Positions 1-64,000 of a DNA stretch of 64,000 nt are shown here, in pieces. Both the position numbers and the translations under genes were made by a program. Below the pieces are notes generated by a model. That model was given only the letters and a program-made list of their open reading frames with translations. It made no database searches and had not been told where the DNA came from. Every line of letters begins with the position of its first letter. Position 1 is the first letter of the stretch. Source of the stretch: an uncultured Gemmatimonadota bacterium (GTDB lineage: Bacteria; Gemmatimonadota; Gemmatimonadetes; Palauibacterales; KS3-K002); assembly GCA_964345885.1 (NCBI GenBank), contig CAYFSW010000170.1, positions 46,169 to 110,168 of the forward strand, in the 5' to 3' direction.

Positions 1-281
1 TCGGCTTCAGTAAGCTTCCGCGAATCGTAGAGGTGTTCGCCCGGCGGCTACAGGTGCAGGAGCGCCTCACCGATCAAATAGCGCGGGCGATCCAGGAGAT
101 TGTCCGACCTAAGGGTGTCGGAGTCGTAATCGAGGCAGCCCACCTCTGCATGATGATGCGCGGCGTCGAAAAGCAGAACTCGCGGACGATCACCAGTTCG
201 GTGCAAGGGATCTTCCGCAGCGACCAGCGGACTAGGGATGAGTTCCTGCGGCTGGTCGCCTCACACTCGTTCCAGTCGTGA
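1..281 (+). CDS. folE: GTP cyclohydrolase I, C-terminal part; the gene starts upstream of the window (reading frame from nt 3)
   Basis: Translation [21 protein letters not shown]...[23 protein letters not shown] matches the conserved FolE C-terminal core. Stop TGA at 279-281. Confidence 0.85.
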
Positions 282-1018
282 CGAGCATGGGAGCCGAATT
301 GTCGCGTTTGAAGGTTGTGCTCACAGGGGCGACCGGCGGCGTTGGCCGCGCGGTGGCGGAGCGACTGGCGCAGGCCGGGGCGGAGATGTTGGTGATCGGC
401 CGCAGATCAGAGCCGCTAAAGGAGCTGGCGTCGCGGCTCGGCGCTCGCACGTTGGTCGGTGATCTTGGCGACCGGCAGTTTATCGACCTATTCCCAGAAC
501 GGCTGAGCGAGTCTTGGGACGCCGGACCCGATATCCTGGTCAACAATGCGGGGCTGTTCGAGCTGGCGCCGTTCGGAGATACAGGCAGCGAGACTTTCGA
601 GCGGCTGTTGGCGGTCAATCTGCGAGCGCCATTTGAGCTGATCCGCGCCTGCTTGCCGGGCATGTTGGCCCGCGGTTCCGGCCACATAGTGAACGTAGGT
701 TCGGTAGCTGGCCGTAAGGCGTTCCCGGGCAACGCCGCCTACTCGGCCTCCAAGTTCGGCCTACGCGGTCTGCACGAGGTGTTGGTGGAGGAGCTACGCG
801 GCACGGGGCTGAGGACGACCTGGATCGAGCCGTCCGCCGTGGATACACCCATGTGGGATCGTTTCGATCCCGACGGCCGGGCCGATCTCCCGTCGCGGGC
901 CGAGATGCTCGAACCGGGTGCCGTCGCCGAGGCCGTCTTCTTCGCATTAGCACAACCCGAAGACGTCGCGGTAGAGGAGATCGTTATCAGAGCGAACCCG
1001 GCAGGCCGCCGGATTTGA
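278..1018 (+). CDS. short-chain dehydrogenase/reductase (SDR) family oxidoreductase
   Basis: N-terminal Rossmann motif [15 protein letters not shown]; NNAG motif; YxxxK active site (YSASK). GTG start overlaps the folE stop (GTGA). Confidence 0.8.
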
Positions 1019-1087
1019 GCGGCCAACCCCGGGTGCGGGATGGGGTGGAGGCGCGAGGGCGGCCTCCTGCGACCAGGTGAACGGACC

Positions 1088-2326
1088 ATGATTCATCAGC
1101 ACTTGAAGAAGTTCAGGGCGATCAGCGCCAGCAAAGAAGGGATCACGCGGCTCGGCCTCAGCGATTGGGAGGAGAAGGCGCATGCCGCTGCCGCGGCAGC
1201 GTTCTCGCGCTCGCGACGTATCAAGACCGTCCGCGACCAGGCCGGCAACACGTTCCTGGTGAACGGTGACGGCCCGGGGCCCTACGTGGTAATGGGGTCT
1301 CACCTGGACAGTGTCCCTAATGGGGGCTGGCTCGATGGCGCGCTGGGCGTCGCCGGCGCGTTGGTGGCGATGCAGAAGGTCGTGCAGAAGCATCGCAAGG
1401 CCCCGGTTGCGGTGGCGATCTGGGCCGATGAGGAGGGCTACCGCTTCGGCAACGGGCTTTGGGGTTCCCGTGCCTTCGCCGGTAAGGTGGCCCAGGAAGA
1501 GCCGTTACTGCGCGACCAGGACGGCGTGATGCTTGCCGAAGTCTTGGCGGAGCGCGGGCTGCAAAAGAAGCTGAGGCGCAGCCGCGAGACCGGTGAGCTG
1601 GTGCCGAAGTTCGTTTACAAGCCGCCGCTCGAGATCGCAGCTTACGCCGAGGCCCACATCGAGCAGGGGCGACAGTTGATCGATGCTGGCAAACGGGTCG
1701 GGCTTGTCACACATGTGTCGGGTATCAGGCGCTGGCGCTTGGAGAGCATGGGTGAGACCAACCATGCAGGCACAACGCCGATGCGAGAGCGTCGCGATGC
1801 TCTGGTTCCCATCGCCGGGATGGTCGGTCGTCTGCCGCAACTCGTTCGCGGTGTGAACAACGGGGTGATTACCTGCGGGGCGATGGGTGTCGATCCCGGC
1901 GTGGCGAACGTCATCCCGAGTCAAGCTTGGGCGATAGTCGAGCACCGGGCCCCTACCGACCGTGATCAAGACGAGGTCGCCCGACGCCTCAAGGAGCTGG
2001 TCGCCACGACGGGCCCACGCGCGCCCGGTGTCGGCCTCGAGATGCTCCCCATATCCCACGTGCGTCCAATGTCCATGTCGGAGGAAGTGACCTCGCGCAT
2101 CGAGGAGATTTGCAAGAAGGCGGGCGCGGAATCGATGCGCATGGTCTCGATGGCGGCCCACGATGCAATGAGCGTTGCGCACGTCGCTCCCGCCGGCCTC
2201 TTCTTTATCCCGAGCTTGCGGGGAGTTAGCCACCGAGCGGACGAGGATTCGCGCAAAGAGGACATCAAGCTGGCTGGCGACATCCTCACCCGCTGGGCGT
2301 TGGCCGAAGTACAACGTGTATTTTGA
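1088..2326 (+). CDS. M20-family Zn-dependent amidohydrolase (allantoate amidohydrolase / N-carbamoyl-amino-acid hydrolase-like)
   Basis: GSHLDSVPNGGWLDGALGV motif typical of the AllC/carbamoylase M20 subfamily. An alternative ATG at 1040 is in frame. Confidence 0.75.
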   Translation: MIHQHLKKFRAISASKEGITRLGLSDWEEKAHAAAAAAFSRSRRIKTVRDQAGNTFLVNGDGPGPYVVMGSHLDSVPNGGWLDGALGVAGALVAMQKVVQKHRKAPVAVAIWADEEGYRFGNGLWGSRAFAGKVAQEEPLLRDQDGVMLAEVLAERGLQKKLRRSRETGELVPKFVYKPPLEIAAYAEAHIEQGRQLIDAGKRVGLVTHVSGIRRWRLESMGETNHAGTTPMRERRDALVPIAGMVGRLPQLVRGVNNGVITCGAMGVDPGVANVIPSQAWAIVEHRAPTDRDQDEVARRLKELVATTGPRAPGVGLEMLPISHVRPMSMSEEVTSRIEEICKKAGAESMRMVSMAAHDAMSVAHVAPAGLFFIPSLRGVSHRADEDSRKEDIKLAGDILTRWALAEVQRVF

Positions 2327-2972
2327 GCTGACGGACCTGCTCACCTGTCCGGGCTGTGGACCTGGCTTCGGGCTCGTGCTGCTCGTGCATGAGGTCGAGG
2401 AACGCCGCGTCATACGCGGTTGGCTTGGCTGCCCCAATTGCCGCAACGACTTCCCTGTGGAGAATGGCGTCGCCGACCTGAGGCGCGAACCCGGGGCGTC
2501 GGGGGCTGCACGCCCCGCTTACGAGGAGGAGGAGCTCGCGCTCAAGGTCGTCGCGCTGAGCGGCCTGTCGGACGGGCATGATTATCTGCTGCTCGATGAG
2601 CGCCTGGCGCACGCGGCGGCTGCTGTCATCGAGATGGCGCCCGAGCTGGAAGTGATCATCGTTCGCACCACGTCGGATGATTCTGCCGAACGGCACGGCA
2701 TCAGTCGTGTTCTCTCAGATGCGCCGTTCCCGCTCGTCGAGTACAGGTTGCGAGGCGTGGCGATCGCGCCTGGAGGGAACCGCGAGCTCGTCGCGGCCGC
2801 AGCTCGGCACGTGAGTACGGGCGGCCGCTTGGTGATGTTTGACGCAACCGATATCGACTTGGATGAGGTCGAGCGTGTAGGCCTCGCAGTCGTTGCCGCG
2901 GAAGGCGGCACGGTGGTTGCCGAACGAAAGAGCGATCCCGTCGTCGTGGTGAAGCTTGCTGGCAAGAGCTGA
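2316..2972 (+). CDS. Trm112-like zinc-ribbon protein fused to a C-terminal domain of unknown function
   Basis: N-terminus LLTCPGCGPG...LGCPNCRNDFPVENGVADL fits the Trm112/UPF0434 CxxC...CxxC pattern. The ORF-track start at 2175 overlaps the upstream gene by 150 nt; the GTG at 2316 is the first in-frame start near the upstream stop. Start uncertain. Confidence 0.45.
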   Translation: MYFELTDLLTCPGCGPGFGLVLLVHEVEERRVIRGWLGCPNCRNDFPVENGVADLRREPGASGAARPAYEEEELALKVVALSGLSDGHDYLLLDERLAHAAAAVIEMAPELEVIIVRTTSDDSAERHGISRVLSDAPFPLVEYRLRGVAIAPGGNRELVAAAARHVSTGGRLVMFDATDIDLDEVERVGLAVVAAEGGTVVAERKSDPVVVVKLAGKS

Positions 2973-3074
2973 ACCGGCAGCTGTAGAAGAGGTCGGCGGC
3001 GGCGCGTTGCGTCGCCGGTTGGCAGGCGCTACCATGTTTTCCACAGTGCGCCGTCATCTCCGAAGGAGGGTCCC

Positions 3075-3329
3075 ATGAAACTGAATGCAAAGGCACTCGG
3101 CCTTGCATGTGGTGTGGTGTTGGGGTTGGCAGGCTTCGTGGCCACCCTGTTCTCGATGTGGTTCGGTGCCGGCTATACTATTACGACCCTGGCGGCCGTG
3201 TACTTCGGGTACAGCTGGAGCTTTGTCGGTGCGCTCCTCGCGCTCGTCTGGGGGCTCATCTATGGCTTTATCGGTGGCTGGATCCTCGCCGCTGTCTACA
3301 ACGCCATGGCCGGCGGAGACACGGGCTGA
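3075..3329 (+). CDS. small hydrophobic membrane protein (two predicted TM helices), function unknown
   Basis: RBS GAAGGAGGG 6 nt upstream of the ATG. The 84-aa product is very hydrophobic. Confidence 0.55.
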   Translation: MKLNAKALGLACGVVLGLAGFVATLFSMWFGAGYTITTLAAVYFGYSWSFVGALLALVWGLIYGFIGGWILAAVYNAMAGGDTG

Positions 3330-3371
3330 CCCGACAGGTGGAGCCGCCACGGCGGCCTGGGAATCAAGGGC

Positions 3372-3821
3372 ATGGGATGGTGGCCATTCTCGCGCCGTGA
3401 GAGACGCCTCGGCGAGCCTCACGACTACTACCGAGAAGGGCTGAAGCTCGCGGGCCAGGAAAAGTACCACGAAGCGCTCACATCGTTTCGCCTGGCGTTG
3501 CGCAAGCGCCCGGATGATCCCGAGATAATGGAGCAGATGGCCGTTATCTATACGCACATCGGGATGCCCGACGAGGCGCTCAAATTCTATGAGCAAGCGA
3601 TCGCCACCGGACACCACTCAGCAGCTGCTCACTACGGCCTAGCGTTCATATTCTTGCACCGCGGCGAGACAGCCGACGCTTCCTATCATCTGAAAGCCTT
3701 CCTCAGGCAACCCCCGGACGACCCGGGAGCCGCAGCGCACGTCGAGCACGCCCGGCGAACGCTCAGGGAACTGGAGGTCGGTCGGCCGGCCCCCGATCGA
3801 GACCCAGGCGCTGGAGAATAG
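3372..3821 (+). CDS. TPR-repeat protein
   Basis: Tetratricopeptide-like repeats (YREGLKLAGQEKYHEALTSFRLAL..., ALKFYEQAI...). Confidence 0.6.
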   Translation: MGWWPFSRRERRLGEPHDYYREGLKLAGQEKYHEALTSFRLALRKRPDDPEIMEQMAVIYTHIGMPDEALKFYEQAIATGHHSAAAHYGLAFIFLHRGETADASYHLKAFLRQPPDDPGAAAHVEHARRTLRELEVGRPAPDRDPGAGE

Positions 3822-3823
3822 CC

Positions 3824-5689
3824 ATGCAAGGTGATACCAGCACGCCGGTCCTGCGAATCGCCGGCGCACCCGCCGACGACCCACAGGGTAACGTCGCTCA
3901 GTTGTTCCTCGAGGCGGTGGATACGCATTGTAAGCCCAATGCTCTGAGGTACAAAAAGGCAGGCAGCTGGTACGACATATCCCACCAGCAGATCTACGAC
4001 GACGTCAAGCGTGTCGCTTTGGGGCTCGCGGCGCTCGGCGTCGAGCCGGGTGATCGGGTGGCCATAGTGTCGGAGAATCGACCGGAGTGGCTGCTTACCG
4101 ACTTCGGCTGCGTGATGAGCGGGACGGTCAGCGTGCCGCTCTATCCAAGCCTACCCGTTGACCAAATCTGTTACATGCTTCGGGATAGCGAGGCGATGGT
4201 CGTCTTCGTCTCAACCGAGGAGCAGTTGGCAAAGGTGCGCGAGGCAAAGGCGGACGTGCCATCGCTCGAATACATAATCGTCTACGATGAGAGTGTGGGC
4301 CCCAGCTCGGGCGTGCGGACCTTCAGCCAGCTGCTCGAGCTAGGCGGTGAGCGGGTTGGCGAGCTTCCCGATGACGAGTACCGGGCGCGAGCGCGAGAAA
4401 CTGATCCCCACGAGACGTTGACCATCCTCTATACCTCGGGCACTACGGGTCAGCCGAAAGGCGTCGTGCTGACTCACAATAACTTGTTCTCCAACGTCCG
4501 GTCGACACTGCAGGTACTGAAGATCGACTCGGCCGATACCTCGTTGAGTGTTCTGCCTCTCTGCCATGTCTTCGAGCGCATGGCAGGCAACTACACGATG
4601 TTCTACGCCGGTGCCACGATCTGCTACGCCGAGTCTTTTGCCACGGTGGGTGCCAACCTCCTCGAGATCCGGCCTACGGTGATGACGATGGTACCGCGCT
4701 TCTACGAGCGGACCTTCGCAGAGGTCGAGGAAGCGGCACGAACGGGTGGACCGGGCCACCAGAGCATTCTCAGTTGGGCGATCGACGTGGCAGGTGCGCG
4801 GCTGGATCGCAAGTTGGAGGGCAAGGGCGCAGGTCCGCTCCTCGCCTTGCAGTACGGGATAGCGGATCGATTGGTGTTCTCGAAGCTGCGTAAAGGAGTC
4901 GGTGGCCGGATCAGGTTCTTCGTCTCCGGCGGCGCGCCTCTGAGCCCGACCCTAGCTCGCTTCTTCCTCTCGGCCGACCTGCCGATAGTCGAGGGGTATG
5001 GCCTGACGGAGACCGCGCCGGTGATCTCGCTCAATCGGCTGGAGGCGATCAGGCCAGGGACGGTCGGCGAGCCGATACCGGGTGTGGAGGCTGCGGTAGC
5101 CGAGGATGGTGAGGTACTGACCCGGGGCCCGCATGTGATGAAGGGCTACTACAAGATGCCCGAGGCGACGGCTGCGGCCATCGACCCGGACGGTTGGTTC
5201 CACACGGGCGATATAGGAGAGCTGTCAGACGACGGCTACTTGAAGATCACCGATCGCAAGAAGGATTTGATCGTTACGGCCGGCGGTAAGAACATAGCCC
5301 CTCAGCCTATCGAGGGCCGGGCCAAGACCAACCCCTACGTGAGCCAGGTGGTCATGCTAGGCGACCGCCGCAGATTCCCGATTCTCGTGGTCGTGCCCGA
5401 TTTCGGAGCGCTGGAGAGCTGGGCCGGCTCGCAGGGCTTTCAGTTCGACAGTCGCGAGGCGCTCGTCGGCGATCGGCGGGTCATCGACTTCATGGAGAGC
5501 GAGCTACTCGGCTCGTTGGCCGATCTCGCCAGGTTCGAACGGCCCAAGAAGATCGTTCTCTTGCCTCGCGAGCTCAGCATCGATGCCGGCGAGATAACGC
5601 CGACCCTCAAGGTGAGGAGACGGATTATCGAGGAGAAGTACTGGGAGCTCATCGAGCCGCTCTACGCCGAAGAGGCAGCTGATCGTTGA
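3824..5689 (+). CDS. long-chain fatty acid-CoA ligase (AMP-dependent synthetase/ligase)
   Basis: AMP-binding signature LYTSGTTGQPKGVVLTHNNL; FadD-like architecture; 621 aa. Confidence 0.85.
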   Translation: MQGDTSTPVLRIAGAPADDPQGNVAQLFLEAVDTHCKPNALRYKKAGSWYDISHQQIYDDVKRVALGLAALGVEPGDRVAIVSENRPEWLLTDFGCVMSGTVSVPLYPSLPVDQICYMLRDSEAMVVFVSTEEQLAKVREAKADVPSLEYIIVYDESVGPSSGVRTFSQLLELGGERVGELPDDEYRARARETDPHETLTILYTSGTTGQPKGVVLTHNNLFSNVRSTLQVLKIDSADTSLSVLPLCHVFERMAGNYTMFYAGATICYAESFATVGANLLEIRPTVMTMVPRFYERTFAEVEEAARTGGPGHQSILSWAIDVAGARLDRKLEGKGAGPLLALQYGIADRLVFSKLRKGVGGRIRFFVSGGAPLSPTLARFFLSADLPIVEGYGLTETAPVISLNRLEAIRPGTVGEPIPGVEAAVAEDGEVLTRGPHVMKGYYKMPEATAAAIDPDGWFHTGDIGELSDDGYLKITDRKKDLIVTAGGKNIAPQPIEGRAKTNPYVSQVVMLGDRRRFPILVVVPDFGALESWAGSQGFQFDSREALVGDRRVIDFMESELLGSLADLARFERPKKIVLLPRELSIDAGEITPTLKVRRRIIEEKYWELIEPLYAEEAADR

Positions 5690-5841
5690 GCATTGAACCG
5701 TCTGCCGGCTAGCGCTCGCGACCGGCGACATCCGGTGGACAGCGAGTCGCGGCTCGGATAGATTGCCCTTCAGGTGTTTGGATCCCCCCGAAGTCCCACC
5801 GCGCCTTCTGGCGCCATGACTGGTGATGACCCTATCTGAGC

Positions 5842-6174
5842 ATGCCTGATCGGAACAACTTCGTCCTCCTCTTTGTAACAGCTCCCGATGGCGAGTGCGC
5901 CGAGTTGCTCGCTCGGAAATTGCTGGACGAGCGTCTCGTGGCCTGCGTCAACATCGTGCCGGGCCTGCGCTCCCTCTACTGGTGGGAAGGGGAAGTGCAG
6001 GCATCGGACGAGGTGCTAATGCTTCTCAAGGCGCGCCGTTCGGACATCGAGGCCGTGACGGAATGCGTGAGCCGGTTGCACCCCTACGAGGTGCCGGAGG
6101 TCATAGCCGCTGATATCAGCGGTGGGTTGCAGGCCTACCTCGACTGGTTGGGCGCCGAGACGGAGCGCGGCTGA
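5842..6174 (+). CDS. cutA: divalent-cation tolerance protein CutA
   Basis: 110 aa. VLLFVTAPDGECAELLARKLLDERLVACVNIVPGLRSLYWWEGEV is the conserved CutA1 core. Confidence 0.8.
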   Translation: MPDRNNFVLLFVTAPDGECAELLARKLLDERLVACVNIVPGLRSLYWWEGEVQASDEVLMLLKARRSDIEAVTECVSRLHPYEVPEVIAADISGGLQAYLDWLGAETERG

Positions 6175-6812
6175 TGCCTGAAGCCGACAGGGCGCGGGCT
6201 AGCGGCGAACAGCTCTATCGCCGGGCGAAGCAGCTGAGTAAAGACGGCGCTCTTGAGGAGGCCGTCGACGTCTACAGGGAGTTACTCGCTCTCGACCCGA
6301 AGCACCTCAGAGCGCACAACAACCTTGGCGTGCTGTACGACCGACTGGGTGACTTCGAGAGCGCGCTGGCCGAATATAGCGCGGCCGAGCAGCTGGATCC
6401 CGACGACGTTCGCCTACAGTGCAATATCGCCGCCGTCCTGGCTTCGCTGGGCAGGTACGATGAGGCCGAGGCCAAACTGGCCAGAGCGTTGCATAGCGAT
6501 CCCCAAAACGCTGATGCGAGGGAGAATCTGGGGCTGGTCTATTTCAAGAAGGGGCTGTACGCGCAGGCGGCCGACGAGTTGCGCCGAGCGGCGGAGCTCG
6601 ATCCCGAGCGCGCCAGCGCTTACCTCTATCTTGGGGAGGCATTGAATCGTATGAACGAGGTCGACGAGGCGATAGCGGCTCTCGAACGCTCGGTCGAGCT
6701 CAAGCCGAGCCCGCGGGCCTATTACACGCTCGGCATTCTTCACGACAGGAAGAAACAGCCGACGCTGGCGCAAGCCATGTACCGTAAAGCGGAAGAGCTG
6801 GGGGGCTGGTGA
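6174..6812 (+). CDS. TPR-repeat protein
   Basis: Multiple TPR units (AHNNLGVLYDRLGDFESALAEYSAA...). ATG overlaps the cutA stop (TGATG). Confidence 0.7.
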   Translation: MPEADRARASGEQLYRRAKQLSKDGALEEAVDVYRELLALDPKHLRAHNNLGVLYDRLGDFESALAEYSAAEQLDPDDVRLQCNIAAVLASLGRYDEAEAKLARALHSDPQNADARENLGLVYFKKGLYAQAADELRRAAELDPERASAYLYLGEALNRMNEVDEAIAALERSVELKPSPRAYYTLGILHDRKKQPTLAQAMYRKAEELGGW

Positions 6813-8365
6813 GCCGGCGGCGGCGGCGTCAGCTGATTGGCGGAGCGATCCTCGTGGCGTGGGTCGCTGTGCTGGCCTGGCACGTGCGGCGCGAGTACTT
6901 CCAGCCCGTTGAGGTCCGCCTCGCCGAGGCCTCGGCCAACCTTGTTCCGGGCGCCTCGTTCTATTCGATCAAGTTGGGCGGCGCGACCATCGGCTACGCG
7001 TCCTCCAGGATCGACACCTTGACCGACGGCTTCGTGCTCGAAGACGCGATGCGGTTGCGGATCACCGCGCTCGGTAGCCAGGCACCGGCCAGCGCCCGCA
7101 CCGAGATCAAGCTGAATAGGATGCTGCAGCTCGAGGACTTCCAATTTAGCCTGCGTTCGAACTTCGGCGACTTCGAGGTCGTCGGCGCCATGAACGGTGA
7201 CACGCTGCTCGAGCTGGAGGTCGATGCCGGCGGCGACCGTCAGAACCTCTCCCTACCCACGGATGGCCCGGTTGTCCTGCCGCAGGTCATGCCGATTCAC
7301 TTCGCGCTCGGTCAGGAACCGCGGCCGGGCTCGAGATACGGCTTCGACGTGTTCGATCCCAGCATCATGGAACGGCAACGGGTGACGATCGAAGTTCTCG
7401 GCCAGGAGACGATGATCTTCCCCGACAGCGTCGAATTCGATGAGTCGGTTGGCGACTATGTCGTGCAGACGGAGGACACGGTCCCGACCTGGCATGTCCG
7501 CCAGGAATTCGGAGGTGTCGAGCTCGAGTCCTGGCTCGACCCGGATGGCATGGTCGTCAAGGCGACCAGCCCGATGGGCTACACCATAGAGCGAACGGCG
7601 TTCGAGTTCGCCTGGAACGCCTATCGCGAGCTCGAGGCGAGCGGTGCCGTACCCGCGGCACTCGAGACGACGGATATCATCGAGCAGACAGCCATCTCGG
7701 TCGGCGCGCAGTTGCCTCGCGGTGACCAGATCGCCGGACTCACGGTTCGGCTCGGGAACGTCGACCTCGAGGGCTTCGATCTGGAGGGGGAACGCCAGCG
7801 CCTGCGTGGAGACACGCTGGTGGTGGAGGCGGAGCAGATGCCGAACGGCGTGAGCTACGTGCTGCCGGCGCAGCGCGACGAATGGGACGAAGAGCTCAGG
7901 CCGACGCCGCTCATTCAGGTCGATGACCCGGAAATCCGGCGGACGGTCGAGCGTGTGTTGGCGGGTGAGAGTGACCCGCTGCGCGCAGCGGAACGCCTGA
8001 CAGGCTGGGTGTATGACAGTCTGGAGAAGGAGATCACGCTGAGCGTGCCCAGCGCCAGGCAGGTGCTCGACATGCGGCGCGGTGACTGCAACGAGCACAC
8101 CGTCCTCTACGTCGCCCTGGCACGCTCCGCCGGTCTCCCTGCCCGAACCGCCGCCGGTCTCGTATACGTCCGCGACCGGTTCTACTATCACGCGTGGCCT
8201 GAGGTGTGGCTTGATCGCTGGGTCCCCGTCGACCCGACGCTGGGCCAGTTCCCCGCCGATGCCTCTCACCTTCGCTTCGTGATCGGCGGTCTGGCTCGCC
8301 AGGTCGAGTTGGTGCGGCTGATCGGGCTGTTGCAGCTGGACGTGGTGTCTGTGGAGGAACGGTGA
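6809..8365 (+). CDS. membrane-anchored transglutaminase-like superfamily protein
   Basis: N-terminal TM helix. C-terminal transglutaminase-like catalytic core with Cys (RRGDCNEHTVLYVALARSAGLPAR) and downstream His/Asp (YYHAWPEVW...DPT). GTG start overlaps the upstream stop (GTGA). Confidence 0.7.
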   Translation: MSRRRRRQLIGGAILVAWVAVLAWHVRREYFQPVEVRLAEASANLVPGASFYSIKLGGATIGYASSRIDTLTDGFVLEDAMRLRITALGSQAPASARTEIKLNRMLQLEDFQFSLRSNFGDFEVVGAMNGDTLLELEVDAGGDRQNLSLPTDGPVVLPQVMPIHFALGQEPRPGSRYGFDVFDPSIMERQRVTIEVLGQETMIFPDSVEFDESVGDYVVQTEDTVPTWHVRQEFGGVELESWLDPDGMVVKATSPMGYTIERTAFEFAWNAYRELEASGAVPAALETTDIIEQTAISVGAQLPRGDQIAGLTVRLGNVDLEGFDLEGERQRLRGDTLVVEAEQMPNGVSYVLPAQRDEWDEELRPTPLIQVDDPEIRRTVERVLAGESDPLRAAERLTGWVYDSLEKEITLSVPSARQVLDMRRGDCNEHTVLYVALARSAGLPARTAAGLVYVRDRFYYHAWPEVWLDRWVPVDPTLGQFPADASHLRFVIGGLARQVELVRLIGLLQLDVVSVEER

Positions 8366-9120
8366 TTCAGCTTGAAAACCTGACCAAGAAATACGGCGAC
8401 TTCGCCGCGTTGACGGATCTCAACTTGACGATTCCCAGAGGCGTCCTCTATGGCCTGCTGGGGCCAAACGGAGCAGGCAAGACGACGGCGCTCCGGATCA
8501 TCGCCGGCATTCTCCAGCCGACCGAGGGGGCGGTGCTCGTGGGAGGCCACGACGTGCAGCGGGATCCCGAGCGCGCCAAAAGTCAGCTCGGATTCATTCC
8601 CGATCGTCCCTTCATCTACGAGAAGCTAACCGGCAGCGAGTTCCTGAGGTTCGTGGCCGGCCTCTACGGCCAGAACGGGACCGAGGTCGAGCGAAGGATC
8701 GATGAGTTGCTCAACTTCTGGGGGCTCACAACCTGGGGCGACGAGCTGCTCGAGGCTTACAGCCACGGGATGCGGCAGAAGCTCATAATCTCTTCCGCGC
8801 TGATCCACCGGCCCGACGTGATCGTGGTCGACGAGCCGCTCGTCGGCCTCGACCCCAAGGCGGCGCGCCTGCTGAAGGATATCTTCCGAGGCTTCGTCGA
8901 GCGGGGCGGTACCGTATTGATGTCGACCCACACGCTCGAAGTCGCCGAGGCACTTTGCGACCGCATAGCCATAATCCAGAACGGCCAGATCTGCGCCGAA
9001 GGGACGATGGACGATCTGCGCCGCGATGCCCGGGCTGGTGACGCCGGCCTCGAGGAGATCTTCCTCAAGCTTACCGGCGGACACGAGGTCCAGGAGCTGC
9101 TGGAGGTGCTGGGCTCGTGA
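8362..9120 (+). CDS. ABC transporter ATP-binding protein (ABC-2/DrrA-like)
   Basis: Walker A GPNGAGKTT; ABC signature and Walker B (VIVVDEP). GTG start overlaps the upstream stop. Confidence 0.85.
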   Translation: MIQLENLTKKYGDFAALTDLNLTIPRGVLYGLLGPNGAGKTTALRIIAGILQPTEGAVLVGGHDVQRDPERAKSQLGFIPDRPFIYEKLTGSEFLRFVAGLYGQNGTEVERRIDELLNFWGLTTWGDELLEAYSHGMRQKLIISSALIHRPDVIVVDEPLVGLDPKAARLLKDIFRGFVERGGTVLMSTHTLEVAEALCDRIAIIQNGQICAEGTMDDLRRDARAGDAGLEEIFLKLTGGHEVQELLEVLGS

Positions 9121-10811
9121 GTGCGAGGCCGGGCGGGTTCTGGCACATCTTGAGCCCGAAGCGCGTCACGGCGCGGCGGCGTCTCAAGACCCGGGGTGCG
9201 AGCGGCGGTCAGGCGGCGACCTTCGCCGTCGTTGGCGCCATCTTCTGGCTCCTCGCCTACGGCGTCATCTACCGTATCCTACGTTACTTCCAGGGCGTCG
9301 AGGACATCGGTGACCTGCTAGCGGCGAAGCTGCTCGGACTCATCCTGCTAACGTTCCTGGGCATCTTGATCCTTTCCAACATCATCACGGCGCTCTCGAC
9401 GTTCTTCCTCTCAAAAGATCTCGAGTTGTTAATGGCCGCACCGTCTGAGTGGGAACAGCTCTACCTGACGAAGCTGGCTGAGACGACCGTCCACTCGAGC
9501 TGGATGGTTGCCCTGATGTGCGTGCCGATTCTTTTCGCCTATGCCCGGGTCTACGGCGGTGGATTGGCTCTGTTCTCGGTCTCGCTCGCTTCCTTGGTAC
9601 CGTTCTTCCTCATCGTTGCGGCGGTGGGATCTTTCGTGACACTTGTGCTCGTCAGGGTGTTCCCGGCGCGTCGGGCGAAAGACATCTTTGGCGTGATCAC
9701 CATCGCCGCCGCTGGCGGTGTGGTGCTCCTGATCAGACTGCTGCGGCCGGAGAGCCTGGCACGGCCCGAGGGCTTCCGTAACCTGGGCCAGTTCATGGCC
9801 GAGCTGAGAGGGCCGACGTCGCCCTGGCTGCCCAGCGAGTGGGTGACGGAAGCCATCATAGGAATCGTGCAGCAGCGGTTCGACGCCTTCAGCCTAGTGC
9901 TGCTGTGGAGCACCGCCCTGGCGGTGGTTGTCCTCGGTGCCGCCTTTCACCATCGCTTCTACCCCCAAGCATTCACCCGCTCGCAGGAAGGCGCGCAGAA
10001 GCACACCGCCGGCCACCGCTTCGGCAGAAGGGCCCGCTTCCTGTTCCGCCGCTTCGGCAGTAGTCGAGCCGAGCTCATGCTGAAGGACATTCGCATCTTC
10101 TTCCGAGACACCACCCAGTGGTCGCAGCTCATTTTGCTCGCCGTCCTCGTCGTGGTGTACATCTACAACATCAGAGCGCTGCCCATCTATTCCGAAGGTG
10201 TGAGCTACTTCTTCGCTCACATGGTCTCGTACGTGAACGTGGGACTGGCAGGCTTCGTCCTGTCCGCCATCGCCGCTCGTTTCGTGCTACCCGGCCTCAG
10301 CCTCGAAGGACGGACGCTCTGGTTGCTGCGCTCCAGTCCGCTCAGGGCACGGGACCTCTTGTGGAGTAAGTACTGGGTGGGAACGGCGCCACTGCTGCTG
10401 ATGGCGATCGCTCTTACGGTCGGCACGAACCTGCTGCTCAAGGTCGGTCCGGCGATGATGGCGCTGTCGGTGGTGACGATCAGCGGCATCAGCTTCGCGC
10501 TCGCCGCCATGGCGTTGGCATACGGCACGGTGTTTCCTCAGTTCGAGACCGAGAACATGGCGCAGATCCCCACCAGTATCGGTGGGCTTCTCTTCATGAT
10601 GTCCTCGATCACGCTGGTCGCGGCGGTGCTCGTACTGGAGTCCTGGCCGGTCTTCACGATCTTCCGTCACCGGATGCCCGGTGCGACCCTGTCGGCTGAC
10701 GCGATGCTCGTCTCGGTGGGGGGTGGTGCTGCGGCGCTGCTGATTTGTCTGTTGGGGACTCTGGTGCCGCTGAAAATCGCGCTGAAGCGGATCGAGGCCT
10801 TCGAGGCCTAA
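9117..10811 (+). CDS. ABC exporter permease (polytopic membrane protein)
   Basis: 564 aa with about 10-12 hydrophobic helices; translationally coupled to the ATPase (GTGA overlap). Confidence 0.65.
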   Translation: MSARPGGFWHILSPKRVTARRRLKTRGASGGQAATFAVVGAIFWLLAYGVIYRILRYFQGVEDIGDLLAAKLLGLILLTFLGILILSNIITALSTFFLSKDLELLMAAPSEWEQLYLTKLAETTVHSSWMVALMCVPILFAYARVYGGGLALFSVSLASLVPFFLIVAAVGSFVTLVLVRVFPARRAKDIFGVITIAAAGGVVLLIRLLRPESLARPEGFRNLGQFMAELRGPTSPWLPSEWVTEAIIGIVQQRFDAFSLVLLWSTALAVVVLGAAFHHRFYPQAFTRSQEGAQKHTAGHRFGRRARFLFRRFGSSRAELMLKDIRIFFRDTTQWSQLILLAVLVVVYIYNIRALPIYSEGVSYFFAHMVSYVNVGLAGFVLSAIAARFVLPGLSLEGRTLWLLRSSPLRARDLLWSKYWVGTAPLLLMAIALTVGTNLLLKVGPAMMALSVVTISGISFALAAMALAYGTVFPQFETENMAQIPTSIGGLLFMMSSITLVAAVLVLESWPVFTIFRHRMPGATLSADAMLVSVGGGAAALLICLLGTLVPLKIALKRIEAFEA

Positions 10812-10817
10812 GCCCTG

Positions 10818-11780
10818 CTATACTTCGCCCCGCTCGAGTAACCCCTCCACATTGCGACGCTCGCCGGCGAACTCGATCCAGCCTCTGACCCAGTAGAGCG
10901 CGTGGTAAGGCTTCGGCCCCACTTCCGCCGGTAGCTCATTGAAAGTGCGCTCCGCGGCGGTGAGCTCGCATCTGATGTCGGGCTCGGGAATCCGGAACCA
11001 GGTGCGGATGGGTACGTTACGTCGCAACTGCGAGGAGTTGGCGACCTCGACGGTTCGGGTCTCGAGAGCGGTCCAACGCCGGGTCAGTCCGTCGGCGTAC
11101 ATCCAGGCGTAGTCGTTGCCGAACACATCGGGACTGCGGGTGTGGAAGAAGACGATGATCGCACCGTCTTCTGATCGCAGGATGACCCGCTCGTACGGTC
11201 CGAAGCGCGCCGGTTGGCTGGGCTCCGGTATAGCGAAGCGGTGCTGGACCGTAACTCCACTGACCCGGTCACCCCGGCGCGTCAGCGTCGCCTCGCGGAC
11301 CTCGTGCCGGGTCCCCGCGCGGTCCTCCCACCCATCGAGGTGCCCTTCCAGATCGAGCATGTAGTCGGCGGACCCGACGCTCAGGATGAGCACGTCGGGA
11401 TCCCCGTCGGAGTTCACCGTCAGGCGAACGGCATCGGCGGGGAACAGCCTCCAGGGCGCCTGCGTCGGGGGGGCCTGGAAGTCGGCCTCCAGGATGCTGC
11501 GCCAGCCAGAGCGGCCGAGCTCCCAGCCGAGATAGCTGTGACCGAGCCCGCCAGACGTCGCCGTGTTGGCGAACTCGAGCGTTATTCCCCGCGTCGCTGT
11601 CCCTTCGAGCGGCAGGAACTGTAAGCTCGTGGTATACTCGGTCGCCGTCACGCTGGTTGTTCCGGAACCGCTGCCGGCCGGACCTGCAGGCCCGCCAGTC
11701 GGGGCGTCTGAGTCGGGCTCCGAGCGGCAGGCGCTGGTGCAGAGCAAGACGACTATCGCGAGGATGGCTGTCCTGTCCAT
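10818..11780 (-). CDS. lipoprotein, function unknown
   Basis: Signal peptide with lipobox (LLCTSAC). 320 aa. No recognisable catalytic motif. Confidence 0.55.
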   Translation of the reverse strand: MDRTAILAIVVLLCTSACRSEPDSDAPTGGPAGPAGSGSGTTSVTATEYTTSLQFLPLEGTATRGITLEFANTATSGGLGHSYLGWELGRSGWRSILEADFQAPPTQAPWRLFPADAVRLTVNSDGDPDVLILSVGSADYMLDLEGHLDGWEDRAGTRHEVREATLTRRGDRVSGVTVQHRFAIPEPSQPARFGPYERVILRSEDGAIIVFFHTRSPDVFGNDYAWMYADGLTRRWTALETRTVEVANSSQLRRNVPIRTWFRIPEPDIRCELTAAERTFNELPAEVGPKPYHALYWVRGWIEFAGERRNVEGLLERGEV

Positions 11781-11930
11781 GTCGGAAAGCTACTCCGGCC
11801 GCTCGCCGAGGACTAGGTGCCGGTTGCGGGCGCGTAACGCTTGCCTATCTTGCCACGGTCCTAACGTAGACGGAGTGGGAATTACAACCGGACTGCTGTG
11901 ACGATGGCACTTCTCGGTAGAATCTGGCCC

Positions 11931-13181
11931 ATGAAGCTCCACACGCAGATACTGCTCGGCCTCATACTTGGGGCTATCCTCGGTCCGTTGCTTGGCGACT
12001 TTGCGATCGCGATCAAGCCGATCGGCGACGCGTTCATCAATCTCCTGGTGATGATCGTAGTGCCGCTGGTTATGGCCTCGCTGATTGTGGGGACCGCCAG
12101 CTTGGGCGATCTGCGCAAGCTGGGCCGCATCGGACTCAAGACCGTGGGGTTTTACCTGGTCGCAACGGCGATTGCGGTCGCCCTCGGACTGGCCGCCGCG
12201 CAAACGCTGAACCCGGGCGCGGGCCTCGACGAGGCTACCAAGGCGAGCATGCTCGAGGATTACGCCGGCGTCACGGCGGAGCAGCTCGAGCGGGTCAGGG
12301 AGAGGCCGTCGATAGCCGATTTGCTCGTTAGGATCATCCCGAGGAACCCGTTCCAGGCGATGACCGAGACGAACTTCCTGCAGATCATCTTCTTCTCGAT
12401 CCTCTTCGGGGTATCGCTGACTCTGCTGCCGGAGGGGCGTCGCAAACCGGTTCTCGATTTTCTTAATGGCGTCAACGACGCCATGATCGTGCTGGTGAAG
12501 CTTGTGATGAAGGTGGCGCCGTACGGTGTGTTCGCTCTGATCGCCGCTGTGGCGGCGCAGTTCGGGTACGGGGTCCTGCTGACACTGCTCAAGTACGTGC
12601 TGATCGCGATCGGTACGATGGCCGTCTTTACGGTCACCTTCTACCCCATCTGCCTCCGCGTCTCCGGCATGTCGCCCCTCTTCTTCCTCAAGCACTACTA
12701 CGAGGTGTTCGTATTCGCCTTTTCCACCTCGTCGAGCAATGCGACGCTGCCGCTGAACCTACAAGTCTCCGAGGAAGAGCTGGGCGTTTCCAACGAGGTG
12801 GCATCCTTCGTCCTGCCGCTGGGCGCGACCGTCAACATGAATGGGACGGCGATCTACCAGGGTGTAAGCACCGTCTTCATCGCCCAGGTGTTCGGAATCG
12901 ACCTGGGCGCGGCCGATCTGCTGACGGTTGTCCTCACCGCCACGCTGGCCTCCATAGGCGCCGCGGGCGTACCAGGCATCGGCATGGTGACTCTGACCAT
13001 CGTGCTCACCCAGCTCGGCATACCGCTGCAGGGAATCGCACTGGTCGTCGGCGTCGAGCGGATACTCGACATGAGTCGCACGGCGGTGAACGTTACCGGC
13101 GACACCGTCTGCGCGATCTGGGTCGCAAAGACCGAGGGAGAGCTGGATATGCCGGTCGAAGCGGCGATCGCTACGACGTGA
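11931..13181 (+). CDS. dicarboxylate/amino acid:cation symporter (DAACS family, GltP/DctA-like)
   Basis: Conserved DAACS segments (VLPLGATVNMNGTAIYQG; AASIGAAGVPG). Alternative in-frame starts at 11898 (GTG) and 11904 (ATG). Confidence 0.85.
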   Translation: MKLHTQILLGLILGAILGPLLGDFAIAIKPIGDAFINLLVMIVVPLVMASLIVGTASLGDLRKLGRIGLKTVGFYLVATAIAVALGLAAAQTLNPGAGLDEATKASMLEDYAGVTAEQLERVRERPSIADLLVRIIPRNPFQAMTETNFLQIIFFSILFGVSLTLLPEGRRKPVLDFLNGVNDAMIVLVKLVMKVAPYGVFALIAAVAAQFGYGVLLTLLKYVLIAIGTMAVFTVTFYPICLRVSGMSPLFFLKHYYEVFVFAFSTSSSNATLPLNLQVSEEELGVSNEVASFVLPLGATVNMNGTAIYQGVSTVFIAQVFGIDLGAADLLTVVLTATLASIGAAGVPGIGMVTLTIVLTQLGIPLQGIALVVGVERILDMSRTAVNVTGDTVCAIWVAKTEGELDMPVEAAIATT

Positions 13182-13199
13182 TCGAAAACAGGGGGCTCC

Positions 13200-13586
13200 T
13201 CATCCGTCTAGCCCCAGCCGGCGGTCCAATTGACGATAGAAATGGGCGATCCGGCGCTTATTGGCGCCGAGGTCGCCTTTCCCACGGCGCGAGGCCGACC
13301 ACATGTCGACCCGCGTGAGTGCGTTGCGGTCGAGCTTCAACTTGAACCGAACGTCACCGACGAAGCGAAAGATTCGGGTGGTGGCCTCGGCGCGGATCAG
13401 CCCCGCGCCTTCATCGGCGCGAATCAGCTTCCAGCGCGGATTCGTTTCGATCATGGCGATGATCTCATCCCAGACGGCCGCGAAGGGCACCAGGTAGGTA
13501 CGCCCGCGCAACCTCGGATCCGCCGCCTTCTCACTGGTCTGGGCGGAGTTCTCGCTGAGTGCCTTCCACAAGCGGCTGTTCGCCAT
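13200..13586 (-). CDS. DUF1499-family protein
   Basis: 128 aa. Pattern DEGAGLIRAEATTRIFRFVGDV...TRVDMWSASRRGKGDLGANKRRI resembles the DUF1499 consensus. Confidence 0.5.
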   Translation of the reverse strand: MANSRLWKALSENSAQTSEKAADPRLRGRTYLVPFAAVWDEIIAMIETNPRWKLIRADEGAGLIRAEATTRIFRFVGDVRFKLKLDRNALTRVDMWSASRRGKGDLGANKRRIAHFYRQLDRRLGLDG

Positions 13587-13750
13587 AGGCGGTCTCGATT
13601 TGTCAGTACACTGGCGTGACTGATCTTAAAGCGACAGGGCGGATCTGCAAGGCTGGCCAGGCGCCCGCGCGGCTGTTTCCCTGGCGCCTGATAACCTTAG
13701 AATTATGAGTGTGAGCAGGTCCTGCAGAGCGAGAGGCGAGGAGGTGCACG

Positions 13751-14749
13751 GTGAAGGTGGTGATCCCGCTGGCCGGCAAGGGGACGCGGCTTCGACCTCA
13801 GACGCACACTGTGCCGAAGCCACTGCTCCAGGTGGCGGGCAAGGCGGTTCTCGACTACGTGATTGAGGATGTGCTACGGCGGCTCGATGTCGAGCAACTC
13901 GTATTCATCACGGGTCATCTCAAGGAGCAGGTCGAGGCCCACGTCAAAACGCACTACACCGTACCCTCGGTGTTCGTCGAACAGATTGTCCAGAATGGGA
14001 CGGCGGGCGCGGTGAAATTGGCAGAGCCGTACGTCGAAGGGCCCTTGCTTGTGATATTCGTCGATACGCTCTTCGATGCTGACCTCTCGGTCGTTGCGGC
14101 CGACCCCGACGTGGACGGGTTCATCTGGGCGAAAGAGGTGGAGGACTACCAGCGCTTTGGCGTGATCGTAACCGGTGACGATGGGCTCATGCAGCGCATC
14201 GTCGAGAAGCCGAAGGAGCCTATCTCGCGCCTGGCCAACATTGGGCTCTACATGATTCGCGACCACCGTACGCTGTTCGAAGGGATCGATCATACACTGG
14301 CCGCCGATCCCTATCTTGGCGAGTACTTCCTGACCGATGCGCTTCAGTACATGATCGATCAGGGCTCCCGGATCAAGGTACAAGAGGTCGAAGGCTGGTA
14401 CGACTGCGGCAAACCCGAGACGTTGCTGGCCACGAACCGCCACCTGCTGGAGACTGGGCGTGCGCTGCGACCTGCCGATCCTGGCGACACGATCATTGTG
14501 GACCCGGTGAGGATCGAGAAAGACGTTGAGCTGTCCAGTTCGCGGGTCGGCCCGAACGTGTCGGTCGGACGCGGCAGCCGCATTCTGCGGACGACGCTCA
14601 GCAACTGTATCGTGGGAGATAACGTAGTGTTGGAGGATAGCGAGCTGTCCGAGTCGTTGATCGGCTCGCAGGTAGAGGTGCGCGGGCTGCGCGGCACGGT
14701 CCTGCTGGGCGATCATAGCGCCAGCTGGAGTGCGCCGTCCGGCGGTTAG
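13751..14749 (+). CDS. sugar-phosphate nucleotidyltransferase with C-terminal left-handed beta-helix (hexapeptide) domain
   Basis: N-terminal IPLAGKGTRLRP...PKPLL signature of NTP-transferases; hexapeptide repeats at the C-terminus. GTG start with RBS GAGGAGG upstream. Confidence 0.8.
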   Translation: MKVVIPLAGKGTRLRPQTHTVPKPLLQVAGKAVLDYVIEDVLRRLDVEQLVFITGHLKEQVEAHVKTHYTVPSVFVEQIVQNGTAGAVKLAEPYVEGPLLVIFVDTLFDADLSVVAADPDVDGFIWAKEVEDYQRFGVIVTGDDGLMQRIVEKPKEPISRLANIGLYMIRDHRTLFEGIDHTLAADPYLGEYFLTDALQYMIDQGSRIKVQEVEGWYDCGKPETLLATNRHLLETGRALRPADPGDTIIVDPVRIEKDVELSSSRVGPNVSVGRGSRILRTTLSNCIVGDNVVLEDSELSESLIGSQVEVRGLRGTVLLGDHSASWSAPSGG

Positions 14750-14756
14750 AGTAGGG

Positions 14757-15992
14757 TCAGAAGCCCGCGACTGCAGAAAGGACGTAGAGCAGGCGGAGCG
14801 CGCCGGCAGCACCGTCAGTGTCCTCGAACCACTCGTTGACGGTGTGCGTGTCGCCCGAGCGGCCGCCAGCGCCGAGCGCGATGGCCGGGATGCCCAGCGC
14901 TTGAGGAACGTTGGCGTCGGTAGACGAAATGCCGAGTTCGGGTTCAACCCCGATCTCTCGAGTCGCTTCGTCGGCAGCCTGTACGAGGGGGTGTTCGGCT
15001 GGCAGCTTGCCGGCCGGGCGTTCGCCGATGAGCTCGACTGCAGCGGTCAGCGAGCCTTCTGCCCCGTCCTCCTGCTCGGTGATACTGGTCGCCAGGGCCT
15101 CGCGGATCTGGAGCTCGATATCCCGAAGCGTCTCGTTGGCCTCGGACCGGACATCCAGCTCCACCCAGCTCTCTGCCGGAATGGCGTTGATGCTGGTGCC
15201 TCCGCCGAGCCTGGCGACCGTGAGTGTCGTTCGCGGGTCGAGAGGCAGGTCGAACTCCAGGAGCCGGTGGATAAACTCGGCGATGGCGTTGGCCGGGTTA
15301 ACTCGCCCCCAGTCGGTCCAGGAATGGCCGCCGGGGCCGCTGACGGTGATCCGGAAGCGGCGGCTGCCCAGGGCATTGTGGACGATGCGGCGCAGACCGC
15401 TGCAGTCGACGGCAATGAAGGCCGCGGCATCTGTCAGTGGACTGCCGTCGCGTAGCAGGTGCTTCACGCCGCGTAGGTCGCCTCGGCCCTCTTCGCCGAC
15501 CGTGAAAGCGAAGAGGATTGGGTGATGCGTCGTGGCTCTGGCGTGGACGAGCGCACGGAAGACCGCCAGCGTCACGGCGAGACCCCTGGCGTTGTCTGCG
15601 ACACCCGGTCCAGTCCAGACATCGCGTTCGCCGTGGATCTCGATGGGCACCTCGGGTCCGAACACACTGTCCAGGTGCGCAGCGACGATCACCGGGCCAC
15701 CTGTTGCCGAGTCGCCACGTGGTGGGTACCAGGCGGTTACGTTGCCGATCTCGTCCAGGTCGGGATCGGCGCCGAGTTCTCGGAGCTTCGTGGCGACGGC
15801 CTCGGCGCGGTCAAACTCGCCGAACGGTGGGGAGGGGATACGGGCCAGTTCGACCTGCTCGGCGACGATTGATTCGCCGTTTTCGCTGAGCCAGGCGCGG
15901 GCGATCGCGACTCCTTCGCCCTTGCCCGGTGAAATCGAAGGCCCTTCGGTAGACATGGGCCGAAACATGACCGCGGCTTGCAGGTAAGTCAA
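14757..15992 (-). CDS. M20/M25/M40-family peptidase (ArgE/DapE/PepT-like)
   Basis: Metal-binding motifs AAHLDSV and GVADNARGLAV. Convergent with the nucleotidyltransferase gene. Start may be a downstream ATG (MFRP.. or MSTEG..). Confidence 0.75.
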   Translation of the reverse strand: MTYLQAAVMFRPMSTEGPSISPGKGEGVAIARAWLSENGESIVAEQVELARIPSPPFGEFDRAEAVATKLRELGADPDLDEIGNVTAWYPPRGDSATGGPVIVAAHLDSVFGPEVPIEIHGERDVWTGPGVADNARGLAVTLAVFRALVHARATTHHPILFAFTVGEEGRGDLRGVKHLLRDGSPLTDAAAFIAVDCSGLRRIVHNALGSRRFRITVSGPGGHSWTDWGRVNPANAIAEFIHRLLEFDLPLDPRTTLTVARLGGGTSINAIPAESWVELDVRSEANETLRDIELQIREALATSITEQEDGAEGSLTAAVELIGERPAGKLPAEHPLVQAADEATREIGVEPELGISSTDANVPQALGIPAIALGAGGRSGDTHTVNEWFEDTDGAAGALRLLYVLSAVAGF

Positions 15993-17657
15993 CGCGATTT
16001 CGAGGTTGGTGTGTCCGAATTACTGGCCGTCGATTGGGTAGTGTTTGTTGGAATCGGAATCGCTGCCGGTCTGCTGACCAACGCGGTAGCGATCTGGATG
16101 CTCTTCCATCCTCATGAGTCGGTTCGCTTGAGTCGCCTCAGGGTTTTCCCCCAAGGAGCTATCCCGAAGGAGATCGACCGCATAGCGCACCGCATTGGCC
16201 TGACCGTCGGTACCCACTTGCTGCGCCACGAGGATATAGTGCGGACCCTGGCGCAGCCGGAGTTTCGGGAGCGGTTCGACCAGACCTTGCGTAATGCACT
16301 TCAACGCATGCTCGATCGTGAGCTCGGCAATCTGCGCTCGGAGATCCCCCAAAAACGGCTGGACGAGGTGACCGGGACGGTGACCGAGTTTGGAGAACGG
16401 CTGCTGGAGGGGCTCTCCGAGTACCTGGACGGCGAAGCGTTCGAGAGGCGAGTCCGGGAGTTTGTCGACCGCCTGAATCGCGAGTTTGGCGATGAACCAC
16501 TGGAGCGTGTGCTCACGCCCGAGGCACGCCAGCAGGTGGTCGTGATGCTGCATGATGTGGGAGAGGGAATCGTAAGAGGCCCCGGATTCCGAAGCGCGGT
16601 CGGTGAGTTCTTCGAGCGTAATCTGCGTGACTTCGTCAAGTCCGAAGAACCCCTCGGCAGGTTCGTGCCCACGGGCGCGATCAACTTCGGCGAAGCCGTA
16701 GTGCGTAACTACTTGCCGCTCGTCCTCGACCGCTTCGGTCAGGTGCTCGAGTCGCCGGCCGCCCAGGAACGCGTGCGTCGCGCGCTCAGAAACTTCATCG
16801 ATGGTTACTTGAGCCAGCAGGGGATGTTCCAGCAGATCGTCGGCCGGCTGATAATCACCGAGCGGACGCTGAGCCAGACGGTCCAGGCTCTGGAGCGCGG
16901 CGGAGCGGAGGAGGTCGCTGCACTGCTTCGCGAGCCGCTCATCCAAGATCGCGCCGCCGCCGCGGTCAACGATGCGATCGACGATATGTTGGCGCGACCA
17001 GTGAGGGAGATCTTCGGCGACATGGCTGACGACGAGCTTGGCCGGGTCGGCGGGGTGCTCACCGACCGCATCGTCGAGTTCGCCGGGCACGAGACAACCG
17101 AAGAGTTTGTCATCACTCGGACCGATCAGCTACTCAAGGCGTCTGAGGGCAAGAAACTGGGCGACGTACTGGAGTACCTCGGGCCCGAGGCTGCGAGCCG
17201 GCTTACCGATCGCCTCGCCGATTGGATAGTGGAGATCGCCCGCGGCGATAGAGTCAGGGACCTGCTGGAGGCAGCGCTGGTTCGACAGACCGAATGGCTG
17301 CTGACCGTACCGATCGGGCGGATAGGCGACTACCTGCCTGCCGACGCACTCGACCGGGCCGAGCAGATCATGTTCGACCCCTTGTGGGAATTCCTGCAGG
17401 CGCGGGTGCCCGCCCTCGTATCGGAGTTGCCTATTGCTGAAATGGTCGAGAATAGGATCCGTGCTTATCCCATCGAGGAACTCGAGCGACTGATCTGGAC
17501 GGTAACGCGCCGCGAGCTCAGGCTGATCATCTATCTTGGCGGCTTTCTCGGTGCGGTTGTCGGCTCGCTCATGGTCGTTGCCCAGGCTCCGACCGTTGGC
17601 CTCGCCTACTTGGGTGCGATCGTGCTTGCTTCGTATCTGTTCCTCAACTTCCGTTGA
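15978..17657 (+). CDS. DUF445-family membrane protein
   Basis: N-terminal TM segment (VVFVGIGIAAGLLTNAVAIWMLFHP) and C-terminal TM (LIIYLGGFLGAVVGSLMVV) flank a long helical region typical of DUF445. The true start is probably a GTG/TTG slightly downstream of 15978. Confidence 0.6.
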   Translation: MQVSQRDFEVGVSELLAVDWVVFVGIGIAAGLLTNAVAIWMLFHPHESVRLSRLRVFPQGAIPKEIDRIAHRIGLTVGTHLLRHEDIVRTLAQPEFRERFDQTLRNALQRMLDRELGNLRSEIPQKRLDEVTGTVTEFGERLLEGLSEYLDGEAFERRVREFVDRLNREFGDEPLERVLTPEARQQVVVMLHDVGEGIVRGPGFRSAVGEFFERNLRDFVKSEEPLGRFVPTGAINFGEAVVRNYLPLVLDRFGQVLESPAAQERVRRALRNFIDGYLSQQGMFQQIVGRLIITERTLSQTVQALERGGAEEVAALLREPLIQDRAAAAVNDAIDDMLARPVREIFGDMADDELGRVGGVLTDRIVEFAGHETTEEFVITRTDQLLKASEGKKLGDVLEYLGPEAASRLTDRLADWIVEIARGDRVRDLLEAALVRQTEWLLTVPIGRIGDYLPADALDRAEQIMFDPLWEFLQARVPALVSELPIAEMVENRIRAYPIEELERLIWTVTRRELRLIIYLGGFLGAVVGSLMVVAQAPTVGLAYLGAIVLASYLFLNFR

Positions 17658-17658
17658 C

Positions 17659-18231
17659 GTGGCGGTTCGGACTGTTAGCTGGATCGCGATAGGCCTGGTG
17701 TTCGTCGCCCAGGGTCTCTCGGCACAGCCCGTCGCCCTTCGTGTCAGTGCCGTCGACATGTTTGGCGGGGCGGTCTTTCCTTCCCAAGCTGACCCGGGGG
17801 TCGTTTTCGGGGCTCGCGTGGGCCTGTTCGATCTCTTCGAGCGGTCCGTTCAGGCGGGTCTTGAGCTGGAGTGGTGGACGGCGGAACGGCCGGATGTCGA
17901 ACTGGAAGTCCGCGACATCGTGTTCGGGCTCGCGTTAACGAGGCAGTTATCCCGTACAGGGTTGCTGCGACCCTATCTCGGCTTGAGCGCCGCACTGCAC
18001 TCGGTCGACACCTCGCGCTTGGGCGGCGACAGGTTCCTCGAAGGCGAGTCGCTGGCGGCGCAGCGGATCTCGGGCTACCGGGCCGGCGCAGGCGCTTTCG
18101 CCGGCCTGGGTCTCCGCCTGACGCGGACGGGGGCAATCTGGCTGCTGGTCGAGTACCGCTACGCGGCCGTTTCCCGGGTATCCCATCACGAGGTGCGCGG
18201 TGGTGCGCGCCTACTGGCGTCACGTCCCTAG
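17659..18231 (+). CDS. secreted protein with signal peptide; putative outer-membrane beta-barrel
   Basis: GTG at 17659 gives the signal peptide M-AVRTVSWIAIGLVFVAQGLSAQP. Alternating hydrophobic pattern; C-terminus ends in an aromatic-rich strand. The ORF-track start at 17536 is an artefactual extension into the upstream gene. Confidence 0.5.
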   Translation: MAVRTVSWIAIGLVFVAQGLSAQPVALRVSAVDMFGGAVFPSQADPGVVFGARVGLFDLFERSVQAGLELEWWTAERPDVELEVRDIVFGLALTRQLSRTGLLRPYLGLSAALHSVDTSRLGGDRFLEGESLAAQRISGYRAGAGAFAGLGLRLTRTGAIWLLVEYRYAAVSRVSHHEVRGGARLLASRP

Positions 18232-18352
18232 ACTGCCCCCGCCGTCGCTCGCTGGGGTTGCCAGATTCTCTGTTGCTCGCTTCCCGCTCCACGCGCTATC
18301 ATGGAACGGCAGCGCCGGTCACAGCCCACGACTCGACAGGTAGGCCACTCCG

Positions 18353-19237
18353 GTGAATCCAGGGGATCTCGACGACAGGGATGACATGAAAGGCGCACCT
18401 GAGGGGGCGGGTCGCGCCGTCGAAGCTCTTCTCGAGGAACTCGGCGAAAAAACGCAACCGCAGCCCGCTGCCCACTTCGGCGGCCTGCGCGGTCGCACCG
18501 TTGTAGTCAGCGGCGGAGCTACGGGCATCGGCCGCCACGTCGCGATCGAGTTCGGCCGTTGCGGCACCAACGTCGCCTTCAACTGGCACGACCTTCCGGA
18601 CCGCTCGATCGCAGAAGAGGCGGCGGAGGTCGAGCAGGAGCTCCAGCAGCTGGAAGTCAAGGTCGTGGCTGAGCGAGTCGATGTGCGCGACCCCCGAGCG
18701 GTGGGTGCTTTCATCGAACGTGTGCGGCAGCAGCTCGGCGGTGTGCACTATCTCGTGAACGCAGCCGGCATCCATCGCTCGGCGCCGTTGTGGAAGATGA
18801 CCGATGAGCAGTGGTTCGATGTGTTGGATGTGAACTTGACGGGAGCGTTCAACATGATCCGGGCCGTGGCACCGCTTCTCAAGTCTCAACGCTATGGCAA
18901 GATCGTTAATATCGCCTCCGTCCATGCGTTCACTGGCAGCTTCGGTGTGGCGAACTACGCCGCCTCCAAATCGGGCCTCGTGGGACTGACGCGCTCTGCC
19001 GCCGCCGAGCTGGGACCGTCGAACGTGAACGTCAACGGGGTCGCACCGGGCTATGTACGCACCGGCATGCTTGAGGGCGTGCCGGAAGACGTAGTGGCCG
19101 ATGCGATCGAGGGATCCGCGCTCAGACGACTACCAGAGGCACGTGATATCGCTCATGTCGTTCTCTTCCTCTGCTCGGAGATGGCGCGGCAGATCACCGG
19201 ACAGGTCATCCGGGTAGATGCCGGGATGTCTGGCTGA
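18353..19237 (+). CDS. SDR-family oxidoreductase (3-oxoacyl-ACP reductase-like)
   Basis: GGATGIGRHVA Rossmann motif, NAAG, and YAASKSG active-site motif. Start may be the ATG at 18386. Confidence 0.8.
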   Translation: MNPGDLDDRDDMKGAPEGAGRAVEALLEELGEKTQPQPAAHFGGLRGRTVVVSGGATGIGRHVAIEFGRCGTNVAFNWHDLPDRSIAEEAAEVEQELQQLEVKVVAERVDVRDPRAVGAFIERVRQQLGGVHYLVNAAGIHRSAPLWKMTDEQWFDVLDVNLTGAFNMIRAVAPLLKSQRYGKIVNIASVHAFTGSFGVANYAASKSGLVGLTRSAAAELGPSNVNVNGVAPGYVRTGMLEGVPEDVVADAIEGSALRRLPEARDIAHVVLFLCSEMARQITGQVIRVDAGMSG

Positions 19238-19268
19238 GCAGAGGCGATGGGAGTGAGGAGGAGGAATC

Positions 19269-19919
19269 GTGAGGCGCTTTCAGATTGGTGGCCGCTGGCT
19301 GGTTTTCGGCACGGGCACGCTGCTGGCCGCTACGGTCGCGTGTGGAGGTGGCGGCAATGAGCCGGTGCCTACACCTGGTTTCGGAGTTCTCAGCGGCCAG
19401 ACGGTACTCGTGCTGCCCGTCCAATACGTGCAACGGGTGCCCGGTGGCTGGCTCGGCGGTGCCGCGAACGCACAGGAAGCTGCTCGCAGCGCTGATACGG
19501 AGATCACCTTCGCATTGCATGAGGTGAGTGGCCGCGCGATTTGGGTGACCCCGGACCAGCAGATGGATGAGCTGAGTCGGAGGCCCAGCGTTGACGTGGT
19601 TCCGTACTTGCTGTCGGCGGACGAGGCCCGTCGACAAGGGGGGAGCCTGCGTCACGTTCGCGATCCGCTGTACGGCGAAATACGTATACTGGCGGCGTTG
19701 TTCGATGCCCGCTACGCGGTTTTTCCGATGGAGTTCTTCTACGAACGGGGTCGGGAGGGGGAAGGCGGCCACCTAGCCATACGCACCTTCGTCCTCGACA
19801 CACGCGCCGGAACGGTGATCTGGTACGGTATAGTCCGAGGAGACGGGACCCAGCTGCCAGTGTCGCCGGGCGCGCTCGCCGCTGCGGCGCAGAAGTTCGC
19901 CGTTCAGGTCAGCCCCTAG
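19269..19919 (+). CDS. lipoprotein, function unknown
   Basis: RBS GGAGGAGGAA upstream; lipobox LAATVAC; 216 aa. Confidence 0.5.
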   Translation: MRRFQIGGRWLVFGTGTLLAATVACGGGGNEPVPTPGFGVLSGQTVLVLPVQYVQRVPGGWLGGAANAQEAARSADTEITFALHEVSGRAIWVTPDQQMDELSRRPSVDVVPYLLSADEARRQGGSLRHVRDPLYGEIRILAALFDARYAVFPMEFFYERGREGEGGHLAIRTFVLDTRAGTVIWYGIVRGDGTQLPVSPGALAAAAQKFAVQVSP

Positions 19920-19996
19920 CTAGCGCGCCACCTGGACGGCACGAGGAAGGCCACGACCCAGGAGTTTACCGACAGGATCATCGAGGAGTCGAAGTA

Positions 19997-20332
19997 GTGC
20001 GATTTGGAGCGAGCGAAACGAATTGCCGGAGCTGCCAGCAGCTTTATCCCGCCAGCGACCTCGATCGCTACCTTTGGTGCCCGGCGTGCCAGAAGGCCGT
20101 ACGGAAGAGGGGGGCGATTTGGGGGGTGGTCGTCGGTCTGTTGGCGAGCCTCGGCGTGGCCACGTACGTGTGGCTGAACTTGACGTTACAGTCGCGATTC
20201 TTAGCGTTCTACTTGCTGATGCTGGCGATGACCTACTTGCTCACCAGCCGGATAGCGCATGCCATCGTGCATGGCTACTACCGATCCCGCGGTGGCATGA
20301 TCGAGCCGTCGTCCCCGCAGGAGCCCAAGTGA
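19997..20332 (+). CDS. zinc-ribbon membrane protein, function unknown
   Basis: CxxC...CxxC (CRSCQQ...CPACQ) followed by two hydrophobic helices. Confidence 0.45.
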   Translation: MRFGASETNCRSCQQLYPASDLDRYLWCPACQKAVRKRGAIWGVVVGLLASLGVATYVWLNLTLQSRFLAFYLLMLAMTYLLTSRIAHAIVHGYYRSRGGMIEPSSPQEPK

Positions 20333-20400
20333 GGCCGCTGTATTGACCCGGCCAACTGGCCGTCTGCTGAGTTTTCACTGCCATTAAGGTTTGGGAGAAG

Positions 20401-21585
20401 ATGACCAAGTTCGAGGGCGTCGATTACTACAATGTCGACTCGCTATTGTCGGAAGAAGAGCGTGCGGTCCGCGATACCGTGCGGGAATGGGTGGATGAAA
20501 ATCTCCTGCCGCTGATCGGCCGCTGTTACGTCGAGCGCCGGTTCCCGCGCGAGCTGGTACCGGAGATGGCCGAGCTGGGATTCTTTGGCGCCAATATGCC
20601 GGAGAAGTATGGGTGCGCCGGTCTCAACAACGTGGCCTACGGACTGATCATGCAGGAGCTCGAGCGGGGCGACTCGGGTGTCCGGTCGTTCGCCAGCGTG
20701 CAGGCCTCTCTGGTCATGTACCCGATCCTCGAGTTCGGCAGCGAGGAACAGCGAGATTACTGGCTGCCGAAGCTGGCCAAGGCGGAGGCCATCGGCTGCT
20801 ACGGGCTCACCGAGCCGGACTACGGGTCGGATCCCGGCGGCCTCACGACCCGAGCCGTGAAGGACGGTGAAGAATGGGTGATCACGGGCACCAAGATGTG
20901 GATAACCAACGCCTCGATCGCCGACGTGGCCATTATATGGGCGAAGACCGGGGAACTCGATGACCCAGAGTCGATTCGCGGCTTCGTCGTCGAGACGGAC
21001 CGCGAAGGCTACGTGGCCAGCGACCAAAAAGGAAAGCTGTCGCTGCTCGCCTCGGACACCAGCGAGATATCGCTCCAGGAAGTGCGGGTGCCGGCTGCGA
21101 ACCTGTTGCCCGGCTCATCCGGCCTCAGGAGCCCACTCATGTGCCTGAACCAGGCCCGTTACGGTATCGCCTGGGGCGCCGTTGGTGCGGCTATGGCCTG
21201 CTACGCCGAGGCGCTGAGCTACGCACAGAACCGGCTCCAGTTCGACCGAGCCATTGCCGGCTACCAGATCCAGCAGATCCGTCTGGTCGAGATGCTCACA
21301 GAGATCACCAAGGGCCAGCTCCTTGCCCTACAGCTAGGCCGCCTGAAGGATAGTGGCCAGCTTCGTCACGCTCAGGTGTCGATGGCGAAGCGCAACAACG
21401 TCAACGTGGCGTGCGATGTAGCGCGCGAGGCAAGGCGGCTGCTGGGTGCCAATGGCATCTTGGTGGAGTACCAGTCGATGCGTCACATGGCCAACCTGGA
21501 GTCGGTCTACACCTACGAGGGAACCCACGACATCCACGGCCTGATCGTAGGGGAGGATATCACGGGTCTCAGCGCCGTCACCTGA
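20401..21585 (+). CDS. acyl-CoA dehydrogenase, glutaryl-CoA dehydrogenase-like
   Basis: N-terminus DYYNVDSLLSEEERAVRDTV and the overall ACAD fold motifs (YGLTEPDYGSDPGGL...; YTYEGTHDIHGLIVG) match the GCDH subfamily. Confidence 0.85.
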   Translation: MTKFEGVDYYNVDSLLSEEERAVRDTVREWVDENLLPLIGRCYVERRFPRELVPEMAELGFFGANMPEKYGCAGLNNVAYGLIMQELERGDSGVRSFASVQASLVMYPILEFGSEEQRDYWLPKLAKAEAIGCYGLTEPDYGSDPGGLTTRAVKDGEEWVITGTKMWITNASIADVAIIWAKTGELDDPESIRGFVVETDREGYVASDQKGKLSLLASDTSEISLQEVRVPAANLLPGSSGLRSPLMCLNQARYGIAWGAVGAAMACYAEALSYAQNRLQFDRAIAGYQIQQIRLVEMLTEITKGQLLALQLGRLKDSGQLRHAQVSMAKRNNVNVACDVAREARRLLGANGILVEYQSMRHMANLESVYTYEGTHDIHGLIVGEDITGLSAVT

Positions 21586-21652
21586 GCGGGCTGCGCTGCT
21601 TGCCGGCAGCGGCGATTAGCTAGAGATTTGTGGAACAGATCATTCGGAGCGC

Positions 21653-21728
21653 GCGCCCGTAGCTCAATTGGACAGAGCACTGGGCTTCGGACCCAGGTGT
21701 TGGGGGTTCGAATCCTCCCGGGCGCGCC
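21653..21728 (+). tRNA. tRNA-Arg (anticodon TCG)
   Basis: Cloverleaf folds by hand: acceptor GCGCCCG/CGGGCGC, D-arm GCTC..GAGC, anticodon stem CTGGG/CCCAG with loop CTTCGGA (anticodon TCG), T-arm GGGGG-TTCGAAT-CCTCC, discriminator G. Confidence 0.8.
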
Positions 21729-21734
21729 TTTTAT

Positions 21735-21860
21735 TGGGAATTCGGGAATCAGGGAATCTGCGATTCAGGGAGTTGGGGAATTCTGGGAGGTGGGATATGG
21801 GAAGGGGAATCCGTGGAATCCGTGGAATCGGGGATTCCGGGATCCCCGATTCCCTCAATC
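21735..21860. repeat. intergenic tandem-octamer repeat element, copy A (GGGAATYC / CCGTGGAATC units)
   Basis: GGGAATTCGGGAATCAGGGAATCT...GGGGAATCCGTGGAATCCGTGGAATCGGGGATTCC. Shares its core with the elements at 27394-27615 and 35306-35530. Confidence 0.8.
21824..21853. terminator. 12-bp perfect-stem hairpin at the 3' end of repeat A; putative bidirectional terminator for tRNA-Arg (+) and nadA (-)
   Basis: GGAATCGGGGAT-TCCGGG-ATCCCCGATTCC. Lies 8 nt beyond the nadA stop codon on the minus strand. Confidence 0.4.
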
Positions 21861-21861
21861 T

Positions 21862-22884
21862 CTAGTCGTCTCGTCCGATCTCGAGCATGCGGGCGAGCGC
21901 CTGGTGGGCGCGTTGGCGGATATCGGGTGGTACGTCTACCTCGTAGCGGCCAAGCCGCAACGAAGCCAGCGTGTTCTCCAGCGTGATCTTCTTCATGTGC
22001 GGGCAGAGCGTGCAGGGGCGCACCATTTCCTTTTCGGGGTGCGCTTCCTGAACGTTGTCGGACATCGAGCACTCGGTGACTAACAGGATGCGCTGCGCGT
22101 CGGTATCGTCGACATACCTCACCATCGACGTCGTCGAACCGACGAAGTCGGCCTCCGCGCATACCTCCGGCGAACATTCCGGATGCGCCAGGATCACCAG
22201 CCCAGGGAATTGCCGCCGGTAACCGCGCAGCTCGTCGACGGTGAACTGTTCGTGCACGATACAGCGGCCCTTCCAGGCGATCACCTCGACATCGGTCTCC
22301 TTCTGTACGTTGCGTGCCAAGTACTCGTCGGGCAGGAAGATGACGCGGTCCACTCCCAGCGACTCTACCACGGCCCTGGCGTTGGCCGACGTGCAGCAGA
22401 TATCAGACTCGGCCTTTATGTCGGCCGGCGTGTTCACGTAGGTTACGACCGGCACGCCCGGGTAGCGCTCCTTCAGCAACTGGACGTCCGTCGCGGAGAT
22501 GCTCTCGCTCAACGAGCAACCGGCGTCGAGGTCCGGTATCAGGACCCGCTTCTCCGGGTTCAGGATCTTCGCGGTCTCCGCCATGAAGTGGACCCCGCAG
22601 AAGACGATCGTCTCCTCCTCGACGTCCATCGCCGCCTGGGCCAGCCCCAGCGAGTCGCCCTGGAAGTCGGCGATCCCGTAAAAGATCTGGGGTACCTGGT
22701 AGTTGTGGGCCAGGATGACCGCGCCGACCTCCTGCTTCAGGCGCAGGATCTCATGGATCAGCGGCGCCTGTAGCCGCCACTCGGCCTCCGGGACGAGATC
22801 GCAGATCTTGTCGTATATGTGCGCGGTGGCCGCCGCCACTTGCGGCGTGTATTCGATCCGCTCGATGTCTTTCGTCGTCGTCAT
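21862..22884 (-). CDS. nadA: quinolinate synthase A
   Basis: 340 aa with conserved NadA blocks (ILAHNYQ, FCGVHFMAE, Cys ligands). Confidence 0.9.
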   Translation of the reverse strand: MTTTKDIERIEYTPQVAAATAHIYDKICDLVPEAEWRLQAPLIHEILRLKQEVGAVILAHNYQVPQIFYGIADFQGDSLGLAQAAMDVEEETIVFCGVHFMAETAKILNPEKRVLIPDLDAGCSLSESISATDVQLLKERYPGVPVVTYVNTPADIKAESDICCTSANARAVVESLGVDRVIFLPDEYLARNVQKETDVEVIAWKGRCIVHEQFTVDELRGYRRQFPGLVILAHPECSPEVCAEADFVGSTTSMVRYVDDTDAQRILLVTECSMSDNVQEAHPEKEMVRPCTLCPHMKKITLENTLASLRLGRYEVDVPPDIRQRAHQALARMLEIGRDD

Positions 22885-23007
22885 TTATCCCACAAACGCC
22901 TGCTGGGCAGCCGGGGCTGCGTTGGGACACGAGGTCCGCATGCTGCTGACGAGGTGCCAGAAGATTCGACATAGACGGGTCGAAAATCAAGCCATCGCCA
23001 GGGCACC

Positions 23008-23037
23008 TTGACCGCGGCAGATGGCCCCGGTGATATT
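23008..23037 (+). promoter_or_regulatory. sigma70-type promoter for rnpB
   Basis: TTGACC (23008-23013), 17-nt spacer, TGATAT (23031-23036). Predicted start site about 23043 coincides with the start of the P1 helix. Confidence 0.45.
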
Positions 23038-23042
23038 CCGGT

Positions 23043-23426
23043 GGCCGCGAGGGGGGCGAGGGGCCGCGGGTCGGCGTCCCTAAAGGGCGTGCGATTCGAG
23101 GAAAGTCCGAGCTCCAAAGGGCAAGGTGCCGGGTAACGCCCGGGCGGCGAAAGCCGACGGAAAGTGCCACAGAGAACAGACCGCCTGCGGCTAGCGCGCT
23201 AGCGCGGCTGCCGGTAAGGGTGAAACGGTGGAGTAAGAGCCCACCGCCCGCGCGGGTAACCGCCGGGGCACGGCAAACCCCACCTGGAGCAAGGCCAAGC
23301 AGGGGACAGTGGTGGCCCGCCGCGTGATGATCCCCGGGTAGGCCGCGTGAGACGCCGGGCGACCGGCGTCCCAGATGAATGGCCCGCTGAACAGAACTCG
23401 GCTTACGGCTCCCCTCCGCGGCTTCT
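23043..23426 (+). ncRNA. rnpB: RNase P RNA (bacterial type A)
   Basis: Universally conserved blocks GAGGAAAGTCCGAGCTCC, AGGGCAAGGTGCCGGGTAACGCCCGGG, GTGCCACAGAGAACAGACCGCC, GGTAAGGGTGAAACGGTGGAGTAAGAGCCCACC and ACAGAACTCGGCTTACGG. The 5' GGCCGCGAGGGGG pairs with the 3' CCCCTCCGCGGC (P1). Confidence 0.85.
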
Positions 23427-23460
23427 GTTTAGAGTGCAAACCAAGACGAGGACCTTACAC

Positions 23461-24753
23461 TTGCCTGAGAACGGCGTCGTCCACTTCAAGCTGCAGGAGC
23501 GAAGCCTTGACAACGGGCTGCGGGTGATCGTCCAGGAGGACAACACCGCGCCTGTCGTCTCGGTCCATATCATGTATCACGTCGGATCGAAGCACGAGCC
23601 GCGCGGCCGAACCGGCTTCGCTCATCTCTTCGAGCACCTGATGTTCCAGGGCTCCGAGCATGTGCCTGACGAAGCTCACTTCAGGCTCATCCAGGATGCC
23701 GGCGGTACATTGAACGGAAGCACCTGGTTCGACCGGACGAACTACTTCGAGACGTTGCCGGCAAATGAGATCGAGCTGGGATTGTGGCTCGAATCGGACA
23801 GGCTCGGTTGGTTGGAGTCGGCGATCACGCAAGAGAAACTGGACAACCAGCGCGACGTCGTGAAGAACGAGCGTCGCCAGGCGTACGAGAACCGACCCTA
23901 CGGCCTGGCGGTCGAGACCATCCTGCGGATGGCCTACCCCGAGGGACATCCCTACCACCACCCGACGATTGGGTACATGGAGGATCTCGACACAGCCAGC
24001 CTGGACGATGTCAGGGATTTCTTCAGGACTTTCTATACGCCGGATAACGCAGTGCTCGTGTTGGCCGGAGCGCTGCAGGCCGAGCGCGGTTACGAGCTGG
24101 CTGACAGGTATTTCGGCGAGATCCCGCGCGGCCCGGCCACGCCCCAGGTAACGGCGCCGGCTGTGCCGCCGGGCTCCGAAGTCCGCGAGACGATCCACGA
24201 CAACGTACAGTTCCCGCGCGTCTACATCTTCCACCACTCACCGGCTTTCGGGCAGCCGGGGTTCGAGGCTGCAGACGTGCTGTGCAGCGTCCTGTCGGAC
24301 GGCAAGTCCTCCCGTCTGTACCGCAAGCTCGTCTATGAGGATCGCATCGCTCAGGACGTCTCAGCCCAGGTGTGGCCCACCGAGGATTGCGGCCTGTCAT
24401 TCATTGTGGCTACCGCGCGTCCTGGGGTCGAAGCCGAGACGCTGGAATCGGCGATCCTCGGAATGCTCGACGATGTTAGAGGGGGAACGATCACGCAGCG
24501 CGAAGCCGAGGGTGGTGTCAACCGGGCGACGCGTGAGCTGGTGAACGCCTTCGATGGTGTCGGCAGTCGTTCCGACGCCATAGCCACGTCGGCGACATTC
24601 CTGGGGCGCCCCGAATATGTCAATGAACTGTTTCCCCGCGTGCGTGCCGTGACCAGCGAGGCGATGGTCGAGGTGGCCAATGAGTGGCTGATCCCCGAGC
24701 GGCGGGCCACGCTTTACATTCTGCCCGAGAGCTCTGGGGAGGGGGGCAAGTGA
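23461..24753 (+). CDS. M16-family zinc peptidase (pitrilysin-like), catalytic subunit
   Basis: Inverted zinc-binding motif HLFEHLMFQG (HxxEH) and downstream E. TTG start at 23461 with GAGGA 9 nt upstream. ORF-track starts upstream would overlap rnpB. Confidence 0.75.
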   Translation: MPENGVVHFKLQERSLDNGLRVIVQEDNTAPVVSVHIMYHVGSKHEPRGRTGFAHLFEHLMFQGSEHVPDEAHFRLIQDAGGTLNGSTWFDRTNYFETLPANEIELGLWLESDRLGWLESAITQEKLDNQRDVVKNERRQAYENRPYGLAVETILRMAYPEGHPYHHPTIGYMEDLDTASLDDVRDFFRTFYTPDNAVLVLAGALQAERGYELADRYFGEIPRGPATPQVTAPAVPPGSEVRETIHDNVQFPRVYIFHHSPAFGQPGFEAADVLCSVLSDGKSSRLYRKLVYEDRIAQDVSAQVWPTEDCGLSFIVATARPGVEAETLESAILGMLDDVRGGTITQREAEGGVNRATRELVNAFDGVGSRSDAIATSATFLGRPEYVNELFPRVRAVTSEAMVEVANEWLIPERRATLYILPESSGEGGK

Positions 24754-26132
24754 TGGCGCCGCGCGTTCCGGTGGATCGCAGCCGACGCCCGAAGGCCGGA
24801 CCGCTGCCGAAGATCGTTCTTCCTGCGTTCAAGAGGTTCCGTCTCAGCAACGGTTTGACCGTGCTGACGGTCCGACACGACGACATGCCAGAGGTATCGG
24901 CACGGCTCGTCCTACCCTTCGGTGCCTATGAGGACGCGCGGGAGCACGCCGGAACCGGATTGCTCACGGCGCGCGCGCTGACGGAAGGCACTAGAGAGCG
25001 CTCGGCTCGCGAGGTCGCCGAGTGGCTGGACTACCTGGGCGCTCGCTTCAGCCTCGACGTCGATCATGACGCTACCGTGGTCAGCCTGCACTTCCTGACC
25101 CAGGTGATGGACGGGGCCTTCGGTCTGTTGGGAGAGGTCGTAGCTCGCCCCGCCTTCGATCCCGCTGAGGTTGGACGGCTTCGGGACGAGCGCCTGGACG
25201 AGATCGCCAGTGGCTTGGATGAGCCGCGAATCGTGGCGAGTCTGCGCCTGGGAGAGGCAACCTTCGGCTCACACCCGTACGGGATGAGGGCTGGCGGCGT
25301 GGAGGAGACGGTGCGTGAGATCGACGCTGAGGTCCTGAGCGACTTCCACTCGCGTTTCTACCGCCCATCCGGTGCGACGCTGGTCCTCGTGGGCGATCTG
25401 CCGGAGCTGGACGGGCTTGAGGACCGGTTGGAGGACGCTTTCGGCGCTTGGCAGGGAGATCCTGACCCGGCCACAGCGGTCGCGGAGCCGGAACCGATAG
25501 AGGAGCGTCGGCTGTGGGCCGTGCCGTGGCCCGGACCCCAGTCGGAAATCCGATTGGGCGGAATCGGTATCGCACGCCTCGACCCAGACTACTACGCGAC
25601 ACTCATCATGAACGCCATCTTCGGAGGCCTCTTCAGCTCTCGCATCAACATGAATCTGCGCGAGGACAAGGGTTGGACTTATGGGGTGTCTTCGCGCTTC
25701 GATGCCCGTAGGCGGAGCGGCCCGTTCTTTGTGGCTACGGCGGTCGATGCGGCGGTCAGCGCCGACGCGGTCGATGAGATCGTCGGCGAGATGCAGCGCA
25801 TGGAGTCGGAACCGCCCGGTGACGAAGAGATGGAGCTCGCTGTCAACGCCGTTACCCTCTCGCTACCTCGTCTGTTCGAGACCGTCGACCAGGTCTCCGG
25901 TCGCATCGCTCACCAGGTCGTCTACGGGTTGCCCGACGACTATTGGGAAACGTACGTGGACCGCTTCCGCGCTGTGACCGCCGCCGATGTTCAACGGGTG
26001 GCCGGCCGGTTTCTCGACAGTGAGCGTTCTGCGGTTGTTGTCGTCGGTCCCGTTGAGGGCTTCCGACCTCAGCTGGAAGCTTTGGGTCTGCTCCAGATCC
26101 GTGACATTCACGGACGTCCGGCCGAGTCCTAG
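24753..26132 (+). CDS. M16-family peptidase, non-catalytic partner subunit
   Basis: M16 fold without HxxEH. ATG overlaps the upstream stop (TGATG). Confidence 0.75.
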   Translation: MAPRVPVDRSRRPKAGPLPKIVLPAFKRFRLSNGLTVLTVRHDDMPEVSARLVLPFGAYEDAREHAGTGLLTARALTEGTRERSAREVAEWLDYLGARFSLDVDHDATVVSLHFLTQVMDGAFGLLGEVVARPAFDPAEVGRLRDERLDEIASGLDEPRIVASLRLGEATFGSHPYGMRAGGVEETVREIDAEVLSDFHSRFYRPSGATLVLVGDLPELDGLEDRLEDAFGAWQGDPDPATAVAEPEPIEERRLWAVPWPGPQSEIRLGGIGIARLDPDYYATLIMNAIFGGLFSSRINMNLREDKGWTYGVSSRFDARRRSGPFFVATAVDAAVSADAVDEIVGEMQRMESEPPGDEEMELAVNAVTLSLPRLFETVDQVSGRIAHQVVYGLPDDYWETYVDRFRAVTAADVQRVAGRFLDSERSAVVVVGPVEGFRPQLEALGLLQIRDIHGRPAES

Positions 26133-26599
26133 GACCGAAGACCTGCCCCTCGGATACCCGCCACCGTTCCGCTCCAGCCAGAGGCCCACCTCGTCTGTAA
26201 GCTGTTTGTGTCTATCGAGATGCGTGGTCGGAGCTGCGGCGGCCAGGAAACAGATGTGTCCCGAAGGAAACCCTCGGAGCCGCTGGCGCGTCTATATTAA
26301 GTAGAGAGGCGAGGCAGAGCCCCTCCGACGATAACGTATCGGAGGTTACGGTACCGCAGCCGGCCGCCGCCCTGGGTCGGAAGATGCGGGCAGAAGTACA
26401 TACAGAAATCAGACACAAGTACTGAAAAACTTGCAGGATGTGCGGCGCAACAGCGCAAGAAGGGAGGACGCAAGCGACACTGTAATTGGTTAGTCTATTA
26501 ACACTTAGGCCACTGACCCGGGTCTGCGGGACGGCCTTCTGGGCCGGGGAATGGAACCTGCACGCGTGTTGGGGTGGGAGAAAAAGGGAGACCCGGCGA

Positions 26600-27322
26600 A
26601 TGATCGATGACGGAGTAAAGGGCGGCGTTGTTGTATTGCAGCCGCAGACGAGCCCAGCGACGGAAACGTCGCCGGAGATAGAGGGCGGAAGTCAAGAGAT
26701 GGTACAGGTAGCGAAGAAAGAGGCCAAGGAGCGCGAGCTATCGCTCACCGAGCTTCAGGACAACGAGCTGGTGGCGCGGTTTCTCGCCGGCAACGGGCTG
26801 GCGTTTCCAGAGCTGGTCCGCCGCTACCAGTCACGTCTGCTCAACTTCATCTACCGGACGATTGGGGATCGAGATCGGGCGGAGGACCTGGTGCAGGAGA
26901 CGTTCATCCGGGTCTACCGGCATTTGCACCGGTTTGACCAGGCGAAGAAGTTCTCGACCTGGATCTACACGATCGCCAGCAACCTAGCGAAGAACGAGCT
27001 GCGCAACCGGTCGAGAAACCCGCTGGTCCTCTTCCAGACGATCAAGAAGAACTGGGAGGCGGACCATCGGCCGCTCCAATGGGAGGATCCGCACTACCGT
27101 CCGGATGATCTGTTCAGGAAGCGTCACCTGCGTGACACGGTGGAGAAAGCGGTCGAGCAGTTGCCGGAACACCATCGCATCGTCTTCGTGCTCAGGGAGA
27201 TGGAGGGCAAGACATACGAGGAAATCTCCGAGATCACCGGTGTTAACCTGGGCACGGTTAAGTCGAGGCTGAATAGGGCCCGTAACAACTTCGCGCAGAT
27301 CATTGCACCGATGCTGCGCTAG
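26600..27322 (+). CDS. ECF-type RNA polymerase sigma-70 family factor (RpoE-like) with extended region 2-4 linker
   Basis: Region 2 (DLVQETFIRVYRHLHRFD...FSTWIYTIASNLAKNELR) and region 4 (EEISEITGVNLGTVKSRLNRAR). RBS AAAGGGAGA upstream of the ATG at 26600. An alternative ATG lies at 26701. Confidence 0.8.
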   Translation: MIDDGVKGGVVVLQPQTSPATETSPEIEGGSQEMVQVAKKEAKERELSLTELQDNELVARFLAGNGLAFPELVRRYQSRLLNFIYRTIGDRDRAEDLVQETFIRVYRHLHRFDQAKKFSTWIYTIASNLAKNELRNRSRNPLVLFQTIKKNWEADHRPLQWEDPHYRPDDLFRKRHLRDTVEKAVEQLPEHHRIVFVLREMEGKTYEEISEITGVNLGTVKSRLNRARNNFAQIIAPMLR

Positions 27323-27360
27323 CCGCAGGCAGGGTCGATTCCGAGGCGCTGCAGGTTCAA

Positions 27361-27392
27361 GGCGCCGGCCATAGGCCGGCGCCTTTCATATT
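27361..27392 (+). terminator. rho-independent terminator downstream of the sigma factor gene
   Basis: GGCGCCGGCC-ATAG-GCCGGCGCC perfect hairpin followed by TTTCATATT. Confidence 0.6.
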
Positions 27393-27393
27393 G

Positions 27394-27615
27394 CCAAATC
27401 GGGAAATCGGGATATCGGGAATTCGGGAATCCGGAATTCGGGCATTGGGGACCGAGGAAGGGGAGTCCGTGGAATCCGTGGTATCCGTGGTATCGGGGAA
27501 TCGGGGAGTTGGGGGAATCGGGAACTCCCGAATTCCCGGATGCCACGGATTCTTGAATTCCGAGTCCGCGGCTTCCAGATTCCCGGATTCCCGGCTCCCA
27601 AGATCGATATTCGTT
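27394..27615. repeat. intergenic tandem-octamer repeat element, copy B (internally palindromic)
   Basis: AAATCGGGAAATCGGGATATCGGGAATTCGGG...GAGTCCGTGGAATCCGTGGTATCCGTGGTATCGGGGAATCGGGG...CCCGAATTCCCGGATGCCACGGATTC...ATTCCCGGATTCCCGG. The second half is the reverse complement of the first. Confidence 0.8.
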
Positions 27616-27719
27616 ATTCCCTCACCGGAGGTGGAACTCAGCGGTGCCTCAGGCGTAGAAGGGTTCAATCACCGATTCTCAGCCAAGCAGTGTGGAGATC
27701 GGCCTCGGGACGCGCGATC

Positions 27720-28283
27720 ATGGAATGTGAAGAGTTTCTAACGGACTATTCCGACTTCCTCGACCGCCAGTTTGAGGAGCACCCCATAGTAAGCTACTGC
27801 GATCACCTGCTCAGCTGCTCGGACTGCGCCGCCTACGACCGGGTGATGCGACGCGGTCTCAAGCTGGTGAGAGGGCTCGAGCAGCCGGAGGCACAGCCGG
27901 ATCTGGTACCTCGGGTAGGTGAGAGGGTCCTCAGCCGAGGCGTGAGCGGGAGCGGGGGCGCGGAAAGCACCAGGACCGCCTTGGTCGCCGCGGCGGCCAT
28001 CCTGGCGCTCTGCGTGGTGGGGTCGCTGGCGGTGCTGCGCTCGGGAGGGACGACGGAGCTTCCGCCGCTGGTCGTGGAACCGGCGGTGGCCGATGAGCTG
28101 CCCTCGCTGTGGGGTCCGGCACCCAAGCTCACCCCGGCGGTGAGTCTCCTTCGAGTCCCCGAACTGACTGACGACCGCCTCTTCAGACCACCACCGGAGC
28201 GGTTCTCGGCGTTTCGCGCTCCGCTCAGGGCGTCGCGCCGGCCGTCGTCGCTTGACGCTTTACAGACGGCAGCGCCGGAGTAG
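27720..28283 (+). CDS. zinc-dependent (ZAS-type) membrane-anchored anti-sigma factor
   Basis: HxxxCxxC motif (CDHLLSCSDCAAY) about 25 aa from the ATG at 27720; central TM helix (ALVAAAAILALCVVGSLAVL). The ORF-track start at 27540 lies inside repeat B and is rejected. Confidence 0.65.
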   Translation: MECEEFLTDYSDFLDRQFEEHPIVSYCDHLLSCSDCAAYDRVMRRGLKLVRGLEQPEAQPDLVPRVGERVLSRGVSGSGGAESTRTALVAAAAILALCVVGSLAVLRSGGTTELPPLVVEPAVADELPSLWGPAPKLTPAVSLLRVPELTDDRLFRPPPERFSAFRAPLRASRRPSSLDALQTAAPE

Positions 28284-28340
28284 AGTCCGAGGGGCCGCAG
28301 CCGAGTTGACACCTCTTGATTCTCCGTCCAATACTGTGAC

Positions 28341-29411
28341 ATGGGCGAGCTGACATACGACCAGCTCAGCGATAGGATGGAGAGAGGGGAGCTGGGCGGG
28401 AGCTTCTTTCTCGAGACAGAGGACCCGTTCCTTCGCGACGAAGCGATATCTCTCCTTACGGAGGCCCACCTGGCGGGTGGTTCCGCCGATTTCGATCTCG
28501 ACCAAGCGAGCGGAGACGACCTGGACGCGGCGAGTCTGGCGGCGATGCTTGGGACCCCTCCCATGCTATCGCCGTACCGGGTGGTAGTGGTTCGCAAGGC
28601 CCAGGGGCTGACGCCGAAGTCGCGGTCTGTGGTTGAGGAAGCCGTGCGCAGGGAAGTACCGAATCGAGTGCTTATCCTGGCGGCGGAAGTCCCGCGTGGT
28701 TCTAAGGCAAAGTTCTACGACGTGCTGCGCCGCCGCTGCATGACGACTGCGCTGCGGGCTCCCGGCACCTCAGAGCTGCCCGGCTGGCTGGCCAGGCGCG
28801 CGAGATCGGTTCATGGCGTGGAACTGGAGATGCCGGCGGCGCAGTTGCTCGCCGCGGGCATCGGCGCCCGTCTGGGGGTCTTGGCGCAGGAGCTTGAAAA
28901 GCTCGTCAGCTACGTCGAGCCGGCGAAGAAGATCGGGCTGGCGGAGGTCCGGGCTGCAGTCGGCGCGCTACCCCAGGTCGATCGTTGGAGTTGGATCGAC
29001 AAGGTAGCGGAGCGGCGGATCGCGTCGGCTCTGGAGGAGCTGCCGGCGCTGCTCGACTCGGGAGAGAGCGCGGTGGCGCTGATCGGCTGGCTGTCCGAGT
29101 CGCTGATCCGTGTTGGCCTGGCGCGTGCGGGCGAAGGCGCGCTCGTGCAGGTGCTCAAGCGGGACGGGAGCTACGGCAACCTCGCCTGGAAGGTGCGCAC
29201 CTATGTGCGGCAGGCACGTCACTGGAGCGAGGTGCAGATCGCAGCAGCTCTTGCAGAGCTCTTGCGCGCCGATCGGTTAATCAAAGCAGGTGGGCTCTCC
29301 GAGCGTGCCGCGCTGGAGGAGGCGCTTCTGAGGATCGGGGCTGGGGATGGCTCCCAGAGACAACAGGTCGCGGGTGTGGGAGGCAGAGGTGGGAGATCGA
29401 GGAGGATCTAA
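28341..29411 (+). CDS. holA: DNA polymerase III subunit delta
   Basis: Size and clamp-loader delta-like helical domains. Assignment rests on overall similarity and size, not on a sharp motif. Confidence 0.6.
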   Translation: MGELTYDQLSDRMERGELGGSFFLETEDPFLRDEAISLLTEAHLAGGSADFDLDQASGDDLDAASLAAMLGTPPMLSPYRVVVVRKAQGLTPKSRSVVEEAVRREVPNRVLILAAEVPRGSKAKFYDVLRRRCMTTALRAPGTSELPGWLARRARSVHGVELEMPAAQLLAAGIGARLGVLAQELEKLVSYVEPAKKIGLAEVRAAVGALPQVDRWSWIDKVAERRIASALEELPALLDSGESAVALIGWLSESLIRVGLARAGEGALVQVLKRDGSYGNLAWKVRTYVRQARHWSEVQIAAALAELLRADRLIKAGGLSERAALEEALLRIGAGDGSQRQQVAGVGGRGGRSRRI

Positions 29412-29421
29412 GCTGAGGAGC

Positions 29422-30231
29422 GTGCGCTTGGTGTTGACGTGCGCGGCGCTCATGGGATACGCCGTCTTGGCGTCCGCCGGCTTGGCGCTGGCGCAGCAGG
29501 ACTCACTGCTCGACCAGGCCGAGCGCCTGGCGAATCGCGGCGAGGTCCGAGAAGCGCGCCAGGCGTTGGCCCGCTGGGAGAGCGACTTCGGAGAGTCGGC
29601 GCCTCTCGACCAACGGGCCCGGGCCTGGTTTCTGGCGGGCCGGCTGGCCGAGAAAGGCGACGAGGCGGAGCTCAGTTACCTGCGCGTGATCGTCGAGGGA
29701 TCGACGACCCCGTACGCCGACGACGCGCTCCTCCGACTGGCTCAGTATAAGCACGCTGAGGGCGAGTTCGCGAAGGTCGTCGATTACCTGGGGCGGCTGC
29801 GGCGCGATTATCCGACGAGTGAGCATGGGCCCGAGGCGCTGCTCTGGATCAGCCGCGCGGCGCGGGAAATGGGCGATGTGCACCGAGCCTGCGCAGCGGC
29901 CGAGCAGGGAATGGCTGAGCTGGCTCCAGGCGACACGCTGCTGGAGCGCTCCTTCCGTGAGGTGCAATCAGCTTGCGGTTCAGCCGAGCGTACGTTTACC
30001 GTGCAGGTCGCCGCGTTCAGGGGTGAGGCGGCGGCGCAGAACCTGGCCCGCGAGCTACTCATCGCCGGCTACGATGCTTGGGTGCTCAGCTCCAACGGGG
30101 ACGACCCCATCTATCGGGTGCGCGTCGGACGTGGGCTGCTCGAGGCGGAGGCCCAGGCGCTCATTGAGCGGCTGGTCGGGGAGGGGCACTCACCGTTCCT
30201 GGTCTCCCAGCCGGAGCGGATCGGAGGATAG
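29422..30231 (+). CDS. SPOR-domain (peptidoglycan-binding) protein with TPR-like N-terminal region
   Basis: C-terminal SPOR signature (FTVQVAAFRGEAAAQNLARELLIAGYDAWVL...YRVRVGRG). Signal peptide from GTG 29422, with TTG 29428 and ATG 29452 as alternatives. The ORF-track start at 29347 overlaps holA. Confidence 0.6.
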   Translation: MRLVLTCAALMGYAVLASAGLALAQQDSLLDQAERLANRGEVREARQALARWESDFGESAPLDQRARAWFLAGRLAEKGDEAELSYLRVIVEGSTTPYADDALLRLAQYKHAEGEFAKVVDYLGRLRRDYPTSEHGPEALLWISRAAREMGDVHRACAAAEQGMAELAPGDTLLERSFREVQSACGSAERTFTVQVAAFRGEAAAQNLARELLIAGYDAWVLSSNGDDPIYRVRVGRGLLEAEAQALIERLVGEGHSPFLVSQPERIGG

Positions 30232-30238
30232 AACGGCA

Positions 30239-32860
30239 GTGCAGCCAGACCGCGGTCCCAACACGCCATTGATGCGGCAGTACCTGGAGATGAAGGGTCG
30301 CTATCCCGACGCGATCCTCTTCTTTCAGGTCGGAGACTTCTACGAGATGTTCTTCGAGGATGCCGAGGAGGCCTCTCGGCTCCTCAACCTGACTCTCACG
30401 TCCCGCAACAACGGCGAGGCGGCACGCGTCCCGCTCGCCGGTGTGCCCATCAAAGCTGCCCAGGAGTACGTGCAGAGGCTCATCCGATTGGGACGCCGCG
30501 TGGCAATATGCCAGCAGGTCGAGGACGCCTCGCAGGCACGGGGCGTGGTTCGCCGCGAGGTCGTCGAGACAGTAACCCCGGGCGCCGTATTCTCCGAGGC
30601 CCTGTTGGAAGCCGGCCAGAACAACTTCCTCGCCGCCGTCGCCGGTGCGAGCTCAGCCGAGGACGTCGGGCTGGCATGGGCGGACATCTCGACGGGTGAG
30701 TTCTTCTGTGCCGGGATCGCTCGCTCGGAACTCGCCTCCGAGCTCGACCGGATAGACGCACGGGAGATCTTGTTTCCCAGCTCTTGGGAACCGGACCGCA
30801 GGGCACGGACGGGAGACGCGTCCGAGAGGCCCGCGACATATCGTGAGGACTGGAACTTCGATGCGGAGATCGCCGGTGAGAAGATCTGCCGGCACTTCGG
30901 GATCACCAGCCTCGCCAGCCTCGGCTTGAGTGAGCCCGGTGACGAGCCTGCAGTCCAAGCGGCGGGTGGGTTGCTCGGCTACGTGCTCGAGGTGCAGCCT
31001 GGCGGCGGCAGCCAGCTGCGGCCCCCACGCGCCGAGCGCGGTGACAAGGCGCTGCACATGGACGAGATGACGCGGCGCAACCTAGAGGTTGTTCGCCCGC
31101 TACGCCCCGAGCTCGGTGGTACGACACTGTTCGATGTGATCGATGCGACGCTCACTCCGATGGGCACTCGTCTCTTGCGGTCTTGGCTGTTGCGGCCACT
31201 GGTCGATCCGGAGGCAATCGGCCATCGCCAAGACGCGGTCGAAGAGATGCTTGACGATGGGCCGCGACGTAAGCGCCTACGCGAATCTCTGGGGGCGGTG
31301 CGCGACCTGGCCAGGCTGGCGGGGAAGGCGGGCGCCCAGCGCGCCGCGCCCCGCGATCTGCTCGCCCTCGCCGACTCCCTGCGTCAGATACCCTGCGTCT
31401 TGGAGGCGCTGGTTGAGCCGTGTAGCCGCGAGCTGGCTGAGGCCTGCGATGGGTTCGATCGGGCCGATGACGTCGTCGAGCTGATCGAGCGTGCGATCGA
31501 CCCCGAGGCGCCGGCCAACCTCGCTGATGGGGGCGTGGTGCGGGCCGGTTACTCGGTCGAGCTGGATGAGTTGCGTTCGATCCGTGATGGCGCGGTCAAC
31601 TGGATTGCGGAGCTGCAGGGCCGCGAGCGGCAGCGGACAGGTATCGGTTCGCTCAAGGTTGGATACAACCGCGTGTTCGGCTACTACATAGAGGTGACCA
31701 AGCCGAATCTCGGCAGAGTCCCCGACGACTACGAACGGCGACAGACGCTCACCAACGCCGAGCGCTTTATTACGCCCGAGCTCAAGGAATGGGAGTCGAA
31801 GGTGCTGGGCGCCGAGGAGCGGATCGGCGATCTCGAGCAGCGGCTGTTCCGCGAGGTGAGGGAGTCGGTGGGTGGTGCGGTTGAGCGTCTGCTAGACGGT
31901 GCGCGGCGGATCGCCCTCATCGACGTATATGCTTCGCTGGCCTACGTGGCCGACCGGAACGGCTACAGACGACCGCGTATCGATACCGAGGATCGCATCG
32001 ACATACGGGCTGGTCGGCACCCGGTCGTCGAGTGCATGATGCCGCGCGAGCAGTTCGTCCCCAACGATATCAGGCTCGATGGGAACCAGCGTGTGATCAT
32101 CCTTACGGGGCCGAACATGGCGGGTAAGTCGACGATCCTTCGGCAGGTTGGTCTCATAGCGCTGATGGCACAGGCCGGTTCCTTCGTGCCGGCGGATTCA
32201 GCTGAGATCGGAGTTACCGATCGGATCTTTACCCGGGTCGGCGCCTCCGACAATCTGGCGCAGGGACAGAGCACCTTCATGGTCGAGATGATCGAGACGG
32301 CCGCTATCCTGAACGGTGCGACGGACTGCAGCCTGGTGCTTTTGGACGAGATCGGGCGCGGCACATCAACGTATGACGGAGTGTCGATCGCCTGGTCGGT
32401 GACCGAGCACATTCACGAGCGCATCGGCGCCAAGACGGTCTTCGCCACCCACTACCACGAGTTGACCCAGATCGCGGATCTCCTACCGGCGGCTGCGGCT
32501 TACAACGTAGCCGTCAAGGAGGTGGGAGACGATATCGTCTTCCTGCGACGCCTCGAGCCGGGCGGAACCGATCGGTCCTATGGTGTGCAGGTGGCACGGC
32601 TCGCCGGACTGCCAGCCGAGGTCATCGAGCGGGCGCGGCAGATTCTGCACGATCTGGAGGGCGTGGAGGTCGGCTCGGGCCCCGGGTTCGGCCGCCGCGG
32701 GCGGCTGCCGGAATCGCTGGACCGCTCGCAGCTGAGCCTCTTCCAAGAGCCCGAAAGTCCGGTACTCGAGAGACTGCGGAACATCATGCCTGAGGAGATG
32801 ACCCCAATAGAAGCGCTCGCGCTGCTAGCCGAGCTAAAGCGTGAGGCAGAGAGCTCGTGA
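30239..32860 (+). CDS. mutS: DNA mismatch repair protein MutS
   Basis: N-terminus TPLMRQYLEMKGRYPDAILFFQVGDFYEMFFEDA; Walker A GPNMAGKST; STFMVEM motif. GTG start at 30239 with GGAGGA 8 nt upstream. The ORF-track start at 29819 is an upstream read-through. Confidence 0.9.
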   Translation: MQPDRGPNTPLMRQYLEMKGRYPDAILFFQVGDFYEMFFEDAEEASRLLNLTLTSRNNGEAARVPLAGVPIKAAQEYVQRLIRLGRRVAICQQVEDASQARGVVRREVVETVTPGAVFSEALLEAGQNNFLAAVAGASSAEDVGLAWADISTGEFFCAGIARSELASELDRIDAREILFPSSWEPDRRARTGDASERPATYREDWNFDAEIAGEKICRHFGITSLASLGLSEPGDEPAVQAAGGLLGYVLEVQPGGGSQLRPPRAERGDKALHMDEMTRRNLEVVRPLRPELGGTTLFDVIDATLTPMGTRLLRSWLLRPLVDPEAIGHRQDAVEEMLDDGPRRKRLRESLGAVRDLARLAGKAGAQRAAPRDLLALADSLRQIPCVLEALVEPCSRELAEACDGFDRADDVVELIERAIDPEAPANLADGGVVRAGYSVELDELRSIRDGAVNWIAELQGRERQRTGIGSLKVGYNRVFGYYIEVTKPNLGRVPDDYERRQTLTNAERFITPELKEWESKVLGAEERIGDLEQRLFREVRESVGGAVERLLDGARRIALIDVYASLAYVADRNGYRRPRIDTEDRIDIRAGRHPVVECMMPREQFVPNDIRLDGNQRVIILTGPNMAGKSTILRQVGLIALMAQAGSFVPADSAEIGVTDRIFTRVGASDNLAQGQSTFMVEMIETAAILNGATDCSLVLLDEIGRGTSTYDGVSIAWSVTEHIHERIGAKTVFATHYHELTQIADLLPAAAAYNVAVKEVGDDIVFLRRLEPGGTDRSYGVQVARLAGLPAEVIERARQILHDLEGVEVGSGPGFGRRGRLPESLDRSQLSLFQEPESPVLERLRNIMPEEMTPIEALALLAELKREAESS

Positions 32861-33267
32861 GGCGGATTCTGGCGGTCGGGATGGTGGTGGCGCTGGTCGC
32901 CGTAGGATTCGCGATGGCCAGTCAGCTGCCGGGGATCGGCGGTCTGCTGGGCTTCATGCGAGGCGGACAGTCGCTGCCGGTGCTGCAGACCGGTGAGATG
33001 CCTTTCCGCTACCCGCTACGATTGTGGCGCGAGGGGGTCGAAGGCGAGGTGCTGCTCAGAATACATGTCACGGCGGTGGGCACGGTGGATTCCGTGGAGC
33101 TCGAGCGCTCGAGCGGCCATGCCGAACTCGATTCCATCGCCCTGCGCGGGGCTAGGCAGCTGAGGTACGACCCGGCCGTCGAGGGTGAGCGGCCTGTTGC
33201 TACATGGGCTATGTTGCCGGTTCGCTTCACGCGTAACACAGACGCAGGTTCAACGGAGGGCCAGTGA
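32857..33267 (+). CDS. TonB C-terminal domain protein (energy transducer TonB-like)
   Basis: N-terminal TM anchor; C-terminal YPxxAxxxGxEGxVxLxxxIxxxGxV pattern (RYPLRLWREGVEGEVLLRIHVTAVGTV). GTG overlaps the mutS stop. Confidence 0.55.
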   Translation: MRRILAVGMVVALVAVGFAMASQLPGIGGLLGFMRGGQSLPVLQTGEMPFRYPLRLWREGVEGEVLLRIHVTAVGTVDSVELERSSGHAELDSIALRGARQLRYDPAVEGERPVATWAMLPVRFTRNTDAGSTEGQ

Positions 33268-33355
33268 ACGGGCGGGGCGTGAGTCACGACTGCGATCTCT
33301 CAAGGATCTGCGACGGCGAGTGGATGCAAGCAGGGCGGGTGCTGGAGGCGCGTCC

Positions 33356-34399
33356 GTGAAGGTGGCAGTGCTGATGGGAGGTACGAGCGCGGAGCGCGAT
33401 GTGTCGCTGGCGACGGGCCACGAGATCGCAAAGGCGCTCCAGGCGCAGGCGCACCAGGTCGTGGCGATCGACGCGGCCGGCGGCCGCCTCATCCCTCTGG
33501 CTGGGTCAGCAGGGCGTTCCGTTTCGGGTATTGGCACTGAGCCCCCTAATCAAGGCGAGCTTGTGCGCCTGGAGAGCGGTTCGCTCGTGCGCCGCTTGGA
33601 AGACGCGCCAGAGTTGGAGGATACCGAGGTCGTGTTCGTCGCCCTGCACGGCGGCGCCGGCGAAGATGGCCGGGTACAGGCGCTACTCGACCTCGTCGGT
33701 ATCCCTTACACGGGTAGCGGGCCGCTGGGTAGCGCCCTGGCGATGGACAAGCTTGCAACCAAGGATCTCTTTATCGCTGCGGGCATCCCGACTCCGCCCT
33801 GGCTCGTGGGACCGGTGACCGAGTCGCAGGTGGAGCAGGCGCTCGGCGGCTTTCCGGTGGTGGTAAAACCTTCGCACGAAGGCTCCACAGTTGGCGTTAG
33901 CGTCGTCAGGGATCCGGGTGATCTGGGTGCGGCGATCGAGAGAGCCGGCCGCTTCCAGGGGCCGGTGCTGGTCGAGCGCTTCATCCCTGGGCGCGAGCTG
34001 GCGGTGGGGGTTCTGGGGGACGAGGCGCTGCCCATAGTCGAGATTCGCCCCAAGCACGAGATCTACGACTACGAGTGCAAGTACACGAAAGGTATGTCAG
34101 AGTACGAGGTCCCGGCGCCCATCGACGATACCCTTACCAAGAAAGTGCAAGACCTGGCGGTACGCGCACACCGTGTGCTCCGCCTGTCGGCATACAGCCG
34201 GGTGGACTTCCGCCTCGACGAGGACGGCGCTCCTTGGTGCTTCGAGGCCAACTCGCTTCCCGGGATGACCGCTACGAGCCTCTTGCCCAAGGCGGCGCGG
34301 GCCATCGGCGTCTCTTTCGGGGAGCTTTGCGACCGGATCGTGCGGCTAGCGCTGGAGAAGGAGGACTCCGTTGGAACCCGGCCCGGCGGTCCGGGTTAG
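33356..34399 (+). CDS. ddl: D-alanine--D-alanine ligase
   Basis: VKVAVLMGGTSAERDVSL N-terminus; ATP-grasp motifs (VVVKPSHEGSTVGVSVV, EANSLPGMT). GTG start at 33356 with GGAGG 7 nt upstream. Confidence 0.85.
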   Translation: MKVAVLMGGTSAERDVSLATGHEIAKALQAQAHQVVAIDAAGGRLIPLAGSAGRSVSGIGTEPPNQGELVRLESGSLVRRLEDAPELEDTEVVFVALHGGAGEDGRVQALLDLVGIPYTGSGPLGSALAMDKLATKDLFIAAGIPTPPWLVGPVTESQVEQALGGFPVVVKPSHEGSTVGVSVVRDPGDLGAAIERAGRFQGPVLVERFIPGRELAVGVLGDEALPIVEIRPKHEIYDYECKYTKGMSEYEVPAPIDDTLTKKVQDLAVRAHRVLRLSAYSRVDFRLDEDGAPWCFEANSLPGMTATSLLPKAARAIGVSFGELCDRIVRLALEKEDSVGTRPGGPG

Positions 34400-34435
34400 G
34401 GTAGATGAGATGTCTATGAGCGCGGGACAGAGCCA

Positions 34436-35305
34436 GTGAGCAGGTACGGGTCGATGAGCCCGGGCGGCATGAGGTTCGCCTATCGGATGACACCGTGGGT
34501 GAAGCGCCTGATCATAGCCAACGCTGTGTTATGGCTCTTGACCTGGTTGCGCCTGATCCCGCCCCAGCTGGCCTACGACTATCTCGGTTTCACCGCGACG
34601 GAGGTCCTCAGAGAGCCCTGGACGATCATCACCTACATGTTCGTCCACGGCGGCTTCTTCCACGTCTTCATCAACATGCTGAGGCTCTTCTTCTTCGGGC
34701 CGCCGCTCGAGGAGCGTTGGGGCGGGAAGGAGTTCTTGAAATACTACGCGATCTGCGGTGTCGCCGGTGCGCTGTTCAGTGTCGGCGCGCTGGCGTTCCC
34801 CAGCCTGGGGACCGGGACCATCCCGATCGTAGGCGCCTCCGGTGCGGTCTACGGTGTCATGCTAGCGTACGCGCTGAACTGGCCGAACAGTCTCGTCTGG
34901 ATCTACGCCATATTTCCCATCAAGGTGAAGTACCTGGTCATGATCCTGGGAGCGATGACCTTCTTCTCGGCCTTCGGCGGGGCGACCGACGGGATCGCCC
35001 ACTTCGCCCACCTGGGCGGCCTCGTCGTGGGCTACATCTACCTCAAGAAGGGCTGGCAGTTGGGGGCGCACCTGGAGGCCTGGAAGAAGCGGTTGCGCAA
35101 GCGGAGACTCAGGGTGGTGCAGGGCGGTACGGGCAAGCCGGCCCGCCCCACGCCGGCCGATGAGGAAGCCCGCATCCTGGAGGTCGTCGACAAGTTGCTC
35201 GACAAGATTGCCGCCAGCGGCCTCGAATCGCTGACTCCCGAGGAACGCCGCTTCCTCGACGAGGTCTCGCGCCGCCGCCAGGCGCAGCACGAAGTCCGAC
35301 ACTAG
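34436..35305 (+). CDS. rhomboid-family intramembrane serine protease
   Basis: Six to seven TM helices; catalytic GASGAVYG serine motif and downstream His (AHFAHLGG); charged C-terminal tail. Confidence 0.8.
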   Translation: MSRYGSMSPGGMRFAYRMTPWVKRLIIANAVLWLLTWLRLIPPQLAYDYLGFTATEVLREPWTIITYMFVHGGFFHVFINMLRLFFFGPPLEERWGGKEFLKYYAICGVAGALFSVGALAFPSLGTGTIPIVGASGAVYGVMLAYALNWPNSLVWIYAIFPIKVKYLVMILGAMTFFSAFGGATDGIAHFAHLGGLVVGYIYLKKGWQLGAHLEAWKKRLRKRRLRVVQGGTGKPARPTPADEEARILEVVDKLLDKIAASGLESLTPEERRFLDEVSRRRQAQHEVRH

Positions 35306-35530
35306 AAATTCGGCGATTCCGGCATTCCGGGATTCGGGGAGCAAGGGAAACTCGTCCCCAATTCCCCAATTCCCCGATTCCACGGACTCCACGGATTCCA
35401 CGGATTCCCGGTTCCGCAGCCCCAAAAACCTCATTCCCCGACTCCCCGACTCCCCGACTCCCCGAATCCCCAACTCCCGAACTCTCTTGACTCTCCGCTC
35501 CGCCGAAAATACGATTCCGGCCCGATCCAC
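35306..35530. repeat. intergenic tandem-octamer repeat element, copy C (inverted relative to A and B)
   Basis: CCCCAATTCCCCAATTCCCCGATTCCACGGACTCCACGGATTCCACGGATTCCCGG...CCCCGACTCCCCGACTCCCCGACTCCCCGAATCCCC is the reverse complement of the GGAATCCGTGG / GGGGAGTCGGGG units of A and B. Confidence 0.8.
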
Positions 35531-35557
35531 AATCCAGATCACCTAGGGAGGCGGCAG

Positions 35558-37651
35558 TTGTCAGCCAAGAGCTTCACTACCGATGCGATCCGCAACGTCG
35601 TGTTCCTCGGCCACGGCGGGACGGGGAAGACGACGCTGGTCGACGCGATGTGTTTCTCAGCCGGAGCGACGACCAGAAAGGGCTTGGTCGCCGACGGTAC
35701 CGCGGTCACCGACTTCACTGCCGAGGAGAAGGATCACACCATCTCGGTCAATACGGCGGTCGCGCACGCCGTTTGGCAGGACGTCAAGATCAATCTCATC
35801 GACACTCCGGGTTACCTTGATTTCGCGGGCGACGCCAAGGCGGGCGTCCGCGTCGCGGACGGTGCAGTGATCCTCGTCGATGCCACGGCCGGCGTTTTGG
35901 TCGGGACGGAGAACAGCTGGGAATACTGCGAGGAGCGTGGGATCCCCCGGATCCTGGTTGTCTCGATGATGGACAAGGAGAATGCAAATTTCGACTCGGT
36001 AATGAGCGAACTCCACGAGGAATTCTCCAAAGATGTCGTTCCCCTCGAGATCCCCATCGGGTCGGGTGAGGGATTCAGGGGTGTCGTCGATCTTCTGTCG
36101 AGCCGCGCCCGTATCTTCGATCCGAAATCGAAAAAGGGCGAGTACAAGGAAGAGAATATCCCAGCCGAACTGCAGGATGCGTGCAGCGCCGCCTATCAGG
36201 AGCTCGTCGAAGCCATCGCCGCCACCGACGACGCTCTCATGGAAGAGTACTTCGAGAAGGAGACGATCGAGCCGGCCCGAGCGGCGGAGGTGTTGAAGGC
36301 GGCGATGAAGGCCGGCCTGATCTATCCTGTCGTCTGTGCGGCCCCGGAAAGAGGGTATGGAGCCCGCGGCCTGCTAGAGCGCGTCGTCGACATCATGCCG
36401 AGCCCGGCGGAAGCCGTGCACGAGACAGCCAAGGACGGCGAGGCCGAAGTCGAGCTCAGCGCCGCCGACGACGGCCCCCTCGCCGCGCTCATCTTCAAGA
36501 CCACATCGGAACCCCACGTCGGCGAGCTCTCTTACTTCCGGGTCTTCTCCGGTTCGGTCGATGCCGGTGCCTCGGCCAAGAACACCACGCGGGGCGGCTC
36601 CGAGAAGCTCGGCCATCCTGGTGTGCCACAAGGGAAGGATAGAGCCGAGGTCGCTAAGATCCATGCCGGCGACATAGGGGTGGTCGCGAAGCTGCGGGAC
36701 ACGCATACAGGAGACACGTTGTCGGCGGAGAACCGGTCGCTCGTGCTCGAAGGGATAGCCTTCCCCGATTCAGACATCTCCGTCGCGGTAAGGCCCGCCA
36801 AGCGTGGTGACGAAGACAAAGTCTCGACCGGCCTACACAAGATCCACGAGGAAGACCCGACATTCACTGCAGCCTACGACCCGGAGCTCGGCCAGACGAT
36901 CGCCCGGGGACTCGGCGAGATGCATTTGGAACTGGCGATCGAACGGGTCAATCGTCGCTTCGGCGTCGAAGTCCAGACGGAAGCACCTCGCATTCCGTAC
37001 CGCGAAACGTTCACGAAGACGGCCGAGGGGCAGGGCCGCTACAAGAAACAGACGGGTGGCCGTGGCCAGTATGGCGACTGCTGGGTCCGCCTCAGCCCCT
37101 TGCCGCCGGGCAGCGGGTACGAGTTCAAGAACGCTATCGTGGGCGGCGTCATCCCGGGCAAGTTCGTACCCTCGGTAGACAAGGGCGTTCAGGAGGCGGC
37201 ACAGAAGGGCGTGGTAGCGGGCTATCACGTGGTCGACTTCCAAGCTGAGGTCTACGACGGCTCGCACCATTCTGTCGACTCCTCCGACATCGCCTTCAAG
37301 GTCGCTGGCTCGCTGGCCTTCAAGAACGTGGCACCCCAGGCAGGCCCGATCCTGCTCGAACCGATCTACGAGGTGGAGGTCACGGTTCCCGACGAGTACA
37401 TGGGTGACGTAATGGGCGACCTGAACCAACGGCGTGGCAAGATCCTCGGGATGGAGCCGAAGGGGAAAAAGCAGGTCGTCAGAGCGCAGGTGCCGCTGAA
37501 CGAAATGCACCGCTATTCGTCGACCCTCCGCTCTATTACCCAGGGACGCGGAAGCTACAAGATGAAGTTCTTCGCCTACGAGCAGGCACCGCCGAACGTC
37601 GTCGAGAAGGTGAAGGAGGAGGCCGCCGCTCGGGAGGAGGAGAAGAAGTAG
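35558..37651 (+). CDS. elongation factor G paralog (EF-G-like translational GTPase) with non-canonical G3 and G4 motifs
   Basis: All five EF-G domains are alignable (697 aa). P-loop GHGGTGKTT is intact, but G3 is DTPGY (Tyr codon TAC at 35813-35815) instead of DTPGH, and G4 is SMMD instead of NKMD. TTG start with GGGAGG RBS. Not located in an rpsL-rpsG-fusA-tuf context. Confidence 0.8.
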   Translation: MSAKSFTTDAIRNVVFLGHGGTGKTTLVDAMCFSAGATTRKGLVADGTAVTDFTAEEKDHTISVNTAVAHAVWQDVKINLIDTPGYLDFAGDAKAGVRVADGAVILVDATAGVLVGTENSWEYCEERGIPRILVVSMMDKENANFDSVMSELHEEFSKDVVPLEIPIGSGEGFRGVVDLLSSRARIFDPKSKKGEYKEENIPAELQDACSAAYQELVEAIAATDDALMEEYFEKETIEPARAAEVLKAAMKAGLIYPVVCAAPERGYGARGLLERVVDIMPSPAEAVHETAKDGEAEVELSAADDGPLAALIFKTTSEPHVGELSYFRVFSGSVDAGASAKNTTRGGSEKLGHPGVPQGKDRAEVAKIHAGDIGVVAKLRDTHTGDTLSAENRSLVLEGIAFPDSDISVAVRPAKRGDEDKVSTGLHKIHEEDPTFTAAYDPELGQTIARGLGEMHLELAIERVNRRFGVEVQTEAPRIPYRETFTKTAEGQGRYKKQTGGRGQYGDCWVRLSPLPPGSGYEFKNAIVGGVIPGKFVPSVDKGVQEAAQKGVVAGYHVVDFQAEVYDGSHHSVDSSDIAFKVAGSLAFKNVAPQAGPILLEPIYEVEVTVPDEYMGDVMGDLNQRRGKILGMEPKGKKQVVRAQVPLNEMHRYSSTLRSITQGRGSYKMKFFAYEQAPPNVVEKVKEEAAAREEEKK

Positions 37652-37662
37652 GCGGTAGACAG

Positions 37663-37717
37663 TATGCGGTGTGCTGTGTGCAGTGATGGGCCGACGGCGA
37701 ACTCCGCACACCGCATA
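37663..37717 (+). terminator. hairpin downstream of the EF-G paralog (possible terminator)
   Basis: TATGCGGTGTGC ... GCACACCGCATA 12-bp inverted repeat starting 12 nt after the stop, followed by direct repeats of CGCACACCG. No U-tract, so weak as an intrinsic terminator. Confidence 0.3.
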
Positions 37718-37804
37718 CCGCATATCGCACACCGAATTGATCAGCCCTCCCTGCACCCCTATCTTTCCGGGTGTTGAAGGTCCAGCAACAAAAGGAAGGA
37801 GAGA

Positions 37805-38563
37805 ATGGCCGGCCACAGCAAGTGGTCGCAGATCAAGCGCAAGAAAGCGGCCGAGGACAGCAAGCGCGGCAAGCTTTTTGGCAGACTGATCCGCGAGATC
37901 ACGGTGGCTGCCCGCGAAGGCGGCGGCGATCCCGACGGCAACCCTTGGCTGCGGACGGCGATAGAAAACGCCAAGGCGGCCAACATGCCGAAGGACAACA
38001 TCGAGAAGGCGATTCTGCGCGGGACGGGAGCGCTGCCGGGGGCGTCGTTCGAGGAGGTCAGCTACGAGGCCTACGGGCCGGGCGGTGTGGCTATCCTCGT
38101 GCAAGCCGTGACCGACAACACCAACCGGACGGTGGCCGCGGTTCGCCATGTGCTGGAACGGTATGGCGGCAGCATGGGCAGCTCCGGGTCGGTGGCTTGG
38201 AACTTCGACCGCGTGGGCCAGCTATTGGTCGACGCAAACCGTTACGACGAGGAGACGGCGCTGGAGGCCGCGCTCAACGCCGGGGCCGAAGACATGGAGT
38301 CTGAGGTAGACAGCTACGTGGTGACGACCAGTCCCTCCGACTTCCACGCCGTACAGGAAGCGCTGCGCGGCAGCGGGATCGAGATCGCCGAAGCGCGCCT
38401 CGTCATGAATCCCAAGACCACGGTCCGGGTGGAGGGTCGTGAGGCTGAGAAACTGATCGCCCTGCTGGAAGCGCTTGAGGACCAGGACGACGTGCAGCAG
38501 GTCTACTCGAACCTAGATATCGACGAAGCTCTGCTCGCAGAGCTTGCCGGCGCCGGTCAGTAG
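37805..38563 (+). CDS. yebC: YebC/PmpR-family DNA-binding transcriptional regulator
   Basis: MAGHSKWSQIKRKKAAEDSKRGKLF... is the highly conserved YebC N-terminus. Strong RBS AAGGAAGGAGAG. Confidence 0.9.
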   Translation: MAGHSKWSQIKRKKAAEDSKRGKLFGRLIREITVAAREGGGDPDGNPWLRTAIENAKAANMPKDNIEKAILRGTGALPGASFEEVSYEAYGPGGVAILVQAVTDNTNRTVAAVRHVLERYGGSMGSSGSVAWNFDRVGQLLVDANRYDEETALEAALNAGAEDMESEVDSYVVTTSPSDFHAVQEALRGSGIEIAEARLVMNPKTTVRVEGREAEKLIALLEALEDQDDVQQVYSNLDIDEALLAELAGAGQ

Positions 38564-38575
38564 CCGGACCGTCAG

Positions 38576-39103
38576 ATGATAGTCTTGGGCGTTGACCCCG
38601 GCACCCAGATCACCGGGTACGGTGTCGTTGCTCGGGGGGAAGATCGCTGCCACACGCTGGTCGAGTGCGGCGCCGTTCGACCGACTGCGGACACACCGCT
38701 GGCCGAGCGGTTGCTCGAGATCTTTGAAGGTGTCGCGGAGGTGATCGAGCGCACGCGCCCCGACGTCTTGTGCGTCGAGGGCGTTTTCTATGGGCGAAAT
38801 GTCCGGACCACGGTGATCCTCGGGCACGCACGCAGCGCCGTCATGCTGGCGGCGGCCGTCCGGGGCGTGCCGGTGGTCGAATACGCGCCGGCCGAGGTGA
38901 AGAACGCGGTCGTGGGCAGCGGCAGGGCGAGGAAGGATCAGGTAGCCTTCATGGTGCAGAAGCACCTCTCACTTGCCGAGGCGCCGACGCCCGCCGATGC
39001 GGCCGACGGCGTCGCTCTCGCCCTCTGCCACCTGTTCCGAGACAGTTCGGGGGCGGGAGACGCCTGGGTTCACAAAGGAGTGGGAAAGAAACGCGGTGAT
39101 TAG
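38576..39103 (+). CDS. ruvC: crossover junction endodeoxyribonuclease RuvC
   Basis: MIVLGVDPGTQITGYGVV N-terminus; catalytic acidic residues; 175 aa. Confidence 0.9.
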   Translation: MIVLGVDPGTQITGYGVVARGEDRCHTLVECGAVRPTADTPLAERLLEIFEGVAEVIERTRPDVLCVEGVFYGRNVRTTVILGHARSAVMLAAAVRGVPVVEYAPAEVKNAVVGSGRARKDQVAFMVQKHLSLAEAPTPADAADGVALALCHLFRDSSGAGDAWVHKGVGKKRGD

Positions 39104-39689
39104 CCGAGTACGCGGGACCCTGGTCCGCAAGGAGATCGATCGCGTGGAGATCGCCACAGCCGGTGGCGTGACCTACGAGCTGCTCATCCCGACTTCGTTG
39201 TTCGAGTCGCTTCCGCGGGTCGGACGCGAGGTGGAGCTCCAGGCAGCGCTGGTGAGCCGCGAGGACGGCATCGACCTCTTCGGTTTCCCCGGTGAGCTGG
39301 AACGGGCGCTCTTCGCGAGGCTGACCTCGGCCTCGGGGGTCGGGCCGCGCCTGGCGCTGACCATGCTCGGCGCGATGAGCGCGACCCAGCTGGTCGAGGC
39401 GATAAGGGGCAAGGACCTGGACCGGTTGCAGACGGTCAACGGTGTGGGTCGGAAGAAGGCGGAAAGGATAGCACTGGAGTTGGGCGACAAGCTGGAAGAG
39501 ATAATCCCGGCGGCAGTAGAAGCCGAGCCCGATCGGGCCCGGGTCGAGCCGGCTATATCGGCGCTAATGGCGCTTGGGTATTCGCGGGCCGAGGCGGAAG
39601 GTGCAGTCCGCAATGTACTGAAGGCTGGTGACGGTGCCGATCTAGATGTCGAGGGCTTGGTGAGGGAGGCGCTGGCGGGGCTGTCATGA
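39096..39689 (+). CDS. ruvA: Holliday junction DNA helicase subunit RuvA
   Basis: GTG at 39096 gives [11 protein letters not shown] (compare E. coli MIGRLRGII). HhH motifs follow. Overlaps the ruvC stop by 8 nt. Confidence 0.85.
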
Positions 39690-40723
39690 CTACAGAAATA
39701 ACTACGCCGAAGCAGCTGGACGGCGAGGGCGTGAGCGAGGCGGCGCTGCGGCCACAGCGTATGGCCGAATTCGTCGGGCAGGAAAAGGTCAAGGAGAGCC
39801 TGTCCATTTACGTCGAGGCCGCGCTCAAGCGTGGGGAGCCGCTCGATCATACGCTGTTCTACGGGCCGCCGGGGCTCGGCAAAACGACGCTGGCGCTGCT
39901 AATCGCCAACGAGTTGGGTGTGGACATCAAGACCACATCCGGGCCGGCTCTCGAGAGACCGGGCGACCTCGTCTCCTCTCTCACCAATCTCAAGGAAGGC
40001 GACGTCCTGTTCATCGATGAGATCCATCGCCTGCGCCCGGTCATCGAGGAATTTCTCTATCCGGGCATGGAGGACTTCCGTATCGAGATCCGCTTGGGCG
40101 AAGGTCCCAGAGCGCAGACGATCACGATGAAACTTGAGCGCTTCACGCTGATCGGAGCGACGACGCGGTTCGGCCTTCTGACACCGCCGATGCGTGCACG
40201 CTTCGGAGTCGTCGAACGCCTGGGCTACTATCCGACCGATGATCTGAAGCAGATCGTCCGTCGCTCTGCGGGAATCATCGGGATCTCCATCGATGATGAG
40301 GGTTCGCAGGAGATCGCGCGCCGCTCCCGTGGCACGCCGCGAATCGCGAACCGCCTGTTGCGACGCGTCCGCGACTACGCCGAGGTCAAAGCCGATGGCG
40401 CGATAACGCGGCCGGTCGCCGAGGCGGCGCTCCAAATGCTGAATGTGGATGAGTACGGGCTCGAACAGATGGACGCGCGAATGCTGCGGCTGATTATCGA
40501 GGACTTCGACGGTGGGCCTGTGGGGCTCTCGAGCCTGGCCGTGGCGCTCGGCGAAGAGGCCGACACCCTGGAAGAGGTCTACGAGCCCTACCTGATCCAG
40601 AACGGTCTATTACAGCGGACGGCGCGCGGCCGTGTGGCGACGCCCAAGGCGTATCGGCGTTTCGGGTATGATGTGCCGCCGGGCACGAGCGGCGAGCAGG
40701 GCCAACTGTTCGCCGATGGCTGA
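39686..40723 (+). CDS. ruvB: Holliday junction DNA helicase RuvB
   Basis: Walker [12 protein letters not shown]; sensor motifs; 345 aa. Confidence 0.95.
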
Positions 40724-41813
40724 ACACACATCGGTCGATAATGCGGGGCAAGTAATGCCCGCTGGCGGCGGCGCCGAGTCGCTCTGCACGCGTGACTTCG
40801 AATACCCACTCGATGAGCGGCTCATCGCCCAGCGCCCGCTTCCCGATCGCGACGCGAGCCGCCTCCTGCACGTTCGACGGGGGGAGGGGAACTTCGTCGA
40901 CCGCACGTTCAGGGACCTCGCTGCGCTGATTTCTCCCGGCGATGTGTTGGTGCTCAACGACACCCGCGTCTTCCCGGCCCGCCTTATCGGGCAGAAGCCG
41001 AGCGGTGCGGCGGCCGAGGTCTTGCTGATCGAGCGACTCGACGTCGCCGGCACCTGCTGGCGCGCCCTGGTTCGGCCCGGCGGCAAGCTGAAACCGGGTC
41101 GGGTCGTCGAGATCGCCTCCGATCTCAGAGTGGTCATCGAGGAGACCGTCGAGGGAGGAGGACGCCTGGTGCGCCTCGAGTCCGGACTCCCTCCTGACCA
41201 GGCAATCGCCCGGTACGGGCATGTCCCGCTACCCCCCTATATCCGGCGCCCGGACGACGAGGCCGACCGCAGCCGCTATCAGACGGTCTACGCACGCGAG
41301 CGCGGCAGCGTGGCGGCACCGACCGCAGGGTTGCACTTCAGCGCTGACCTGCTGTCGGCGATCGAGGAGCGAGGGGTAGGGATAGCCACAGTCACCTTGC
41401 ACGTGGGTCCCGGGACCTTTCGGCCTGTGGAGGTCGAGGACCCCCGCCGGCACTACCTGGATGCCGAGTGGTACCGGGTCACGCCGCAAGCGGCCGAGAC
41501 GGTGAATCGGGCCCGGGCACGGGGGGGCGCCGTCTGGGCGGTGGGGACGACTACTGTGCGTACTCTCGAGACAGTCGTCGGCCCCGAGGGACGCCTGTCG
41601 CCCGGCGCTGGCACGACCGATCTGTTCATCCGGCCCGGCTTCCGTTTTAGAGCTGTGGATCGGCTCGTTACGAATTTCCACTTGCCCCGCTCGACGCTGC
41701 TCATGCTGGTCGCCGGCTTCGCCGGCCACGACCTTACCATGGCTGCCTACCGGCACGCGGCCGAGGCGGGTTACCGGTTCTACTCGTACGGCGATGCGAT
41801 GGCTGTAACATGA
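40716..41813 (+). CDS. queA: S-adenosylmethionine:tRNA ribosyltransferase-isomerase
   Basis: [15 protein letters not shown]...[12 protein letters not shown]...TAGLHF motifs. ATG 40716 overlaps ruvB by 8 nt; an alternative ATG lies at 40755. Confidence 0.85.
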
Positions 41814-42952
41814 GTGCAACGGCGACGCGAGAGCGGGGTAAGTTCGAGCTGGAGGCACACGACGGTGCGGCCCGGGCGGGCCTGCTACACCTGGCGCACG
41901 GGTCGGTGCAGACACCGGCCTTCATGCCGGTGGGTACCCAGGGCACGGTGAAGGCCGTGTCGGCGGAGGAGCTGGAGGCGCTGGGCGCCGAGATCGTGCT
42001 GGCGAACGCCTACCACCTCTATCTGAGACCGGGGCACGAAACCGTGCGTCGGCAGGGCGGCCTGCACAAGTTCATGAACTGGCCGCGGCCGATCCTGACC
42101 GACTCGGGCGGCTATCAGGTGTTCTCGCTGGCCAAGATCAACGAGGTGACCGACGAGGGCGTTTGGTTCCAGAGCCACATAGACGGCTCGCGTCACTTCA
42201 TCACCCCCGAGTTGGTGATGGATGTCGAGTTTGCTCTCGGTGCCGACGTAATCATGGCCTTCGACGAGTGCCCCCCGGGTCGCGCCGACCGCGAGACCGC
42301 TGCCCGTGCGGTGGAACGCACCCAGGGTTGGCTTGAGCGCTGCGCCCGCCGGTTCGACCAGCTCTCGACCGGCGGAGGCTCTCAACTGCTGCTGCCGGTC
42401 GTGCAGGGCGGTACATTCCTAGATCTGCGGCTCGAGTCGCTGCAGCGGGCTCGCGACCTCGGCGATTGGGGTGGGTTCGGGGTCGGCGGCCTGTCGGTCG
42501 GCGAGCCCAAGCAGCTGATGTACGAGATCCTTGAAGGGATGTCGCCCGAGTTGCCCAAGCACGGCGTTCGTTATCTCATGGGTGTGGGCTACCCGGCCGA
42601 CCTGCTCGAGGCGGTCCGCCTCGGCTACGACCTGTTCGATTGCGTTGCACCGACCCGCAACGGCAGGAACGGGACGGCGTTCACGTCGGCGGGGCCCGTC
42701 AACGTCAAGCTGGCAGCCTGGCGCGACGACGGATCGCCGATCGAAGCGGGCTGCGGGTGCTGGACGTGCCGCAGCTACAGCCGCGCCTACATCCGTCACC
42801 TGTTCGTCGCCGAGGAGCTGCTGGGGTTGCGCGCGCTGTCGATTCATAACCTTTATTTCCTCACCAAGCTCATGCGTCAGGCCCGGGCGGCGATCTGTGA
42901 GGGGCGGCTCTCGGGGTGGGTGGACGGCTGGATGGAGCGGTACGTATCGTGA
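41810..42952 (+). CDS. tgt: queuine tRNA-ribosyltransferase
   Basis: TPAFMPVGTQGTVK; Zn-binding CxCxxC...H (CGCWTCRSYSRAYIRHL). Confidence 0.9.
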   Translation: MSATATRERGKFELEAHDGAARAGLLHLAHGSVQTPAFMPVGTQGTVKAVSAEELEALGAEIVLANAYHLYLRPGHETVRRQGGLHKFMNWPRPILTDSGGYQVFSLAKINEVTDEGVWFQSHIDGSRHFITPELVMDVEFALGADVIMAFDECPPGRADRETAARAVERTQGWLERCARRFDQLSTGGGSQLLLPVVQGGTFLDLRLESLQRARDLGDWGGFGVGGLSVGEPKQLMYEILEGMSPELPKHGVRYLMGVGYPADLLEAVRLGYDLFDCVAPTRNGRNGTAFTSAGPVNVKLAAWRDDGSPIEAGCGCWTCRSYSRAYIRHLFVAEELLGLRALSIHNLYFLTKLMRQARAAICEGRLSGWVDGWMERYVS

Positions 42953-43030
42953 GGCGGTATCTCAGTATCCATTAGCCATATCCTAGTGTCGAATTACTGG
43001 GATTGGTCCAACAACTGATGAGGTAGAACA

Positions 43031-43348
43031 TTGTTAGCACTCGCATTCGTACCGTCCGATCAGGGCGGTGGCAGCGCAGCCGGTACCCTGATCATGCTCG
43101 CGATGTTCGTCGCGATCTTCTACCTGCTGCTGATCCGACCGCAGCGGCAGCAGCAGAAGCGGCACCGGCAGATGGTGAGCGAACTGCGGCGCGGCGATGA
43201 GGTGGCGACGATCGGGGGTATCGTCGGCAAGATCATCCACGTCAAGGATGACCGCCTCACGATCAAGACGGCTGACGATACGCGGCTGGTGATCGAGCGC
43301 GATAAAGTGGCGCGGAAGTTTGCAGCAGGGCCGGAGGAGGAGCCGTAG
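43031..43348 (+). CDS. yajC: preprotein translocase subunit YajC
   Basis: Single TM helix plus the conserved RPQRQQQK...GDEVATIGGIVGKI motif. TTG start. Confidence 0.8.
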   Translation: MLALAFVPSDQGGGSAAGTLIMLAMFVAIFYLLLIRPQRQQQKRHRQMVSELRRGDEVATIGGIVGKIIHVKDDRLTIKTADDTRLVIERDKVARKFAAGPEEEP

Positions 43349-43350
43349 GT

Positions 43351-43854
43351 ATGCTGGACGTCCGGTTGCTGGGCGATCCGATCCTGCGTCAGCGCGCCGA
43401 CGAGGTCGAGGAGATCGACGACGAACTTCGCGAACTCGCCGAGGAGATGTTCGAGACGATGTACACTGAGGAGGGCATCGGATTAGCCGCGCCGCAGGTC
43501 GGCGTGTCAAAGCGCCTCTTCGTCATGGACATACGCGAGGACGAGGCTCAGCCGCAGGCCGTGGTCAACCCGGTCATCATCGAGCATTCGGGCTCGGAGC
43601 GTGGTGAGGAAGGGTGTCTCAGCCTGCCCGGACTGATAGGAGCTGTCGAGCGACCGGCGCACATCGTTATGGAAGGTCTCGATCTCGGGGGTAGGCCCCT
43701 TCGGATAGAGGCGTCGGATCTGCTGGCGCGCTGTATCCAGCACGAGATCGATCACTTGGACGGTGTCCTGTTCATCGATCATCTCTCGCCGATCAAGCGC
43801 AAGATGTTGTTGAGCAAGTGGAAGAAGCGTCTGAAGGAGGAAAGCAGGCGGTGA
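43351..43854 (+). CDS. def: peptide deformylase
   Basis: GIGLAAPQVG, EGCLSLPG and HEIDHLDG metal-binding motifs. Confidence 0.9.
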   Translation: MLDVRLLGDPILRQRADEVEEIDDELRELAEEMFETMYTEEGIGLAAPQVGVSKRLFVMDIREDEAQPQAVVNPVIIEHSGSERGEEGCLSLPGLIGAVERPAHIVMEGLDLGGRPLRIEASDLLARCIQHEIDHLDGVLFIDHLSPIKRKMLLSKWKKRLKEESRR

Positions 43855-44783
43855 GGGTCGTGTTCTGGGGAACGCCCCAGCTCGCAGATACCACGCTAAG
43901 CGCGCTGATCGCTGCCGGTCATGATCTCGTGGGGGTGGTGACCCAGCCCGACCGTCCGGCCGGGCGTGGTCGGAAGATGCAGCCGCCGCCCGTGAAGCTG
44001 AGGGCCCAGCAGGCGGGCATCCCGGTGCTGCAGCCGGAGAAGCCGTGGGGTGATGAGTTCATGACCGCCTTCCGTGCCCTCGAGCCCGACATAACGGTGG
44101 TCGCTGCCTACGGTCACATACTTAAACCGGAGGTCCTCGAGCTACCACCACTCGGTTCGTTCAACGTACACGCATCACTTCTGCCGAAGCTGCGTGGTGC
44201 GGCGCCGGTGAACTGGGCGATCATCCGGGGCCACGCCGAGACAGGCGTGACGATCATGCGGATGGTCGAGAAGCTCGACGCCGGCCCGATGATCCTGCAG
44301 GCGGGCGTCGAGATCGCCGCCCGGACGACGGCGGGCGCGCTGTACGCTGAGCTGGCAGAGCTGGGCGCCCGGACCTTGCTGGACGCCCTGCCGTTGATCG
44401 AGGCGGGCGAGGTAACGGAAGAGGCGCAGGATGAGGCGGAGGCCACCTACGCGCCGAAACTGACTGCGGACGACGTCAGGCTCGACTGGTCGCTGACCGG
44501 ACAGGAACTCGATCGCTGGATCCGCGGCTGCGATCCCGTACCCGGTTGTTGGACCGAGTTGGACGGCGCCCGGGTCCGCGTCTTTTCGCCCTGTACCACT
44601 GACGAGACCGCCAAGGCGGAGCCAGGCGTCGTCGTATCCGCCGACCCGCGTGCCGGGCTCGTGGTGGCTACGGGGTCGGAACTGCTTCGCGTGGGAGAGG
44701 TACAGCCGGCGGGAAAGCGCCGGATGGAGGCGGTAGAATGGATACGCGGCCGCGGCGTGATGCAGGGCGCGCGGTTCGGCTGA
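43851..44783 (+). CDS. fmt: methionyl-tRNA formyltransferase
   Basis: VRVVFWGTP N-terminus; SLLPKLRGAAP motif. GTG overlaps the def stop (GTGA); AGGAGG RBS. Confidence 0.9.
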   Translation: MRVVFWGTPQLADTTLSALIAAGHDLVGVVTQPDRPAGRGRKMQPPPVKLRAQQAGIPVLQPEKPWGDEFMTAFRALEPDITVVAAYGHILKPEVLELPPLGSFNVHASLLPKLRGAAPVNWAIIRGHAETGVTIMRMVEKLDAGPMILQAGVEIAARTTAGALYAELAELGARTLLDALPLIEAGEVTEEAQDEAEATYAPKLTADDVRLDWSLTGQELDRWIRGCDPVPGCWTELDGARVRVFSPCTTDETAKAEPGVVVSADPRAGLVVATGSELLRVGEVQPAGKRRMEAVEWIRGRGVMQGARFG

Positions 44784-45427
44784 GCCGGCCTCTCCCGCGG
44801 CTCTTCCTGGTGACGAATGATGATGTCATTGAGGACTCCGCTTTCGTCGAGCGGGCGGCGTCGGCAGTCGTTGCGGGAGGTCGGGACTGCGCGCTACAGC
44901 TGCGCGCACACCGAGCCACGGGCGGTCGACTGTGGCAGCTCGCCCGGCAGCTGAAGGCTGCCGCCGAGGGCGCCGGCGCCACGCTGTGGCTCAACGATCG
45001 CCTCGACGTGGCGCTGGCCGTCGGGGCACACGGTGTCCAGCTGGGCATGCGGAGCTTAGAGGTCACTCTGGCGCGCCGCCTGTTGGGGTCGTCCGGTTGG
45101 ATCGGCGCGTCGGTTCATAGTCCGGCGGAAGCGGACGAGGCGCTGGGGCGCGGAGCGGACGTGGCCGTGCTGGGCAACGTCTACGCGACGCCGTCGCATC
45201 CCGGGCGCCCGGCGCTCGGGCTGGAGGCGCTGCGGCAGGTTGCGTTGGGTCGACCGATCGTGGCGATCGGGGGTATCACTCCGGAAAGGGTAGCAGAGGT
45301 AATAGAAATGGGCGCCTGGGGCGTGGCCGTACTAAGTGGAGTCTGGCAAGTGCAGGACACCGCGGCAGCGGTGCGGCGCTACCGGCAGGCGCTGGCGGAT
45401 GCGTTGCGTAGGACCCACTCGGACTAG
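44738..45427 (+). CDS. thiE: thiamine-phosphate synthase
   Basis: LFLVTND..., WLNDRLDVALAVGAHGVQLG and VAIGGI motifs. The start overlaps the fmt 3' end, so the exact start is uncertain. Confidence 0.8.
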   Translation: MDTRPRRDAGRAVRLSRPLPRLFLVTNDDVIEDSAFVERAASAVVAGGRDCALQLRAHRATGGRLWQLARQLKAAAEGAGATLWLNDRLDVALAVGAHGVQLGMRSLEVTLARRLLGSSGWIGASVHSPAEADEALGRGADVAVLGNVYATPSHPGRPALGLEALRQVALGRPIVAIGGITPERVAEVIEMGAWGVAVLSGVWQVQDTAAAVRRYRQALADALRRTHSD

Positions 45428-45439
45428 GCGGTCGAGACT

Positions 45440-45667
45440 GTGACTGAAGCATCGAGTAGTGAGACCATCGTCATAACTTTGAACGGCGACGAGCGGGATG
45501 TCCCGGCGGGACTCACGGTGAGTGGCCTGCTGGTGCATCTCGGCCTACACGAGCGGCTGGTCGTAGTGGAGCTCAATCGGGACATCCTGCGGCGCAGTCG
45601 CTACGGAGAAGTCTCCGTCAGTGCCGGCGACACGATCGAGCTGGTGCAATTCGTGGGTGGCGGGTGA
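45440..45667 (+). CDS. thiS: sulfur-carrier protein ThiS
   Basis: 75 aa with a C-terminal GG. GTG start. Confidence 0.75.
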
Positions 45668-45701
45668 CGAGGGGGCTGAGAATCGAGGGAGGAAGGTCTG
45701 G

Positions 45702-46502
45702 ATGACGGTTGCTGAGATGCTCGAGAAGATTGACGAGCCGTTGGAGCTCGCTGGTCGGAAATTCCGGTCGCGGCTGATCCTCGGTACCGGCAAGTACAAG
45801 GACAACGAGACGATGGTCAGGGCGATAGAGGCCTCTGGCACCGAGATAATCACGGTGGCGGTTCGTCGTGTAGACCTCGACCGGACCAAGGAGGAGGGAA
45901 TCCTCTATTACCTCGATCCGGACAAGTGGGCGCTGTTACCCAATACCGCCGGCTGCTATAGCGCCGAGGACGCTGTCCGTTACGCCGGGCTGGGGCGCGC
46001 GGCGGGGTTCGGCGACTGGATCAAGCTGGAGGTCATCGGTGATCAGGAGACGCTTCTGCCCGACGTGGAGGGCTTATTGGAGGCGGCACGCACGCTGGTG
46101 GCCGATGGGTTCAAGGTCTTGGCCTATACGAACGAGGATCTGATCACGGCGCTGAAGCTCGAGCAAGCGGGCGTCGCCGCGGTAATGCCTCTTGCTTCGC
46201 CGATCGGCAGCGGGCTCGGACTGCTCAATCCCTTCAACGTCCGGCTGATCAAGAGCCGGGTGAGCGTGCCGGTCATCGTCGATGCCGGCGTGGGGACGGC
46301 CTCCGACGCCTGCGTGACCATGGAGCAGGGTGTCGACGGGATTCTCATGAATACCGCCGTTGCGGAAGCGAAGGACCCCGTCCGTATGGCCGTAGCGATG
46401 AGGTATGCGACCGAGTCGGGGAGACTGGCTTACCTGGCGGGTCGAATGCCTAAGCGCGAGCAGGCCACGCCGTCCAGCCCCGCGGCGGGTATGCTAGACT
46501 GA
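45702..46502 (+). CDS. thiG: thiazole synthase
   Basis: [14 protein letters not shown]..., KLEVIGD and [13 protein letters not shown] motifs. ATG at 45702 with GGGAGGAAGG RBS. The ORF-track start at 45621 overlaps thiS. Confidence 0.9.
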
Positions 46503-46529
46503 GGACTGAAACTGACCAGCACGGCGAGA

Positions 46530-47831
46530 GTGGCTCCGGCGCGCTCGGCAGCTCTGGAAGTCCTGCGTGCCGTGCGCCGGGGCGTCTTGGCTGATCGCGC
46601 TTTCGAACGGTGCGTCGACAGCTTGGCGGAGGCGGACCGCCGCCTGACCCAGGAGCTGGCCTACGGCGTTCTGCGTTTGCGTGGGCGCCTCGATTATCTG
46701 CTCGCCCCGCTCGTCGAGGGCGGCCTGGGGCGACTGGACAGCGATGTCATAGACATCCTCAGGTTGGGCGCATACCAGCTGGTGGAGCTCGATCGCGTGC
46801 CGGCATACGCCGCCGTCTCGGACTCGGTCGAGTTGGCAAAGGCCAGCGCCGGTCGGGGTGTGGGCTCGCTGACGAATGCGGTACTGCGCCGCGTTAACCG
46901 ACAGTATGCCGACGCGCTCCGTTTTCCCGGGCGGGAAAGCGATCCTGTCGGCTACTTATCGACCTGGGGCTCGCACCCCCGCTGGTTGGTGGAGCGCTGG
47001 TTGGCGCGAGCGCCGCTCGATGAGGTCGAGCAGCTGGTGGAGTACAACAACACTCGGCCGGCGGTTCACCTGTCGGTAGTCGATCGGCCGGAGGAAGCGC
47101 TCCGCCGGCTGCGGGGGGCTGGGATTCGGGCCGACCCGGTGCCGCAGGCCCCAAACTCGCTACGAATTGACTCGAGCGAGCTGCGGCGGGCCCTGGGTCT
47201 GGTACGGGCAATCGTGCAGGATCCTGGAGCGGCGGCGGTACTCGAGTATATGGCACTGGACCCGGGTGGTCGTGTCGTCGATCTTTGTGCGGCACCCGGC
47301 GGCAAGGCGGCGCTGCTGGCGGCGCGAGGCCATCAGGTCTTGGCCTTCGACGTCGCCGCTCCCCGGCTCGCCCGGATCTTGGAGACGCGATCCCGTCTCG
47401 GGCTGTCGCAGCTGCACGTTGCGCGGGCGGACTCGACTCGCCCACCGCTTTCCGGCGCGGAGGTCCTCCTACTCGACGCGCCGTGTACGGGGACCGGTAC
47501 GCTCGCCCGGCACCCCGATGGGCGGTGGCGGCTGGAGGTTGGAGACCTCGAGAGTCTAACCGGCCTGCAACAGCGCCTACTGGAGGCTGCCGCAAAGGCG
47601 CTGGCACCCGGTGGGTTGCTGGTTTATGCGACCTGTTCGCTGGAACCGGAGGAGAATGAGGGGCAGGTTGAGGCGTTCTTGAATAGGCACGTGGACTTTG
47701 GATTGGAGGCGCCGGCAGGGGGCCGTCTGAGCACGGATTTCATAGGCGCTGAGGGTGAGTTGCGGATACTGCCGCAACGACACGGTATGGATGGAACGTA
47801 TGCGGCACGACTCCGACATCGACTGGGCTGA
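46530..47831 (+). CDS. rsmB: 16S rRNA (cytosine-C5)-methyltransferase RsmB/Sun family
   Basis: NusB-like N-terminal domain; SAM motif DLCAAPGGK; catalytic DAPCTGTG and YATCSLEPEENE (PC / TC cysteines). Confidence 0.8.
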   Translation: MAPARSAALEVLRAVRRGVLADRAFERCVDSLAEADRRLTQELAYGVLRLRGRLDYLLAPLVEGGLGRLDSDVIDILRLGAYQLVELDRVPAYAAVSDSVELAKASAGRGVGSLTNAVLRRVNRQYADALRFPGRESDPVGYLSTWGSHPRWLVERWLARAPLDEVEQLVEYNNTRPAVHLSVVDRPEEALRRLRGAGIRADPVPQAPNSLRIDSSELRRALGLVRAIVQDPGAAAVLEYMALDPGGRVVDLCAAPGGKAALLAARGHQVLAFDVAAPRLARILETRSRLGLSQLHVARADSTRPPLSGAEVLLLDAPCTGTGTLARHPDGRWRLEVGDLESLTGLQQRLLEAAAKALAPGGLLVYATCSLEPEENEGQVEAFLNRHVDFGLEAPAGGRLSTDFIGAEGELRILPQRHGMDGTYAARLRHRLG

Positions 47832-47874
47832 AACTCACCCTGCCGAGCGCGGTAGGCCAGGATGGCGGCTGTGG

Positions 47875-48660
47875 GTGACGTCTCCGCGTCACCTCATCGT
47901 GACTATCGCAGGTGTGGCGATGTTCGGTCTGTTGCTCGGGTATCTCGTGGCGGTGCTCTTCGTCTTCCCGCCGCACAACGTGGCCGCGGATCTGAGGCGC
48001 GTGCCCGATCTCGTTGGGCGGACCGTCGAGGAGGCACGCCGGCGGACCGAGCGAGAGGATCTCGCTTTGGAGGAGGCTCTCGCCATTCATCATGCCCAGC
48101 CGTTGGGAACGGTGGTCGCCCAAGAGCCGCTGGCCGGTCAGATGGCGCGACCGGGATCAGTTCTGCGGGTCACGACCAGCCTCGGACCACCGGAGCGACC
48201 CGTGCCCGACGTCGTGGGGTTGAGCCGCGAGCAGGCGGAGATGATCCTGCTGCAGGCGGGTTTCGAGGTCGAGGTGACGCGGCTGGACGCCAGTGCCGAT
48301 GTGGGGCAGGTGGTCGGCGTGCGGCCCGCGCCCGGTACGCCAGTCGTACTTCCGGGTGAGGTGCGTCTCCTGGTAAGTGCCGGGGCGAGCAGCGTGCAGA
48401 TACCCGACCTGGCGATGCAGTCGGTGACGGAAGCCGAAGCCACGCTGCGGCGGCTGGGGCTGCGGCTCGGCGAGGTGTTGGAGGACTCGGCCAGCCTGGC
48501 GGCGCCGGGCACGGTCTTGGGCCAATCGCCGGTCGCCGGCGAGAGCGCGGCGCGAGGTGCGAGCGTTTCTGTCACCGTGGCCGTCGCCCCGCTGCCGGCA
48601 GTGGACTCGACGACGCTGCCCGACACGGGCGGTGTCGAGCCCGACACAGCGAGAGCATGA
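47875..48660 (+). CDS. membrane-anchored protein with three PASTA domains and no kinase or PBP domain
   Basis: TM helix IAGVAMFGLLLGYLVAVLFVF, then three about 65-aa PASTA-like repeats (PDLVGRTVEEA..., PDVVGLSREQAE..., PDLAMQSVTEAE...). Start is either GTG 47875 or ATG 47791 (which overlaps rsmB by 41 nt). Confidence 0.6.
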   Translation: MTSPRHLIVTIAGVAMFGLLLGYLVAVLFVFPPHNVAADLRRVPDLVGRTVEEARRRTEREDLALEEALAIHHAQPLGTVVAQEPLAGQMARPGSVLRVTTSLGPPERPVPDVVGLSREQAEMILLQAGFEVEVTRLDASADVGQVVGVRPAPGTPVVLPGEVRLLVSAGASSVQIPDLAMQSVTEAEATLRRLGLRLGEVLEDSASLAAPGTVLGQSPVAGESAARGASVSVTVAVAPLPAVDSTTLPDTGGVEPDTARA

Positions 48661-48692
48661 GCTGACACGGCGATGACGAGCGGGAGCAACGA

Positions 48693-49241
48693 ATGAGCGA
48701 TCCTAGCCTTGGTTCGGGTTTCAGATCGGCGGCTGGTATAGCGCTGTGTGCTGCCACACTCGGCGGCCTGGTGGCGCTAGGCTGCAGCGGCGACGCCCGC
48801 GGCGTCGAGGTCGGTGACCAGGTCCCGGACTACAGCGCGCCGAGCTTGACCGGCGAAGAGGTCGCGTTTGCTGACCATCTGGGCGAAGTCGTGCTGATCA
48901 ACGTCTGGGCAACGTGGTGCGGACCTTGCCGGGTGGAGATGCCCCCGATCAAGAACATTTACAGCCGGTTTAGGGACCAGGGCTTCACGGTTCTCGCTGT
49001 CTCAATCGACACCGGGCCGGGTTATAGAGAGAAAGTGGCCGAGTTCGTTGGCGAGTTCGAGCTCGATTTCCCGGTGCTCCTCGACCCCGAGAGCCGGATC
49101 GGCCGTGTCCTGCAGACCATCGGCGTTCCGGAGACTTTCGTCCTCGATCGCCAAGGTCGGATCGTCAAGCGCTTGATCGGGGCCACCGACTGGGACTCCG
49201 AGGCGAATCAAGCCTTGATCAAAGAGCTACTCAGGATGTGA
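48693..49241 (+). CDS. TlpA/ResA-like thiol-disulfide oxidoreductase lipoprotein
   Basis: Lipobox LALGCSG; thioredoxin active site WATWCGPCR. Confidence 0.8.
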   Translation: MSDPSLGSGFRSAAGIALCAATLGGLVALGCSGDARGVEVGDQVPDYSAPSLTGEEVAFADHLGEVVLINVWATWCGPCRVEMPPIKNIYSRFRDQGFTVLAVSIDTGPGYREKVAEFVGEFELDFPVLLDPESRIGRVLQTIGVPETFVLDRQGRIVKRLIGATDWDSEANQALIKELLRM

Positions 49242-50191
49242 CGATGGCAGACTGGCGTACAAACCTGAAGCGGAACTGGCTGTACATGCTCACAGCCGCG
49301 CTCCTCTCGCTCTTCCTCTGGGTTGCTGTGAGCGCCGACCGGGTGGATGAGCGGCCCTATTCCGCCGATCTCCTGATCGTCAACAGCGACCGGCGCTATG
49401 TGGAAACGAGCCGCGAGCCGGACACTGAGGAGGTGACGGTCGATTTCACCGGTCGTGTCGGCGAACTGGCTCGGTTGGCGGTCGCTCGTCCCCAGCTTCT
49501 CGTCACGATCGATAGTATTGACTCCAATGTGCTGGAGGTCCGACTCACCTCGGACATGGTGACGGGAAGAGGTGGCGCGCCGCTGGATGGAGTAAGCGCG
49601 ATCCGCGTGCGGCCCGATCGGTTCCAGATCCACTTCCAGCTGAGGGGCACCAAGACTGTACCTGTCGTGCCGGACATGTCGCGCCTCAGCCTTGAGGACG
49701 GCTACGTGATGTCCGACTCTGTGCGCGTCGAGCCGGACATGGTTGCGCTCGACGGGCCGGAGGACATCGTGACTGCCACCGAGTCGGTAACCACCGCGCC
49801 GGTCCCCGGCACCGTGCTGCGCGAATCGACCAGCGTGGAGGTGCCGCTCGTGGTGCCAGATCCCATCATGCGGCTCTCTGTCACCAGCGTAGAGGTGACG
49901 GTTTCGGTCCAGCCTCTGGAGGAACGGGTCTTTCCGGGTATCCCGCTGGCCGTCAGCGGCGCTGACTTGGAGGGCTTGAGGGTTGAACCATCGCTAGTCG
50001 ATGTCCGGCTCTCGGGGCCGCGGAGCGCCATTTCGGCGGTACGGCCCGAGGCATTGTCGCCGCACGTCGAACTGCGTAGCCGCGCCGCCTTGGGTCGGCC
50101 CCTGCCGATTCTACTCCCCGCGCCCGCCCCGTTCATCACCGTCATCGTCGACCCGGACTCGGCTCGTGTCGTGGTGGAGTCCGGTGGCTGA
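49238..50191 (+). CDS. YbbR-like domain protein (membrane-anchored)
   Basis: N-terminal TM helix followed by repeated about 80-aa beta-rich modules. Assignment by architecture only. Confidence 0.45.
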   Translation: MTMADWRTNLKRNWLYMLTAALLSLFLWVAVSADRVDERPYSADLLIVNSDRRYVETSREPDTEEVTVDFTGRVGELARLAVARPQLLVTIDSIDSNVLEVRLTSDMVTGRGGAPLDGVSAIRVRPDRFQIHFQLRGTKTVPVVPDMSRLSLEDGYVMSDSVRVEPDMVALDGPEDIVTATESVTTAPVPGTVLRESTSVEVPLVVPDPIMRLSVTSVEVTVSVQPLEERVFPGIPLAVSGADLEGLRVEPSLVDVRLSGPRSAISAVRPEALSPHVELRSRAALGRPLPILLPAPAPFITVIVDPDSARVVVESGG

Positions 50192-50227
50192 TCGCGAGAG
50201 CGCCGGGATCGGCGGTAGGGCAGACGC

Positions 50228-51268
50228 GTGAGTGGGCGGACTATCCTCGCGGTCGAGACTTCGTGTGACGACACATCCGCTGCCGTACTCCGCGGTGAGC
50301 GCGAATTACTGAGTCACGTAATCGCGACGCAGGACATGCACGGCGGCTTCGGCGGCGTCGTCCCCGAGGTCGCATCACGGGCTCAGTTGGCCGTGATCGA
50401 CAGGATCGTGGACCAGGCTGTCGACCAGGCTGCCATCCGGATGGACGAGCTGGATGCCCTGGCGGTCACGGCGGGGCCGGGCCTCATCGGTTCACTCCTG
50501 GTGGGCCTCAACTGGGTTAAGGCTGCCGCGTACGCACTGGCCAGACCGTTCATCGGCATCCACCACATGGAGGCGCATCTATTCGCCTCCGCTTTGGAGG
50601 ACGAGAGAGCGCAACCGCCGTTTGTCGCGCTGCTCGTATCCGGCGGCCACACCCTGTTGCTACACGCCGAGAGCTGGGGACGGTACCATATGCTGGGTGG
50701 TACGCGGGACGACGCCGCCGGCGAAGCGTTCGACAAGGTGGCGCGATTGCTGGGACTGGGCTATCCTGGCGGCCCGGCGATCGAGCGGCTGGCCAAAGAG
50801 GGCGAGCCGGCGCGGCACGCGCTTCCTGTGCCGATGGTCCGTCCCGGCCAGCGCGAGGGTAGCGAGGACTACTTCGATATGTCATTCAGCGGCCTGAAGA
50901 CTGCCGTGCTGCTGCGGGTACGCGAGCTCGAGAAGACAGGTGGCCTCAAGGACGAGGTGCCGCACCTGGCGGCTGCCTTTCAGCAGGCGGCCGTCCAGCA
51001 GCTCACCGAGAAGACGCTGCGCGCGGTGCGGGCTACAGGCTGCCAGCGGGTGGTCCTCGGAGGAGGTGTCGCCAGGAACGCGGCGCTGGCCGATAGCATT
51101 CGCTCCCGGATGGGCCCTGACGCTCTCGTCTTTGTACCTTCGTCGAGGCTCGCGACCGACAACGCAGCGATGGTGGCACGGGCGGCCGCATTCCGATTGG
51201 GACGTGGCGAGCAGGACGGATATGACCTCAACGCGCGGGCGGACCTGCCGATGCCGGGCGTCGTCTGA
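50228..51268 (+). CDS. tsaD: tRNA N6-adenosine threonylcarbamoyltransferase
   Basis: ILAVETSCDDTSAAV, GIHHMEAH and LLVSGGHT metal-binding motifs. Confidence 0.9.
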   Translation: MSGRTILAVETSCDDTSAAVLRGERELLSHVIATQDMHGGFGGVVPEVASRAQLAVIDRIVDQAVDQAAIRMDELDALAVTAGPGLIGSLLVGLNWVKAAAYALARPFIGIHHMEAHLFASALEDERAQPPFVALLVSGGHTLLLHAESWGRYHMLGGTRDDAAGEAFDKVARLLGLGYPGGPAIERLAKEGEPARHALPVPMVRPGQREGSEDYFDMSFSGLKTAVLLRVRELEKTGGLKDEVPHLAAAFQQAAVQQLTEKTLRAVRATGCQRVVLGGGVARNAALADSIRSRMGPDALVFVPSSRLATDNAAMVARAAAFRLGRGEQDGYDLNARADLPMPGVV

Positions 51269-51300
51269 GCGTGACGCGCTGGACTGAGAGGAAACGGTAA

Positions 51301-52131
51301 ATGTACCCGATACTCTTCGAGTTCAAGGGAATAGAGATCACGACTTTTGGCCTGATGCTCGGGCTCGGTTTCTTGGCTGCCGGTTGGATCGGCACCTTCC
51401 AGTTCGATGACAGGGGCTATGAGAAGGACGCTTCTTGGACCGTCCTGATGGGCGCTCTGATCGGAGGCATCGTCGGCGCGAAGCTCTATTACGCTTTCCT
51501 TAATTGGCCGCTCCTGGTCCGCGACCCGCTCGGCACGCTCTTCTCGCGCGCCGGCCTCGTCTGGTACGGTGGCCTGATCGGTGGCGCGATCGGCGTAATA
51601 CTCGTAGCGCGCCGGGCGAAATTCCCGATCCCCATCGTCGCCGACGCTGCCGCGCTTATGCTGTCCATCGGGTACGCGGTCGGGCGTATCGGTTGCTTCT
51701 TGGTCGGTGACGACTACGGTCGGCCTACCGATAGCTGGATCGGTGTCGCGTTCCCCAAGGGTTCGCCGCCGAGCACGGCAGGAAATCTGCGCGACAGTTT
51801 CGGCGTGAGCGTGCCGGATACGGTTCCGGATTGGGAAGTGATGCGCGTGCACCCGACCCAGCTGTATGAGACGACCATCATGTTGATCGTCCTCGCGCTG
51901 CTCTGGCGGCTGCGTCGCCACCCGCACCGCGCCGGCTGGTTGTTTATGCTCTACCTGGTGCTGGCGGGCCTCGAACGGGCGTTCGTCGAGATCTTCCGCG
52001 CCAAAGACGATCGATTCTTCGGGCCGCTCACCCTTGCTCAGGTGATTAGCCTGGCCATAATCGCGGGGGGCGCCTATGGGCTCGTCGCGCTGAGGCGCGG
52101 CCGGGGCGAGGCAGCGCCAGCGTCGTCGTAG
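51301..52131 (+). CDS. lgt: prolipoprotein diacylglyceryl transferase
   Basis: Lgt signature YAVGRIGCFLVGDDYGRPT; multi-TM protein. Confidence 0.9.
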   Translation: MYPILFEFKGIEITTFGLMLGLGFLAAGWIGTFQFDDRGYEKDASWTVLMGALIGGIVGAKLYYAFLNWPLLVRDPLGTLFSRAGLVWYGGLIGGAIGVILVARRAKFPIPIVADAAALMLSIGYAVGRIGCFLVGDDYGRPTDSWIGVAFPKGSPPSTAGNLRDSFGVSVPDTVPDWEVMRVHPTQLYETTIMLIVLALLWRLRRHPHRAGWLFMLYLVLAGLERAFVEIFRAKDDRFFGPLTLAQVISLAIIAGGAYGLVALRRGRGEAAPASS

Positions 52132-52152
52132 GCTGCTCGGAGGTAGGAACGC

Positions 52153-53022
52153 TTGGCAACGCTGCTGCACCTCTCGGATCTGCATTTCGGCAAGGCCTTC
52201 CGACCGGACGTGGCCGAGGTGGTTGTCGAATATGCCCGCGACCTCGTGCCTGATGTCGTGGTGGTTTCGGGCGACCTGACGCAGCGCGCCAAGGCGACCG
52301 AGTTCGAGGCGGCCGCGGAATATCTGGAACGCTTCGCCGCGCCCGTGGTGGTTACGCCGGGCAATCACGACGTTCCGTTCTACCGCTTCTGGGAAAGGGT
52401 TCTGTTCCCATACGCCAACTACCACCGCTACATTTGCGACGAACTCAATACGGTCACCGACGTAGCCGGGCTCAGGATCGTGGCGCTTAATTCGAGCAGG
52501 CGCGCGACGCTCACCAACGGGCGAATCCGTCGCTCGCAGCTCGCCTTCGCCAGCCGTGCGTTCGACGGTGGTAACGATTCGCTAGCCCGGATCGTCGTTA
52601 CCCATCATCATCTGGCGCCGCCGCCTGACTTCGTAGGTGGCAACGTGATGCCATTCGCGCGGCGCGCGCTGCGGCGTTTCACCGAACACGACGTCGATCT
52701 GATTCTCGCCGGCCATATGCACCGCTCCTACATCGGTAGCTCGCTCGATTTCTTTCCGGGCGATCTGCAACATCGCGGGATTGTCATCGTCCAATGCGGC
52801 ACGACTACGTCGAGCCGCGGCCGCGGCCGCGAACGGTTCAAGAATACTCTCAACTTGATCCAGATCGATGACCGCGAGATCCGCGTCGCGCATCACGCAT
52901 GGGTCGGCGACCGCGCTCGATTCATGCCGATGAGCAAACATGTCTTCCCGCGCGGAACCAAAGGTTACTTCGATGTCGCCAGCGGACCGGGCATCGACTC
53001 CGAGCACAGCTCGGTCGCCTGA
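52153..53022 (+). CDS. calcineurin-like metallophosphoesterase
   Basis: HLSDLHFG, VSGDLTQ, GNHD and THHHL metal-ligand motifs. Confidence 0.75.
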   Translation: MATLLHLSDLHFGKAFRPDVAEVVVEYARDLVPDVVVVSGDLTQRAKATEFEAAAEYLERFAAPVVVTPGNHDVPFYRFWERVLFPYANYHRYICDELNTVTDVAGLRIVALNSSRRATLTNGRIRRSQLAFASRAFDGGNDSLARIVVTHHHLAPPPDFVGGNVMPFARRALRRFTEHDVDLILAGHMHRSYIGSSLDFFPGDLQHRGIVIVQCGTTTSSRGRGRERFKNTLNLIQIDDREIRVAHHAWVGDRARFMPMSKHVFPRGTKGYFDVASGPGIDSEHSSVA

Positions 53023-55291
53023 CACTATCCGGCTGGGCGTTCGCCTCGCAGCCCTCCTCGCTGCCGCCGCCGGCTTGCTGACCGCGGTACCTGCCTCGGC
53101 CCAGGTGACCGCCCGCGACACGCTTCCCATCGTTCGCAAGGTCCGCTTCAGCGGCAACGCTGCTTTCAGCGATAGTGAGATCGAACGGGCGATAGCGACT
53201 CGCGATAGTGGCTGCAAGTCGGTGCTGCTCAGCCCTCTCTGCTGGATCGGGTGGGACGCGTTCATCCGGACGGAGCAGCTGGACCGGCGTGAGTTGAGGA
53301 CCGACATCGCCCGCATAAGGGTCTTTTACTACCGGCGCGGCTTCCGGAACGCCCAGGTAGACACGACGGTTATCCGCCACAACAGCTTCGTCGATGTCAC
53401 CTTCCGAATTGATGAGGGTCAGCCCGTGATAGTGCGCGATCTACAGGTTAGCGGGCTCGATGGTGTAGACGAAGCCGATGCCATTATCTCGAATCTGGAT
53501 TTGAAGCCGGAGCGGCCATTCAGCGAAGTGGACCTTACGGCGTCGCGGGAGCGAATCGAGCGAGAACTGCGAAGGCGCGGATACGCTGATGCAGTGGTCC
53601 TCGTCGAAGCGTCCATTCCCAGCACAGATACTCTAGGGGCGTTCGTCGTGTTGCAGGCCGTACCGGGACCGCGGTCGCGGATCGGTGCGATCGAGGTAAT
53701 CGGGACCGTGGAGATCGATCCCGAGGACGTGAAACGGCTGCTGACCTTTCGGACCGGCGACCTGTACGACGAATACGAGATTGTTCGTAGCCAGCGGACA
53801 CTCTACTCGCTAGTGCTGTTCGATTATGTGGACATAACCCAGCGTCCGACGAACCCTGACTCGACGATAGACATCCAGGTACAGGTCAACGAGGCGCGGA
53901 TGCGTGGGGTGCAGTTCGGTGTCGGATTGTCGACGACCGAGTGTTTCCAGGTCGAAGCTGGCTGGAGCCATCGAAATCTCTTTGGCGGGACACGCACGCT
54001 CGAGCTGAGTGGTGTCCTCTCGAACCTGGGTGCCGCAACCCTGGCCCGGCGATTTCCTTGCACGCAGGCCGGCGTCGAGCGCGGCAGCGAACTCGAGACC
54101 AATCCTTACAACAAGGTCAACTGGAGACTGCGCGCTGATTTCCGGCAACCGTGGTTCCTCGGTACGGAGAACTGGTTGCACCTCGGCGTCTTCGGCGAAA
54201 GACAGAGCCTGCCGGGGATCTACGCGCGTGTCAGTTACGGGGGCGACGTGAGGCTGAGCCGGGAGATCTCTCCCGGGACCGCTCTGGTAGGCACGTATCG
54301 TGCCGGACGCGACAGCTTGGAGGAGGGGAGTGCCGACTTCCTGTTTTGCGCCAACTTCCTAGTCTGTCGTCCCGAGGACATCGCGGTGCTCGAGCAACCG
54401 CGCTGGCTCTCCTGGGTCGCCGTCACCTTCGCCCAGAGCAGAACCGACGTCGTCCTCAACCCGACGCGCGGCTACCGGTTCACGATCGAAGGAGAGACGG
54501 CATCCCGGCTCACGGGGTCGGAGTGGGCCTATTACAGGGCGCAGAGCGAATTTAGCTGGTTCCAGAGTCTCGGCCGCAATGTCCTGGCGCTGCGGGTGCG
54601 AGGCGGTCTGGTGCGTCCCATCGGCTCGGGTCTGGAGGGTGTAGAGCTCGGCACGGCTACCGACACGTCAACGGCCGAGCCGGTAACGCAACCGTTGAAG
54701 CGACAGTACGCGGGAGGGGCTTTTAGCGTCCGTGGTTTTGGGCAGAACCTGCTGGGGCCGCTGGTCTTGCTTGCGCGTGCCGAGGATCTGGAGGCCTGCA
54801 ACCCCGTCAACCCGCAGGTCACAGATCGGAACACATGGGTCTGCGACCCCGAAGAAGCGGGTCTGACCTCGGGTCAGGTCTTTCCGCGGCCGGTGGGGGG
54901 TGAGAACTCAATCGTGGCGAACTTGGAGCTTCGCTTTCCCTTCGCGGCTGGTCGCTGGATCTGGGTGGCGTTCGTCGACGTGGGGAAGGTTTGGAGCCCG
55001 GGTGCGGAGGTCAGTGGTGGAGATCGGTTGGCCTGGTCGCCTGGCATCGGGATCCGCTATCAAAGCCCCGTGGGACCTCTGCGCCTGGATATAGGTTACA
55101 ATACGAGTGGCGCTGCACGGTTCCCGGTGATCAGCGAGTTAAAGGACGAGAACGGACAGCCGTTTATCGTGCAATTGGGCCGCGAGACCGACGAACCGCG
55201 ACTGTTCACCTACGACCCGTTTGAGGGTACGGGCCTGCGGGGGTTCCTGAACCGCCTGCAGCTGCACTTCTCGATAGGACACGCGTTCTAG
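52973..55291 (+). CDS. tamA: Omp85-family outer membrane protein, TamA-like (POTRA plus surface-antigen beta-barrel)
   Basis: Signal peptide ...LAALLAAAAGLLTAVPASAQ; POTRA-like repeats; C-terminal beta-barrel ending in an aromatic residue. Immediately followed by tamB. The start overlaps the upstream gene by about 50 nt and is uncertain. Confidence 0.7.
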   Translation: MSPADRASTPSTARSPDTIRLGVRLAALLAAAAGLLTAVPASAQVTARDTLPIVRKVRFSGNAAFSDSEIERAIATRDSGCKSVLLSPLCWIGWDAFIRTEQLDRRELRTDIARIRVFYYRRGFRNAQVDTTVIRHNSFVDVTFRIDEGQPVIVRDLQVSGLDGVDEADAIISNLDLKPERPFSEVDLTASRERIERELRRRGYADAVVLVEASIPSTDTLGAFVVLQAVPGPRSRIGAIEVIGTVEIDPEDVKRLLTFRTGDLYDEYEIVRSQRTLYSLVLFDYVDITQRPTNPDSTIDIQVQVNEARMRGVQFGVGLSTTECFQVEAGWSHRNLFGGTRTLELSGVLSNLGAATLARRFPCTQAGVERGSELETNPYNKVNWRLRADFRQPWFLGTENWLHLGVFGERQSLPGIYARVSYGGDVRLSREISPGTALVGTYRAGRDSLEEGSADFLFCANFLVCRPEDIAVLEQPRWLSWVAVTFAQSRTDVVLNPTRGYRFTIEGETASRLTGSEWAYYRAQSEFSWFQSLGRNVLALRVRGGLVRPIGSGLEGVELGTATDTSTAEPVTQPLKRQYAGGAFSVRGFGQNLLGPLVLLARAEDLEACNPVNPQVTDRNTWVCDPEEAGLTSGQVFPRPVGGENSIVANLELRFPFAAGRWIWVAFVDVGKVWSPGAEVSGGDRLAWSPGIGIRYQSPVGPLRLDIGYNTSGAARFPVISELKDENGQPFIVQLGRETDEPRLFTYDPFEGTGLRGFLNRLQLHFSIGHAF

Positions 55292-58200
55292 TGACCTGGA
55301 AAGAGCGACTGATCGGTATCCCGCTGGCCTTGGCCGGAGCGGTTCTGCTCGTGGCGACGGCCTCGGGCATGATGTTCACGCGTACCGACTGGGGTCGTGA
55401 ACGTGTGCGCCACTTCGCGCTCGAGAAACTCAATGAAGCGATCGCCGGTCGCGTGGAGATTGACGAGGTACTTGAAGGCGATTTGTTGCGGACGGTGCGG
55501 ATGGCAGGGGTGAGAATCTTCGAGCCCGACGGTAGCGAGTTCGCCCGCATTGATACCATCGCGGTCCACTACCGCTGGTCCGACTTCCTCTTCGGCAACG
55601 TCACGGTTCCGAAAGTCACTCTCATCGGTCCGGTCGCCAACCTGAGGACGACCCGCGGAGCAGGCTGGAACTTCGAGAGGGTTTTCAGCGGGCGCGGTGC
55701 CGGTTCGGCCGACAGCACGGCCGCTCCCAGTGGGAGCGGCCGCGGGCGCGGGGTGGTATTGCGCGAAGTAGACATTAGGTCCGGCGATGTAACGCTCAGG
55801 TTCCCTTGGGATCCCCAGCCGGGCAGCGATCCCGACTCTTCCGCCTGGCACATCGAAGAGGTGGATGGCGGGTGGGAGCGCGTCGTCAGGGTCGAGCGGC
55901 TCAATGCAAACCTGCCTACGGCGCGCGTCGCTGCGCCAGGGGGGCAGAGCCGACTCTTCCAAGTCTCTGTGTTCAGCGGTGCGGCGACGGTCATCAGAGA
56001 GTCGTTCGAGGTAGAGCAACTGCGCGCCGACCTAGAGGTGGTGGGCGATACCTTGTTCTTCGATGTTTGGGAGGCCGATCTGCCGGACTCGCGCATCTTC
56101 GGTGAGGGCTGGGTCACGCTCGCCGGTGAACTCCAATATGACCTCGCGCTGCGGGGCGATTCTGTGACCACGGCCGACCTCTGGTGGCTGATCCCGCGAC
56201 TGCCGCCTGGCGTTGCGAATCTCGACTTCCGTTACACCAGTCTGCCTGATGGCATCTTCCTGGAAGCGCAGAACGCTCGCTGGCAGTCGCCCGACGCCAC
56301 GGTATCCGGGAGGTTCGCGATGACACTTCGCGAGCGGCCGGACGGCCTCGTGTTCGACGAGGTGGACCTGGAGGTGGAGCGGGTGCACAGCACGCTCATC
56401 GCTTCCCTTACCGGCTGGGAGCCGCCCCTACATGGCGACCTGGCCGGCCGCGTTCGGCTCGACGGCCCGCTCTCAGAACTCCAGGTCGACGGCGACCTGA
56501 GGATCACCCCCGACCAGACGGATAGCGGGTCCCACGTCATGGCTCTTGGTACGGTCCGCGCTAACGGTGGGGCTCTGGGCGCCAGAGATCTGGAAGTGCA
56601 TTTCGATACCCTGCAGCTCGATCTGGTACGTGCATTCGTGCCTGGGCTGGCGGTGAGAGGACAAGTCGCCGGCAGCGCCTCGGCGGATGGGCGACTCGCC
56701 GAAGGGATGGCCGTCTCATTCGACATCGAGCAAGCAGACGGCGAGCTGACCTCGAATCGCCTCACGGGGGGTGGGACGATCACCGCGGCTGGCGACAAGC
56801 CGCTGCAGCTCGACGTGCGGGTGGACGGCGAACGGGTCTCGCTAACCACGCTGGCCGAGTACTACCCGGCTATCCCGTTCCGCGGTGACTACGGCGGTGC
56901 TTTCAGCGCCGTCGGTGCGCTCGACGACCTCCGCGTCGAGGTCCACCTTGGTGGTGCGGGAGATTCGCTGGCCGCCGTCGCGGACCTGCAGCTGGTGGGG
57001 GGGGCGCCGCGCTATCGCGGTTCGCTGCAGGGCTGGCACGTGGGGCTCCCCGAATTCCGGCGCGGCCTGCAGCAGTCGGATCTCGACTTCCAGGTCGAGT
57101 TTGAGGGCGAGGGCATCGAACTGGCGGAGCTCGTGGCGCGCGCTCGCGCCGATGTCTCTGCCTCGTTCGTCGGCGGCGTGCGCCTCGAGTCGGCCACTGC
57201 GGAGCTTCGCGTTGCCGGTGGGCGCCTGCAGGTCGATACGTCAATCGTCGCGGCGGAGTTCGGCGAGCTTCACGCCTCGGGCGCACTGAGCCTGTCGCGC
57301 GGGTTGAGCGACAGCCTGCGGTTCGAGCTGCGGGCCGACAGTCTCGCCGCCCTCGACCCCTTGCTGTTCCCCGCCTTCGACCGGCTGCCGCTACCGACGC
57401 TGGCGACGGGCGTACCAGGGCCAGTAGCGCGGCCCGACGAGTTGCTGGGGCTCAAGGGTTCGGCTCGCGTGGTCGGTTGGCTCGTGCGCGGCTCGGGTTA
57501 CTTCGCAGTGCGCGGTAACGCGGATGCCGCGCGAGTCATGTATCGTGACTTGCAGGCCGACAGCTTGCGCGTCGACGAGTTCAATATCGGCGAAAACGCT
57601 GGACATTTCATCGCCGCCGGCACCGTCTCGGCAGGCGGCGCCAGCTTCGGCGAGATACGGTTCGACTCGCTGCAGGCGCGCGGCGGCCTCAACGACTCGC
57701 TGCTGAATGTCGAGTTCGAGATTGCCAAACCCAGCGCTACCGCTGCGGGCCGCGGTTGGGCCCGTCTCGGGACGCTGCAGCAGACGCTAGGGGTTGACTC
57801 CCTTTCGATGGTTCTGAGGGGCACTCGCTGGGACCTCGTCGAACCGGCGGAGTTCTACTTCGAGGATTCGGGGGCCCTCGCTGTCCGCGACTTCGAGCTG
57901 ACGGGCCCCGCGCGCAGTGTTTCGCTGGAAGGCTCGGTGGGGGTGTCCGGTCCGGTCTCCTTGGGCGCCCACGTCTCGGGTCTCGATCTGGTGAACTTGG
58001 CGGTGTTGTGGCCGGACAGCCTCGACGTTGCCGGTCAGGTCGAAGTGCATCTGGAGCTCTCCGGAACCGTTGGCGATCCCAGGTTACAGGGCAGCGTAGA
58101 GGTGGCGGACGGTGATCTATTCGGGATTGCCTTCTCCGGCCTGCTCGGCACGTTCGACTACGAGAGCGGGGTGCTGTCCAGCGATGCCGCGATGTGGCAG

Positions 58201-59730
58201 GACACGAGGCAGCAAGTCCGGCTATACGGCAGTTTGCCACTCGACCTGGAGCTTCCCAGCTTCCGCATCGATACGCCCGAACAGCCCATCGACCTTACCT
58301 TCGAGGGCGACAGCGTTCCGCTGACCCTTATAACACTGCTTACCGATCAGCTGACCGATATCCACGGCCACGCCAGGGCGGCGATTCACATCGGCGGGAC
58401 ACCGGAGGATGTCGACCTTCAGGGTCCGATGAGAGTGGTGAACGGCGGCTTCCGGATCCCCAGGACCGGGATCACCTACGAAGGGCTGGAGGGTGATCTG
58501 CAGTTCAACGGCGTCCGGATGGAACTCGACAGTGTTGCGGTGCGTGCCGTGCAAGGGGGGCGCGGTACTCTCACGGGGTCGGTCAGCTTCGCCGACCTTG
58601 GCAACCCCGAGTTCGCGCTCCAGTTAGTCGCGGTGGAGCTCACGGGCTACGATCAGTTCGACGCCCGGATCGTGGCATCGGGCACCGTTGAGCTGGAAGG
58701 TCCGTATGACATGCCGCACATCGCGGGCGACCTGTCAGTGGTGAGCGGTGTTTTGTTTATCGAGGAGATTGGACGCCAGGCCGAGATCATCGACCCGTTC
58801 GAGGAGCTCAGGGGGAATCTGGCGATGTTCGACACGATATTCGTGTTCGAAAGGACGTTGGGACCTCGAACGGGCAACCGATTCCTTGACAACCTGGTAA
58901 TCGATCTGAGTCTCAACCTGGAGCGCGATACCTGGTTGCGGTCCAAGGAGATGAATGTCGAGATCGCTGGCAGACTGACGCTTCATCAGGATCGGGCGCG
59001 AGATATCCTGAGGATGAACGGGATGCTTCAGGCGGTGCGCGGCGAGTACTGGTTCTTCAACAAGCGGTTCGCTGTCCTCGAGGGTACCATCGAGTTCGTC
59101 GGCGAGCCGGCCATGAACCCGAACTTGAGAATCGTCGCGCTCTACACCGTGCGAACACAGAAGCAGCCAGTCAACATACGCCTCGTTATAGGCGGAACCC
59201 TCGAGGAGATGACGCTTGCCCTGGAGAGCGATGCACAGCCCCCGATCCCCGAATCGGACCTGCTCTCCTACCTCTTGTTCGGTAGGCCTTCCTACGAGCT
59301 TACCCGGACCAGCGAGGAGAGTAACCTGCTGCAAGATGCCACGCGGGGCGTACCTCAGGCATTCGTCGGCTACGCGCTCGGTTCGTTGTTGGTCGGCGAA
59401 TCGTTCATTTCCTACGTCGAGGTGAGTCGCAACCCGATCACCCCGGAAGCCGAGGGTGAGTACCGTAGCGGTGCTGGCCCGGCGCTGGCCGCGACCCAGG
59501 TGGAAGTGGGCTGGTACCTGGCGCCTACTGTCTTCGTAAGCGTTGCCCAGCACTTGGTCGGCGCCGTGCGGCCGACCGTCCGGCTCGAGTGGAGGCTGGA
59601 CGAGAGGTTCACGCTGCGCGGCGTCACGGAGCCGCGCTTCGGGCGCGAGGGTACACTCTTCTACGGCGGACCGGCTACCGATCTCGAGCAGTCGATAGGC
59701 CTCTTCCTCTTCTACGGCTGGGGTTACTGA
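55291..59730 (+). CDS. tamB: translocation and assembly module subunit TamB (AsmA-like, DUF490 C-terminus)
   Basis: 1479 aa. N-terminal signal-anchor followed by a long beta-rich repetitive region. GTG overlaps the tamA stop (TAGTG). Confidence 0.7.
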   Translation: MTWKERLIGIPLALAGAVLLVATASGMMFTRTDWGRERVRHFALEKLNEAIAGRVEIDEVLEGDLLRTVRMAGVRIFEPDGSEFARIDTIAVHYRWSDFLFGNVTVPKVTLIGPVANLRTTRGAGWNFERVFSGRGAGSADSTAAPSGSGRGRGVVLREVDIRSGDVTLRFPWDPQPGSDPDSSAWHIEEVDGGWERVVRVERLNANLPTARVAAPGGQSRLFQVSVFSGAATVIRESFEVEQLRADLEVVGDTLFFDVWEADLPDSRIFGEGWVTLAGELQYDLALRGDSVTTADLWWLIPRLPPGVANLDFRYTSLPDGIFLEAQNARWQSPDATVSGRFAMTLRERPDGLVFDEVDLEVERVHSTLIASLTGWEPPLHGDLAGRVRLDGPLSELQVDGDLRITPDQTDSGSHVMALGTVRANGGALGARDLEVHFDTLQLDLVRAFVPGLAVRGQVAGSASADGRLAEGMAVSFDIEQADGELTSNRLTGGGTITAAGDKPLQLDVRVDGERVSLTTLAEYYPAIPFRGDYGGAFSAVGALDDLRVEVHLGGAGDSLAAVADLQLVGGAPRYRGSLQGWHVGLPEFRRGLQQSDLDFQVEFEGEGIELAELVARARADVSASFVGGVRLESATAELRVAGGRLQVDTSIVAAEFGELHASGALSLSRGLSDSLRFELRADSLAALDPLLFPAFDRLPLPTLATGVPGPVARPDELLGLKGSARVVGWLVRGSGYFAVRGNADAARVMYRDLQADSLRVDEFNIGENAGHFIAAGTVSAGGASFGEIRFDSLQARGGLNDSLLNVEFEIAKPSATAAGRGWARLGTLQQTLGVDSLSMVLRGTRWDLVEPAEFYFEDSGALAVRDFELTGPARSVSLEGSVGVSGPVSLGAHVSGLDLVNLAVLWPDSLDVAGQVEVHLELSGTVGDPRLQGSVEVADGDLFGIAFSGLLGTFDYESGVLSSDAAMWQDTRQQVRLYGSLPLDLELPSFRIDTPEQPIDLTFEGDSVPLTLITLLTDQLTDIHGHARAAIHIGGTPEDVDLQGPMRVVNGGFRIPRTGITYEGLEGDLQFNGVRMELDSVAVRAVQGGRGTLTGSVSFADLGNPEFALQLVAVELTGYDQFDARIVASGTVELEGPYDMPHIAGDLSVVSGVLFIEEIGRQAEIIDPFEELRGNLAMFDTIFVFERTLGPRTGNRFLDNLVIDLSLNLERDTWLRSKEMNVEIAGRLTLHQDRARDILRMNGMLQAVRGEYWFFNKRFAVLEGTIEFVGEPAMNPNLRIVALYTVRTQKQPVNIRLVIGGTLEEMTLALESDAQPPIPESDLLSYLLFGRPSYELTRTSEESNLLQDATRGVPQAFVGYALGSLLVGESFISYVEVSRNPITPEAEGEYRSGAGPALAATQVEVGWYLAPTVFVSVAQHLVGAVRPTVRLEWRLDERFTLRGVTEPRFGREGTLFYGGPATDLEQSIGLFLFYGWGY

Positions 59731-59758
59731 CGGGGAGCAGTGGGCAGTGGGCAGTGAG

Positions 59759-59793
59759 TGGTGAGCGGTAGCCCGTGCTGCTCACCGCTCACT
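59759..59793 (+). terminator. hairpin downstream of tamB (possible terminator)
   Basis: GTGAGCGGT-(loop)-ACCGCTCAC stem about 30 nt after the tamB stop. No U-tract. Confidence 0.3.
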
Positions 59794-59909
59794 CGTACAC
59801 CGCTCACCTCTTACTGGAACCGCGCCTGGCTTTCGCTTAACTTGGCAAGACCAACAAAGGAATACGGGTGCAGCAAGGGCGGGCCGCTAACCCTGCCCAG
59901 GAGAGAAGT

Positions 59910-60737
59910 ATGGGGAACTACGCAAAGATCTTCGGCCTCATGGCGGCGCTTACCGCTCTGGTTCTCGGCATCGCCTATTCAGCCGGCGGACCGGGTGCAT
60001 TGGTGCCGGCCCTGGTCTTGGTGGGACTGTTCAACTTCGGGATGTATTGGTTCAGTGACTCGGCAGTGCTACGCATGTATCGGGCGCGGGTGATCGAGCC
60101 GGGTGACCAGCCGGCGCTCTACGAGATGGTCGACCAGCTGCGCCAGCGTGCGGGGTTGCCGATGCCAAGAGTCGCCATCGCGCCCAGCCGGCAGCCCAAC
60201 GCGTTCGCCACGGGACGAAACCCGCAGCGCGCTGTCGTCTGCTTCACCGAGGGCATCCTAGCGGGGCTGAGCCGGGAAGAACTGGAGGGGGTCGCAGCGC
60301 ATGAGCTGGCCCATATCAAGAACCGCGACATGCTTACGAACACCGTGGCAGCGACTATGGCGGGCGCCGTGATGATCCTGGCGCGGTTCGCTTTCTTCTT
60401 CGGCGGACGGGACCGCAACGCAATCGCTGGCCTTGCCATGCTGATCTTGGCACCGCTCGCTGCGTTCCTCGTGCAGATGGCGATCAGCCGCCAGATGGAA
60501 TTCCGCGCCGACCGTGTCGGCGCCCAGATCGCCGGCACGCCGCGCGGTCTGGCGCAGGCTCTGCTGAGATTGGAGAACCTGGCACGTCGTATCCCGATGG
60601 ACGTCAGCCCTTCCGCAGCGCATGTCTGCATCGTTAACCCCCTCCGTCGAGGTGGCCTGACGCGGCTTTTCACGACCCACCCCCCGGTGGGAGAGCGGGT
60701 CGCGCGATTGGATGAGCTGGCGGGTGCCCCTGCGTAG
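59910..60737 (+). CDS. htpX: zinc metalloprotease HtpX (M48 family)
   Basis: HELAHIKNRD HExxH motif within four TM segments. RBS GGAGAGAAG upstream of ATG 59910. Confidence 0.85.
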   Translation: MGNYAKIFGLMAALTALVLGIAYSAGGPGALVPALVLVGLFNFGMYWFSDSAVLRMYRARVIEPGDQPALYEMVDQLRQRAGLPMPRVAIAPSRQPNAFATGRNPQRAVVCFTEGILAGLSREELEGVAAHELAHIKNRDMLTNTVAATMAGAVMILARFAFFFGGRDRNAIAGLAMLILAPLAAFLVQMAISRQMEFRADRVGAQIAGTPRGLAQALLRLENLARRIPMDVSPSAAHVCIVNPLRRGGLTRLFTTHPPVGERVARLDELAGAPA

Positions 60738-60744
60738 AGAACCC

Positions 60745-61656
60745 ATGGACGGATCCGCGACGGGCGGTCTCTTTGTCATCCACAACCCGGCGGCGGGGCC
60801 GACACAGGCCGAGCGCCTGCAGCGCCGAGTCGAGACCGCGCTTTCCCAGCGCCAGGTGCCCTATGAGTACGCGCGCACCGAAGCGCCGGGTCACGCTCGC
60901 GAGCTTGCCGCGGCGGCGCTGGCCAGCGGTTACGGCCGCGTGCTCGTTGCCGGTGGTGACGGAACGGTGCTCGAAGCGGTGTCAGTCCTCGTGGACCGCG
61001 AGTCCGCTCTGGCGCTATTGCCTGTCGGCACGGGCAACCAGCTGGCAGCGAATCTTGGCGTCCCGACTAGAATGGGGGCGGCGCTCGACGTCGCTCTGGC
61101 GGGGCAGGTGCGGGAGATCGATGTCGGGATGATGGACGAGCAACCGTTCACAATCATCGCCGGTGCGGGGTTCGACGCCGAGGTCGTGCGTCCGCGGTCG
61201 GAGATCAAGAAGCGACTGGGCTATCTGGCATACCTACATGCGGCGACGGCAGCCGCCTTCGCGCCGCGCCCATCGACTCTGCGTATCATCGTCGACGGCG
61301 AGGAACACGTCATCGACGGCATCGGAGTCGAGGTGGCCAACATGCCCGGGCTGACGGCACCGCTGCTGAGGCGACCCGTGGATCTCGTCCCGGACGGGCG
61401 GCCCGACGATGGACTGCTCGACGTCTGCGTGCTGGCGGTCACGACGACTGCTGACTTTCTGTCGGCGATGGGTTCGATCATCGCACGGCGCTATCGGCGG
61501 AATCCGCGGCTGCGCTACTTCCGCGGGCGTGAGGTCATGGTCGAAGCCGATCCTCCACTTCCCGTACAGATCGATGGCGAACGGCTGGAGAGGACGACAC
61601 CGTTCGCCTCCTACATTCGTCCCCGAGCACTGAGAGTTTTGGTTCCCGTCGAATAG
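60745..61656 (+). CDS. diacylglycerol kinase catalytic-domain family lipid kinase (YegS-like)
   Basis: DAGK_cat motifs: [12 protein letters not shown] and [11 protein letters not shown]. Confidence 0.75.
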
Positions 61657-61677
61657 AGAGGTGTGGGTGTAGTTCTG

Positions 61678-64000
61678 ATGCACGGCGAGTTCCTGATCGT
61701 CCGCGGCGCGCGAGAACATAACCTCAAGAACATCGATGTCCGGGTCCCCCGAAACGAGCTCACGGTCATCACCGGGCTCTCGGGGTCCGGGAAGTCGAGT
61801 CTCGCGTTCGATACGATCTACGCGGAGGGCCAGCGTCGATACGTCGAGTCTTTGTCCGCTTATGCCCGCCAGTTCCTGGGGCTCATGGAGAAGCCGGATG
61901 TCGACTCGATCGAGGGCCTGTCGCCGGCAATCTCTATCGAGCAGAAAACGGCGGGTCGGAACCCCCGCTCCACGGTCGGGACGATCACCGAGATCTACGA
62001 CTACCTGCGATTGTTGTGGGCACGCTGCGGAACACCTCATTGCCCATCCTGCTCGAAACCAATCCGCCGGCAGACACCGGAGCAGGTGGCCGATGCCGTC
62101 CTGAGCTGGCCGGAGAAGACTCGAATCGAAGTGCTTGCCCCGCTCGTCAGGGGCAGGAAGGGCGAGTTCAGAGATCTGTTCGAGCGGGCACGCAAAGACG
62201 GTTTCGTGCGTGTCCGCGTGGACGGCGACACCTACGATCTGAACGAGCCGCCGAAGCTGAACCGCCGGGTGAACCACGACATCGCGATCGTCGTCGACCG
62301 GTTGAGTGTGCGGGCTGCTGACAGAGCCCGCTTGACCGACTCGATCGAGCTCGCGCTACGTTCTGCCGACGGGGTAGTGCAGATCGATCGCTATGCCGAT
62401 GGTGGAGAGCGTGAGAGCCAGCTCTTCAGCGAACGCTACGCATGCCCCGACTGCGGCATAAACCTGCCCGAGCTCGAGCCGCGCCAGTTCTCGTTCAACT
62501 CGCCGTACGGCGCCTGCCCGGCCTGCGGTGGCCTCGGCGTGCGGAAGGTGGCGAACCCCGATCTGATGCTTGCCGACTCACGGCTCTCGCTGCTCGAGGG
62601 TGTCCTCATACCCTGGGGCTCACCGGTCGGGTTCCTGCGCAAGCGTGTCATCGAACCACTGGCTCGCAAGCACGGTATTGGGTCGAACACGCCGTGGTCC
62701 GATCTGCCGGAGGCCATGCGGAAAGAGGTGCTGTTCGGGTCCGACGACCTCGAGTGGGAGGGTGCGTTGGCTCGGCTCGAGCGTCGTTACCACGAGACGG
62801 CCAGTGACCGGCTCCGGGCGCGGCTCTCGGAGTTCATGTCCGACGCACTCTGTTCCGACTGCGGCGGTGCCCGACTTCGTGGCGCGGCGCTGGCGGTCAC
62901 CTTCGAGGGCGTGTCGATTGGTCAGATCGTCGGTATGACGGCGGCCCGCGTGTGGGAATTCTTCGCCACCAGGCGCTCTCACTCCGATGACCCGGTCGCC
63001 GGACCCATCCTCAAACAGATCGTCGAGCGACTGCAGTTCCTTCACGATGTGGGAGTCAGCTACCTGACGCTAGGCCGCAGCGCAGAGAGCCTGTCGGGCG
63101 GGGAGGCCCAGCGCATTCGGTTGGCCACGCAGATCGGCTCCAGGCTGGTGGGTGTGCTCTATATCCTCGACGAGCCCTCGATCGGCCTCCACCAGCGCGA
63201 CAACGCGAAGCTGCTGAGTACCCTTGAGTCGCTCCGCGATCTTGGCAATACGGTGATCGTTGTAGAGCACGACGAGGCGACAATTCGACGTGCCGACCAC
63301 GTGGTCGACCTGGGGCCCGGCGCTGGTCGCAGCGGCGGAGAGGTGGTCGCGCAGGGAAAGCTCGACGATGTGTTGACCTGCCAGGACTCGTTGACCGGTG
63401 CGTACCTGCGCGGCGAGCGGAAGATAGATGTGCCGAAAACGCGAAGGCCGGGTTCCGGCGAACAGCTGGTCGTGCGCGGCGCTCGCCAGTACAACCTAAA
63501 GAACATCGACGTAGGATTCCCGATCGGTTGCTTCATCTGCGTCACAGGCGTGTCGGGCTCGGGAAAGTCGACGCTTGTCGAAGAGATCCTCTATCGTGAA
63601 CTGGCTCGCAGACTTTACCGCTCACGACTCATCCCTGGCGACCACGAGGGTTTTGAGGGTTTGGAGCATATCGAAAAGGTCATCGATGTCGATCAGTCAC
63701 CGATCGGGAGAACACCGCGATCCAATCCGGCAACCTATGCCGGAGTCTTCACACCCATACGCCAGCTTTTCGCCCAGTTACCCGAGTCACGAATGCGCGG
63801 CTACGAGCCGGGGCGTTTCAGCTTCAATGTGAAGGGCGGCCGCTGTGAGGCTTGCCAGGGTGACGGCTTGGTGAAGATCGAAATGCATTTCCTGCCCGAT
63901 GTCTATGTGTCGTGCGAAGTGTGTCGCGGTCGACGATACAACCGCGAGACGCTCGAGGTCTTCTACAAAGGCAAGAATGTCGCCGATGTCCTGGCGATGA
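61678..64000 (+). CDS. uvrA: excinuclease ABC subunit A, N-terminal about 770 aa; continues past the window end
   Basis: My own translation of the frame from ATG 61678 gives [68 protein letters not shown]...CPDCGINL...CPACGGLG (Walker A plus zinc fingers). It is absent from the ORF track because it has no in-window stop. Confidence 0.9.

What the first reader, a model, noticed from the sequence alone, without database searches (positions are those of the whole stretch)
21735..35530. Dispersed family of intergenic tandem-octamer (GGGAATYC / CCGTGGAATC) repeat elements, three copies, one inverted
Three intergenic blocks (21735-21860, 27394-27615, 35306-35530) are each built from 15-25 degenerate 8-10 bp units such as GGGAATTC, GGGAATCA, GGGGAGTC and CCGTGGAATC. 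All share the core (GGAATCCGTGG)2-3. Copy C is the exact reverse-complement arrangement of A and B. Copy B is itself a roughly 220-bp imperfect palindrome whose ends resemble terminal inverted repeats (CGGGAAATCGGG ... CCCGGATTCCCG). Copy A ends in a perfect 12-bp hairpin. All three sit at gene 3' ends or between transcription units and contain no credible coding frame; the ORF track's ORFs here are low-complexity artefacts on both strands. Their function is not evident from sequence. Candidates include a MITE-like mobile element, arrays of binding sites for a DNA-binding protein, or structured terminator/insulator elements.
Basis: seen in the sequence. Interest (0 to 1): 0.7.

Follow-up and report, generated by a model that had tools for sequence, protein, structure and literature searches.

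The report
G-rich tandem-repeat palindromes between genes
Three non-coding stretches between housekeeping genes of a Gemmatimonadota bacterium are copies of a lineage-specific repeat family built from 8-base G-rich units around a 9-base core; they are the same kind of thing as the quadruplex-prone GGGAATC repeats already described in Xanthomonas and Nostoc, whose function is still unknown.

Summary
Three intergenic blocks, and only those three in 64 kb, are dense arrays of GGGRATTC-type units around a (GGAATCCGT)2-3 core. All three are variants of one imperfect palindrome: G-octamers, spacer, core, G-octamers, then the reverse complement. B keeps both arms, while A and C keep opposite arms. 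The window is from a Gemmatimonadota MAG. The same architecture occurs at 27 or more loci in three other Gemmatimonadota species genomes. A and C lie at orthologous sites in a relative with about 91% identical DNA. There the elements differ by whole-unit indels, although the flanks are conserved. More distant relatives lack them, so they are dispensable. I found no Rfam match, no coding signal, no conserved termini, no target-site duplications and no near-identical copies. The closest known kind is the G-quadruplex-forming GGGAATC / GGGGA(C/T)T intergenic repeats of Xanthomonas and Nostoc (Rehm 2015). Those share the unit variants, the position by stop codons, the inverted pairs and the conserved locus with variable length. 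What is new here is the phylum, the 8-nt unit, the embedded 9-mer core and the roughly 130-nt homologous arm. The most likely nature is structure-prone satellite-like DNA that evolves by slippage and arm-to-arm templating. A bidirectional roadblock function is possible but unproven.

The parts
21735..21853 (+). Element A. It has a G-rich arm only (G-octamers, irregular spacer, then core), followed by a short terminal hairpin. It lies between the tRNA-Arg 3' end (21728) and the stop of convergent nadA (21862).
   Evidence: The ortholog in CP070812.1 (L031) and in L198 is a full palindrome of about 270 bp, so the C-rich arm has been lost here.
21806..21825 (+). 9-mer core of A: GGAATCCGTGGAATCCGTGG
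21824..21853 (+). Perfect 12-bp hairpin GGAATCGGGGAT-tccggg-ATCCCCGATTCC at the end of A
27394..27522 (+). Element B, G-rich left arm: G-octamers, spacer, core x3, G-octamers
27523..27615 (+). Element B, C-rich right arm. It is the reverse complement of the left arm, with one core copy at 27543-27553.
27462..27490 (+). 9-mer core of B: GGAGTCCGT GGAATCCGT GGTATCCGT GG
35306..35486 (-). Element C. It is mostly the C-rich arm on the + strand. Read on the - strand it is G-octamers x6, spacer, core x3, G-octamers, then a short complementary stretch (35312-35349). It fills the whole space between the rhomboid stop (35305) and the -35 box of the EF-G promoter.
35380..35408 (-). 9-mer core of C (three copies)
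21768..21807 (+). Canonical G-quadruplex motif (G3+ N1-7) x4 or more in A
27495..27522 (+). Canonical G-quadruplex motif in B (a second one lies at 27401-27427)
35436..35478 (-). Canonical G-quadruplex motif in C. This is the longest G4Hunter-positive segment of the window.
27361..27390 (+). Context, not part of the element: intrinsic terminator of the ECF sigma gene (GGCGCCGGCC-atag-GGCCGGCGCC-TTTCAT), conserved in all relatives
27633..27657 (+). Context: conserved ECF-type promoter-like motif GGAAC-N16-CGTA upstream of the putative anti-sigma gene (27720-28283)
   Evidence: read from the sequence; inference
35487..35515 (+).

Best explanation
A, B and C are copies of a lineage-specific (Gemmatimonadota) family of non-coding, imperfectly palindromic repeat elements. 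The elements are built from short tandem units.

**Architecture.** The full form is about 220-290 bp: (GGGRATTC)n, an irregular spacer, (GGAATCCGT)2-4, then (GGGRATTC)n, followed by the reverse complement of all of this. The G-rich arm always comes first. They belong to the same kind as the G-quadruplex-prone GGGAATC / GGGGA(C/T)T intergenic simple-sequence repeats and inverted repeat pairs of Xanthomonas and Nostoc.

**Shown.**
- The anatomy of the elements.
- That the family is dispersed.
- Intergenic placement, usually starting within a few bases of a gene's 3' end.
- Persistence at the same locus in relatives, with whole-unit indels and loss of one arm.
- Absence from more distant relatives.

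**Inferred.**
- They behave as satellite-like DNA. Arrays grow and shrink by replication slippage.
- The two arms are kept complementary by intrastrand template switching (quasi-palindrome correction) or by selection on pairing.
- They are tolerated only in dispensable spacer DNA.
- Any effect on the cell is structural, through a long hairpin or cruciform and/or a G-quadruplex or R-loop. Whichever direction RNA polymerase comes from, it first meets a G-rich non-template strand. This could make the element a weak bidirectional roadblock or insulator at gene ends.
- That function is not required at these loci.
For: **Real and non-random.**

**Palindrome.** B folds with z = -5.4. The arms of A, B and C and their orthologs align over about 130 nt with the same module order.

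**Dispersed family.**
- The exact 20-mer core together with octamer arrays occurs at 11 loci in CP070812.1, 10 in JBDHKT and 6 in JBDHHM.
- Dense octamer elements are absent from about 1 Mb of other phyla.

**Same locus, fast turnover.**
- A and C are orthologous in CP070812.1, and A, B and C in L198-201 (flanks of CP070812.1 about 90-93% identical). The elements are only about 76% identical to their orthologs, no closer than to paralogs.
- A 33-bp indel and a unit substitution lie inside C, between strains that are 99.3-99.9% identical.

**Dispensable.** B is reduced in L202, and B and C are absent in L204-L208, while the terminator and promoters are retained.

**Dominant units.** GGGGATTC, GGGAATTC and GGGATTC.

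**G-quadruplex motifs.** 4 of the window's 6 canonical G4 motifs lie in the blocks.

**Published analog (PMC4692102).**
- 89-93% of repeats are intergenic.
- They lie about 28 nt on average from the upstream ORF.
- There are 70-75 inverted convergent pairs per genome.
- 83% are in the same gene context between species, with length variation.
- They form G4 in vitro.
- The unit variants are the same.

**Concerted evolution of arms.** This is seen in the neighbouring heptamer hairpins, where the locus is the same but the unit differs in every clade.
Against: - A homologous arm of about 130 nt, with a non-repetitive spacer and a fixed core, is more than independent slippage would produce. Some copy-and-paste or gene-conversion process must have spread it, and I could not identify that process.
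- The structural function is supported only by arm polarity and by a rough, hand-made count of orientation. Of the single-arm copies, 8 have the G-rich strand as the sense strand after the nearest stop codon, against 2-3 that do not.
- RNA folding shows no sense/antisense asymmetry.
- A and C alone do not fold better than shuffles.
- 3 of about 21 elements lie between divergent genes. There is therefore no clear exclusion from promoter regions.
- G4 formation was not tested.
Confidence: 0.6

Rival explanations
1. A selected bidirectional transcription barrier or insulator. Either the G-rich non-template strand (G4/R-loop) or the long RNA hairpin stops read-through and protects 3' ends, in the way REP/BIME elements or STRR hairpins are proposed to do. 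The elements would then be maintained for that function.
For: - Elements usually begin 0-70 nt after a stop codon or a tRNA end.
- All full copies have the G-rich arm first from either direction.
- C and B sit exactly between a 3' end and the next promoter.
- At the neighbouring EF-G/yebC spacer, a stable hairpin is kept in 8 lineages despite complete turnover of the unit.
- Some Xanthomonas transcripts end within such repeats.
Against: - The elements are dispensable. Close relatives lack B and C but have the same genes, terminator and promoters.
- B lies downstream of a separate canonical terminator.
- There is no T-run.
- The polarity is opposite to that of terminator-like 9-mer hairpins in other phyla (26:1).
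- There is no strand asymmetry in RNA folding.
- 3 elements lie between divergent genes.
Confidence: 0.2
2. A non-autonomous mobile element, MITE-like, foldback-like or REPIN-like, spread by a transposase encoded elsewhere in the genome.
For: - Many dispersed copies share an arm consensus of about 130 nt, including non-repetitive spacer and core.
- The whole element is an inverted repeat.
- Presence and absence differ between relatives.
- Two independent copies abut tRNA genes.
Against: - There are no conserved termini and no target-site duplications.
- The best non-orthologous identities are about 80-92% over 80-230 bp, with a median of 78%. No near-identical copies were found.
- A, B and C (B in a short form) stay at the same loci across relatives, changing by unit indels.
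- There is no GTAG or CGTC tag.
- There are no copies in viral contigs.
- No transposase is present in the 64-kb window context that was examined.
Confidence: 0.13
3. An array of binding sites for a sequence-specific DNA-binding protein. Candidates are a nucleoid-associated or GANTC-recognising factor, or a factor that binds the GGAATCCGT core.
For: - The core 9-mer is the best-conserved part of every arm.
- About 27 of the window's 258 GANTC sites fall in the three blocks, while GANTC is otherwise under-represented (258 observed against 346 expected).
Against: - The core is not over-represented outside the elements.
- The 8-9 bp spacing is out of phase with the DNA helix.
- The second most common unit, GGGAATTC, lacks GANTC.
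- In Xanthomonas, position 7 of the unit is variable.
- No candidate protein is linked to the elements.
Confidence: 0.06
4. A chance low-complexity sequence or an assembly artefact.
For: Low-complexity repeats are prone to misassembly in MAGs.
Against: - B and C are identical in an independent assembly that is 99.77% identical overall (L196).
- Orthologous copies exist in NCBI and JGI assemblies and in a closed chromosome.
Confidence: 0.01

Closest known systems
G-quadruplex-forming heptameric SSRs: GGGAATC (Xanthomonas campestris and X. citri) and GGGGA(C/T)T (Nostoc PCC 7120). Rehm et al. 2015, PLoS One 10:e0144275 (PMC4692102).
   Same: - The unit grammar is G3-4 + A + N + T (+C), with the same variants: GGGAATC, GGGATTC, GGGAGTC, GGGGATT.
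- The units form head-to-tail arrays of variable length.
- The arrays are overwhelmingly intergenic and start next to the upstream ORF's end.
- Many occur as convergent inverted pairs able to form a stem-loop or cruciform.
- The locus is kept between related species, while length and sequence vary.
- They are not linked to IS elements.
- They contain canonical G4 motifs.
- Their function is unknown.
   Different: - The phylum is different (Gemmatimonadota).
- The dominant unit is 8 nt (GGGGATTC / GGGAATTC) rather than 7.
- Each arm embeds a (GGAATCCGT)2-4 core and an irregular spacer, giving a homologous arm of about 130 nt. The Xanthomonas and Nostoc supplementary lists contain neither the core nor octamer tandems.
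- Under-representation between divergent genes is not demonstrable here.
Cyanobacterial STRR (short tandemly repeated repetitive) heptamer sequences
   Same: - They are tandem 7-nt units in non-coding DNA that can form hairpins (hupS-hupL, hoxW promoter).
- They are proposed to affect transcript stability, but their function is unknown (PMC2670836).
- This applies especially to the heptamer-armed hairpins at 37652-37735 and 59733-59812.
   Different: - The unit sequences and the phylum are different.
- STRR are usually described as direct arrays.
- The composite core architecture has not been described for them.
REP/BIME and REPIN elements (RAYT-associated), and MITEs such as Correia and ERIC
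   Same: They are short, non-coding, palindromic, intergenic, multi-copy elements, often at gene 3' ends. They can act as RNA hairpins that affect termination or mRNA stability (PMC3733652).
   Different: - The elements here have no GTAG or CGTC tag, no fixed ends and no target-site duplication.
- Their arms are internally tandem-repetitive and vary in length.
- No transposase association was found.
Intrinsic (Rho-independent) terminators
   Same: Both are a stable hairpin directly after a gene.
   Different: - No T-run follows the elements here.
- The G-rich arm is 5', whereas terminator-like 9-mer hairpins in other phyla are C-arm first in 26 of 27 cases, and 12 of them have a T-run.
- B follows a separate canonical terminator.

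Membership tests
GGGNATC-type G-rich intergenic SSRs (Rehm 2015) | Unit made of a run of 3 or more G followed by A-N-T(-N); positions 1-4 and 6 conserved | tested here: met
   224 parsed units: GGGGATTC 38, GGGAATTC 23, GGGATTC 21, GGGAATCC 8, GGGAGTC 7, GGGAATC 6. The modal length is 8 rather than 7 (130 against 60).
GGGNATC-type G-rich intergenic SSRs (Rehm 2015) | Head-to-tail arrays of 2 or more units with variable copy number | tested here: met
   TRF period-8 arrays of 3-16 copies in all three blocks. Copy number differs between orthologs and between strains.
GGGNATC-type G-rich intergenic SSRs (Rehm 2015) | Intergenic, and close to the end of the upstream ORF | tested here: met
   A starts 7 nt after tRNA-Arg, C starts 1 nt after the rhomboid stop, and B starts 72 nt after the sigma stop. 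Most copies in other genomes start 0-70 nt after a stop (using rough gene calls).
GGGNATC-type G-rich intergenic SSRs (Rehm 2015) | Frequent convergent inverted pairs (G-rich on +, then G-rich on -) | tested here: met
   B here, and about 14 full palindromes in other loci, all with the G-arm first.
GGGNATC-type G-rich intergenic SSRs (Rehm 2015) | Same gene context in related species, but variable length and sequence | tested here: met
GGGNATC-type G-rich intergenic SSRs (Rehm 2015) | Four or more G-tracts, and folding into G-quadruplexes | not testable with these tools
   The sequence motif is present: runs of 3-6 G3+ tracts, and 4 of the window's 6 canonical motifs. Folding itself needs CD, NMR or G4-seq.
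GGGNATC-type G-rich intergenic SSRs (Rehm 2015) | Under-represented between divergent ORFs | tested here: inconclusive
   3 of about 21 classifiable elements lie between divergent genes (L027, L078, L081). The sample is too small, and it was ascertained through the core.
MITE | Defined terminal inverted repeats with conserved ends | tested here: not met
   The outermost paired bases differ in every copy. The ends fade into variable unit arrays.
MITE | Target-site duplication flanking the element | tested here: not met
   None was seen at 16 full copies. No clean empty/filled site pair was available.
MITE | Recently transposed, near-identical copies, and a parent IS with matching ends | tested here: inconclusive
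   Median pairwise identity is 78%, and the best extended non-orthologous match is about 92% over 133 bp. A parent IS could not be searched for genome-wide.
REP / REPIN (RAYT-mobilised) | A 20-40 bp palindrome tagged by terminal GTAG (or CGTC) | tested here: not met
   There is no GTAG or CTAC in A, B or C, and a single internal CGTC in C. The arms are about 100-130 nt.
REP / REPIN (RAYT-mobilised) | A RAYT (Y1 transposase) gene in the genome, flanked by the repeat | not tested
   Only 64 kb plus fetched loci were available.
Intrinsic terminator | A GC-rich hairpin followed immediately by a T/U run | tested here: not met
   No terminator-like site was called at the blocks. There is no T4+ after any block.
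Any Rfam RNA family | Covariance-model match | tested here: not met
   There are no hits at the blocks at gathering score or at E of 5 or less.

The most novel reading that the evidence does not exclude
Nearly the same G3-4-A-N-T-C unit recurs in three unrelated phyla: Xanthomonas, Nostoc and now Gemmatimonadota. In Gemmatimonadota the palindrome order is strictly G-arm first, the 9-mer core is conserved, and units are replaced wholesale while the hairpin design is kept. Together these features could reflect a dedicated and still unknown mechanism rather than neutral slippage. One possibility is a structure-specific, bidirectional G4/R-loop transcription stop. Another is an enzyme system that generates, homogenises and disperses these repeats.
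Probability: 0.12. Interest if true: 0.75.

Novelty: new variant of a known kind. Interest (0 to 1): 0.45.

Why it matters
Quadruplex-prone heptamer and octamer repeats next to stop codons were described in Xanthomonas and Nostoc ten years ago, and their function has never been explained. This finding adds three things:

- The same unit grammar occurs in a third, unrelated phylum.
- Here it is organised as a homologous palindromic element with a conserved core.
- There is a graded series of relatives in which single loci can be followed through gain, arm loss, unit indels and complete unit replacement.

This gives a tractable comparative system for asking two questions. The first is whether such repeats are selfish satellite DNA or bidirectional barriers at gene ends. 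The second is how the two arms of a bacterial palindrome evolve in concert.

There is also a practical point. These blocks generate spurious ORFs on both strands, and they are likely hotspots for assembly errors and strain typing (VNTR) in Gemmatimonadota MAGs.

Tried and rejected
- **Rfam.** I searched at gathering score and at permissive E-value on the window and on 18 hairpin loci from other phyla. Nothing matched at the repeats.
- **Literature search by sequence strings.** No paper was found.
- **Viral contig scan for the core.** There were 15 hits, all coding repeats in phage genes of about 50% GC, and unrelated to these elements.
- **Metagenome scan with MutS as query.** It was saturated by distant phyla, with a best identity of 59%, and gave no useful orthologs. 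It served only as a negative control of about 1 Mb.
- **DNA-uptake-sequence idea.** The core is not enriched outside the elements.
- **GANTC / methylation-site idea.** The enrichment inside the blocks is explained by unit composition. The second commonest unit lacks GANTC.
- **RNA-level strand selection.** Sense and antisense fold energies show no consistent bias.
- **tRNA-derived or tRNA-targeting idea.** Only 2 independent copies abut tRNA genes.
- **Cross-phylum hits to the 9-mer.**
  - The hits in Acidobacteriota, Verrucomicrobiota and others are simple hairpins of the opposite polarity, many with T-runs. They are not the same element.
  - The hits in Streptomyces and others are coding (VES)n repeats.
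- **My first alignment of A against L031.** It used the wrong range and was redone.

Full report

Yes. Reading the three regions shows dense arrays of GGGAATTC, GGGAATC, GGGGAGTC and similar units around tandem GGAATCCGT repeats.

- Tandem Repeats Finder reports period-8 and period-9 arrays in exactly these places.
- The core GGAATCCGTGG, allowing one mismatch, occurs 12 times in the window against 1.5 expected, and no shuffle out of 100 reaches 12. GGGAATYC occurs 13 times against 4.2 expected.
- A unit-hexamer density scan lights up only 21703-21856, 27384-27628 and 35319-35508 in the whole 64 kb.
- The longest inverted repeats in the window are in C and B. B folds into a hairpin of about 220 nt, at -150 kcal/mol and z = -5.4.
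- A and C as a whole do not fold better than shuffles. A ends in a perfect 12-bp hairpin at 21824-21835 / 21842-21853.

**2. Context**

The window comes from a Gemmatimonadota MAG. Its holA product is identical to a protein of GCA_011771825.1, and that contig (L196) is 99.77% identical to the window.

The neighbouring genes are housekeeping genes. In order they are:

- acyl-CoA dehydrogenase and tRNA-Arg
- **[A]**
- nadA (convergent), RNase P RNA, two M16 peptidases and an ECF sigma factor
- **[B]**
- a putative anti-sigma factor, holA, a SPOR protein, mutS, a TonB_C protein, ddl and a rhomboid protease
- **[C]**
- EF-G and yebC

Where each element sits:

- A lies between the 3' ends of tRNA-Arg and nadA.
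- B lies between a canonical intrinsic terminator of the sigma gene (27361-27390) and a conserved ECF-type GGAAC-N16-CGTA motif (27633-27657).
- C fills the space from the rhomboid stop codon to the -35 box of a conserved TTGACT-17-TACGAT promoter (35487-35515).

Public gene calls leave all three gaps empty. The blocks contain almost no stop codons because of their composition, which explains the spurious ORFs on both strands.

**3. One element, three states**

I aligned A(+), the left arm of B(+), the right arm of B(-), C(-) and the orthologs of A. They share a common arm of about 130 nt, with this order of modules:

- five to seven G-octamers
- an irregular spacer of 15-25 nt
- (GGAATCCGT)2-3 GG
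- more G-octamers

The full element is this arm followed by its reverse complement.

- B has both arms.
- A has only the G-rich arm plus a short hairpin. In CP070812.1 and in L198 the same locus carries the full palindrome of about 270 bp.
- C keeps the other arm plus a short piece of the first.

'One copy inverted' is therefore better stated as 'opposite arms of a palindrome retained'.

**4. A dispersed family**

Of these, 27 are in three Gemmatimonadota genomes: 11 in CP070812.1, 10 in JBDHKT and 6 in JBDHHM. All 27 show the octamer + core architecture, and about 14 are full palindromes with the G-arm first.

Parsed units are dominated by GGGGATTC (38), GGGAATTC (23) and GGGATTC (21) out of 224.

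Copies are 65-92% identical, with a median of 78%. Orthologous copies are no more alike than paralogous ones.

The other hits fall into two classes:

- Coding (VES)n-type repeats in actinomycetes and phages.
- Simple hairpins of the form (CCACGGATT)n-loop-(AATCCGTGG)n, in Acidobacteriota, Verrucomicrobiota, Kiritimatiellia and others. 26 loci have this polarity and 1 has the opposite. 12 of them have a T-run, so they look like terminators.

Because the Gemmatimonadota elements have the reverse arm order and no T-run, I treat these hits as unrelated.

**5. Evolution at fixed loci**

Using holA homologs I fetched a synteny series with holA identities of 100%, 91%, 84%, 79%, 74%, 72%, 67% and 66%, and compared four spacers.

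| Locus | State across relatives |
|---|---|
| A | Present in the window, L198 and CP070812.1. L204 has octamers without the core. L205 has nothing. L208 has a heptamer hairpin instead. |
| B | Present in the window and in L198-201. L202 has a short degenerate form. Absent in L204-L208, while the terminator and the GGAAC motif remain. |
| C | Present in the window, L198-201 and CP070812.1. Absent in L202, L204 and L206, while the EF-G promoter remains. |

Further points:

- Flanks of CP070812.1 are about 90-93% identical to the window, but the elements are about 76% identical to their L198 orthologs, with whole-unit indels.
- Among strains that are 99.3-99.9% identical, C differs by a 33-bp deletion and a unit substitution.
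- Dense octamer elements are absent from L202-L208 and from about 1 Mb of unrelated genomes.
- No conserved termini or target-site duplications were found at 16 full copies.

The elements are therefore long-lived at a locus, unstable internally and dispensable. There is no sign of recent transposition.

**6. A related phenomenon next door**

Right after EF-G (37652-37735), and again at 59733-59812, there are hairpins whose arms are tandem heptamers. At the EF-G/yebC spacer a stable hairpin is present in almost every relative, with DNA-fold z scores from -2.0 to -6.3. The heptamer, however, differs by clade:

- GTRTGCG in the window
- GGTRGCC in CP070812.1
- RGTRGTC in L198 and L202
- GGTAAGC in L207

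Both arms change together. This is concerted evolution of a palindrome. It suggests that slippage combined with arm-to-arm templating, or selection on pairing, operates in this lineage. The same process would account for the behaviour of the octamer elements.

**7. What is known**

There are no Rfam hits and no paper containing the sequence strings. The closest published description is Rehm et al. 2015 (PMC4692102). They describe GGGAATC repeats in Xanthomonas (about 185 loci per genome) and GGGGA(C/T)T repeats in Nostoc, with these properties:

- 89-93% of repeats are intergenic.
- They lie on average 28 nt from the upstream ORF.
- Arrays have 2-26 units.
- There are 70-75 convergent inverted pairs per genome.
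- Only 7-8% lie between divergent ORFs.
- 83% are in the same gene context between two species, with extensive length variation.
- G4 and i-motif formation was shown in vitro.
- Most repeats are transcribed.
- Their function is unknown.

Their unit variants (GGGAATC, GGGATTC, GGGAGTC, GGGACTC, GGGAATT, GGGGATT) are the same as those found here. Their supplementary lists contain neither the GGAATCCGT core nor octamer tandems.

Cyanobacterial STRR heptamers that form hairpins are the older analog (PMC2670836). REP and MITE families share the niche but not the defining features (PMC3733652).

**8. How it most likely works**

*Shown.* The elements have a structure-prone anatomy. They can form a long hairpin or cruciform, and they carry canonical G4 motifs, holding 4 of the window's 6. 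They sit at gene ends. Their polarity is G-arm first. They turn over in situ. They are dispensable.

*Inferred.*

- They are satellite-like DNA, maintained by slippage and by quasi-palindrome correction.
- They are tolerated in spacer DNA.
- Their only plausible activity is structural.
- Because of the arm order, RNA polymerase arriving from either side first transcribes a stretch whose non-template strand is G-rich. From general knowledge of G-rich transcription blockage, this is the orientation that favours R-loop/G4 blockage. The paired arms would also give a long RNA hairpin.
- This would make the element a weak bidirectional barrier between transcription units.

*Evidence against a required function.*

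- Relatives lose the elements.
- B sits behind a real terminator.
- There is no T-run.
- There is no sense/antisense folding bias.
- Three copies lie in divergent promoter regions.

*What remains unexplained.* I cannot say how a homologous arm of about 130 nt, with its unique spacer and core, was spread to dozens of loci.

**9. Verdict**

This is a new variant, in a new phylum, of a known but functionally unexplained kind of bacterial repeat. It has an octamer unit and a composite palindrome with an embedded core. Interest is moderate.

Noticed in passing
window 37652-37735 and 59733-59812: Two further intergenic hairpins have arms that are tandem heptamers (GTRTGCG / CGCAYAC after EF-G; GCAGTGG / CCGCTCA at 59.7 kb). 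At the EF-G/yebC spacer, relatives keep a stable hairpin but use a different heptamer in each clade, and both arms change together.
   Followed up: partly
window 27361-27390, 27633-27657, 27720-28283: The ECF sigma gene and its putative anti-sigma gene (no Pfam hit; has an N-terminal Cys/His-rich motif) are separated by a canonical terminator and by a conserved GGAAC-N16-CGTA ECF-type promoter-like motif. The anti-sigma/holA unit may therefore be transcribed separately, under ECF control. The motif is conserved in all relatives examined.
   Followed up: partly
window 23008-23037 and 23048-23421: Bacterial RNase P RNA class A (253 bits), with a TTGACC-18-GATATT promoter-like site ending about 10 nt upstream.
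   Followed up: no
window, whole: The palindromic pentamer GANTC is under-represented: 258 sites against 346 +/- 14 expected. About 27 of the sites sit in the three repeat blocks.
   Followed up: partly
L008, L010, L029, L030, L033, L036, L085, L089, L097, L109, L111, L115 and others (26 loci): In Acidobacteriota, Verrucomicrobiota, Kiritimatiellia, Lentisphaeria and others, the same 9-mer forms hairpins of the form (CCACGGATT)n-loop-(AATCCGTGG)n. They are always of this polarity (26:1), and are often flanked by A- and T-runs like bidirectional intrinsic terminators. The strict polarity is unexplained.
   Followed up: partly
L036 ~650-780, L088 ~4440-4560, L113 ~1610-1735 (minus strand of each): Three Acidobacteriota MAGs share a conserved stretch of about 70 nt (agcccaattcgctctgaaagcggcggcaagctactgagtcccacttccgattacac) directly after the 9-mer repeat and CGTTTTT. 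It may be a separate dispersed element or a small RNA.
   Followed up: no
L113 7127-7172 (-): An Rfam Acido-Lenti-1 RNA match (52 bits), unrelated to the repeats.
   Followed up: no
L198 14930-16333 compared with window ~33267: Relatives at 91%, 79%, 72%, 67% and 66% holA identity carry a PALP/CBS-domain gene between the TonB_C gene and ddl. The window and L202 lack it.
   Followed up: no
L207 1709-2078: In a relative at 67% holA identity, degenerate octamer-like arrays flank the tRNA-Arg gene on both sides. L096 has an element directly after tRNA-Glu.
   Followed up: partly
L210, L212, L214-L216, L219, L222, L223 (IMG/VR sample 3300045988): A family of phage contigs of about 50% GC carries a variable number (2-7+) of in-frame GGAATCCGT repeats inside one conserved gene. 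This is a coding VNTR.
   Followed up: no

What the first reader, a model, noticed from the sequence alone, without database searches (positions are those of the whole stretch)
26600..28283. ECF sigma factor and its ZAS anti-sigma factor separated by a strong terminator plus a 220-bp repeat element
Sigma/anti-sigma pairs are normally adjacent and co-transcribed. Here the ECF sigma gene (26600-27322) is followed by a perfect-stem intrinsic terminator (27361-27392) and repeat copy B (27394-27615), with the ZAS anti-sigma (HxxxCxxC, one TM helix) beginning only at 27720. This layout would uncouple or attenuate anti-sigma expression relative to sigma, or make read-through regulated. The sigma factor also has an unusually long (about 35 aa) region 2-4 linker.
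Basis: partly seen in the sequence, partly recalled or inferred. Interest (0 to 1): 0.5.

Follow-up and report, generated by a model that had tools for sequence, protein, structure and literature searches.

The report
Split ECF sigma/anti-sigma gene pair
In this Gemmatimonadota genome and 27 related loci, a stress-type sigma factor gene and its zinc-finger anti-sigma gene are kept as two separate transcription units, divided by a terminator and a second ECF-type promoter; the 220-bp repeat between them is only a passenger.

Summary
There is an ECF sigma gene (26600-27322), a perfect 12-bp hairpin with a U-rich tail (27359-27392), a 220-bp palindromic repeat (27394-27615), and a membrane protein with a ZAS-type anti-sigma domain (27720-28283). 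The "unusually long linker" claim is wrong. The sigma aligns almost without gaps to AlgU and RpoE, and what it has extra is an N-terminal extension of about 47 aa.

The repeat does not cause the separation. In all 22 related Gemmatimonadota loci that hold both genes, and in 3 outgroup genomes, the genes are 177-781 nt apart and never contiguous. Each intergenic region has a GC hairpin plus T-run after the sigma stop. Each also has a promoter-like motif 77-95 nt before the anti-sigma ATG: TGGAAC-N16/17-[CA]GTA in the clade, GGAAC-N17-NGTA in the outgroups (window 27632-27657). Within the clade a different ECF-type motif, GGAAAC-N17-C[GA]TCTA (26266-26294), lies about 300 nt upstream of sigma.

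Most likely the pair forms two monocistronic units, with the anti-sigma gene driven by its own ECF-type promoter as negative feedback. Precedents are C. glutamicum rshA, Streptomyces rsbN and the sigE terminator. I rate this a conserved variant of a known circuit, of modest interest. Transcription itself is untested.

The parts
26266..26294 (+). P1: ECF-type promoter-like motif GGAAAC-N17-CGTCTA, about 306 nt upstream of the sigma ATG
   Evidence: One match in the window against 0.01 expected. Exactly one match, upstream of sigma, in all 16 related loci that hold this region. The footprint shows invariant hexamers and a variable spacer.
26301..26599 (+). Inferred ~300-nt leader of the sigma mRNA, with conserved blocks (26410-26435 CAGACACAAGTACTGAAAAACTTGCA; 26547-26563 GGGAATGGAACCTGCAC; SD-like GGGAGAAAAAGGGAG)
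   Evidence: Alignments of 12-13 orthologous regions. No consensus structure was found, and the fold is no more stable than shuffled sequence, z = +0.29. Its function is unknown.
26600..27322 (+). ECF (group 4) sigma factor, 240 aa, RpoE/AlgU/SigW-like, with an N-terminal extension of about 47 aa
   Evidence: Pfam r2 and r4_2; NCBIfam TIGR02937 above its cut-off; PDB hits AlgU 5.5e-32, RpoE 9.8e-27, SigW 8.3e-24. It is 80-97% identical in 22 related loci, the most conserved gene of the block.
27359..27392 (+). Intrinsic-terminator-like hairpin (12-bp perfect stem, loop AUA) with tail UUUCAUAUU
   Evidence: An equivalent GC hairpin (-21 to -42 kcal/mol), in most loci followed by a clear T-run, lies 14-36 nt after the sigma stop in all 22 related intergenic regions, with different stem sequences, and in the outgroups.
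27394..27615 (.). Repeat copy B: an imperfect palindrome built of tandem 8-9-nt units, (GGGAATYC)n / (GGAATCCGT)n on the left arm and their complements on the right
   Evidence: It is present at the orthologous site in L001, L002, L003, L005 and, much shorter, L010, with block indels. It is absent from 13 more distant loci.
27632..27657 (+). P2: ECF-type promoter-like motif TGGAAC-N16-CGTA, 87 nt before the anti-sigma ATG (measured from the GGAAC)
   Evidence: Two matches in the window against 0.15 expected. Exactly one match per locus, always at this position, in 24 of 24 loci. Footprint. Outgroups carry GGAAC-N17-[ACT]GTA.
27664..27719 (+). Inferred 5'UTR of the anti-sigma mRNA
   Evidence: Its sequence is conserved among close relatives. 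No consensus structure was found, and it is less stable than shuffled sequence, z = +1.3.
27720..28283 (+). Membrane-anchored class I (ZAS-type) anti-sigma factor candidate, 187 aa: cytoplasmic anti-sigma domain at residues 1-52 (C3, H29, C33, C36), TM helix at 83-107, and a conserved extracytoplasmic tail
   Evidence: Orthologues at the same position in outgroups carry PF13490.
21733..21858 (.). Repeat copy A, directly after tRNA-Arg(TCG) at 21653-21728
35306..35485 (.). Repeat copy C, in inverted orientation, between a gene end (35305) and a sigma70-like promoter match at 35487-35515

Best explanation
The ECF sigma gene and its cognate ZAS-type anti-sigma gene are two separate transcription units, and this layout is ancestral in Gemmatimonadota.

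Proposed order of events:
1. The sigma mRNA starts at an ECF-type promoter, P1 (GGAAAC-N17-CGTCTA, 26266-26294).
2. It carries a leader of about 300 nt and ends at an intrinsic terminator (27359-27392).
3. After a spacer of variable length, which in this lineage holds a palindromic repeat, a second and different ECF-type promoter, P2 (TGGAAC-N16-CGTA, 27632-27657), starts a separate anti-sigma mRNA with a 5'UTR of about 56 nt.

P2 is most likely read by the sigma factor itself. Released sigma would then induce its own inhibitor, a dedicated negative-feedback arm, and the sigma to anti-sigma ratio could be set independently of sigma synthesis. The repeat is a passenger in neutral spacer DNA just after the terminator.

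Shown here: the gene identities, the conserved separation, the conserved hairpins, and the two conserved motifs with promoter-like footprints.

Inferred: that the hairpin terminates, that P1 and P2 fire, and which sigma reads each.
For: - Gaps of 177-474 nt in 22 of 22 related loci holding both genes, and 237-781 nt in 3 outgroup genomes. One outgroup has an opposite-strand gene in the gap.
- A GC hairpin 14-36 nt after the sigma stop in all 23 intergenic regions, with unrelated stem sequences. Most are followed by a clear T-run.
- The P2 motif occurs exactly once per ~10-kb locus in 24 of 24 loci, always 77-95 nt before the anti-sigma ATG. The hexamer and GTA are invariant and the spacer is free. 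The window has 2 matches against 0.15 expected.
- P1 occurs once per locus in 16 of 16 loci holding that region, against 0.01 expected in the window.
- The sigma is RpoE/AlgU/SigW-like and the anti-sigma is RsiW/MucA-like. GGAAC/AAC -35 and CGT -10 elements with 16-17-nt spacers are the ECF promoter type; a CGTA -10 is the sigW signature (PMC5758882).
- M16-M16-sigma-anti-sigma-holA-SPOR synteny is kept in every locus that extends far enough, with mutS next in the 24 clade loci, which argues for a cognate pair.
- Precedents: a SigH-dependent monocistronic rshA promoter in C. glutamicum (PMC3489674); the rsbN promoter as a direct BldN target (PMC6101532); and >90% termination just after sigE in S. 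coelicolor (PMC6767563).
Against: - There are no transcript data, so termination efficiency and promoter activity are untested.
- The window terminator has an interrupted U-tract (UUUCAUAUU), and the simple scanner did not list it. Three relatives (L011, L014, L023) have weak T-runs.
- P1 and P2 differ consistently (GGAAAC vs TGGAAC; CGTC vs [CA]GTA), so at least one of them may be read by a different ECF sigma.
- P1 in its strict form was not found in the three outgroups.
- No second target with the P2 motif was seen in about 300 kb of held sequence. The only other match, 16806-16831 on the minus strand, is antisense inside a gene. There is therefore no regulon evidence tying P2 to this sigma.
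- No terminator is visible after the anti-sigma gene, so holA could be co-transcribed with it.
Confidence: 0.63

Rival explanations
1. Cascade or cross-regulation: P1 and P2 are read by two different ECF sigma factors. For example, sigma may be switched on by another ECF sigma through P1 while only P2 is its own target, or the reverse. The locus would then be a node in a sigma cascade rather than a self-contained autoregulated module.
For: The two motifs differ at both elements, and each version is invariant across all loci. In B. subtilis the last base of the -10 element (CGTA vs CGTC/CGAC) discriminates between ECF sigmas (PMC5758882). The sigE promoter of S. coelicolor is not a sigma-E target (PMC6767563).
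Against: Both motifs share the ECF core (G-A-A-C ... C/A-G-T) with 16-17-nt spacing, so one sigma could read both with different strengths. No other ECF gene or regulon was examined. The question cannot be settled without a whole-genome motif scan or biochemistry.
Confidence: 0.2
2. Regulated read-through: anti-sigma expression depends mainly on read-through of the hairpin, possibly modulated by the repeat. The conserved TGGAAC...GTA box would then be something other than a promoter, such as a regulator site.
For: The U-tract is imperfect in the window and weak in a few relatives. The repeat, if transcribed, would form a long hairpin. In C. glutamicum, sigH and rshA are also co-transcribed from upstream promoters (PMC3489674).
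Against: The box has the two-block, fixed-spacing footprint of a promoter and lies at a constant distance from the ATG. Thirteen of the 22 related intergenic regions carry no repeat at all. One outgroup has an opposite-strand gene between the two genes. Neither the intergenic RNA nor the 5'UTR shows conserved structure of the kind expected for an attenuator.
Confidence: 0.1
3. Recent operon disruption: the repeat inserted into a formerly contiguous sigma-anti-sigma operon in this genome.
For: The repeat fills 222 of the 397 intergenic bases, and two related copies lie elsewhere in the window.
Against: The genes are at least 177 nt apart in every relative, with or without a repeat. The flanks, meaning the terminator on one side and ATCGATATTCG.TATTCCC plus P2 on the other, are conserved around the repeat in six species, and the repeat itself is shared with block indels.
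Confidence: 0.02
4. The downstream ORF is not an anti-sigma factor. It would be an unrelated lineage-specific membrane protein that happens to carry an HxxxCxxC motif.
For: The window protein itself has no Pfam hit at E <= 1 and only sub-threshold NCBIfam hits. Foldseek against the PDB found nothing.
Confidence: 0.05

Closest known systems
Corynebacterium glutamicum sigH-rshA (ECF sigma plus ZAS anti-sigma)
   Same: The anti-sigma gene has its own promoter, which depends on the sigma factor it inhibits and produces a monocistronic anti-sigma transcript. The authors propose that this ensures an excess of anti-sigma and a fast shut-off (PMC3489674). The anti-sigma is of the ZAS type.
   Different: In C. 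glutamicum the two genes are adjacent and are also co-transcribed from four housekeeping promoters, with no terminator between them. RshA is a small soluble protein. Here there is a conserved terminator and a spacer of 177-781 nt, the sigma gene itself has an ECF-type rather than housekeeping-type upstream motif, and the anti-sigma is membrane-anchored.
Streptomyces venezuelae bldN / rsbN
   Same: There are separate bldN and rsbN promoters, the rsbN promoter is a direct target of sigma-BldN, and RsbN is a single-pass membrane anti-sigma (PMC6101532). From my own knowledge, not checked here, BldN also has an N-terminal extension.
   Different: RsbN belongs to a different structural class of anti-sigma factor with no ZAS motif, and both promoters are under BldD-c-di-GMP control. 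No such regulator is known for this locus.
Streptomyces coelicolor sigE-cseABC
   Same: A terminator directly after an ECF sigma gene stops about 90% of transcription before the downstream regulatory genes (PMC6767563).
   Different: The downstream genes there are a lipoprotein and a two-component system, not an anti-sigma factor. They have no reported promoter of their own, and the sigE promoter is not an ECF-type autoregulated promoter.
Bacillus subtilis sigW-rsiW and Pseudomonas/E. coli algU-mucA / rpoE-rseA
   Same: These are the closest solved relatives of both proteins. RsiW is a ZAS-motif, single-pass membrane anti-sigma. The P2 -10 element CGTA equals the sigW signature (PMC5758882).
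   Different: Those pairs are contiguous genes in an operon that encodes both the sigma and the anti-sigma and is activated by the sigma itself, the general motif described in PMC13578229. Here the pair is split into two units. The scores stay below every NCBIfam equivalog cut-off, so this sigma is not an orthologue of any of them.

Membership tests
ECF (group 4) sigma-70 family | Only sigma-2 and sigma-4 domains are present, with no region 1.1 or region 3 | tested here: met
   Pfam Sigma70_r2 (residues 72-139) and Sigma70_r4_2 (residues 180-228) with no r3 hit. TIGR02937 sigma70-ECF scores 115.2 bits against a cut-off of 42.9.
Specific equivalogs RpoE / SigW / AlgU-type | Score above the curated NCBIfam equivalog cut-off | tested here: not met
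   The best hits score 134-136 bits against cut-offs of 204-236. The sigma is related to these families but is not a member of any named equivalog.
ZAS / zf-HC2 class I anti-sigma factors | H-x3-C-x2-C motif plus an upstream Cys or His ligand in the N-terminal domain | tested here: met
   C3, H29, C33 and C36 are invariant in 29 sequences.
ZAS / zf-HC2 class I anti-sigma factors | Match to the Pfam PF13490 profile | tested here: inconclusive
   The window protein has no hit at E <= 1. Eleven of 29 homologues hit, best 4.9e-6. The outgroup orthologues carry PF13490.
ZAS / zf-HC2 class I anti-sigma factors | Helical anti-sigma domain fold | tested here: met
ZAS / zf-HC2 class I anti-sigma factors | Binds and inhibits its cognate sigma factor and binds zinc | not testable with these tools
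   The only evidence is conserved gene neighbourhood in 25 genomes.
Rho-independent (intrinsic) terminator | G+C-rich hairpin followed at once by a U-tract, placed after a stop codon | tested here: met
   The hairpin is conserved in position with different stems in 23 intergenic regions. The U-tract is interrupted in the window, and the tool's strict rule did not list it.
Rho-independent (intrinsic) terminator | Actually terminates transcription | not testable with these tools
   No transcript data were available.
ECF-type promoter | A -35 element containing AAC and a -10 element containing CGT (or GT), separated by 16-17 nt, conserved upstream of a gene | tested here: met
   P2. P1.
ECF-type promoter | Initiation that depends on the cognate ECF sigma | not testable with these tools
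   This needs in vitro transcription or reporter assays.
REP/MITE-like dispersed intergenic palindromic repeats | Several intergenic copies per genome with an imperfect palindromic structure | tested here: met
   There are three copies in 64 kb, all intergenic and directly after gene or terminator ends. Copy B folds as a hairpin with z = -4.25.
REP/MITE-like dispersed intergenic palindromic repeats | Terminal inverted repeats with target-site duplications (MITE), or an associated RAYT-type transposase (REP) | not tested
   No target-site duplications were evident by eye. The whole genome was not available for scanning.

The most novel reading that the evidence does not exclude
The locus may be a conserved two-input circuit rather than a self-contained autoregulated pair. 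The two invariant but different ECF-type motifs (P1 GGAAAC-N17-CGTCTA; P2 TGGAAC-N16/17-[CA]GTA) would be read by different sigma factors. The conserved, unstructured ~300-nt sigma leader, with its invariant boxes CAGACA.AAGTACTGAAAA and GGGAATGGAACCTGCAC, would add a further post-transcriptional or operator-type control. This would make the exceptionally conserved ECF sigma, which is better conserved than MutS and HolA in the same block, a phylum-wide core regulator with an expression logic not yet described for ECF systems.
Probability: 0.2. Interest if true: 0.55.

Novelty: new variant of a known kind. Interest (0 to 1): 0.33.

Why it matters
ECF sigma/anti-sigma pairs are usually pictured as one autoregulated operon, which fixes the sigma to anti-sigma synthesis ratio (PMC13578229). 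Here a whole phylum-level lineage, in 25 genomes with no exception found, keeps the two genes as separate units, each with a terminator or promoter of its own.

That is comparative evidence that uncoupling the positive arm from the negative arm is selected for, rather than being an accident of a repeat insertion. It also provides two clean, conserved candidate promoter motifs and a cognate protein pair from the little-studied, mostly uncultured Gemmatimonadota. These could be tested directly in heterologous systems or used as orthogonal regulatory parts.

For annotation, the result shows that a gap plus a terminator does not rule out a cognate anti-sigma factor, and that dispersed palindromic repeats collect in the neutral spacer just after terminators.

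Tried and rejected
- The simple terminator scan did not list the 27359-27392 hairpin, because it counts T residues after the full 12-bp stem.
- I looked for a cis-regulatory RNA. Rfam at gathering thresholds found only tRNA and RNase P. In E-value mode it found only a sub-threshold sucA-II match (24.6 bits against 70), which I treat as chance.
- RNAalifold found no consensus structure in the anti-sigma 5'UTR or the sigma leader. Both fold no better than shuffled sequence.
- I rejected the longer ORF from ATG 27540 (247 aa). Its extension runs through the repeat, and the homologues start at the Met of 27720.
- The second P2-pattern match, at 16806-16831 on the minus strand, is antisense inside the 15978-17657 gene, so I treat it as chance.
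- A conserved TGGAAC box 45 nt before the sigma ATG (26552-26557) has no conserved -10 element 16-17 nt downstream, so I did not call it a promoter.
- The metagenome scan with the repeat core GGAATCCGTGGWATCCGTGG hit more than 119 contigs with GC content of 0.45-0.73, mostly other palindromic elements. The core is therefore not lineage-specific and gave no functional clue.
Full report
**What is in the window**

The window comes from a Gemmatimonadota MAG. The product of 27720-28283 is 100% identical to an NCBI protein of "Gemmatimonadetes bacterium".

The gene at 26600-27322 encodes a 240-aa ECF sigma factor:
- Pfam Sigma70_r2 (1.2e-21) and Sigma70_r4_2 (6e-17), with no region 3.
- TIGR02937 sigma70-ECF scores 115 bits against a cut-off of 42.9, but every equivalog model (RpoE, SigW and others) stays far below its cut-off.
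- The closest solved relatives are AlgU (5.5e-32), RpoE (9.8e-27) and SigW (8.3e-24).
- The ATG at 26600 and the SD-like GGGAGAAAAAGGGAG before it are conserved in 12 orthologous regions.

Residues 48-240 align to AlgU residues 2-192, and residues 53-239 align to RpoE-model positions 6-190, so the net excess is about 2 residues. What the protein has extra is an N-terminal extension of about 47 aa. Outgroup orthologues are only 208-211 aa long.

**Terminator and repeat**

A hairpin lies 36 nt after the stop codon: 27359-27370 pairs with 27374-27385 (12 perfect pairs, 10 of them G-C), the loop is AUA, and the tail UUUCAUAUU runs to 27392 (z = -3.6). The simple scanner did not list it, only because of its T-count rule.

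Repeat B follows directly at 27394-27615. It consists of tandem 8-9-nt units, (GGGAATYC)n and (GGAATCCGT)n, followed by their complements, and it folds as a long imperfect palindrome. Related copies lie right after tRNA-Arg (copy A, about 21733-21858) and in inverted orientation after the gene ending at 35305 (copy C).

**The downstream ORF is an anti-sigma factor**

On its own the 187-aa product of 27720-28283 gives no Pfam hit, only a weak RsrA match (E = 0.0057, residues 2-38). The family-level evidence is much stronger:
- Its 41 database homologues are those that carry a source name all labelled Gemmatimonadota/Gemmatimonadales.
- In an alignment of 29 sequences, M1, C3, H29, C33 and C36 are invariant. 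From my recollection of RsrA (C11/H37/C41/C44), the Cys-to-His spacing is the same.
- 11 of 29 members hit PF13490 zf-HC2, best 4.9e-6.
- The family profile's two best PDB hits are RsiW (8.9e-4) and RsrA (0.054).
- An AF2 model has a confident helical N-terminal domain (residues 1-52, pLDDT above 93) and a TM helix at 83-107.
- Outgroup orthologues at the same genomic position carry PF13490.

The anti-sigma assignment therefore survives a profile and fold test. The extracytoplasmic tail has invariant LPP..E, SLWGP.P and FR motifs but matches no known family.

**Comparative anatomy**

A scan of species-representative genomes with the anti-sigma alignment returned 24 Gemmatimonadota loci. The gene order M16 peptidase, M16 peptidase, sigma, anti-sigma, holA, SPOR-domain protein, mutS is kept in every locus that extends far enough. 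The sigma is the most conserved protein of the block (80-97% identity) and the anti-sigma the least (38-84%).

In all 22 loci that hold both genes, the sigma stop and the anti-sigma ATG are 177-474 nt apart and never contiguous. Every intergenic region has the same three-part plan:
1. **Hairpin.** A G+C-rich hairpin of -21 to -42 kcal/mol lies 14-36 nt after the stop codon, followed in most loci by a clear T-run. The stem sequences differ between species.
2. **Variable spacer.**
3. **P2 motif.** The motif TGGAAC-N16/17-[CA]GTA lies 77-95 nt before the ATG.

The P2 pattern occurs exactly once in each of the 24 loci of about 10 kb, both strands searched, and always at this position. The window has 2 matches against 0.15 expected. 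Information content is maximal in the two blocks and low in the spacer, which is a promoter-type footprint.

Three more distant orthologues, from Longimicrobiales and others, show the same order with gaps of 237, 347 and 781 nt. All three have a hairpin plus T-run and GGAAC-N17-[ACT]GTA. In the 5.4-Mb genome an opposite-strand DUF2277 gene lies between sigma and anti-sigma. The split is therefore ancestral and phylum-wide.

**A second promoter-like motif upstream of sigma**

The strict P2 pattern is absent upstream of sigma. A different ECF-type motif, GGAAAC-N17-C[GA]TCTA, sits at 26266-26294, about 306 nt before the ATG. The window has 1 match against 0.01 expected. It occurs once, at the equivalent position, in all 16 loci that hold this region. 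The other loci are truncated there, or in L011 interrupted by a 100-N assembly gap.

The anti-sigma 5'UTR likewise has none.

**The repeat is a passenger**

The genomes with the shortest gaps (177-209 nt) have no repeat, yet they keep the terminator and P2. In the window, L001, L002, L003, L005 and, much shortened, L010, the octamer element lies at the same site between conserved flanks. These flanks are the terminator on one side and ATCGATATTCG.TATTCCC plus P2 on the other. The copies differ by block insertions and deletions, so the element was already present in the common ancestor of that subclade.

Other lineages carry different palindromic arrays of short tandem units at the same post-terminator position (L008, L015, L019). 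The spacer just after the terminator is evidently a tolerated landing or expansion site, and all three copies in the window start directly after a gene or tRNA end. The 9-mer core of the element is not lineage-specific: it occurs in more than 119 metagenome contigs of very different G+C content, mostly in other palindromic elements.

**Mechanism**

Shown here: a cognate-looking ECF sigma and ZAS anti-sigma pair, a conserved physical separation, a conserved terminator-like hairpin, and two conserved ECF-type promoter-like motifs, one before each gene.

Inferred: the sigma mRNA starts at P1 and ends at the hairpin, and a separate anti-sigma mRNA starts about 7 nt after 27657.

I consider it most likely, at about 0.55-0.65, that P2 is read by this sigma. 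Free sigma would then induce its inhibitor through a dedicated negative-feedback arm whose strength is independent of sigma synthesis. P1 may be read by the same sigma, giving classical positive autoregulation at a differently tuned site. Alternatively it may be read by another ECF sigma, giving a cascade. The consistent differences between P1 and P2 keep this open, because in B. subtilis the last -10 base (CGTA vs CGTC) discriminates between ECF sigmas (PMC5758882).

By analogy with RsiW, MucA and RseA, which are single-pass membrane anti-sigma factors, release of sigma probably follows an envelope signal sensed by the conserved extracytoplasmic tail. This step is pure inference. No terminator is visible between the anti-sigma stop and holA, so P2 transcripts may continue into holA.

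**Comparison with what is known**

The usual picture is an operon encoding both sigma and anti-sigma that is activated by the sigma itself (PMC13578229). Three departures resemble this locus:
- In C. glutamicum, rshA has an extra SigH-dependent promoter that produces a monocistronic transcript, proposed to guarantee an excess of anti-sigma and a fast shut-off. However, sigH and rshA are adjacent and also co-transcribed (PMC3489674).
- In Streptomyces venezuelae, bldN and rsbN have separate promoters and rsbN is a direct BldN target, but RsbN is not a ZAS protein (PMC6101532).
- In S. coelicolor, more than 90% of sigE transcripts stop at a terminator directly after sigE, but the downstream genes are not an anti-sigma factor (PMC6767563).

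The present locus combines these features (terminator, own ECF-type promoter, ZAS membrane anti-sigma), and the combination is conserved across a phylum.

**Verdict**

This is a new, well-conserved variant of a known regulatory arrangement, not a new kind of system. Interest is modest at 0.33. It is a solid comparative case with directly testable promoter motifs, and two points remain unexplained: the pair of different motifs and the conserved sigma leader. All statements about function still await transcript or biochemical data.

Noticed in passing
window 26301-26599: The inferred sigma leader of about 300 nt holds blocks that are invariant across species: CAGACACAAGTACTGAAAAACTTGCA at 26410-26435, and GGGAATGGAACCTGCAC at 26547-26563. 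The second block contains the same TGGAAC hexamer as P2 and is also present in outgroups L144 and L146. There is no consensus structure, and the fold is no more stable than shuffled sequence. The blocks could be an operator, an sRNA site or a further promoter.
   Followed up: partly
window 23048-23421: Bacterial RNase P RNA class A (253 bits). It overlaps the 5' end of the mechanical ORF 23347-24753, so the M16 peptidase gene must start further downstream than that ORF suggests.
   Followed up: no
window 21653-21858: tRNA-Arg(TCG) at 21653-21728 is followed within 5 nt by repeat copy A. Copy C (35306-35485) likewise starts right at a stop codon and ends just before a sigma70-like TTGACT-17-TACGAT match. 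All three copies lie directly after gene ends.
   Followed up: partly
L019:4586-5000, L008:3611-4003, L015:4527-5000: Other species carry different palindromic arrays of short tandem units at the same post-terminator site, for example (GACAGCC)n ... (GGCTGTC)n in L019. This suggests a recurrent hot spot, or a common mechanism that generates 'tandem-unit palindromes' just after terminators.
   Followed up: no
L025-L143 (metagenome contigs): The core (GGAATCCGT)2 occurs in more than 119 contigs with G+C content of 0.45-0.73. It often appears as inverted pairs of the form aaaaacgCCACGGATTCCACGGAT ... ATCCGTGGAATCCGTGGcgttttt that flank 70-100-bp segments. This looks like a widespread palindromic repeat theme shared by unrelated bacteria.
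   Followed up: partly
window 27357-27577: A sub-threshold Rfam match to sucA-II RNA (RF01758): 24.6 bits against a gathering score of 70, E = 0.005, spanning the full model length. It covers the terminator and most of repeat B. I take it as a hairpin-driven chance match.
   Followed up: no
window 26600-28283 and L001-L024: The ECF sigma is the most conserved protein of the syntenic block (80-97% identity), more conserved than MutS and HolA. More than 7,000 database proteins match it at E <= 1e-30. Its anti-sigma partner is the least conserved (38-84% identity) and has only 41 detectable homologues.
   Followed up: partly
L144:3637-4417: In a 5.4-Mb Gemmatimonadota genome, a DUF2277 gene on the opposite strand is inserted between the sigma and anti-sigma genes.
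   Followed up: no
window 28030-28283 (anti-sigma residues ~105-187): The extracytoplasmic tail of the anti-sigma has invariant LPP..E, SLWGP.P and FR motifs. It matches no Pfam family and the AF2 model is low-confidence there. It may be an uncharacterised sensor module.
   Followed up: no
window 16806-16831 (-): This is the only other exact match to the P2 pattern in the window. It lies antisense inside the 559-aa membrane-protein gene at 15978-17657, so it is probably chance.
   Followed up: yes
L011:4402-4501: The 'complete' chromosome record CP070722 has a 100-N gap inside the sigma gene, with unrelated sequence upstream, which suggests a scaffolding join at this locus.
   Followed up: no

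What the first reader, a model, noticed from the sequence alone, without database searches (positions are those of the whole stretch)
35558..37651. EF-G paralog with the catalytic His of the DTPGH switch-II motif replaced by Tyr and an altered NKMD motif
The protein aligns end-to-end with EF-G, and its P-loop (GHGGTGKTT) is intact. The universally conserved G3 motif DTPGH reads DTPGY here, with codon TAC at 35813-35815. In EF-Tu and EF-G this histidine positions the hydrolytic water, and His-to-other substitutions abolish ribosome-stimulated GTP hydrolysis. The G4 guanine-specificity motif NKMD reads SMMD. The gene is solitary (no rpsL/rpsG/tuf context) and follows repeat copy C. Together this predicts a GTPase-impaired or altered-specificity EF-G-like factor, possibly a ribosome-binding regulatory or rescue factor, rather than the canonical translocase.
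Basis: partly seen in the sequence, partly recalled or inferred. Interest (0 to 1): 0.6.

Follow-up and report, generated by a model that had tools for sequence, protein, structure and literature searches.

The report
EF-G2-type (EFG II) elongation factor paralog
This gene encodes a member of the already-described "EFG II / EF-G2" family of second elongation factor G copies, in which the catalytic histidine is normally missing; it is a real, conserved gene of Gemmatimonadota bacteria, but an ordinary member of a known family.

Summary
The ORF at 35558-37651 (+) encodes a full-length five-domain EF-G homolog with GHGGTGKTTL, DTPGY (TAC at 35813-35815) and SMMD. These states are not errors. All 120 closest database orthologs and all 80 species-level genomic homologs lack the His (Tyr, Phe or Leu instead), and the gene is under strong purifying selection (dN/dS about 0.05-0.09).

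The His is not "universally conserved". The protein belongs to the EFG II/EF-G2 subfamily (Margus 2011; Atkinson 2015) and carries all six type I diagnostic residues. It separates from canonical EF-Gs with 100% bootstrap. Solved or characterised members share the trait: T. thermophilus EF-G-2 (DAPGY/TKLD), M. smegmatis EF-G2 (Tyr98) and B. thetaiotaomicron EF-G2 (DCPGS/NQLD).

Gemmatimonas aurantiaca is catalogued with both EFG and EFGII, so a canonical fusA elsewhere is expected. I could not show this for the window's own genome.

The only mildly new points are two. Both Asn and Lys of G4 were lost across the whole phylum ([ST]-x-[MLI]-D). The gene also sits in a conserved position next to the translation factor gene yebC, with its own conserved promoter.

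Most likely function: a ribosome-binding translocase with poor or no GTP hydrolysis, used as an alternative to EF-G. Interest is low.

The parts
35487..35515 (+). Sigma-70-like promoter TTGACT-N17-TACGAT, dedicated to the EFG II gene
   Evidence: This is the only promoter-like hit in 35200-37900. TTGAC(T)-N17-(AAAA)TACGAT sits at the same distance from the start codon in L001-L010, L012, L018 and L060, although the rest of the intergenic sequence has diverged.
35545..35551 (+). Shine-Dalgarno AGGGAGG, 6 nt before the TTG start codon
   Evidence: Read directly. GGGAGG/GGAGG and the TTG start are conserved in close orthologs, while more distant ones use ATG.
35558..37651 (+). EFG II / EF-G2-type elongation factor G paralog, 697 aa (G domain with G' 11-282, domain II 308-390, III 402-475, IV 477-595, V 599-684)
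   Evidence: NCBIfam NF009381 (PRK12740.1-5) scores 886.8 bits against a cutoff of 583. The AF2 model has pLDDT 92.6 and TM 0.94 to ribosome-bound EF-G. dN/dS is 0.05-0.09.
35609..35638 (+). G1/P-loop GHGGTGKTTL: Walker GxxxxGK[ST] intact, with the EFG II states Gly18 (1WDT G16), Gly21 in place of the cation-binding Asp, and Leu27 (1WDT L25)
   Evidence: G, H and K are invariant in 120 orthologs. The EFG II states follow Margus 2011 Table 1 and Atkinson 2015.
35735..35749 (+). G2/switch I HTISV in place of RGITI (Mg-coordinating Thr replaced by Ser63)
   Evidence: Orthologs have S in 104 and T in 16 of 120. The relaxed xxxSx pattern is the EFG II hallmark.
35801..35815 (+). G3/switch II DTPGY: Asp82 and Gly85 kept, catalytic His replaced by Tyr86 (TAC 35813-35815)
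   Evidence: Orthologs have Y in 114 and F in 6 of 120. All 80 genomic homologs have Y, F or L. The position equals Tyr84 of 1WDT and Tyr98 of M. smegmatis EF-G2.
35963..35974 (+). G4 SMMD in place of NKxD: Asn and Lys lost, guanine-specifying Asp139 kept
   Evidence: [STA][MQL][MLI]D occurs in 119 of 120 orthologs. It is specific to the Gemmatimonadota EFG II clade, while Calditrichota, Bacteroidota and Ignavibacteria relatives keep NKLD.
36335..36355 (+). G5 region CAAPERG in place of canonical C-G-S-A-x-K-N
37049..37075 (+). Domain IV tip loop I QTGGRGQYG (preceded by the EFG II-typical K496 K497)
   Evidence: It is invariant or nearly so in all homologs. Domain IV has the lowest dN/dS, 0.008-0.04 for the four window-versus-ortholog pairs.
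37262..37285 (+). Domain IV tip loop II SHHSVDSS (H571, V573, D574, S575 invariant)
37662..37725 (+). Long hairpin just after the stop codon (13-bp stem GTATGCGGTGTGC / GCACACCGCATAC), terminator-like but without a U tract
   Evidence: dG -45 kcal/mol, z -2.4. Species-specific long palindromes occupy the same position in L001-L004, L012 and L018. No canonical intrinsic terminator was found.
37805..38563 (+). yebC (TACO1/YebC family translation factor), the conserved downstream neighbour, followed by ruvC-ruvA-ruvB-queA-tgt
   Evidence: Pfam. The synteny holds in 20 species-level Gemmatimonadota genomes. The gap to yebC is only 4-18 nt in L013, L019 and Eisenbacteria L036.

Best explanation
The gene encodes the Gemmatimonadota ortholog of the EFG II (EF-G2) subfamily. 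This is an ancient second copy of elongation factor G that coexists with the canonical str-operon EF-G.

Shown: it keeps the whole EF-G body. That includes the G' subdomain with its acidic patch and an invariant, very strongly constrained domain IV tip that reaches into the 30S decoding site. It also keeps the minimal nucleotide-switch elements: the P-loop Lys/Thr, switch I Ser/Thr, the DxxG Asp and Gly, and the G4 Asp. It has lost the parts that canonical EF-G uses for fast ribosome-activated hydrolysis and tight guanine binding: the catalytic His (now Tyr), the cation-binding Asp of the P-loop, the RGITI residues, the G4 Asn and Lys, and G5.

Inferred: it binds the ribosomal factor site in a GTP-dependent conformation. 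It promotes or stabilises tRNA-mRNA translocation slowly, with little or no GTP hydrolysis and probably weak, fast-exchanging nucleotide binding. It would serve as an energy-saving or stress-time alternative to EF-G, as reported for B. thetaiotaomicron EF-G2.

It is transcribed from its own conserved sigma-70-type promoter and lies next to another translation elongation helper gene, yebC.
For: Family assignment:
- The best NCBIfam model is NF009381 of the PRK12740 (EF-G2-like) series, at 886.8 bits.
- All 6 type I EFG II-diagnostic residues of Margus 2011 are present (G16, L25, S61, T291, G333, K352 in 1WDT numbering), as are 6 of 7 type II residues. Canonical EF-Gs show A/T/T/I-V/A/G at the type I positions, with single exceptions in two of five comparators.
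- Canonical EF-Gs split from all His-less sequences, including 1WDT and the window protein, with 100/100 NJ bootstrap.
- An EFG II G-domain profile ranks 1WDT and B. theta EF-G2 7UVP above every canonical EF-G in the PDB.

A maintained state, not decay:
- dN/dS is 0.05-0.09 overall, 0.04-0.10 in the G core and 0.008-0.04 in domain IV for the four window-versus-ortholog pairs.
- The P-loop G/H/K, DxxG D/G and G4 D are invariant or nearly invariant in 120 orthologs.
- Synteny and the promoter are conserved across about 20 species.

Fold: the AF2 model has pLDDT 92.6. TM is 0.94 to ribosome-bound EF-G, 0.89 to M. smegmatis EF-G2 on the 70S and 0.86 to B. theta EF-G2 on the ribosome.

Functional analogy:
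- H88Y nearly abolishes the GTPase of M. smegmatis EF-G1, and its EF-G2 has Tyr98 and minimal GTPase.
- B. theta EF-G2 (DCPGS, NQLD) supports GTP-hydrolysis-independent translation and is induced more than 200-fold on carbon limitation.

Against: No biochemical or expression data exist for any Gemmatimonadota EFG II.

The three characterised EFG II proteins behave differently, and each is only about 37-40% identical to this protein. T. thermophilus EF-G-2 is an active GTPase and translocase despite Tyr. B. theta EF-G2 is a GTPase-less slow translocase. M. smegmatis EF-G2 has minimal GTPase and is described as trapping post-translocation ribosomes.

In B. theta the lack of GTPase was attributed to a 26-residue EF-G2-specific region (my recollection of Han et al. 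2023, which is not held in the library). This protein appears to lack that region: it has 697 aa against 718, and the HMM and PDB alignments break near residue 515.

The canonical fusA of this very genome was not seen. Nucleotide binding with SMMD is untested.
Confidence: 0.6

Rival explanations
1. The family is the same (EFG II), but the protein acts mainly as a ribosome-trapping or translation-slowing regulator, not as a productive translocase. It would bind and hold post-translocation ribosomes during stress, as proposed for M. smegmatis EF-G2.
For: [quoted passage not shown] The AF2 model superposes on ribosome-bound M. smegmatis EF-G2 at TM 0.89.
Against: This protein is much closer to canonical EF-G (about 40-42% identity, and it passes the TIGR00484 cutoff) than M. 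smegmatis EF-G2 is to its EF-G1 (31%). The domain IV tip loops are canonical in sequence and are the most constrained part of the protein. That fits an active role at the decoding centre.
Confidence: 0.22
2. The family is the same (EFG II), but the protein is still a competent ribosome-dependent GTPase that uses a different catalytic arrangement, like T. thermophilus EF-G-2. It would then be simply a second, kinetically different translocase.
For: T. thermophilus EF-G-2 has DAPGY and is reported to have intrinsic and ribosome-dependent GTPase and near-normal poly(Phe) synthesis. The P-loop, DxxG and switch I Ser/Thr are all strictly conserved here.
Against: This clade has additionally lost the G4 Asn and Lys, which T. 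thermophilus EF-G-2 partly keeps (TKLD). H88Y nearly abolishes GTPase in a canonical background.
Confidence: 0.15
3. It is the organism's only or canonical EF-G, or the unusual residues are a sequencing error, a strain-specific mutation or a decaying pseudogene.
For: It passes the TIGR00484 EF-G equivalog cutoff (685 vs 659.4 bits), and sources name it 'elongation factor G'. The canonical fusA of this genome was not observed directly.
Against: The same residues occur in 120 orthologs and in 80 species genomes. dN/dS is 0.05-0.09. There is no str-operon context. It carries the EFG II diagnostic residues and tree position. The phylum's type species has both EFG and EFGII.
Confidence: 0.02
4. It is a Tet(M)/Tet(O)-like ribosomal protection protein or another EF-G-like trGTPase (RF3, BipA, LepA, or a recycling-specific spdEFG2/mtEF-G2 type).
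For: There is weak homology to all of these, as expected within the EF2 superfamily.
Against: It falls far below the family cutoffs: tet_protect 279 vs 775, RF3 152 vs 473, TypA 151 vs 757, LepA 127 vs 534. It has the full G' subdomain and EF-G-type domain IV loops. Human mitochondrial EF-G2 is reported to keep the catalytic His, whereas this clade never has it.
Confidence: 0.01

Closest known systems
EFG II subfamily of elongation factor G (Margus, Remm & Tenson 2011, PMC3150367; 'EFGII' in Atkinson 2015, PMC4342817)
   Same: All six type I diagnostic residues match, and 6 of 7 type II. G2 is relaxed to xxxSx, and Gly replaces the P-loop Asp. The gene lies outside the str operon. Domain IV is conserved and the acidic G' patch is kept. 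The phylum (G. aurantiaca) is already listed as having EFG plus EFGII.
   Different: Margus 2011 describe G4 (NKxD) and G5 as conserved in EFG II. In the Gemmatimonadota clade both Asn and Lys of G4 are gone ([ST]-x-[MLI]-D) and G5 is unrecognisable. This protein is also unusually undiverged for an EFG II: it has no large indels and is 40-42% identical to canonical EF-G.
Thermus thermophilus EF-G-2 (PDB 1WDT/2DY1)
   Same: It has Tyr at the catalytic-His position (DAPGY), a GHxGxGKTTL P-loop and the same five-domain fold (TM 0.82). It is the best PDB hit of the EFG II G-domain profile.
   Different: Identity is 39.7%. T. thermophilus EF-G-2 keeps the G4 Lys (TKLD) and has Thr in G2. It is 32 residues shorter. 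It is reported to be an active GTPase.
Bacteroides thetaiotaomicron EF-G2 (BT2167; PDB 7UVP/8DMF)
   Same: It lacks the catalytic His (DCPGS) and the G4 Lys (NQLD), and has GKTTL and Ser in G2. It lies outside the str operon. It is reported as a GTPase-less slow translocase induced by carbon starvation.
   Different: The residue at the His position is Ser, not Tyr, and the P-loop His is also lost (GSSGSGK). It is 718 aa, with about 21-25 extra residues relative to this protein. The window protein scores 619.6 against the 1000-bit cutoff of NF058620 EFG2_Bacteroid. Its regulation by BT4338/Cur has no counterpart shown here.
Mycobacterium smegmatis EF-G2 (PDB 9K0Z)
   Same: It has His-to-Tyr (Tyr98), an altered G4 (TKLD), a G5 that is not conserved and a Gly-rich P-loop. 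It binds the ribosome (TM 0.89 to the model).
   Different: It is much more divergent (31% to its own EF-G1) and keeps the G4 Lys. Its domain IV loops are described as displaced from the tRNA, and it is proposed to trap ribosomes and not to translocate.
Canonical EF-G (EFG I, fusA of the str operon)
   Same: The length, domain order and domain IV loops are the same. It passes the TIGR00484 score cutoff and is 40-42% identical.
   Different: It lacks AHIDAGKTT, RGITI, DTPGH, NKxD and G-S-A-x-K, and has no rpsL/rpsG/tuf neighbours.

Membership tests
EFG II / EF-G2 subfamily | Type I diagnostic residues (1WDT numbering): Gly16, Leu25, Ser61, Thr291, Gly333, Lys/Arg352 | tested here: met
   The window protein has G, L, S, T, G, K. 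At these positions canonical EF-Gs (S. aureus, Dictyoglomus and 3 others) have A/T/T/I-V/A/G, except Leu at 25 in Dictyoglomus P0154 and Cys at 25 and Gly at 333 in P0262.
EFG II / EF-G2 subfamily | Type II positions under stronger selection (D216, V250, L264, K471, K472, E513, G603) | tested here: met
   6 of 7 match. Position 513 is Asp in this clade instead of Glu.
EFG II / EF-G2 subfamily | trGTPase G2 consensus RGITI relaxed to xxxSx | tested here: met
   The window protein reads HTISV. Orthologs have Ser in 104 and Thr in 16 of 120.
EFG II / EF-G2 subfamily | Forms a branch separate from EFG I in phylogeny | tested here: met
   In an NJ tree of 83 taxa with 100 bootstraps, the canonical group splits from all His-less sequences (including 1WDT and the window protein) at 100%. 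Only NJ with a Kimura distance was used; no ML or Bayesian tree was run.
EFG II / EF-G2 subfamily | Always accompanied by another EF-G (usually EFG I) in the same genome | not testable with these tools
   No canonical EF-G lies in the 64-kb window or within 10 kb either side of the 80 homologs. The literature lists G. aurantiaca T-27 with EFG plus EFGII.
EFG II / EF-G2 subfamily | [quoted passage not shown] | tested here: not met
   DxPG is met, but G4 is SMMD and G5 is CAAPERG. This criterion is itself loose. 34 of 149 family representatives lack Lys/Arg at G4 position 2, and B. theta EF-G2 has NQLD. I therefore read this as clade variation and not as exclusion from the family.
Canonical EF-G (EFG I, fusA) | Catalytic His in DTPGH, plus AHIDAGKTT, RGITI and NKxD | tested here: not met
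   The window protein has DTPGY, GHGGTGKTTL, HTISV and SMMD, and these are conserved in all orthologs.
Canonical EF-G (EFG I, fusA) | Location in the str operon (rpsL-rpsG-fusA-tuf) | tested here: not met
   The neighbours are mutS, a TonB_C-domain gene, ddl and rhomboid upstream, and yebC, ruvCAB, queA and tgt downstream.
Canonical EF-G (EFG I, fusA) | TIGR00484 equivalog score cutoff | tested here: met
   The score is 685 against a cutoff of 659.4. This explains why sources name it 'elongation factor G', but the better-scoring model is NF009381 (886.8 bits).
Bacteroides-type EF-G2 (NF058620) / EF-G2 equivalog NF009377 | Curated HMM cutoffs | tested here: not met
   NF058620 scores 619.6 against 1000, and NF009377 scores 636 against 890.
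Bacteroides-type EF-G2 (NF058620) / EF-G2 equivalog NF009377 | 26-residue EF-G2-specific region held responsible for the absence of GTPase (Han et al. 2023; recalled, paper not held) | tested here: inconclusive
   The protein is 697 aa against 718 aa. Alignments to 7UVP and NF058620 break near residue 515, and the Foldseek alignment has 722 columns. This suggests the region is absent, but the residues were not inspected.
Tet(M)/Tet(O) ribosomal protection proteins; RF3; BipA/TypA; LepA | Curated HMM cutoffs | tested here: not met
   tet_protect 279 vs 775, prfC 152 vs 473, TypA 151 vs 757, LepA 127 vs 534.

The most novel reading that the evidence does not exclude
The Gemmatimonadota EFG II clade (100% bootstrap) has stripped its nucleotide pocket down to the P-loop, the switch I Ser, DxxG and a lone G4 Asp. 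It has no Asn or Lys in G4, no G5, no cation-site Asp and no catalytic His. Yet the G core stays under strong purifying selection. This could mark a mechanistically distinct sub-type. One possibility is a very low-affinity, fast-exchanging GTP 'sensor' translocase whose ribosome occupancy tracks the cellular GTP (or ppGpp) level. It might work together with the adjacent, ancestrally co-transcribed translation factor YebC. On this reading it would not be just another EF-G2.
Probability: 0.1. Interest if true: 0.5.

Novelty: new member of a known kind. Interest (0 to 1): 0.2.

Why it matters
The main value is for annotation. Databases and NCBI's pipeline name this protein plain 'elongation factor G', and it even passes the TIGR00484 equivalog cutoff. 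It is in fact the EFG II/EF-G2 paralog, whose characterised members range from GTPase-less slow translocases to ribosome-trapping stress factors.

The survey also shows how general the loss of the catalytic His is in this family: only 7 of the 149 representatives with a residue at that column keep it. It further shows that loss of the G4 Lys recurs, including in the experimentally GTPase-less B. theta EF-G2. If GTP-hydrolysis-independent translocation is a common starvation strategy, slow-growing oligotrophic phyla such as Gemmatimonadota would be natural places to test it. Nothing here changes current understanding.

Tried and rejected
1. Sequencing error or strain-specific mutation. Rejected: 120 orthologs and 80 species genomes share the states.

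2. Pseudogene or relaxed selection. Rejected: dN/dS is 0.05-0.09, including in the G core.

3. Finding the canonical fusA of the same or a sister genome. It is not in the window or in the 80 loci. The canonical-looking representatives from the exhaustive search turned out to be Dictyoglomus or unnamed metagenome proteins, so they gave no Gemmatimonadota seed. I fell back on the Atkinson 2015 census.

4. A universal conserved gene partner across EFG II clades. None was found. Neighbours differ by clade: yebC/ruvCAB here; a HIT-family gene in Calditrichota, Chlorobiaceae and Ignavibacteria; YtxH-like genes in Bacteroidota.

5. The upstream 8-9-nt repeats as a regulatory part of the gene. Rejected: they are present only in the two closest relatives (L001, L003), whereas the promoter just downstream of them is conserved much further.

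6. An Rfam element in the leader. None was found in the window apart from RNase P RNA and one tRNA elsewhere.

7. Han et al. 2023 (PMC9841332) could not be read. Statements about it come from citing papers or, where marked, from my memory.
Full report
OBSERVATION. The ORF 35558-37651 (+) is real. It starts at a TTG that lies 6 nt after a strong Shine-Dalgarno sequence (AGGGAGG, 35545-35551) and encodes 697 aa. Pfam finds all EF-G domains: GTP_EFTU 11-282, domain 2 308-390, III 402-475, IV 477-595 and EFG_C 599-684. The protein aligns end to end with solved EF-Gs; the best match is S. aureus 2XEX at 605 bits, residues 3-685 against 2-686. G2 is HTISV instead of RGITI. G5 is CAAPERG instead of GSAxKN. 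In the P-loop the first Ala, the Asp and the Thr after GKTT are replaced by Gly, Gly and Leu.

IS IT AN ERROR OR A ONE-OFF? No. A search of 5.8 billion proteins identified the organism as a Gemmatimonadota MAG and returned 120 orthologs of 58-100% identity. At the His position they have Tyr (114) or Phe (6), never His. At G4, position 1 is S/T/A in all 120 and position 2 is M/Q/L in 119 of 120. The P-loop G/H/K, the DxxG Asp and Gly, and the G4 Asp (119/120) are invariant or nearly so. A scan of one genome per species found 80 homologous loci, and all have Tyr, Phe or Leu at this position. Pairwise dN/dS among the window and its relatives is 0.05-0.09 for the whole gene in the closer pairs. 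For the four window-versus-ortholog pairs it is 0.04-0.10 in the G core and 0.008-0.04 in domain IV, the most constrained part. The degenerate GTPase centre is therefore a maintained state.

WHAT FAMILY IS IT? The best NCBIfam model is NF009381 (PRK12740.1-5, 886.8 bits, cutoff 583), one of the PRK12740 'EF-G2-like' series. The protein also narrowly passes the canonical EF-G equivalog TIGR00484 (685 vs 659.4), which explains its database name. It fails the Bacteroides EF-G2, EF-G2 equivalog, Tet, RF3, TypA and LepA cutoffs.

An exhaustive HMMER search of 1.84 billion 50%-identity cluster representatives returned 150 best hits at 37-54% identity. Of the 149 with a residue at the His column, only 7 have His, and only 5 of those are truly canonical (AHIDAGKTT/RGITI/DTPGH/NKMD). 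The rest carry Y (71), F (32), D (12), or A/L/S/N/T/G/V/E/M. This is the large, divergent EFG II subfamily defined by Margus et al. 2011 (PMC3150367) and called EFGII by Atkinson 2015 (PMC4342817).

I recovered the deposited sequence of T. thermophilus EF-G-2 (1WDT) and used its numbering to score the published diagnostic positions. The window protein has all six type I EFG II states (G16, L25, S61, T291, G333, K352) and six of seven type II states. Five canonical EF-Gs have A/T/T/I-V/A/G at the type I positions, with single exceptions in two of them. In an NJ tree of 83 sequences, the canonical EF-Gs separate from all His-less proteins, including 1WDT and the window protein, in 100 of 100 bootstraps. 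An EFG II G-domain profile ranks 1WDT and B. thetaiotaomicron EF-G2 (7UVP) above every canonical EF-G in the PDB. An AlphaFold2 model (pLDDT 92.6, pTM 0.87) is a complete EF-G in the extended, ribosome-bound-like conformation. Its TM-scores are 0.94 to 7N2V, 0.89 to M. smegmatis EF-G2 on the 70S (9K0Z), 0.86 to B. theta EF-G2 (8DMF) and 0.82 to 1WDT.

THE HIS-TO-TYR CHANGE IS ALREADY KNOWN. 1WDT reads GHAGSGKTTL / DAPGYGDF / TKLD. For M. smegmatis EF-G2 a 2026 preprint states that catalytic His88 is replaced by Tyr98, that G4 Asn and Met are replaced by Thr and Leu, and that G5 is not conserved. It also reports that an H88Y mutation nearly abolishes the GTPase of EF-G1. B. theta EF-G2 reads GSSGSGKTTL / YGYSV / DCPGS / NQLD. 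Atkinson 2015 had noted the Gly in the EFGII P-loop at the cation-binding position.

IS THERE A CANONICAL fusA? There is none in the window and none within 10 kb of any of the 80 homologs. I could not reach the rest of the genome. [quoted passage not shown] Paralog status for this genome is thus an inference from the phylum, not a direct result.

WHAT IS SPECIFIC TO THIS CLADE? (i) All Gemmatimonadota EFG IIs form one clade (100% bootstrap), and all lack both Asn and Lys of G4 ([ST]-x-[MLI]-D). Glassbacteria and Eisenbacteria relatives mostly have NM[ML]D. Calditrichota, Bacteroidota and Ignavibacteria relatives keep NKLD. Margus 2011 described G4 and G5 as conserved in EFG II. Across the family, however, 34 of 149 representatives lack Lys/Arg at G4 position 2, so this is recurrent variation and not a new kind. 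From my own knowledge, bona fide GTPases with NxxD or TLRD-type G4 motifs (FeoB, GBPs) still bind guanine nucleotides, with low affinity and fast exchange. Because the Asp is retained here, weaker binding is more likely than changed base specificity.

(ii) Context: mutS, a TonB_C-domain gene, ddl, rhomboid, EFG II, yebC, ruvC, ruvA, ruvB, queA, tgt. This order is conserved in 20 species-level genomes down to 55% identity.

(iii) A TTGACT-N17-TACGAT promoter (35487-35515) is conserved at a fixed distance from the start codon in orthologs whose surrounding intergenic DNA is otherwise unalignable. The gene therefore has its own promoter.

(iv) Downstream lies a long hairpin (37662-37725), and close relatives carry species-specific palindromes at the same place. 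In more distant Gemmatimonadota (L013, L019) and in an Eisenbacteria MAG (L036), the gap to yebC is only 4-18 nt, which suggests ancestral co-transcription with yebC. YebC-family proteins are now known translation factors that relieve polyproline stalling (PMC12234827, PMC11990639).

MECHANISM. Shown:
- The full EF-G architecture is retained, including the acidic G' patch.
- The domain IV tip loops (QTGGRGQYG, SHHSVDSS) are invariant and under the strongest constraint.
- The minimal nucleotide-switch residues are retained.
- The hydrolysis-activating and guanine-clamping residues are lost.

Inferred: the protein binds the ribosomal factor site and inserts domain IV into the A site. It promotes or stabilises translocation with little or no GTP hydrolysis, as an alternative to EF-G under energy or nutrient limitation.

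The analogy is B. theta EF-G2. It 'enables GTP-independent translation' (PMC10294740), is cited as catalysing translocation without GTP hydrolysis (PMC12775393), and is induced 238-fold on carbon limitation while fusA falls 10-fold (PMC6989115).

Caveats. The three characterised EFG II proteins behave differently: T. thermophilus EF-G-2 is GTPase-active and M. smegmatis EF-G2 is described as a ribosome trap. Each is only about 37-40% identical to this protein. The B. theta-specific insertion seems to be absent here. I put about 0.95 on family membership and about 0.5-0.6 on the hydrolysis-poor translocase mechanism.

VERDICT. It is a new member of a known kind, of low interest, with a small clade-level twist (G4 without Asn or Lys, and the link to yebC).

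Noticed in passing
window 37652-37804; L013, L019, L036: The spacer between EFG II and yebC is 153 nt in the window, with a long hairpin and a conserved -10-like CTAT[A/C]TT. In the close relatives examined it is 97-273 nt; L001-L004, L012 and L018 carry species-specific palindromes (for example L012 at dG -136, z -10.7). In distant Gemmatimonadota (L013, L019) and an Eisenbacteria MAG (L036) it is only 4-18 nt. This suggests an ancestral EFGII-yebC operon that links two translation-elongation helpers.
   Followed up: partly
window 21736-21841, 27396-27600, 35355-35484: Arrays of 8-9-nt tandem repeats built from GGGAATC/GATTCCC-like units sit at three intergenic sites. GGGAATC occurs 20 times against 9.7 expected. 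At the EFG II site similar repeats exist only in the two closest relatives (L001, L003), so they evolve fast. Their function is unknown.
   Followed up: partly
window 23048-23421 (+) and 21653-21726 (+): A bacterial RNase P RNA class A (253 bits) and one tRNA gene. The tRNA lies immediately upstream of the first short-repeat array.
   Followed up: no
PDB 7UVP/8DMF: The deposited B. thetaiotaomicron EF-G2 sequence reads GSSGSGKTTL / YGYSV / DCPGS / NQLD. The experimentally GTPase-less translocase therefore also lacks the G4 Lys and even the P-loop His. The PDB molecule name for 7UVP is 'Tetracycline resistance protein TetQ', which is a misnomer.
   Followed up: partly
L024 (DATKXY010000157.1): A MAG titled 'archaeon' carries a bacterial-type EFG II with nearly the same motifs as the Glassbacteria locus L022 (GHGSCGKTSL / ERKISI / NMMD). 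The contig is probably mis-binned or mislabelled.
   Followed up: no
L030, L044, L047, L051, L055, L063, L064, L072, L078; L061, L062, L064, L065, L067, L071, L074, L076, L078: In Calditrichota, Chlorobiaceae and Ignavibacteria a HIT-family (HxHxH) gene lies just downstream of EFG II, directly adjacent in eight of the nine loci. In Bacteroidota and Ignavibacteria small YtxH-like or membrane stress-type proteins lie just upstream. These are clade-specific partners and are not shared with the window.
   Followed up: partly
P0256, P0153, P0260: P0256 is a 1040-aa protein with a fully canonical EF-G preceded by an N-terminal extension of about 340 aa. P0153 and P0260 have EFG II-like P-loops (GQRGCGKTTL, GTFGSGKTTL) but keep His in G3. 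They may be intermediates or revertants.
   Followed up: no
window 35558; L013-L019: The TTG start codon is conserved in the 75-95% identity orthologs, while more distant orthologs use ATG. The nearest database protein (P0001) differs from the window protein by one extra Glu in the C-terminal acidic tail (698 vs 697 aa).
   Followed up: no
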